Positions 1 through 24,403 of a DNA stretch of 24,403 nt are shown one piece after another. The stretch's first letter is position 1. Every line of letters starts with the position of its first letter. A program made the translations under genes and the position numbers. The notes below the pieces were generated by a model that saw only the letters and a list, made by a program, of their open reading frames with translations, searched no databases and was not told where the DNA came from. The DNA is from an uncultured Pseudomonadota bacterium (lineage in GTDB: Bacteria; SAR324; NAC60-12), in NCBI GenBank assembly GCA_913020725.1, contig CAJWCD010000042.1:1-24403 (forward strand), in the 5' to 3' direction.

Positions 1-115
1 ATTTCCTTGCGGAAGATCGGCGCCCACGACTGCTCCAGAAGTTTCCTGCGTCTCGGACCAAGATGATCCAAGGGATCAAAGATGTTGAGCGTTTTGTGTC
101 TTTTGTGTGAATCAT
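1..115 (-). pseudogene. Transposase N-terminal fragment with a -1 frameshift after codon 6 (partial, window edge)
   Basis: ATG 115 gives MIHTKD. The -1 frame from base 98 gives HKTLNIFDPLDHLGPRRRKLLEQSWAPIFRKE, matching a recalled transposase N-terminal pattern (KDHK...FDP..HLGPKRR.LL..SWA..FR.EI). That frame has no ATG back to a TAG at 152-150. Confidence 0.6.
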
Positions 116-205
116 GAACGCTTACTACAAGTTGTTGGTAGTACAGATACTATATCACTTCTCGTGTAAAACAGTCAAACGATTTACTGATTAATATTGT
201 TTTTT

Positions 206-218
206 TTCAGTTAGTTGA
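206..218 (+). promoter_or_regulatory. IHF-like binding site near the IS end
   Basis: TTTCAGTTAGTTG versus consensus WATCARNNNNTTR (one mismatch), preceded by a T/A tract, about 10 bp inside the putative inverted repeat. Confidence 0.3.
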
Positions 219-352
219 ACGAGGATTTACTTTTTGCGTGACCGTCAATAATAGACCGAGAGGGAACGATGCCCTATCATGGAGAGGATCCAATTTGACC
301 GCTTGAGTCCGGCCACACTCCCTATTGCTTTGCAAGGAAGGCAACAACGATT

Positions 353-1639
353 TTGAACGAGACCACCCAACCTAAGCCCACTCCGGAAGCCAAGCAAGAC
401 GGCGGCAAGCTCGTCTTTTTCGAGTTCATTGTGCTGGTGGCGGGGATGCAGTCGTTGACGGCACTGTCCATCGACGCCATGCTGCCCGCGTTTCCGGACA
501 TTGGACGCGATCTCAATGTGTCCCCTGCGAACGATGTGCAGTTGGTGATCATGGTGATGTTCCTGGGCATGGCGCTCGGTCAACTGCTCTATGGCCCACT
601 GGCCGACAGTCTTGGGCGTCGGCGTCCCATCATGCTTGGTTTTGTGATCTATCTGAGCGGCAGTGTGGTTTGCCTGTTTTCGGGAACCCTGACGATGCTG
701 CTGCTGGGGCGCTTTTTACAAGGCTTCGGCAGTGCCGCCTTCCGCATCGTCACAGTCGCCATCATCCGGGATCGCTTTGAAGGACCTACGATGGCGCGGG
801 TCATGTCCTTCGTGATGACAATCTTCATCCTCGTGCCGGTTGTTGCTCCGGCCATTGGACAGGGGGTTCTGTGGCTGGCCGGGTGGCGGGCAATTTTCGC
901 AATGTTTTTGGTCAATGGGCTGCTGCTGCTGCTTTGGTTTCTCATGCGTATGCACGAAACCCTGCCTCTGGAAAGGCGTGTGCCGCTTTCCTTCACACGC
1001 TCGCTGAACGCCGCACGGGAAGTCTTCCGGATTCGTGCCGCACTCGGCTACACGCTTTGCATCGGACTGATGTTTGGTCCGTTCATGGCCTACCTCAGCA
1101 CCGCGCAGCAACTCTTTGCGGACGTCTTTGACCGGGGCGAGGAACTACCCGTGTTCTTCGCCATTCTGGCCTTGTCTTTTGGAGCCGCATCTTTGACCAA
1201 CGCAAGCCTGGTGATGAAGTTTGGCATGTACTCGCTGTCCCTCTGGAGTGCGTGTACGTTCACGGGGGTCGCCCTCCTAAGCTGGGTGGCGTTGCAAACC
1301 GTGTTGCCCGAACCGCCACTGTGGGGCTTCATGGCTTGCCTGATGCTGACCTTTTTCTGCCAAGGCTTGATGTTCGGGAACCTCAACGCGATGGCCATGC
1401 AACCGTTGGGACACATTGCGGGCGTGGGGGCCACCATGGTCGGGGCGCTGTCGATGCTGGTGTCACTGCCTGCGGCCTACGTCATTGCTCAGGCATTCGA
1501 CGGCACAGTATTGCCGCTGGTGACAGGCTACGCCGTGTTCGGCGTAGCCGTGGTGGCAACCATGCTCTGGACGAAACGGGGAATCTGCCGCCGCCCTGTG
1601 ACGCAAGCCTCGGCGGGATCGTCATCCGTGGAAAGCTGA
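353..1639 (+). CDS. Bcr/CflA-family (DHA1) MFS drug:H+ efflux transporter
   Basis: 428 aa with about 12 hydrophobic segments; ALSIDAMLPAFP, motif A GPLADSLGRRR, LLGRFLQG, IRDRFEG, ETLP. TTG start with AAGGAAGG upstream. Confidence 0.9.
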   Translation: MNETTQPKPTPEAKQDGGKLVFFEFIVLVAGMQSLTALSIDAMLPAFPDIGRDLNVSPANDVQLVIMVMFLGMALGQLLYGPLADSLGRRRPIMLGFVIYLSGSVVCLFSGTLTMLLLGRFLQGFGSAAFRIVTVAIIRDRFEGPTMARVMSFVMTIFILVPVVAPAIGQGVLWLAGWRAIFAMFLVNGLLLLLWFLMRMHETLPLERRVPLSFTRSLNAAREVFRIRAALGYTLCIGLMFGPFMAYLSTAQQLFADVFDRGEELPVFFAILALSFGAASLTNASLVMKFGMYSLSLWSACTFTGVALLSWVALQTVLPEPPLWGFMACLMLTFFCQGLMFGNLNAMAMQPLGHIAGVGATMVGALSMLVSLPAAYVIAQAFDGTVLPLVTGYAVFGVAVVATMLWTKRGICRRPVTQASAGSSSVES

Positions 1640-1676
1640 ATTCCAAACGGTAGGGGGGCGGGATCACCGGAGTCGG

Positions 1677-3749
1677 TCAAGCCGACATCAGCACGTCCAG
1701 ACTGAATCCTGCCACGGAATGCTGGCCGGAAACGGATTCGCCACTTGAAAGCGTGGAAAGCACCCGCTGCCATGCTCCTGCCGGAAGCCGGAACTCGACG
1801 GGGTTGTCGTAGCAGTTGATGTGAATCCGCAAGCAAGTGGGTTGGTCGAAGGACGGTGAATCCTTGCGGACCTCTAATACCAAAGTCCGGACCATCTCTG
1901 AAAAATCCGCAGCAGCGTTTTCGGTGTTGTGCCACTCCCACTTGGAATTTCGCGCAAACAGGAATTCGGCGAAGTGCTTGCGGAACGCGATCACTTTTTG
2001 CGTGAACCCCAGCAGGTCACAGTTTTGCTCCACGAGTTGCCAATCCACCCAAGTGAGTTCGGAGTCGTGGCAGTAGGCGTTGTTGTTGCCGTGCTGAGTG
2101 CGTCCAAACTCATCTCCGGCCACCAACATGGGAGTACCTTGGGCGAGGTGCAAAAGCGCGTGGAAGAGTCGTAGCTTCCGCTGGCGTAACTCCAGCACCA
2201 CCGTATCCTCGGTGGCTCCTTCGATTCCACAGTTCCTCGAAAAATCCGGAGTGTGTCCGTCGCGGTTGTCTTCGCCGTTGGCGTGGTTGTGTTTTTCGGA
2301 ATACGCCACCAGATCGTGCAACGTGAGGCCGTCATGCGCACTGAGAAAATTGACACTCAAGCACCGCCGCTGTGTTGATCTGCCGAACACCTCCGGACTT
2401 CCGGAAAGGGCGTCGGCAAGTCCGGCCATCTGCCCCTTGTCGCCCCGCACCGCTCGCCGGATGGTGTCCCGGAAGCGATCGTTCCATTCGGCCCACTCCG
2501 CTTGGGACGCTTGCCCAAGTTGATAACCGCCTCCGGCATCCCACGGTTCTGCGATCAGCTTGATGCCCACGAGTGCGGGATCATCCTGCAGTTTCCGGAA
2601 GAAATCCGGCGTGTCGCGCAGGTTTCCAGCAGAGTCTCGGTTGAGGATCGGGGCGAGGTCGAAGCGAAAACCGTCCACACCCATCACCTTCGCCCAATAC
2701 TCCAAGCTTTCCCGCAACAAGCGCCACACGAGCGCATGGTCACAGCGCAAGGTGTTTCCGCATCCGGAGTGATTGACGAGTTTTCCGCCGGCATCGTGCA
2801 GGTACCAGCTTTCCGGATCGAGCGCCTTGAAGTGATCGCTTGGCCCCTCCTCGTCCAGTTCCGCCGTGTGGTTGAACACGACGTCCAGCCAGACTTCCAA
2901 CCCTGCTTCGTGGACGGCATCAACCATTTCCTGAAACTCGGCAGTCGCATTGCGGGGATCGGCGGCGTAGGACGTTTTGGGGGCGAAAAACAGCAGCGGT
3001 GAATACCCCCAATAGTTGACGAGCGGCTGGTCAGTTTCCGGATGCTTCTGGGGATTCTCGCACTCGTCAAACTCAAAAACGGGCAGCAGTTCAATGACCG
3101 TCACGCCCAGCTTCCGGAGTTGGGGCAGCACTGAAATCAAACCTCGGTAGGTGCCACGCTCGGCGGGCAAAACCGGGGAACTCGCATGGCGGGTCAGCCC
3201 CCGGAGGTGAGTTTCGTAGACGATGCTTTGCTCCAGCGGGAGCTTGGGCTTGGCCGGACGATGACGGGATTCCGGCTCTGGACGGACTGTAGCCAACCGT
3301 CGCATGCCCTCAAAGCGAAACCCGTGTGGGCGCACCCGGATTTGCAGGTCGCCGTTGGCCGTTTGCACAAACGCAAGCGGCTGCTCCCAGCGTTCGCCGC
3401 CCCAGCATTCCCGTGCCCACGGATCGAGGATTCGATGACGGGAGCCGTCCGCGTGTTCGATTTCGATGAGGTAGGTCAGCCGTTCCGGAAGCGGCGCACC
3501 GTCCGGCCATTCGGTTTCCCACGCCCAGCAAGCGTCAGAGCGGTGCTGTTCCGGATGGAGTTCTACAGTCACCAAGCACGGCTGGCAGGTTCCCGGCTCC
3601 GGAAGCGGGTTGCCATCGTAGAAGTGGTAGGAAACGCGCTTCGCAAGTCGGGCGGCGAGTGCGAATTGTAAACGACGACCGACCCAGCGCGAACCGAATC
3701 GGGCGTCAGGGCATGACAGGGGTTGGAGGATGAGCGGGGTTCCGCTCAT
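1677..3749 (-). CDS. glgX: Glycogen debranching enzyme / isoamylase (GH13, GlgX type)
   Basis: 690 aa; YETHLRG, NYWGY, DVVFNH, SGCGN, catalytic DGFRFDLA / IAEPWD / SAHDGLTL, YSEKHNHANGEDNRDG, GDEFGRTQHGNNNAYCHD. Confidence 0.92.
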   Translation of the reverse strand: MSGTPLILQPLSCPDARFGSRWVGRRLQFALAARLAKRVSYHFYDGNPLPEPGTCQPCLVTVELHPEQHRSDACWAWETEWPDGAPLPERLTYLIEIEHADGSRHRILDPWARECWGGERWEQPLAFVQTANGDLQIRVRPHGFRFEGMRRLATVRPEPESRHRPAKPKLPLEQSIVYETHLRGLTRHASSPVLPAERGTYRGLISVLPQLRKLGVTVIELLPVFEFDECENPQKHPETDQPLVNYWGYSPLLFFAPKTSYAADPRNATAEFQEMVDAVHEAGLEVWLDVVFNHTAELDEEGPSDHFKALDPESWYLHDAGGKLVNHSGCGNTLRCDHALVWRLLRESLEYWAKVMGVDGFRFDLAPILNRDSAGNLRDTPDFFRKLQDDPALVGIKLIAEPWDAGGGYQLGQASQAEWAEWNDRFRDTIRRAVRGDKGQMAGLADALSGSPEVFGRSTQRRCLSVNFLSAHDGLTLHDLVAYSEKHNHANGEDNRDGHTPDFSRNCGIEGATEDTVVLELRQRKLRLFHALLHLAQGTPMLVAGDEFGRTQHGNNNAYCHDSELTWVDWQLVEQNCDLLGFTQKVIAFRKHFAEFLFARNSKWEWHNTENAAADFSEMVRTLVLEVRKDSPSFDQPTCLRIHINCYDNPVEFRLPAGAWQRVLSTLSSGESVSGQHSVAGFSLDVLMSA

Positions 3750-3785
3750 GTGAATTCGACGAGGGAAACGTGACGTTCCCCCATT

Positions 3786-4421
3786 TCAGTGGCGGGCCTG
3801 ACGGCGGTTGAACTGCTGCATGGTCGTAGAGGCTTCCTCCTTGACGGGTTTGGCCTTGGGCAGCACAGACTGGATCAGCGCAATCCAAGAGTCCAAGCTG
3901 GCCTCCGTGACCCTTGTGCCGTGGCGATAGGCGTGGTGCGGATGGGATTCCTTGTAGCGGTTCTTGAGTTGTTCCAGCGTCTTGAGGTTTTGCTGATCGA
4001 AGATGGAAAAACGCTGAATCAGGTCGGCGGTTGCAAAGCGGCTGGGATTGTGAAGTAGCTTGATGACGTCCGGCTCAATGTCCTGCCCAGCAGCTTCGTA
4101 TTGCCCAAAAATCATCTGGCGGATGCAGATGCTGGTGATGTTGTCCTGATCCTGATGCCGAGTCCACAGCACCTCCAGCAGCACCTCTCCGGACTTGCTG
4201 CCGTCTGGATTCACCTCCAGCCGGACCTGACAGCCGGGTTTGAACTCCTGCTCCGTGTAGAGTCCGGCTCCGGAGGTGGTTGTGTCTTGCAGGGCACCGT
4301 CGCCCTTGTACTCCATTGGACTCAGGGAACCATCGGCATCGAGGGTGAGCCACTCGATCAGTTGAGCGGAGATGCCCTCGAAGCGGTCAGAAGAAGTGGA
4401 GTCTTTGATGAAGTGAAACAT
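3786..4421 (-). CDS. Hypothetical protein with a degenerate PilZ-like N-terminal beta-barrel (211 aa)
   Basis: Start placed at ATG 4421 (GGAG upstream; the ORF track start is 4508). The segment GALQDTTTSGAGLYTEQEFKPGCQVRLEV...LEVLWTR resembles the PilZ DxSxxG barrel. No RxxxR motif. Confidence 0.55.
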   Translation of the reverse strand: MFHFIKDSTSSDRFEGISAQLIEWLTLDADGSLSPMEYKGDGALQDTTTSGAGLYTEQEFKPGCQVRLEVNPDGSKSGEVLLEVLWTRHQDQDNITSICIRQMIFGQYEAAGQDIEPDVIKLLHNPSRFATADLIQRFSIFDQQNLKTLEQLKNRYKESHPHHAYRHGTRVTEASLDSWIALIQSVLPKAKPVKEEASTTMQQFNRRQARH

Positions 4422-4525
4422 GGTGGCGGTGGTACTCCAGGTTGACGAAACCAAGCGTTTGATCTGGCAAGACCATCCAAGCATCCCATAATCGTCTTCA
4501 TCCCGCAAGGATTATGTGCCGAGGC

Positions 4526-4552
4526 TAAAGTTTTCGCTCCAATTGCCGATGA
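4526..4552 (+). promoter_or_regulatory. Sigma-28 (FliA) promoter of the flagellin gene
   Basis: TAAAGTTT (4526-4533), 11-nt spacer, GCCGATGA (4545-4552): one mismatch to TAAAGTTT-N11-GCCGATAA, 35 nt before ATG 4588. Confidence 0.88.
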
Positions 4553-4587
4553 CAGGGATGACAGGAGTTTCACCTCGGCAGAAGGCC

Positions 4588-6192
4588 ATGAAAATTCTCA
4601 AAAACGCCCTTGCGCTCAGTACCCTCCGGGAGACAAACAACGCGCACAAAGGGGTGATCGACAGCATCAAAAAACTCAGTTCCGGGCAGCGCGTCAACAC
4701 ACCCGTGCAAGCTCCGGCGGCACTGATTGCGGCCAATCAACTCAATGCGCATCAGGTGGGCACCCGGCAGGCCTTCCAGAACACGGAGGAGTCGGTCACG
4801 TTGATCCAGACCGCAGAGGGCGGGCTGTCCAAGATCAACGACATCCTCACCAAGATGAAGCAGATCGCGCTGCATGCAGCCAACGGTGCTGTCAACGATT
4901 CCATGATGCGTGAAGCCGATCAGATGGAAATCGAGTACCTCTTGGAATCGGTGGACCGCATCACACAAAACACGCAGTTCAACAAGAAGCGCCTGCTCGA
5001 CGGCTCGATGGGGACCAATGGCACGGTCGTCGGAGATCACCTTCGTTTTGTCGGTGCCACTCCAGAGTCCCCCTCGACCCCGCTGGAAGGCTTTCCCATC
5101 GACATCACCCAGATCGCCACCCGGGCCTACAAGGCGGGCACAGTGCCTGTGACTGTGGATAGCTTTGGCGAGGGCTTTCAGATCACGCTGCTCGAAAGCG
5201 GCAAGATGGTCACGATGGACTTCCGCAAGGGCAAGCTCGACGAGCAGATTCAGCACCTGATCAGCAAGCATAAGGAGGTTCCGGAACGCTTCCCGGAGGC
5301 AGACACCTCCCGGCAAATCCGGAAAATCATCGAACATGCCCTGCGCGAGGAGGCAGAAAACCAGCAGCTAAATTTGGAAATCCTCTTTGACGAGCAGGGA
5401 GTCCTCAACATCCAGCACAAGAAATACGGCGACCACGCCAGCTTCTCGGTGGCCTGCACCACTCCGGGCATCATCACCGCTCAGGCCCTTGCCTCGGAAC
5501 CGAGCGAACCGGGACAGGACGTGCAGGGCCGCATTGCCGGAGACATGACCAACGGACACGGGCAGTACCTCACCGCGCCTTTAGGAACCACGGCCCAAGG
5601 AGCCTCCATTCGCTACACGCTCCCGGACGAGTTGGCCACCGTCCCGGTCCTCAACGAGGCTGGGCTGGTGGTGGGGCACCGCCGCATCAAGACCAATCCA
5701 GAGCAAATCATCGGCTCGAACAAGAACCCGATCATTGAGGGCTACCTGCACCTCACGCAGCAGTCTCCGACCTTCCAGATTGGCTATGAAGCCTCTGAAC
5801 AGAACGCGGTCGTCTCGCTTCCGGACGTGAAAGTCTTCAAACTCGGACGGGATCTTGACAATCAGAGCAACTTCGAGAGCCTTGGGGACATTGATGTCTC
5901 AACGGTGCAGGGCGCGTTCGATGCGTCCAAGCTCATCAACAAGGCAACCGACGAACTCTCGATCATGCGCGGAGAACTGGGTTCCTTCCAGCGCAACCGC
6001 ATCGAGCGCACTTTGGACTTGCTCTCCAAGAAGAACGAGAACCTGGCGGCGGCGCAATCCACAATTCAAGACACGGATGTCGCCGTAGAGATTTCCAACC
6101 TTGCCCGCGAGCAACTCCGGCTCAACGCCTCTCAGTCCATGCTTGCCCAAGCCAATCAGGAATCCGGAAAAGTCCTCAGCCTCTTGCGTTGA
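4588..6192 (+). CDS. fliC: Flagellin (divergent, large central domain; 534 aa)
   Basis: N-terminal KLSSGQRVN...LIQTAEGGL..I...L.KM..IA.HAANG and TQFNKKRLLDGS; C-terminal RGELGSFQ...ENLAAAQSTIQDTDVAVE...MLAQANQ...VLSLLR. Start moved to ATG 4588 because the sigma-28 promoter overlaps the longer ORF and flagellin homology begins at MKI. Confidence 0.9.
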   Translation: MKILKNALALSTLRETNNAHKGVIDSIKKLSSGQRVNTPVQAPAALIAANQLNAHQVGTRQAFQNTEESVTLIQTAEGGLSKINDILTKMKQIALHAANGAVNDSMMREADQMEIEYLLESVDRITQNTQFNKKRLLDGSMGTNGTVVGDHLRFVGATPESPSTPLEGFPIDITQIATRAYKAGTVPVTVDSFGEGFQITLLESGKMVTMDFRKGKLDEQIQHLISKHKEVPERFPEADTSRQIRKIIEHALREEAENQQLNLEILFDEQGVLNIQHKKYGDHASFSVACTTPGIITAQALASEPSEPGQDVQGRIAGDMTNGHGQYLTAPLGTTAQGASIRYTLPDELATVPVLNEAGLVVGHRRIKTNPEQIIGSNKNPIIEGYLHLTQQSPTFQIGYEASEQNAVVSLPDVKVFKLGRDLDNQSNFESLGDIDVSTVQGAFDASKLINKATDELSIMRGELGSFQRNRIERTLDLLSKKNENLAAAQSTIQDTDVAVEISNLAREQLRLNASQSMLAQANQESGKVLSLLR

Positions 6193-6260
6193 GGGGACTT
6201 CCCTTTTCTGACAATCCCCGCTAAAATTCTTGGGAAGTGAACCGAACTTCCCAAACCTTT

Positions 6261-7601
6261 ATGGACACCCTCGCAGAGTGGATTGGCCAGCATCGCATCA
6301 GCGAGGTCGAATGCCTCACCCCGGACCTCACCGGCATCGCACGCGGCAAGATCATGCCCGCGAGCAAATTTCTCAAAAACGAAGGGCTGCGGCTTCCGGA
6401 ATCCGTTTTTCTGCAAACTGTCACCGGCGAGTGGCTGCCGTTTGAAGACCTCTTCCGGGTCGATCCCGCAGAAATTGACATGCAACTCCGTCCGGATCCG
6501 GAGACGATCTGCCTTGTGCCGTGGGTGGAGGAACCAACCGCACAGGTGATCCACGACTGCTTCCACCACGACGGCATGCCCGTGGAGCTTTCTCCGCGCA
6601 ACGTGCTACGCCGCGTCCTCAAACTTTACGAAGAAGACGGGCTGCGCCCCGTGGTGGCTCCGGAACTGGAGTTCTACCTCACCAAGATCAACAAGGACCC
6701 CGACTACCCGCTGACCCCGCCGGTGGGACGCTCCGGGCGCCAGGAAGTGACCGGGCAGTTTTACGGCATTGATGCCCTCAACGAGTTCGACCCGCTCTTT
6801 GAGGAAATGTACGAATACTGCGAGGCGCAGGAACTCGACATTGATGCTCTCACCCACGAGGCAGGCAGTGCCCAGATGGAGATCAACTTCATCCACGGCG
6901 ATCCCATGCGCCGCGCCGATCATGTGTACCTCTACAAGCGCACGATGCGCGAGACCGCCTTCCGGCACAAGGTCTATGCGACTTTCATGGCCAAGCCGAT
7001 GTCGGACCAGCCCGGCAGCGCGATGCACGTCCATCAATCGGTCATTGACGTAAAGACCGGACGCAACCTCTTTGCGCAGGAGGACGGTGCGAATTCGCAG
7101 GAGTTCCTCGCCTACATCGCCGGACTCCAGAAATACCTGCCCTCGGCAATGCCGCTGCTGGGGCCGAACATCAACTCTTATCGTCGGCTCCACCCGGACA
7201 ACTCTGCGCCCATCAACGTGCAGTGGGGCGTGGACAATCGCACTGTCGGACTGCGCGTTCCTGTCAGCGGGGCCGAGAATCGCCGCGTGGAAAACCGCCT
7301 CGCCGGAGCCGACGCTAATCCTTACCTCGCGCTTGCCACCACCCTCGGTTGCGGATTGCTGGGCATCCGCGAAAAACTTATTCCCACCGAGGCGGTCAAG
7401 GGGAGTGCCTACGATTTTGACTACGAACTGCCCCGCAATCTTGAAGAAGCGCTGCGGGCGATGGAGGATTGCGAGAAGTTGGAAGAGCTTTTCGGAGAGA
7501 AATTTGTGAAAGTCTATGTTGCACTCAAGCGTAGCGAGTTTGAAGCGTTTTTTCAGGTCATCAGCACTTGGGAGCGCGAGTACTTGCTGCTCAACGTTTA
7601 A
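6261..7601 (+). CDS. spuB: Glutamine-synthetase-family gamma-glutamylpolyamine synthetase (SpuB/PauA/PuuA type)
   Basis: EVECLTPDLTGIARGK, LRLPESVFLQTVTG, SPRNVLRRV, APELEFY, QMEINF, TFMAKP...GSAMHVHQS, RRVENRLAGADANPY, WEREYLLLNV; directly upstream of an spuC-type aminotransferase. Start is ATG 6261 or GTG 6237. Confidence 0.88.
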   Translation: MDTLAEWIGQHRISEVECLTPDLTGIARGKIMPASKFLKNEGLRLPESVFLQTVTGEWLPFEDLFRVDPAEIDMQLRPDPETICLVPWVEEPTAQVIHDCFHHDGMPVELSPRNVLRRVLKLYEEDGLRPVVAPELEFYLTKINKDPDYPLTPPVGRSGRQEVTGQFYGIDALNEFDPLFEEMYEYCEAQELDIDALTHEAGSAQMEINFIHGDPMRRADHVYLYKRTMRETAFRHKVYATFMAKPMSDQPGSAMHVHQSVIDVKTGRNLFAQEDGANSQEFLAYIAGLQKYLPSAMPLLGPNINSYRRLHPDNSAPINVQWGVDNRTVGLRVPVSGAENRRVENRLAGADANPYLALATTLGCGLLGIREKLIPTEAVKGSAYDFDYELPRNLEEALRAMEDCEKLEELFGEKFVKVYVALKRSEFEAFFQVISTWEREYLLLNV

Positions 7602-7628
7602 CGTCAACCTCTTACACCAAATCATTCC

Positions 7629-8996
7629 ATGTTGCCCGAACGCTCCACTGCCGAATGGCAGTCGTTGGACACCCACCACCTCCATCCCTTCACCGATTCC
7701 AAAGCCCTCGCCAACAAGGGTTCCCGCGTGATCACCAGCGCGGAAGGCGTGTACCTCTGGGATTCGGAGGGCAACCGCCTGCTCGACGGCATGGCCGGAT
7801 TGTGGTGCGTGAACGTCGGCTACGGACGCAAGGAACTGGCGCAGGCGGCCTATGATCAAATGCAGGTGCTGCCCTACTACAACACCTTCTTTCAAAGCTC
7901 TCACCCGCCGGTGATTGAACTGACGCAAAAGCTGATTGAAGTCACACCTCCGCAGTTCAACCATGTCTTCTTCGTCAACTCCGGTTCAGAAGCCAACGAC
8001 ACGGTGCTGCGCATGGTGCGGCGTTTTTGGTCGCTTCAGGGACAGCCGGAAAAGCGCGTCGTCATCAGTCGCCACAACGCCTATCACGGCAGCACGGTTG
8101 CCAGTGCGAGCCTCGGTGGGCAGCAGTTCATCCATAAGATGGACCAGCTTCCGATTCCTGACATCGTCCACATCGAACAACCCCACTGGTTCGAGAATGG
8201 TGGCGACCTTGCTCCGGAAGAGTACGGCCTCAAGGCGGCACGAGCCTTGGAAGAGAAGATTCAGGAACTCGGCGTGGAGCGCGTTGCGGCGTTCATTGGT
8301 GAACCGATCCAAGGCGCAGGCGGAGTGATCGTGCCTCCGGACAGCTACTGGCCGGAAATCCAGCGCATCTGCGACGAGTCCGGTATCCTGTTGATTTCCG
8401 ATGAGGTGATCACCGGATTCGGGCGCACGGGAGAGTGGTTTGGAGCCGAGTGTTTTGGCATCACCCCCGATCTCATGCCCATTGCCAAGGGGCTGTCCTC
8501 CGGATACCTGCCCATCGGTGGGGTGTTGGTGGGCGACCGCGTCGCCGAGGTGCTGATCGAACAGGGCGGGGAATTCGCGCACGGCTTCACCTACTCCGGA
8601 CACCCGGCGGCGTGCATGGTCGCCCTGTGTAATGTGGAAATCCTCCAGCGCGAAAAGATCGTGGATCATGTCCACGATGAAGTTGGTCCTTATTTCCAGA
8701 AATGCTGGCAGGAGTTCCGGGAGCACCCGCTCGTTGGCGAGGTGCGCAATGTCGGATTGCTCGGAGCCATCGAACTTGTGCAGGACAAGGCCGCCCGGAG
8801 TTGCTTTCCCGAACGCGGCAAGACCGGCACCCGCGCCCGCGAGTTGTGCGTCGAGAACGGACTCGTCATGCGGGCCGTGCAGGACACCCTTGTGGCCGCC
8901 CCGCCGCTTGTCATCTCCAAAGCCGAGATTGACGAGATGCAGGACAAAGTCCGGCAAACCCTCGATCAACTCGCTGAAGAGCTTGGGGTGAGTTGA
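7629..8996 (+). CDS. spuC: Class III PLP aminotransferase, putrescine:pyruvate (SpuC) type
   Basis: HHLHPFTD, LDGMAGLWCVNVGYGR, LPYYNTFF, SGSEANDT, AYHGST, EPIQGAGG, DEVITGFGRTG, PLP-lysine AKGLSSGY, HGFTYSGHP. Confidence 0.9.
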   Translation: MLPERSTAEWQSLDTHHLHPFTDSKALANKGSRVITSAEGVYLWDSEGNRLLDGMAGLWCVNVGYGRKELAQAAYDQMQVLPYYNTFFQSSHPPVIELTQKLIEVTPPQFNHVFFVNSGSEANDTVLRMVRRFWSLQGQPEKRVVISRHNAYHGSTVASASLGGQQFIHKMDQLPIPDIVHIEQPHWFENGGDLAPEEYGLKAARALEEKIQELGVERVAAFIGEPIQGAGGVIVPPDSYWPEIQRICDESGILLISDEVITGFGRTGEWFGAECFGITPDLMPIAKGLSSGYLPIGGVLVGDRVAEVLIEQGGEFAHGFTYSGHPAACMVALCNVEILQREKIVDHVHDEVGPYFQKCWQEFREHPLVGEVRNVGLLGAIELVQDKAARSCFPERGKTGTRARELCVENGLVMRAVQDTLVAAPPLVISKAEIDEMQDKVRQTLDQLAEELGVS

Positions 8997-9084
8997 AGGG
9001 GGCAGAGGCTTTAGCTTGATTTTCTGAACAAGCGGTTCATAATTCATTCGGTTTGATTGCACAATCCCTTTCCGGAGACTCGAA

Positions 9085-10143
9085 ATGATCCCGAAGAACT
9101 TCACTCGACGAAACTTCCTTGCCGGACTCGGCGCGACCGCCGCTGGCGTTTCCCTGCTGCCCCGCGACAGTTGGGCTGCCGAAGAAGCCAAGCTCAACTT
9201 CTACAACTGGGACACCTACATTGGTGAGACCACGCTCGACGATTTCAAGAAGGCGTCTGGCATTACGGTCAAGATGGACCTGTTTGCGGACAACGACGAA
9301 CTCTTCGCCAAGCTCAAAGAGGGCAATCCGGGTTATGACGTGATTGTACCGACCAACGATTATGTAGAGCAGATGATTGTCGCCAAGATGCTGGAGCCGG
9401 TCGACCTGAGCATGATTCCCAATCTCAAGAACCTCAACCCAGCATTTCAGGACAGCGACTTCGATCCGGGCCGCAAGCACAGCATCCCCTACATGTGGGG
9501 GACGCAGGGTATTGGCTACCGCAAGTCGCGGGTCAACGGTGTTCCGAACAGTTGGAAGGTGATGCTCGACTCCGCCGAGTACTCCGGACGCATTGCCCTG
9601 CTCAACGAGGGCGTGTTGGGTGTGGCCCTCAAGTACCTCGGCCACTCCTACAATTCGAAGAATCTTGCAGAAATCAAGCAAGCCGAAGAACTGTTGATCC
9701 GGCAGAAACCGCACATCAAGCTCTTCGCAGAGGACAACGGGCAGGATCTGCTGCTCTCCGGAGAGGTGGATCTGGCGATGGAGTGGAACGGGGACATCCT
9801 GCAAGTGATGGCCGAGGACGACGACATTTCCTATGTCGTGCCCAAGGAAGGCTCGCTGGTGTGGCAGGACTGCCTCTGCATTCCGACGGGCGCCCCGCAT
9901 CCGGAGAACGCTCACAAGTTCATGAACTTCATCCTCGACGCCAAGGCCGGCGCAGCGATTGCGGATTTCATCCAGTACGCCACCCCGAACGACGCGGCCC
10001 GCAAGCTCTTGAGCGATGACTACAACAAGAACCCGGCGATTTTCCCCAGCCAAGCCACACTGAGCCGTTGTGAGTCCGGCATCTATCTTGGCGAGGACAT
10101 CAAGCGTGTGCGCGACGAAGCGTGGACCCGCGTCCTCTCCTGA
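9085..10143 (+). CDS. Polyamine ABC transporter substrate-binding protein (PotD/PotF/SpuD-E family) with a Tat signal peptide
   Basis: TRRNFL twin-arginine leader ending SWA/AEE; LNFYNWDTYI, GYDVIVPT, SIPYMWGTQGIGY, WNGD, PKEG...WQD, AHKFMNF. GGAG ribosome site upstream. Confidence 0.92.
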   Translation: MIPKNFTRRNFLAGLGATAAGVSLLPRDSWAAEEAKLNFYNWDTYIGETTLDDFKKASGITVKMDLFADNDELFAKLKEGNPGYDVIVPTNDYVEQMIVAKMLEPVDLSMIPNLKNLNPAFQDSDFDPGRKHSIPYMWGTQGIGYRKSRVNGVPNSWKVMLDSAEYSGRIALLNEGVLGVALKYLGHSYNSKNLAEIKQAEELLIRQKPHIKLFAEDNGQDLLLSGEVDLAMEWNGDILQVMAEDDDISYVVPKEGSLVWQDCLCIPTGAPHPENAHKFMNFILDAKAGAAIADFIQYATPNDAARKLLSDDYNKNPAIFPSQATLSRCESGIYLGEDIKRVRDEAWTRVLS

Positions 10144-10151
10144 GCAAGTGA

Positions 10152-10185
10152 TCTCGGCGGGTGGCTTTGTGCGTACCCGCCTAGA
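10152..10185 (+). repeat. Intergenic stem-loop after the binding-protein gene (possible degenerate REP or mRNA stabiliser)
   Basis: GGCGGGT (10156-10162) pairs with ACCCGCC (10175-10181), extended by TCT/AGA. Confidence 0.5.
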
Positions 10186-10214
10186 CTCCGGAACCACTTT
10201 GAAAGGATGAACAG

Positions 10215-11135
10215 TTGGAGAGTTGGCGTCGAAATCCGCTGGTCTTCTGGATCTTTCTGGTTCCTCCCACCATCTGGCTGCTTGCGTTTTTCCTGATCCC
10301 GCTAGGGCTGATTTTTACGTTCAGCTTCAGTGAAAAACGCGGGATCATCGAAATGGCCTTCACCGGCACGCTCGATAACTACTTGCGGGCGCTCGATCCA
10401 CTCTACCTCGGCATCTTCCTCAAATCCTTCTGGTTCGCAGGACTGACCACCTTGGCCTGCCTCGTGGTGGCCTTTCCCGTTGCCATTGCCATCACCTTCG
10501 CCAGTCCACGCTGGCGACCTGTGCTGCTGCTGCTGACGATCCTGCCATTCTGGACCAACCTACTCATTCGCACATACGCGCTGATTGCAGTCTTGCGCAC
10601 TCGCGGCTACGTCAACTTCCTGCTGGAGGATTTGTGGAACGGGGGAAATTGGTTGTTGAACCTCGTCGGGCTGGGCAGTCTGCAACTGCTAGGGGCACGG
10701 TTCGAGCCGTTGCAGATGCTCTACAACAACTTCGCCGTTGTCTTCGGGCTGGTCTATGTCCACCTGCCCTTCATGGTGCTGCCGCTCTACGCTGCACTCG
10801 ACCGCATGGACCGCTCCTATCTTGAAGCGAGTCTCGATCTTGGCGCAGGACAAATTCGCACCTTTTTCTCGATCATCGTCCCGCTGGCGATGCCCGGCAT
10901 CATCTCCGGACTGATCATCACTTACATCCCGGCCCTCGGCTCCTACCTCACTCCAGACCTGCTGGGCGGCACCAACAGCCAGATGATCGCCAACGTGATC
11001 GAGCGCCAATTCAAGTCGGCAAACGACTGGCCGTTTGGCTCGGCACTTTCCTTTTTCCTGATGTACCTCACCTTCTTTGCACTCGCGCTGCGGACGCTGT
11101 TCTCCAAAAACAGATCATCGCTGGGGGCTGCATAA
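10215..11135 (+). CDS. potB: Polyamine ABC transporter permease (PotB/PotH type)
   Basis: LPFWTNLLIRTYA, YVHLPFMVLPLY, EAA loop YLEASLDLGA, PDLLGG, DWPFGSALS. TTG start 7 nt after GAAAGGA. Confidence 0.88.
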   Translation: MESWRRNPLVFWIFLVPPTIWLLAFFLIPLGLIFTFSFSEKRGIIEMAFTGTLDNYLRALDPLYLGIFLKSFWFAGLTTLACLVVAFPVAIAITFASPRWRPVLLLLTILPFWTNLLIRTYALIAVLRTRGYVNFLLEDLWNGGNWLLNLVGLGSLQLLGARFEPLQMLYNNFAVVFGLVYVHLPFMVLPLYAALDRMDRSYLEASLDLGAGQIRTFFSIIVPLAMPGIISGLIITYIPALGSYLTPDLLGGTNSQMIANVIERQFKSANDWPFGSALSFFLMYLTFFALALRTLFSKNRSSLGAA

Positions 11136-11149
11136 AGAATCCTATTGCC

Positions 11150-11254
11150 TTCGTCACGGACCACGCGGATCAAAAAAGGAAGACACTGGTTTCACGGACA
11201 CCCATCGATAAAAAACAGCAAAACCATCCACGTCCATCCGTGAAAATCCGAGGC
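11150..11254. repeat. Degenerate CACGGA / ATCCGTG periodic inverted-repeat element
   Basis: CACGGA at 11155 and 11193; ATCC units with 10-bp period at 11226, 11236 and 11246; TTTCACGGA (11190-11198) pairs with TCCGTGAAA (11237-11245). Confidence 0.5.
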
Positions 11255-11300
11255 AAACCACCAAAATCCTTGCCTTGGCGGCGACGCTATACCTGTCTGG

Positions 11301-11330
11301 AAAGTGCCGTGTATTAGTGATGATCGGCAC
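11301..11330 (-). terminator. Possible terminator hairpin of the peptide ABC operon
   Basis: GTGCCG/CGGCAC stem (11304-11309 with 11325-11330), 9 nt after the last stop, followed by only TTT on the minus strand. Confidence 0.35.
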
Positions 11331-11339
11331 GACGACGAC

Positions 11340-12263
11340 TCACCGTCCGCGCAGACGCGGATCAAGTGCGTCCCGGAGGCCGTCACCAACGTAGTTGACG
11401 CTGAGGACAGTGAGGGCGATGAAGAGGCCAGGCCAAATCACGCGGGCCGGGGTGATCTGGATGAAGTTTGCACCGTCGTAGAGCAGCCGTCCCCATGTTG
11501 GAAAATCCGGGGGAAAGCCGAGACCAAGGAAGGAGAGTGCGGACTCGGTGATGATCGCGTTGGCGATGCCCAAGGTCGCAGACACCATGATCGGGCTGAG
11601 GATGTTGGGCAGGATGTGTCGGGTGATGATGCGTCGCTGTCGCGTGCCGATACTGTGGGCGGCGATCACAAACTCCCGTTCCTTGATTCCCAAGACATCG
11701 CCCCGCACAATCCGCGCTGTGTGCATCCAACTGGTGATGCCGATTACAAACACGATCAGCATGAAGATTCCCATTTCCGGACCATAAAGTGAGCGCAGTG
11801 TGTCTCGGAAAAGCATAATGATTACTAAGAGCAGGGGGAGGATCGGTAAGGCAAGAAAGAGGTCGGTGAGTCGCATCAACGGGCCGTCCAGCGCTTTGAA
11901 AAATCCCGCCAGCACTCCGACAAAAGTGCCCAGCAAGAGCGCAATCAGCATGGCGAGAAACCCCACCGCCAGCGAAACCTGACCGCCTGCGAGCATCTGC
12001 GCCAACGTGTCATGTCCGATGTTGTCGGTTCCTAAAGGATGCTCCCAATTCGGCGCCAGATTGCGCTCCCGGAAATTGATGGTGTTCGGATCAATACCAT
12101 GCAGTTTGGGTCCGATTGAAACCGCCATGAGGATGAACACAAACACAAACACTCCAAGCATCGCACCTTTGTGTTTGCGGAACTGACGCCAGACATCTCC
12201 CCACAAGGAGCGATGCACGGTTTCGGATTCAACGATCTCACTGGCAGCATTTGCGTCAATCAT
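11340..12263 (-). CDS. oppC: Peptide/oligopeptide ABC transporter permease (OppC/DppC type)
   Basis: SLWGDVWRQFRKHK, HPLGTD, EREFVIAAHSIG, HILPN, ESALSFLGLG, VGDGLRDALDPR. ATG 12263 overlaps the upstream permease stop. Confidence 0.88.
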   Translation of the reverse strand: MIDANAASEIVESETVHRSLWGDVWRQFRKHKGAMLGVFVFVFILMAVSIGPKLHGIDPNTINFRERNLAPNWEHPLGTDNIGHDTLAQMLAGGQVSLAVGFLAMLIALLLGTFVGVLAGFFKALDGPLMRLTDLFLALPILPLLLVIIMLFRDTLRSLYGPEMGIFMLIVFVIGITSWMHTARIVRGDVLGIKEREFVIAAHSIGTRQRRIITRHILPNILSPIMVSATLGIANAIITESALSFLGLGFPPDFPTWGRLLYDGANFIQITPARVIWPGLFIALTVLSVNYVGDGLRDALDPRLRGR

Positions 12264-13269
12264 AACGAATCCGTGGGTCGAGAATCCCGTAAAGCACGTC
12301 CGCAACTAGATTGAACAGCACGATCAACACCGCAAAGAGGAAGGTCAGCGTTTGCACCAAGGGGATGTCCGCGCCTTCGATGGCGATGATCAAAAGTTGC
12401 CCCAGTCCGTTCACCCGGAAGACCTGCTCGGTGATGAGAGCACCGCTGAAAATGGTGGGAATGCCCAAGGCGATCAGCGTGACCACTGGAATCAGGCTGT
12501 TGCGCAAAACGTGGACGAGCAGCACCGCGGTTTCCGAGCGTCCCTTGGCGCGGGCCGTGCGCACATAGTCGAGGTTGAGGTTGTCCAGAATGGAGGCCCG
12601 CATGAACCGGCTTAGCTGGGAGGCGTTGTAAAGTCCCAACACCATCACGGGCATAATCATCTGCTTGACCTGTAGGACGAAATTTCCCCAACTGTCCACG
12701 ACAAGGGTGGTGTCGTAAATCATTGGGAACCACTGGAGTTGCACACTGAAAAGGATGATCGCCACCATGCCCGTGAAGAAGGTGGGCACGGAAAACCCGA
12801 CCATCGAGACAAAGGTGCCGATTTGGTCAAACCACGAATACTGTTTGTAGGCAGAGGCAATGCCGATGGGAATCGCGATGATGATGCCAAACAGGTAGGA
12901 CAAGCCGACCACCCACAAGGTCTGTGGGGTGCGCTGGATGATCAGATCCACCACCGGACTGCGGGTCGCCCAAGACAGGACGCGGGTGCGGTTTTCCACA
13001 TCCCCGATGGAGATCCCCCAACCTTCGTGCAAAAGGTTCAGAGGTTCATTGATGAAAAACTGGTTGAGCCACATCCCAAAGCGGATGTACATGGGTTTGT
13101 CCAACCCAAGCGAAATCCGGATCTTCTCCCGCACCTCTGGAGGAACCGTCATCGGCAGGTTCCCGGTGGGGTCGTTCGGGGCAAGGTCGAGGATGGCGAA
13201 GATGATGAAGCTGATCACCAACAAGGTGGGAATGGCAATCAGCAAACGCCGGATGATGTACTGGATCAA
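12256..13269 (-). CDS. oppB: Peptide/oligopeptide ABC transporter permease (OppB/DppB type)
   Basis: YIIRRLL, LGLDKP, DYVRTARAKG, HVLRNSLIP, ITEQVF...GLG, DVLYGILDPRIRY. TTG start. Confidence 0.88.
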   Translation of the reverse strand: MIQYIIRRLLIAIPTLLVISFIIFAILDLAPNDPTGNLPMTVPPEVREKIRISLGLDKPMYIRFGMWLNQFFINEPLNLLHEGWGISIGDVENRTRVLSWATRSPVVDLIIQRTPQTLWVVGLSYLFGIIIAIPIGIASAYKQYSWFDQIGTFVSMVGFSVPTFFTGMVAIILFSVQLQWFPMIYDTTLVVDSWGNFVLQVKQMIMPVMVLGLYNASQLSRFMRASILDNLNLDYVRTARAKGRSETAVLLVHVLRNSLIPVVTLIALGIPTIFSGALITEQVFRVNGLGQLLIIAIEGADIPLVQTLTFLFAVLIVLFNLVADVLYGILDPRIRYD

Positions 13270-13322
13270 TGTCTAAAACATCGGTTGTTTGAAATGAACA
13301 GAACTTCCACCGTTCCACGAAT

Positions 13323-13357
13323 AACGACTAGTCGTTCCCCCCTTTGGAAAGGGGGAA
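13323..13357. repeat. 14-bp perfect palindrome adjoining a CCCCCTTTGGAAAGGGGG REP-like hairpin
   Basis: AACGACTAGTCGTT (13323-13336) is self-complementary; CCCCCTTT-GG-AAAGGGGG at 13338-13355. Confidence 0.6.
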
Positions 13358-13376
13358 GACGATTTGCACATTATTG

Positions 13377-13413
13377 AATGCGGCATGCGGGCTGAACGCC
13401 TGCAAACCGCATT
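13377..13413 (-). other. Stem-loop 20 nt downstream of the peptide-binding-protein stop (mRNA stabiliser or partial terminator)
   Basis: AATGCGG (13377-13383) pairs with CCGCATT (13407-13413); inner imperfect stem TGCGGGC / GCCTGCA. Confidence 0.5.
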
Positions 13414-13433
13414 GACAGCAAAAACTCTGTGGA

Positions 13434-15149
13434 TTACTTCCGAGTCCAATCGGCGATGTTCCAGAGTTCCGAATCCCAAGCGTTCATTTGAACGTTTTTG
13501 AGGGAATTGGCGTGGGCCGAGACGCTGCCACGGTGGATCAGCGGAATCATCGCATAATCCTGCATCAGCATGTCGTTCATCTGCTTGGCCAGTGTGATCC
13601 GGTCTTTGAGCGCCGCCGTCTTGGACATTTTTGCAGAGAGGGCATCGTAGTCCGGGTGACACCAGCGCGGCATGTTGCCACCGCCCCACTTGTTGGCCTT
13701 GCGGGAGATTTCCTTGCAGGTCCAGCCGGACATGTAGGTTTCCGGGTCCGTGCCGCTGAAATTGTTGGTGTACATCTCGATGTCCGCGAAGAACTTCTGG
13801 TAGGTGTCGGGACTGGCGATGTCCCCGCCGAAGAACACGGACGCGCTGAGGTTGCGCAACTCGGTTTCCACACCAATCACCCTCCACATCTCCTTGATGA
13901 AGGCCTGCGTGGCTTGGCGCACGGAGTTGGTGGAGGTTTGGTAAAGGATCGAGAGGCGCACTCCGTCCTTTGCGCGAACGCCGTCCGAACCGCGCTTCCA
14001 GCCCGCTTCGTCTAGGAGTCGGTTGGCTTCTGCAGGATTCGGGGTCTTGCACTCGTCGTTGGCCGTTGAGGCGTAAATGGCCGGTGCAGGCAGCACATTG
14101 CAACTGATCTTGCCAGCCTGACCATAGCCAGCCTCCACCAACACTGCGCGGTCAATGGCGAGCGAGAGGGCGCGGCGCACCGCATAGTCTGTGAGGAACG
14201 GATGCGGATTGCCGTTGTTGTTGCCGCCCATGTACTCCGCACGGTTTTCGCCTAAGGCCGGATCCGGGTTGGTGAAGTTCACCATCAACCGTTCCACGGA
14301 GGTGCCAAAGGCCGAGACGACAGTCCCTTTTCCGGCCTTTTCCATTCTGGTAAGGATCTCCGGCTCAACCTGAAGGTTCCAAGCGTAGTCCATCTCGCCT
14401 GTCTCCAAGACCGAGCGGGCGGAGGAAACCGCGTCGCCCCCACCCTTGAAGACCAAGGTGTGGAACGCCGGCTTGTTGGAGTCGCGATAGTTCTCGTTGG
14501 CTTCAAAGACGATCACGTCGTTCGGCTTGAAGTCCTTGACCTTGAACGGTCCCGTTCCAATCGGGTAGAAATTCTGCTTGGTGCAAGCCTGAGCCTTCTG
14601 ACCTTCACAGCCCTTGAACTGGGCCTTCTGGAGGATCGGTCCGTTGTAGCCGACAAAGGCACTGTACGGGAAAGGCTTGGCGACCGTGAAGTCAATCCGA
14701 ACCGTGTGGGCATCAACGGCTGTGACCGACTTGATGTCATTGTAATAATTCGACTGTGTGCAACCCGTGTCCGCATCGGTGCAGTATTCGTAGGTGAACA
14801 CGACATCAACTGCGGTTAGTGCCGAACCGTCGGACCACTTGATGCCCTGCTTGAGTTTCCAAGTGATCGAGGTCAGGTCTTCCGCCACACCGCCATTGGC
14901 GACTGTGGGGATTCCCACGGCGAGATACGGGACCAGATTGCCGTTGTGATCGTAGCGAGCCAACGGCTCAAGCACAACCGAGGACGCTTCGAGTTCCTTG
15001 GTTCCCCCCGAAAGATTGGGGTTCATGGTTGAGGGCGCCTGCCAGTAGAGCAGGTTGAGTTGACCGTCCCGGCCCCGCTGGGCTTGGACTGTGCTTGCCA
15101 ACGCCACGGCGAGCGCCAGGGTCAGCAGAGCAGCGATTGTTTTACGCAT
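13434..15149 (-). CDS. oppA: Peptide ABC transporter substrate-binding protein (SBP family 5; 571 aa)
   Basis: Sec signal MRKTIAALLTLALAVALASTVQA after AAGGAG; LYWQAPSTMNP, WKLKQGIKWSDG..LTAVDVVFT, PIGTGPF, VRRALSLAIDR, WNIADW. Confidence 0.88.
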   Translation of the reverse strand: MRKTIAALLTLALAVALASTVQAQRGRDGQLNLLYWQAPSTMNPNLSGGTKELEASSVVLEPLARYDHNGNLVPYLAVGIPTVANGGVAEDLTSITWKLKQGIKWSDGSALTAVDVVFTYEYCTDADTGCTQSNYYNDIKSVTAVDAHTVRIDFTVAKPFPYSAFVGYNGPILQKAQFKGCEGQKAQACTKQNFYPIGTGPFKVKDFKPNDVIVFEANENYRDSNKPAFHTLVFKGGGDAVSSARSVLETGEMDYAWNLQVEPEILTRMEKAGKGTVVSAFGTSVERLMVNFTNPDPALGENRAEYMGGNNNGNPHPFLTDYAVRRALSLAIDRAVLVEAGYGQAGKISCNVLPAPAIYASTANDECKTPNPAEANRLLDEAGWKRGSDGVRAKDGVRLSILYQTSTNSVRQATQAFIKEMWRVIGVETELRNLSASVFFGGDIASPDTYQKFFADIEMYTNNFSGTDPETYMSGWTCKEISRKANKWGGGNMPRWCHPDYDALSAKMSKTAALKDRITLAKQMNDMLMQDYAMIPLIHRGSVSAHANSLKNVQMNAWDSELWNIADWTRK

Positions 15150-15313
15150 TACGTTCTCCTTGAAAAGGAACAAGGTCGGCAACCAAATGTCGCCCACCCT
15201 TGGTTAAGAACTCCGGAACTCCGGGGTTCCATGAACCCAGAGCCTCCCCTATGGAAACTCCGGGGTGAAAACTCTAGATCCTTATGAATTTTGATTTTGA
15301 AAACGGGTATTTC

Positions 15314-15381
15314 TGGTAGCACGGGGCGGCACACCCGTGCCGAACGTCCGCGAGCGCGGGTTTATGCACCCCGCGCTACCA
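15314..15381. repeat. Inverted pair of GTAG-type REP units (REPIN-like)
   Basis: Plus strand: GTAG overlapping the hairpin GCACGGG-N8-CCCGTGC (15316-15340). Minus strand: GTAG overlapping GCGCGGG-N9-CCCGCGC (15379-15354). Outer arms TGGTAGCACGGGG / CCCCGCGCTACCA are complementary with one mismatch. Confidence 0.75.
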
Positions 15382-15524
15382 TTTGGAAGTTCATTACCCA
15401 ATTTGCTTGTCAAAACTCATTAGAGCCAACTCGCAATGACTTGCGAGCGGCCATTGATCTGAAGCTGAAAAACCATTGCCAAATTTCGAGAAAGTCGCAA
15501 GCCCCTCCTGTGCTCCTTCCCCCT

Positions 15525-16508
15525 TCATTTTGAAAAATGGCAGGCCACTTGGTGTCCAGACCGCAACTCCCGCCACTCCGGAGGCTCGTAGTAGCACTGC
15601 TCCTGCGCCACTGGACAGCGGGTGCTGAACGGACAACCTGGGGGCGGATTCGCCGGACTGGGCACATCCCCCATGAGGATCACGCGCTCACGCTGGGCCT
15701 CCTTCAGTGGATCGTGAATCGGCACTGCCGAAAGCAGCGCCTGCGTGTACGGATGCAGCGGTTCTCGGTAGAGCGACGCGCTGGGGGCCAGTTCCATGAG
15801 CTTGCCGAGGTACATAACCGCGACGCGATCCGCGATGTGCCGGATCATGCTGAGGTCGTGGGAGATGAACAAATAGGTGAGGCCGTACTGCTCTTGGAGG
15901 TCTTCGAGCAGATTGACGACCTGCGCCTGAATGGACACGTCCAAGGCGGCAATGGGTTCGTCACAGACAATGAACTCCGGATTGAGCGCAAGCGCCCGTG
16001 CAATGCCGATGCGTTGCCGCTGGCCTCCGGAGAACTCATGGGGGTAGCGGTTCGTGAACTTGGGGTTCATGCCCACCGATTGCAGCAATTCCTCCACCCG
16101 TTCCCGGCTTGCCTTGCCCTTGGCGATACCGTGTTCCTCCAGCGGTTCCCCAATGATGCTGCCCACCGTCATGCGGGGATTGAGGCTGTCCTGCGGATCC
16201 TGAAAGATCATCTGCATTTTGGGCCGCAGTTTGCGCATCCCCTCCGTGCTTAAACGAGTGAGTTCCTCACCCCGGAAGGCAACATTGCCCCCGGTGGCCG
16301 GATAGAGTTGCAGGATCACGCGGCCTGCGGTGGATTTGCCACAACCACTCTCGCCGACAAGCCCAAGGGTTTCGCGCTCCCTGATCTCGAAGGAGATGCC
16401 GTCCACCGCCTTGACAGAACCCACCTCCCGCCGAAAAACCCCCTTGGTGATGGGGAAGTGCTTGGTGAGGTTCTCCACCTTGAGCAAAACGGGATTTGCT
16501 GCGCTCAT
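15525..16508 (-). CDS. oppF: Peptide ABC transporter ATPase (OppF/DppF type)
   Basis: KAVDG, Walker [10 protein letters not shown], signature [21 protein letters not shown]-terminal GCPFSTRCP...C...VACH. ATG 16508 overlaps the upstream TGA (ATGA) and follows AGGAG. Confidence 0.9.
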
Positions 16509-17509
16509 GGTTTCGCCTCTCCTGTTGCCGTGTCCCACCAGCAGGCCAGCTCGTGTCCGTCTGCAACGCTTTCCAAGAGTGGGTTTGCTTGCAGGCAACG
16601 CTCGAACACATGTGGACAGCGCGGCGCGAAGGGGCAACTGACGGGTTTGTGATGCAAGTCCGGGGGCTGGCCTTTGATGCTTTCCAATCGTTCGGAGCGG
16701 TCGCCGTCCATGTCGGGAAGCGTGCGCAGCAGCGCTTGGGTGTAGGGGTGTTTGGGGTTGCTATAAAGTTCTTTGACACCCGCCCGTTCGACCACGAAGC
16801 CGCCGTACATCACCATCACGCGATCCGCGATTCCCGCAACCACGCCTAAGTCGTGGGTGATCCAGATGATCGCCATGCCGAGTTCCTGCCGGAGCCGCTT
16901 GACGAGATCGAGAATCTGCGCTTGGATCGTGACGTCGAGCGCGGTGGTCGGCTCGTCTGCAATCAGCACCTTGGGGTCGCAGGCCAGCGCAATCGCAATC
17001 ATCACCCGCTGCCGCATGCCTCCGGAAAACTGATGCGGGAAATCGTTCAGCCGATTCGCCGCCATCGGAATGCCCACCAATTCCAACAATTCTCCCGCCC
17101 GTTGCCTTGCCACCTTGCGGGGCATCTTCAGATGCTCCCGGAGCGATTCCGTGAGTTGGTAGCCAACCGTCAGTACCGGATTCAGCGAAGTCATCGGATC
17201 TTGGAAAATGAAGCCGATGCGCCCGCCCCGGACGTGCCGCATCTTGTTCGGGTCGAGCTTGAGCAAGTCCTCGCCCTCAAAGTAGGCTTCTCCGGAAACG
17301 ATCTCAGCAGGGGGCATGGGCAGGAGCTTGAGCAGCGACATCATCGTCACGCTCTTACCCGAACCACTTTCGCCGACGATGCCGAGCAGTTCCCCTTCGT
17401 TCAAACTGAAGCTGATGCCGTTGACCGCATAGACCATTCCGTCCTGCGTACGAAAACGGGTCACCACGTCCTTGACTTCAAGCACGGGCGAAGCTGCGGT
17501 GTGCTGCAT
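16505..17509 (-). CDS. oppD: Peptide ABC transporter ATPase (OppD/DppD type)
   Basis: [52 protein letters not shown]...C...LACW. Confidence 0.9.
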
Positions 17510-17593
17510 TCCTGCTAGGGGAATTCTGGATGTGTGAGTGTTCAGAACTTGGAGGATAATCCGTGTTGGTCTCCAACTGACAAATGTGGATGA

Positions 17594-17621
17594 ATGATAC
17601 AGGACACAAATCCATTGTCAA
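17594..17621 (-). promoter_or_regulatory. Sigma-70 promoter for the peptide ABC operon
   Basis: Minus strand TTGACA (17621-17616), 16 nt, TATCAT (17599-17594), about 85 nt before the oppD ATG. Confidence 0.6.
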
Positions 17622-17680
17622 TGCTGATCGGTGATTATTTCTGCATTCTTGTTCTTCTCCGCTCCAAGTACGCAACTCGC

Positions 17681-18709
17681 TCACCCCTTGGGCCAAGTGT
17701 CGCTGAGGCGGTAGCCGTCGGGCCAAGGGTCACGAGGATCGAGCATGAGGGTCTTCATGCCCGTGATCCACGCCCGGCCTTGGATGGAGGGCAGAATCGC
17801 CGCGCGGTCGCCGCAGCGTGTCTCAGCCTCGATGCGGCAGTCGAAGCGCGAGTCGATCAGGGAGAGACCAACGTAGGGTTCGCCAACGGCCAACTCGCCT
17901 CGCGTGTGCAACACTGCCATGCGGGCCGAGCAGCCTGTGCCGCAGGGGGAGCGGTCCAGTTTTCCGGGGCGGATGACCACGGCGCTGCGCCCAGTTTTCA
18001 CGCCGTCCACGACTTGCACTGGGCCCGTGATTTCGCAAAAAGACAAATGCCGCCACTCCGGAAGTTCCGGATGCGAAAACCCCAACTGCTCGTTGGCCGC
18101 AGCGGTGATGCGCGTTCCAACCGTCGCCAAATCACGGGCCTCGTCCGGAGTCAGCGAAAATCCCAAGCTTTGGGCTGCAATCAGCACAAAGGAATCGCCT
18201 CCAAACGCGGTGTCCACGGTCAGCGTCCCGATGCCTTCCACTTCCAGCGAAGCCTCCAGTCGATCCGCAAACGAGGGCAGGTTGTGCACCCGGATGGCCT
18301 CCACACGCCCGTCCCGGCAAGTTGCCCGCACCTCGACCACCCCGCCCGGAGCCTCCAGTTTCATGAGGGTTTCCGGTTCCTGCATCGGCACCCGTCCCGT
18401 TTCTAGCAGCACCGTCGCCACGCAGATCGAGTTGGACCCGGACATCGGCGGGGTGTCCGCCGGTTCCATGATGATGAACGCGGCGTCCGCCTCCGGATGC
18501 TTGGGAGGAACCAGCAGGTTGACGTGCCGGAAGACTCCGCCTCGCGGTTCGTTGAGAACGAAGTTACGCAGGGTTTCATCTTTGGCAATGAACCGCGACT
18601 GTTCCCAAATCGTCTTGCCCGGAGGGGGCGTGATCCCACCGACGATCACGTCTCCGACTTCCCCTTCGGCGTGGCATTCGACAAGGTTGATGGCCCGTTT
18701 GCTTTGCAT
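17681..18709 (-). CDS. Proline racemase superfamily protein (hydroxyproline epimerase/dehydratase-like; Ser/Cys dyad; 342 aa)
   Basis: ATG 18709 after [57 protein letters not shown]. Confidence 0.88.
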
Positions 18710-18790
18710 TGTTTGCTTTACCTCAAAAAGTGCAGAACGTAGGCATCGCCCGCTCCCACAGTTTCTTGAACACGGGCTGAGAAAATTTAA

Positions 18791-18799
18791 ATTGTAGCA
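18791..18799 (-). promoter_or_regulatory. Extended -10 element upstream of the racemase-family gene
   Basis: Minus strand TGCTACAAT (TGn plus TACAAT), about 80 nt before ATG 18709, in an AT-rich patch. Confidence 0.45.
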
Positions 18800-18928
18800 T
18801 ACTGTCGAGCGCGACTCCACTCCCCAAACTCCCCTACTTGCCCTTCTTGGGGCAATGTGCTGTCCTGTTTTTTTATAAAGTCCCTCGCCGAGGGAACCCA
18901 GCAACCCAAATCCGTGAAGAGGCAAATC

Positions 18929-21900
18929 GTGGTAAACGAAGAACGAACGAGTGTGAAAAAATCCGTGGAAGCAAGCATTGCAGAGGGCGTGAAGTGGCGC
19001 TGCATCGGACCCTCCCGTGGGGGGCGGGTGGTGGCGGTGGCCGGAGATCCGGTTAACTCACAGATGTTTTATTTTGGTGCGGCGGCAGGCGGTGTTTGGA
19101 AAACCGAGGACGGCGGCACTTACTGGGAGAACATCTCGGACGGCTTCCTCGGCAGTGCGGCGGTCGGCGCCCTTCAGGTGGCGCCTTCGGACCCCAATGT
19201 GATCTACGCGGGCATGGGAGAAAGCACCATCCGGATTGACGTTTCCTACGGAGACGGCGTTTACAAATCCACCGATGCGGGCAAAACGTGGACCAATCTC
19301 GGACTCAAGGAAACCCGGCACATCGGCGAAATCCGCATCCATCCGGACAATCCGGACGTGGTCTATGTTGCTGCGTTGGGACATGCCTTTGGCCCCAACA
19401 AAGAACGCGGGGTCTATCGTTCCAAGGACGGCGGACAAACGTGGGAGCAGATTCTCTTCCGCAGTGAGAAGGCCGGGGCGATTGACCTGACGATGGATCC
19501 GAACAACCCGCGCATCCTCTACGCCTCGTGCTGGGAAGCGTACCGCGACTTCTGGAGCCTCAACAGCGGTGGACCGGACAGCAGCCTCTATCGCTCCACG
19601 GACGGGGGTGACTCTTGGACGGAAATCACCAACAACCCCGGACTGCCAAAGGGGACTTTGGGCAAGATCGGCGTGGCAACGGCTCCAGCACAAAGCGGGC
19701 GCGTCTGGGCGATCATTGAAGCCGAAGACGCCGGACTTTACCGTTCGGACGACGGCGGGGAGAGTTGGATTCGCACCTCCGGGAACCGCGACCTCATCCA
19801 CCGCCCGTGGTACTACTGCCACGTCTTCGCGGATCCACAACACGCGGACACGGTTTATCTCACCAACCTGCAAATGTGGAAGTCCTCCGATGGCGGCGCC
19901 ACCTTCAAGGAAATCACCACCCCGCACGGCGACAATCACGACCTCTGGATTGATCCGAACAACCCACAACGCATGGTGCAAGGCAACGACGGCGGCGCGA
20001 ATGTTTCCTACAACGGCGGAAAAACGTGGTCCACGATCTACAACCAACTCACTGCGCAGTTCTACCGCATCGACACCGACAACCAGTTTCCTTACCGCGT
20101 GTACGCGACGCAGCAGGACAACACCAGCATCAGCGTTCCCAGTGCCAGCGAGTACGGAGCGATCACGCTCAACGAAACCTTCCTGCCCGGAACTGGCGAG
20201 AGCGGCTTCATCGTCGTCAAACCGGATGATCCGGACATTGTTTACATCGGCGCCGTCGGCAGCTCTCCCGGAGGCGAAGGGGCGCTCCAGCACTACAACC
20301 ACCGCACCAAGCAATTGCGGCTCGTCAACGTCTGGCCGGAAGAGTGCTTCGGCTGGGCGGCCAAAGACCTCAAGTACCGCTTCTCATGGACTTTTCCGAT
20401 CAGCTTTTCACCGCATAACACCGGAACGGTTTACGCCTGCGGGAATCACGTTTTCTGCACCCAAAACGAAGGACACAGTTGGGAAACCCTCAGCCCCGAT
20501 TTGACCCGTGCCGATGCAAACAAGCTTGGTGTTTCCGGAGGATTGACGGTGGACAGTAGTGGCGCCGAGCATTACGGCACCATCAGCGCCTTCGTCGAAT
20601 CACCGCACCAACCCGGAGTGTTCTGGACCGGAAGCGACGATGGACTCGTCCATGTCTCCCGCGATGGCGGAGCAAACTGGGAGTCGATCACGCCTCCGGA
20701 TCTGCCGGAGTGGGCGCTGATTTATTGCATCGAAGCCTCCGCGCACGATCCGGAGACCGTGTACCTCTCCGCCACGCGCTACAAGCTCGACGACTACCGA
20801 CCCTTGCTCTACAAGACCACCGATGGTGGCAAAAGCTGGTCGAGCATCAACGGTGACTATCCGGAGACTGAAATCAGCCGTGTGATCCGTGCAGACCCGA
20901 CCTGCCCCGGATTGCTTTTTGTCGGCTCGGAAACCGGGATTTTCGTGAGCCTCAACGACGGGGAAAATTGGCAGCGGTTGCAAGGCAACCTGCCGGTGGT
21001 TCCGGTCTATGACCTGAAAATCAAGAACGGCGATTTGGTGGCTGGAACCCACGGACGCGCCTTCTGGATTCTGGACGACCTCACGCCGCTACGCCAACTC
21101 AGCCAGCAGCAAGCCACGGAGGGCATCCGTAGCTTCCCGCCACGCCCGACGTATCGTTGCACCTTGCATTGGAGCACGAACATTTTCCTCGGCGACGGCA
21201 AGAACTACAGCCCGGCCTTTGGCTTGTCCGGAACCACTTACGAGGTCAGAACTCCGGAAGGTGAGAAATCCTTCAAGCACCTCGACCTTGGAGAGAATCC
21301 ACCGCAGGGTGCGATCCTCCACTACCACTTGGACAAGGAACCAGAGCAGCCCATTGACATCACGATTTTTGATGCGAACGGCAAGGAGATCGAAACCTTC
21401 TCCAGCAAGAAAACGGATGATGCAACTGCCGATCAATCCAAGGAGGATGTGGAGGACGAGGACGACAAGAAACCCGTCGTTCCGGCGCAGCCGGGACTCA
21501 ATCGTTTTGTCTGGAACCTGCGCTATCCCGGACCCAAGGAAAAACTTGACAAGTCGCTGGAGGTACCCGGCTACAAGCCTCTGGGACGCGGCGAAGGCGG
21601 TGGGGTCAGAGGTCCGGTTGCCACGCCCGGAACCTATCAGGTGCGGCTCAAATGCGGAGAGGCAGAAACCACCCACGCCTTCGAGATTCTGAAAGACCCT
21701 AGGCTGGACACCACTCCGGAGGATTTTGCGGAGCAGTTCGAGTTGTGGACAAAAATCACCGAGAAGGTGTCCGCTGCGAACAAAGCACTCAACCGCCTGC
21801 GCCGCCTCAAGCAACAGCTCAAGGAGTTGTCCGGACGGGACCGTCTCAAAGGTTCCGAAGGCGAGATTTGGCAGGCCATCACGGCTTTGCAGGAACGCTT

Positions 21901-22174
21901 GGAAGCGGTGGAGAACATGCTCGTGCAGACTCAGCATGAAACTCCATCGGATCGTTTGCGGCATCCGGCGATGCTCAAGGATCGGCTGGAGGGTTTGGTC
22001 TGGTCGGTCGCGGTGGCCGATGCCCGACCTCCGGAACAGGTGCAGGCGGTTTACAAACACCTCAGCGGACAGATTGACGAACAACTGGCCCTGCTGAAAA
22101 AACTGGAGTCTGCGGAAGTGGTTGCCCTCAACACTCGACTAAAAACCGAGGAGGTTCCGGCCCTTGAAGGCTGA
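18929..22174 (+). CDS. BNR/Asp-box (Vps10/sortilin-like) beta-propeller protein, putative glycosyl hydrolase, with C-terminal helical tail
   Basis: [12 protein letters not shown] start motif; 11 Asp-box-like repeats ([40 protein letters not shown], etc.); [39 protein letters not shown]. Start probably GTG 18929 (GAAGAGG upstream) or GTG 18953. Confidence 0.82.
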
Positions 22175-22222
22175 AGTGCTGCGGTTCCCAGTCGATTCAT
22201 CACAGCTAACCGGAAATCCCAC

Positions 22223-24301
22223 ATGACCCAACGCGACCCTCGTTACGACATTCTCTTTGAGCCGGTGCAGATTGGTCCGGTGACGGCCCGGAATCGCTTT
22301 TATCAGGTTCCACACTGCAACGGGATGGGGTATTTGCGTCCCAACACGCTGGCGGCCATGCGCGGGATCAAGGCGGAAGGGGGTTGGGCAGTGGTCTGTA
22401 CGGAGGAAGTGGAAATCCACGCCACCTCAGACAACGGTTCAGCGGCGGAAGGGCGTCTGTGGGATGACGGAGATATTCCGGCATTGGCAAAAATGACGGA
22501 AGCCGTACATGAACATGGTGCATTGGCCGGAATAGAATTGGTGCATGGCGGTTATTCCAACGCCAATCACTACAGCCGGATTCCACCAATTGCACCCAGC
22601 GGGATTTCTGTCAATTCTTACGATCCAGTGCAAGCGCGGGCGATGAACAAAGCCGATATCCGGAACTTTCGCAAGTGGCACCGTCAGGCGGCTTTGCGAG
22701 CCAAGCAGGCTGAGTTTGATTTGGTTTATGTCTATGCCGGACACAGCCTGACTTTGTTGATGCACTTTCTTTCCCGCCGCTTCAATCAACGCACAGACGA
22801 ATACGGAGGGAGTCTGGAAAACCGGGTGCGCCTCTTTCGAGAAGTGCTGGAAGACACCAAGGAGGTAGTGGGGGATCGTTGTGCTGTTGTGGTGCGTTTT
22901 GCAGTTGATGAACTACTCGGCCCCCAAGGCATCACCTCCGAAAATGAGGGGCGGGAAATTGTGGAAATGCTGGCAGAATTGCCCGATCTTTGGGATGTCA
23001 ATATCAGTGAATGGCACAACGATTCGGCGACCTCTCGTTTTGAAAAAGAGGGCTATCAGGAGCGTTACATCAGTTTTGTAAAATCTCTGACCTCCAAACC
23101 AGTGGTGGGCGTGGGACGCTATACTTCTCCGGACACGATGGTCTCACTGATTCAGCGAGGTGTGATGGACATGATCGGCGCAGCGCGGCCATCCATCGCT
23201 GATCCGTTTCTGCCCAAGAAAATCGAGGAAGGACGCCTCGATGAAATCCGGGAATGCATCGGTTGCAATATCTGCGTAGCAGGAGATTGGCTCGCGGTGC
23301 CGATGCGTTGCACACAAAACCCCACGATGGGGGAAGAGTGGCGGCGCGACTGGCATCCTGAGAGGATCGCAGCTCGTAAAAGTGACGATGGTGTGTTGGT
23401 GGTTGGCGGTGGGCCTGCCGGATTGGAATGCGCTCTGGCTTTAGGAAAACGCGGATACCGTGTGATTTTGGTGGACGCCTCCGCAGAACTTGGCGGACGA
23501 GTCAGTCGAGAATGCCAACTGCCCGGGCTTGCTGAGTGGGGGCGTGTCCGTGATTACCGGGTGGGGCTTTTGGACAAGTTGGAGAATGTGACGGTTTACC
23601 CGGAAAGTTTGCTGAAACCAGAAGACATTCTTGAGTTCAGCGGGAAGGATGAATTTGATTTTGCCCATGTCTTTCTGGCAACCGGCGCCACTTGGAGACG
23701 AGACGGAATTGCACGACAACACCGTGAGACCATTTCCGGATTGGAAGCAGTGACCGTGTTGACTCCAGATGATCTCATGGATGGTGTACCCGCAAACGGG
23801 CAAGTGGTCATCTTTGATGATGAACACTACTACATGGGCGGAGTGCTTGCCGAAAAACTGCGTTTAGAGGGGCATGATGTGCGGTTGGTCACTCCAGCTC
23901 CAGATATTTCCACTTGGACGCACCAGACGATGGAGCAAACTCGCATTCAGACGCGGCTGCTGGAACTTGGTGTGGAACTCACTCCACAACACAACCTCGT
24001 CTCGGTTCATCCGAGTGCCGTCGAACTCGCCTGTGTGTTCACGGAACGGAGAGTCAGGCTCTCTTGTGACACCTTGGTGTTGGTCACGGAACGCTTGCCC
24101 AACGACAACCTCTACCACGCTTTGCAGGCCAATCCGAAAGAGCTTGTCAGTGCCAGCATCAAGACGATCCAGTCGATCGGGGATTGCCTCGCTCCCGGAA
24201 TCATCGCCGCCGCAGTGCATTCCGGACACCTCGCTGCACGGGAGCTTGAAGCGGAGCATCCGGGAGAAGTTCCGTTTAGGCGCGAACGGGTGATGGTCTG
24301 A
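22223..24301 (+). CDS. Trimethylamine/histamine dehydrogenase-family flavoprotein (cysteinyl-FMN, 4Fe-4S), histamine-dehydrogenase-like
   Basis: RDPRYDILFEPVQIGP..NRFYQVPHC (FMN-linked Cys), KAEGGW, YxxH (YAGH), RTDEYGGSLENR, ARPSIADP, CIGCNIC-x11-C, GGGPAG, IGDCLAPG. Confidence 0.88.
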   Translation: MTQRDPRYDILFEPVQIGPVTARNRFYQVPHCNGMGYLRPNTLAAMRGIKAEGGWAVVCTEEVEIHATSDNGSAAEGRLWDDGDIPALAKMTEAVHEHGALAGIELVHGGYSNANHYSRIPPIAPSGISVNSYDPVQARAMNKADIRNFRKWHRQAALRAKQAEFDLVYVYAGHSLTLLMHFLSRRFNQRTDEYGGSLENRVRLFREVLEDTKEVVGDRCAVVVRFAVDELLGPQGITSENEGREIVEMLAELPDLWDVNISEWHNDSATSRFEKEGYQERYISFVKSLTSKPVVGVGRYTSPDTMVSLIQRGVMDMIGAARPSIADPFLPKKIEEGRLDEIRECIGCNICVAGDWLAVPMRCTQNPTMGEEWRRDWHPERIAARKSDDGVLVVGGGPAGLECALALGKRGYRVILVDASAELGGRVSRECQLPGLAEWGRVRDYRVGLLDKLENVTVYPESLLKPEDILEFSGKDEFDFAHVFLATGATWRRDGIARQHRETISGLEAVTVLTPDDLMDGVPANGQVVIFDDEHYYMGGVLAEKLRLEGHDVRLVTPAPDISTWTHQTMEQTRIQTRLLELGVELTPQHNLVSVHPSAVELACVFTERRVRLSCDTLVLVTERLPNDNLYHALQANPKELVSASIKTIQSIGDCLAPGIIAAAVHSGHLAARELEAEHPGEVPFRRERVMV

Positions 24302-24308
24302 AAGGGGG

Positions 24309-24337
24309 TTGACATCATGGAAACTAGATATTATCGT
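24309..24337 (+). promoter_or_regulatory. Sigma-70 promoter for a transcript leaving the window
   Basis: TTGACA (24309-24314), 17 nt, TATCGT (24332-24337), immediately after the preceding stop. Confidence 0.55.
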
Positions 24338-24403
24338 AAATAAGCGTGTGAGTCGGCGCGGAGTTTTTCGGTTTCGGGGTTCATGCCGCCTTGAGTCATG
24401 CCT

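Follow-up and report, generated by a model that had tools for sequence, protein, structure and literature searches.

The 24,403-nt stretch of DNA analysed here (the window) raises the question of why a single palindrome, TCCGGA, recurs in it so densely. A direct count gave 64 sites, spanning positions 382–24226 (2.6 per kb), against 7.6 expected from base composition (57.7% GC) and 9.87 ± 3.22, with a highest value of 18, in 100 dinucleotide shuffles of the window. The initial annotation, which had counted about 60 sites by hand and expected about 8 at roughly 58% GC, was accurate: 63 sites lie within its range 493–24226, and the site at 382 was overlooked. The positions it listed (493, 2392/2400, 6491/6497, 18057/18066 and 19342/19351) and its site counts for the glgX-like and BNR genes are all correct. 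Sites are found, as it had described, on both strands, in several codon phases and between genes, with 61 of 64 inside called genes (codon phases 0/1/2, 18/8/35) and the rest intergenic (Table 1).

Table 1. Window features relevant to the distribution of TCCGGA
Feature	Position	Strand	Basis and comment
glgX-like alpha-amylase-family gene	1677..3749	-	PF00128 (family basis; the name glgX is the label of the initial annotation); 12 TCCGGA, all three codon phases
Tandem head-to-tail TCCGGA pair, 6 bp spacing	6491..6502	.	Rare class, 4 genome-wide
Intergenic TCCGGA	9071..9076	.	Site scan
Intergenic TCCGGA	10187..10192	.	Site scan
ABC substrate-binding protein gene (family 5)	13434..15197	-	Zero TCCGGA; longest site-free gene of the window
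Intergenic TCCGGA	15212..15217	.	Site scan
TCCGGA pair, 9 bp spacing (permitted short class)	18057..18071	.	Site scan
BNR/Vps10-like propeller gene	18857..22174	+	13 TCCGGA, all three phases

The window was nearly identical upon re-assembly in all four seawater metagenomes examined; the metagenome contigs showed 40 of 231 variants, a number insufficient for a selection test. In two of the four runs, the site at 9071 is abolished by a one-base insertion variant.

What the 64 sites sample locally is a motif of the whole genome. The genome under study (G000, SAR324 lineage, genus g1; 204 contigs, 93% complete) contains 7,675 TCCGGA sites, or 2,227 per Mb (2.23 per kb), which makes TCCGGA its commonest hexamer and the top over-represented one at Markov orders 0–2; observed/expected ratios (O/E) at orders 0–3 are 7.35, 6.5, 3.4 and 2.4. 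Confinement to one codon phase, named in the initial annotation as an outcome against its claim, was not seen, all three frames being enriched over within-gene synonymous (codon-preserving) shuffles (3.40-fold overall; 3.6, 1.9 and 4.2 by frame), and intergenic enrichment is 5.0-fold. The enrichment thus exceeds codon usage. Disappearance of the enrichment after correction for shorter words, the other such outcome, was found in part: it survives CCGG-level words (2.43 at order 3) but is gone against its own 5-mers TCCGG and CCGGA (order-4 O/E 1.00), the half-sites being enriched. Accordingly, the motif is graded, TCCGGA > CCCGGA/TCCGGG > other NCCGGA, and is no all-or-none hexamer. While TCCGGA is enriched, 35 of the 64 six-base palindromes occur in G000 at <0.5 of expectation, and GCCGGC is depleted to 0.21. 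Depletion of CCWGG was observed in g1 as the only genus and is therefore a separate matter.

The spacings of TCCGGA pairs in G000 follow the DNA helix, with a period of about 10.55 bp. At 16–47 bp, the pair counts per spacing are 2.4 on the same face and 18.8 on the opposite face, with a uniform expectation of 17.6. For nearest neighbours at 1.5–5.5 turns the mean cosine is -0.41 (n = 484, Rayleigh p about 1e-36); phasing weakens with distance, fading by about 15 turns, and all three spacing classes mod 3 are concordant (-0.24, -0.49 and -0.45). Among synonymously usable positions at 16–47 bp, 40 of 666 (6.0%) are filled on the same face and 356 of 1,002 (36%) on the opposite face, the neutral occupancy being 8.1%. 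The 40 same-face pairs of G000 lie scattered and give no sign of an origin cluster. Spacings of 7–10 bp are exempt from same-face avoidance; the window holds a second permitted 9-bp pair at 19342/19351, and close pairs in the glgX-like gene are spaced at 8 bp (exempt class), 48 and 49 bp (opposite face) and 66 bp, those in the BNR/Vps10-like gene at 9, 26 and 54 bp.

Helical phasing is specific to the TCCGGA word family: of 1,541 hexamers scored, phasing at z > 7 was found only in TCCGGA, its overlaps and CCCGGA, the latter near-match being phased like full sites in G000 (-0.33). No dinucleotide lattice around the G000 sites was left after masking, and a lattice of the wrapping or gyrase type was rejected, the flanking dinucleotide periodicity being nil (amplitude 0.01 or less). 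In the flanks of G034, weak CC/GC periodicity terms near 3 sigma were present. Zigzag alternation is absent from 166 triplets (0.007 vs a null of 0.063 ± 0.050).

The pattern could be a by-product of codon or dipeptide preference (Ser-Gly, Pro-Glu/Asp), alpha-helix periodicity or intrinsic DNA bending. Indeed, PE (1.66), SG (1.48) and PD (1.42) rank with the dipeptides of highest enrichment, the usable positions show a mild phase of their own (-0.14), and TCCGGA enrichment recurs in unrelated phyla. However, the reverse dipeptides are flat or low (EP 0.79, GS 1.01), the phase amplitude of 0.45 in real genes is 0.07 in synonymously shuffled genes, the enrichment extends between genes, and, as shown by the relatives below, the sign reverses between genera while other TCCGGA-rich genomes are flat. 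As an explanation of phasing, a by-product is largely refuted, and we consider this origin highly improbable.

Because the spacing windows were picked on G000, they are tested by the relatives alone, which are mutually kin and hence not independent. Over two turns, same-face/opposite-face pairs number 96/370 in g1 (3/3 genomes anti), 1,480/434 in the related genus g12 (12/12 genomes in-phase, with peaks at 20–21 and 29–34 bp) and 151/66 in g5. Genus g2 is divided internally (283/163, 166/117 and 96/155), and G012 gave 7/23; for G014 and G045, where 200 kb was too noisy for phase, whole-genome counts were used. Genera sharing TCCGGA thus have face preferences of opposite sign. In the neighbouring genus g3, TCCGGA is nearly absent. 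Five outside genomes were tested; three TCCGGA-rich ones from other phyla are unphased (68/55, 76/68 and 79/67), and two dominated by tandem repeats, G072 (12/4) and G076 (48/118), were set aside. The same word, oppositely phased in kin genera, nearly absent from g3 and unphased in other phyla, provides sign-reversed, negative and positive controls in the search for a binding protein.

No uptake mechanism known to us makes site pairs follow a helical-face rule with a sign flipping between genera, which counts against a DNA-uptake or recombination signal spread by transformation drive, as proposed for HIP1 and uptake sequences. The dispersed, graded and frame-independent sites, sparse in the foreign-looking operons of G000, would suit such a signal, which nevertheless appears very unlikely; for HIP1, a link to transformation has been reported (PMC13756078).

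Conservation in relatives, a check proposed in the initial annotation, is visible at four-fold positions inside sites, which diverge less than the control (0.12 vs 0.22 and 0.27 vs 0.40), yet whole-site retention of TCCGGA is only mid-field among hexamers, so that conservation of the HIP type is weak. Sites common to congeners number 602 of 883 and 398 of 1,079; with so few shared and retention mid-field, any selection on an individual site can only be weak. Turnover is rapid and proceeds mostly via transitions to CCCGGA and TCTGGA, the face rule nonetheless being kept by lineage-specific sites (cosine -0.33 to -0.45). A three-way comparison did not help to polarise gains and losses, few sites being shared with the outgroup.

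Rapid turnover through these transitions is also what a neutral molecular drive would show, in which TCCGGA arises from near-matches by the action of a repair or conversion enzyme and the pattern is the footprint of that enzyme, with little selection; a protein on an existing site would block the same face (g1) or recruit the enzyme there (g12). The closeness of same-face to neutral occupancy is consistent with this, as is the independent enrichment of the 5' T and 3' A, which a per-strand ratchet would yield. However, near-matches carry the phase sign of full sites in both G000 and G034 (+0.4 to +0.5 in the latter), whereas converted precursors should be depleted wherever conversion works efficiently. 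No Vsr was found in G000, and a further protein would still be required. We regard the drive as unlikely. Decay of old sites could likewise produce near-match phasing.

Searches of G000 gave no match to the C5 methyltransferase family PF00145, Vsr, SeqA (PF03925), DndC (TIGR03183) of the Dnd phosphorothioate system, a histone fold or the DnaA C-terminus; the last is present in 66 of 72 genomes, and the lack of dnaA is therefore ascribed to an assembly gap. PF00145 had no match in any of the three g1 genomes, C5 enzymes elsewhere being represented by fragments in 2 of 12 g12 and 1 of 3 g2 genomes. The sole DNA-methyltransferase-like gene found is the orphan alpha-class N4/N6 gene G000:C49, the model of which first matches Dam and Trm11 (E about 7e-5), while PF02086 (Dam) covers just 44 of 253 positions. 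The search for an orphan methyltransferase or Vsr gene advised earlier thus yielded one alpha-class candidate, but neither a C5 enzyme nor Vsr.

If the motif were methylation-linked along the lines of the model of Elhai, C49 would mark or bind TCCGGA/CCGG, the sites then being maintained either by repair or by a SeqA-like protein that reads the mark. Genes of the C49 type occur in 19 of 21 genomes of four motif-rich genera, and the charged N-terminal tail is 127–343 aa long in g1, g2 and g12 versus 28–78 aa in motif-poor genera. However, such genes are order-wide, being present also in motif-poor g3 (5 of 6 genomes) and in family f2 (13 of 15), and were not found in phased G012 or in G034 (87% complete). 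In the three g1 genomes (92–95% identity), catalytic motif IV starts with an unconstrained residue, N, C or R; the motif is degenerate in g4, g5 and g7, and TCCGGA has no GC dinucleotide, the step needed by the G-meC repair model. The methylation/Vsr branch of the initial annotation therefore fares poorly, and we judge this model improbable. Among candidates for a possible reader is a methyltransferase-fold protein that has a long charged tail and is relaxed in its catalytic residues.

Other candidate readers were rejected. HU/IHF copies number about three in motif-rich and motif-poor genera alike, with no lineage-specific paralogue found; the RHH match at C121 looks, in our reading, like a toxin–antitoxin antitoxin; and screening by codon bias for a small, basic and abundant protein led to foreign DNA and yielded no candidate. 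Ten of 80 viral loci are TCCGGA-rich, and these share with G000 only genes that we read as ClpP-, dUTPase-, RecA-, SSB-, helicase- and integrase-like.

Since site pairs are helically phased, the other branch of the initial annotation, protein binding, is favoured, and weak selection on a putative protein reading pairs of TCCGGA sites is the best and a rather probable explanation. In one SAR324 clade, an abundant protein or complex that binds DNA would prefer TCCGGA in a graded manner and engage two sites at once where these share a helical face and are about 2–10 turns apart. Each site would bring a small benefit, probably in chromosome bridging or compaction. In g1, another same-face site up to about 50 bp away would add nothing, either being blocked or capturing the second head of the complex in cis, and would therefore stay near neutral frequency. 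In g12, same-face geometry, favoured 2–6-fold, would add avidity. A blocked enzyme that creates sites would account just as well for the near-neutral same-face occupancy, and blocking does not fully explain the exemption of 9–10 bp spacings, nearly one turn.

More tentatively, the clade may organise its chromosome by a new class of two-headed, sequence-specific architectural protein that reads TCCGGA marks in their thousands within genes, same-face cooperative in some genera and same-face exclusive in others, lineages having tuned or reversed the pairing geometry and so rewritten, across the genome, the choice of codons and even the make-up of dipeptides. Phasing gives the search for the protein a physical handle at the base-pair scale and predicts the spacings that would be bound.

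TCCGGA is the restriction site of BspEI/AccIII/Kpn2I. Type II restriction-modification sites are normally avoided and accompanied by a cognate methyltransferase, whereas TCCGGA is 7-fold enriched and no such enzyme was found. Dinucleotide periodicity of 10–11 bp is under selection, with an inferred binding partner (Atzinger and Lawrence 2020, PMC7537859); it is likewise helical-scale, genome-wide and selected, but the TCCGGA signal belongs to a single hexamer family, runs in anti-phase in g1 and has no surrounding dinucleotide lattice. In the Dam/SeqA system of E. coli, GATC pairs about 10/20 bp apart, under about 50 bp, are read on one helical face, and genome-wide GATC spacing periodicity is ascribed to codon usage (PMC2912659). 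Palindrome pairs on one face are the common element, and the g12 peaks match this pattern; the same-face preference is present in g12 and g5 but reversed in g1, no SeqA or true Dam match was found here, and no TCCGGA cluster lies <=3.5 kb from dnaA in the 7 of 13 fetched relative regions where dnaA was located (oriC itself was not placed).

Cyanobacterial HIP1 (GCGATCGC) and the alternate HIPs GGCGCC, rCCGGy and GCsGC (Elhai 2015, PMC4390886; Xu et al. 2018, PMC5861425) reach densities of about 500–2,500 per Mb (Elhai 2015, PMC4390886). The HIP1-like character claimed for TCCGGA is borne out: both are short palindromes, dense (TCCGGA 2,227 per Mb), coding and non-coding, and conserved above control, with one-off variants also affected and no reader known; TCCGGA is, moreover, found in all frames, shared by its clade and conserved at synonymous sites. 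Unlike HIP1, it belongs to another phylum, is another word without the GC step and with no cognate methyltransferase found, is enriched 7-fold as opposed to 15–300-fold, and lacks the excess over its own longest sub-words expected of a HIP. Its period is 10.55 bp with a flipping sign, whereas HIP1 periodicity is reported at 10–90 kb in bins of at least 25 bp. To our knowledge, three decades have given HIP1 neither a reader nor an agreed function, and the present comparison suggests that HIP1 itself merits a view at single-base resolution, below the published 25-bp bins.

The window contains 64 TCCGGA palindromes, compared with 9.87 +/- 3.22 in dinucleotide shuffles. A recount confirmed every TCCGGA coordinate quoted in the initial annotation, its counts of 12 and 13 sites in two genes, and the occurrence of sites in several codon phases and between genes (61 in called genes, in phases 18/8/35, and three intergenic). 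Gene content is represented by ordinary metabolic and transport genes, plus flagellin, and all but one of the 16 proteins match a Pfam family; an ORF lying head to head with the flagellin gene is listed in the table. For one core gene of the window, the three best named full-length relatives belong to two SAR324 cluster bacteria and one Ca. Lambdaproteobacterium. The window DNA is present in 19 of the 23 listed metagenome runs, 18 of the 19 being marine, and was near-identical on re-assembly in all four runs examined.

The TCCGGA pattern is real, genome-wide and clade-specific. The source genome G000, of which the window is contig C42, totals 3.45 Mb in 204 contigs at 93% completeness. It contains 7,675 sites, or 2.23 per kb, with no hexamer more common, and the density is 1.2-3.2 per kb on all 141 contigs over 8 kb. 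Observed/expected ratios (O/E) under Markov models of orders 0-3 are 7.35, 6.51, 3.37 and 2.43; 35 of the 64 six-base palindromes are below 0.5 at order 2. In 3,031 ORFs called by a custom codon-model script, 7,087 coding sites were found, versus 2,084 in 10 within-gene synonymous shuffles. Usable positions, where the encoded protein allows TCCGGA through synonymous codons, carry it in 7,087 of 21,372 cases (one third) versus 8.1% expected from codon usage elsewhere, and intergenic sites are enriched 5.0-fold (274 in 199 kb). Of the two corrections by which the initial annotation proposed to challenge the enrichment, that for TCCGG/CCGGA frequency removes the excess (O/E of 1.00 at order 4), but that for codon usage leaves 3.6-, 1.9- and 4.2-fold enrichment in the three codon frames. 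Since the order-4 ratio is 1.00, T before and A after CCGG are favoured independently, and the motif is therefore graded; the second-best word is CCCGGA/TCCGGG, at 2.5-fold. The longest stretches lacking TCCGGA are transport operons that are low in GC or look foreign, and the ribosomal operon is slightly below average (25 of 104 usable positions).

Pairs of sites in G000 are phased to the DNA helix (period about 10.55 bp), with spacing troughs at 12-13, 20-23, 31-33, 41-43, 52-53 and 62-64 bp. Between 16 and 47 bp, the mean pair count per spacing is 2.4 for sites on the same face, near whole helix turns, and 18.8 for the opposite face, against 17.6 under uniform placement; the signal weakens with distance and has faded by about 15 turns. 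The window itself has 11 pairs of sites no more than 70 bp apart, all with spacings other than 11-13, 20-23, 31-33, 41-43 or 52-53 bp. The phasing is not accounted for by protein helices or by codon phase, because the amplitude falls from 0.45 in genes to 0.07 after synonymous shuffling and all three mod-3 spacing classes agree. When 1,541 hexamers were scored, phasing at z>7 was limited to TCCGGA, words overlapping it and CCCGGA, and no dinucleotide lattice was left in G000 once TCCGGA-family words were masked; coding or bending artefacts are regarded as highly improbable. Counting each pair from both ends, usable positions 16-47 bp from an existing site carry TCCGGA in 40 of 666 cases when they share its face and in 356 of 1,002 when they lie opposite; at 7-10 bp, 27-39% are occupied, a normal level. 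Same-face occupancy is therefore near the neutral level: a second same-face site brings no gain but is not clearly harmful either.

Across the 72 genomes of the phylum, with densities taken from rounded genome sizes and uncorrected for GC, at least 1 TCCGGA per kb was found in 16, all from four genera, g1 (that of G000), g2, g5 and g12 (21 genomes); all other 51 are below 0.7 per kb, with 0.13-0.24 in genus g3. A single-gene tree places the four genera together and makes g3 their sister (support of 93/89 for the four, under the starred threshold); a DnaA tree leaves the base open. Same-face pairs (30-33 and 51-54 bp combined) and opposite-face pairs (35-38 and 46-49 bp combined) were counted in all 72 genomes, and the face test was run on the 34 with usable counts, from family f1 and genera g30-32; the spacing windows were picked on G000, and related genomes are not independent of each other. 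Same-face pairs are avoided in all three g1 genomes (same/opposite 96/370) and favoured in all 12 of g12 (1,480/434; 11 with p<0.05) and all three of g5 (151/66; one significant). The g2 genomes give 283/163, 166/117 and 96/155, which may also represent a gradual phase shift instead of a split of sign. Genome G012 gives 7/23, and nine genomes of family f7 are flat (138/130). In three g12 genomes, pairs at 19-22 and 30-33 bp are 2.3-6 times as frequent as under uniform placement; pairs at 7-10 bp, examined in five genomes, are at 0.66-0.91 of the uniform level. In 400 kb of the g12 genome G034 the amplitude is +0.64 +/- 0.11, with the same period as in G000, and near-matches are phased with the same sign as full sites.

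Several separate observations concern these relatives. TCCGGA is strongly avoided in the f7 genomes G065 and G067-G071 (0.005-0.07 per kb) and the control AGGCCT is common, the opposite of the TCCGGA-rich clade. In the g1 genome G001 (L065-L074), A-tract autocorrelation is apparently anti-phase (cosine -0.25 at 10.35 bp; significance inflated by overlapping matches), and G000 and G034 differ. In G043 (L343, L353-L359), 20-kb stretches contain between 4 and 38 TCCGGA, in step with GC, which suggests large unameliorated islands.

A scan for clustered sites beyond SAR324 yielded 80 loci, 71 of scorable length. Two Succinivibrionaceae genomes and one Methanosarcinaceae genome contain 2.4-2.7 TCCGGA per kb at loci L422, L383 and L417 (O/E 5-6), so enrichment is not unique to SAR324. 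Of five genomes then tested, these three lack helical phasing (same/opposite 68/55, 76/68 and 79/67), and the other two are repeat-driven; among genomes tested, phasing is confined to SAR324. In a different set, of 80 viral loci, a phage contig (see table) and nine further loci are TCCGGA-rich.

In a first comparison of G000 with its congeners, four-fold positions inside TCCGGA diverge by 0.122 versus 0.221 expected (G002) and 0.266 versus 0.399 (G001), but whole-site retention ranks mid-field among hexamers. A comparison over more DNA (512 and 593 kb, 364 and 471 kb of it aligned) shows 602 of 883 and 398 of 1,079 G000 sites in common with the congeners. Where one or both members of a pair are lineage-specific, the same face is again avoided (cosine -0.33, -0.39, -0.45 and -0.36; n = 88, 30, 70 and 53). 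Site density and geometry are kept; individual positions are not.

The initial annotation suggested a methylation/repair-driven or a protein-binding system, to be checked by looking for an orphan methyltransferase or Vsr-like gene; the gene search of G000 found neither a C5 methyltransferase nor Vsr, nor a histone fold, SeqA or DndC. Negative results from G000 by itself carry limited weight, because dnaA, present in both congeners, is missing from its assembly, the origin region being probably unassembled. C5 methyltransferases occur in 30 of the 72 genomes, in none of three in g1, and only as fragments in two of 12 in g12 and one of three in g2. The methyltransferase-like gene of contig C49, two genes downstream of a gidA/mnmG-like gene, encodes a protein with a confident predicted fold (pLDDT 86) and weak matches to Dam and Trm11, clustering with putative N6/N4 enzymes. 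Such genes are present in 42 of 72 genomes, including five of six in g3 and 13 of 15 in family f2, a distribution that does not track the motif. The three g1 genomes differ in the first residue of motif IV, which is N, C or R. The gene is order-wide and encodes an alpha-class methyltransferase fold whose SAM-binding motif is invariant and whose catalytic residue is unconstrained in g1, g4, g5 and g7. Its charged tail, rich in R/K/D/E, measures 28-343 aa and is longest in g1, g2 and g12; the protein is possibly a non-catalytic nucleic-acid-binding one. Maintenance of TCCGGA linked to methylation is considered improbable.

Two side observations belong here. CCWGG is depleted in G000 (0.19 genome-wide) and in stretches of G001 (0.21) and G002 (0.45), and most GC-rich six-base palindromes are down to 0.1-0.3, despite no C5 methyltransferase found in g1; CCWGG is not depleted in G034, G045 and G014 (1.1-1.2). 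Genomes G008, G017 and G060 each contain 7-16 matches to the DnaA C-terminal domain; most of these lie in frames that are short or around 335 aa long, some of them interrupted, and they are probably mobile elements.

Features with coordinates
Feature	Location	Strand	Description
C49 methyltransferase-like gene	L001:514-2253	-	G000:C49; sole DNA-methyltransferase-like gene of G000
ORF	window 3786-4508	-	240 aa, no Pfam match
Flagellin gene	window 4516-6192	+	558 aa, long central insertion
Phage contig	L255:1-20050		76 TCCGGA in 20 kb at 32% GC, O/E 24

A word-specific pairwise effect with the B-DNA period, a reach of about 100-150 bp and a sign reversing between genera points to a molecule sensing two sites in space. 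The best explanation, and a rather probable one, is that weak selection favours binding by an abundant architectural protein, for which a second same-face site would be redundant in g1 and same-face sites would be cooperative in g12. The main rival, a site-creating enzyme blocked on one face, predicts near-neutral same-face occupancy equally and is judged unlikely. Methylation-linked maintenance, coding or bending artefacts and a DNA-uptake drive, the last hardly credible, fit more poorly than either.

No description of such a TCCGGA palindrome or its helical phasing was found in the largely open-access literature covered. Comparison was made with published work on Dam/SeqA GATC pairs (PMC2912659), 10-11 bp dinucleotide periodicity (PMC7537859) and HIP1, the highly iterated palindrome of cyanobacteria (PMC4390886, PMC5861425, PMC13756078). 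TCCGGA behaves in a HIP-like manner, yet two features of HIP1, the excess over its own sub-words and the GC step, are lacking; the pattern is a variant of the HIP type, with a putative reader.
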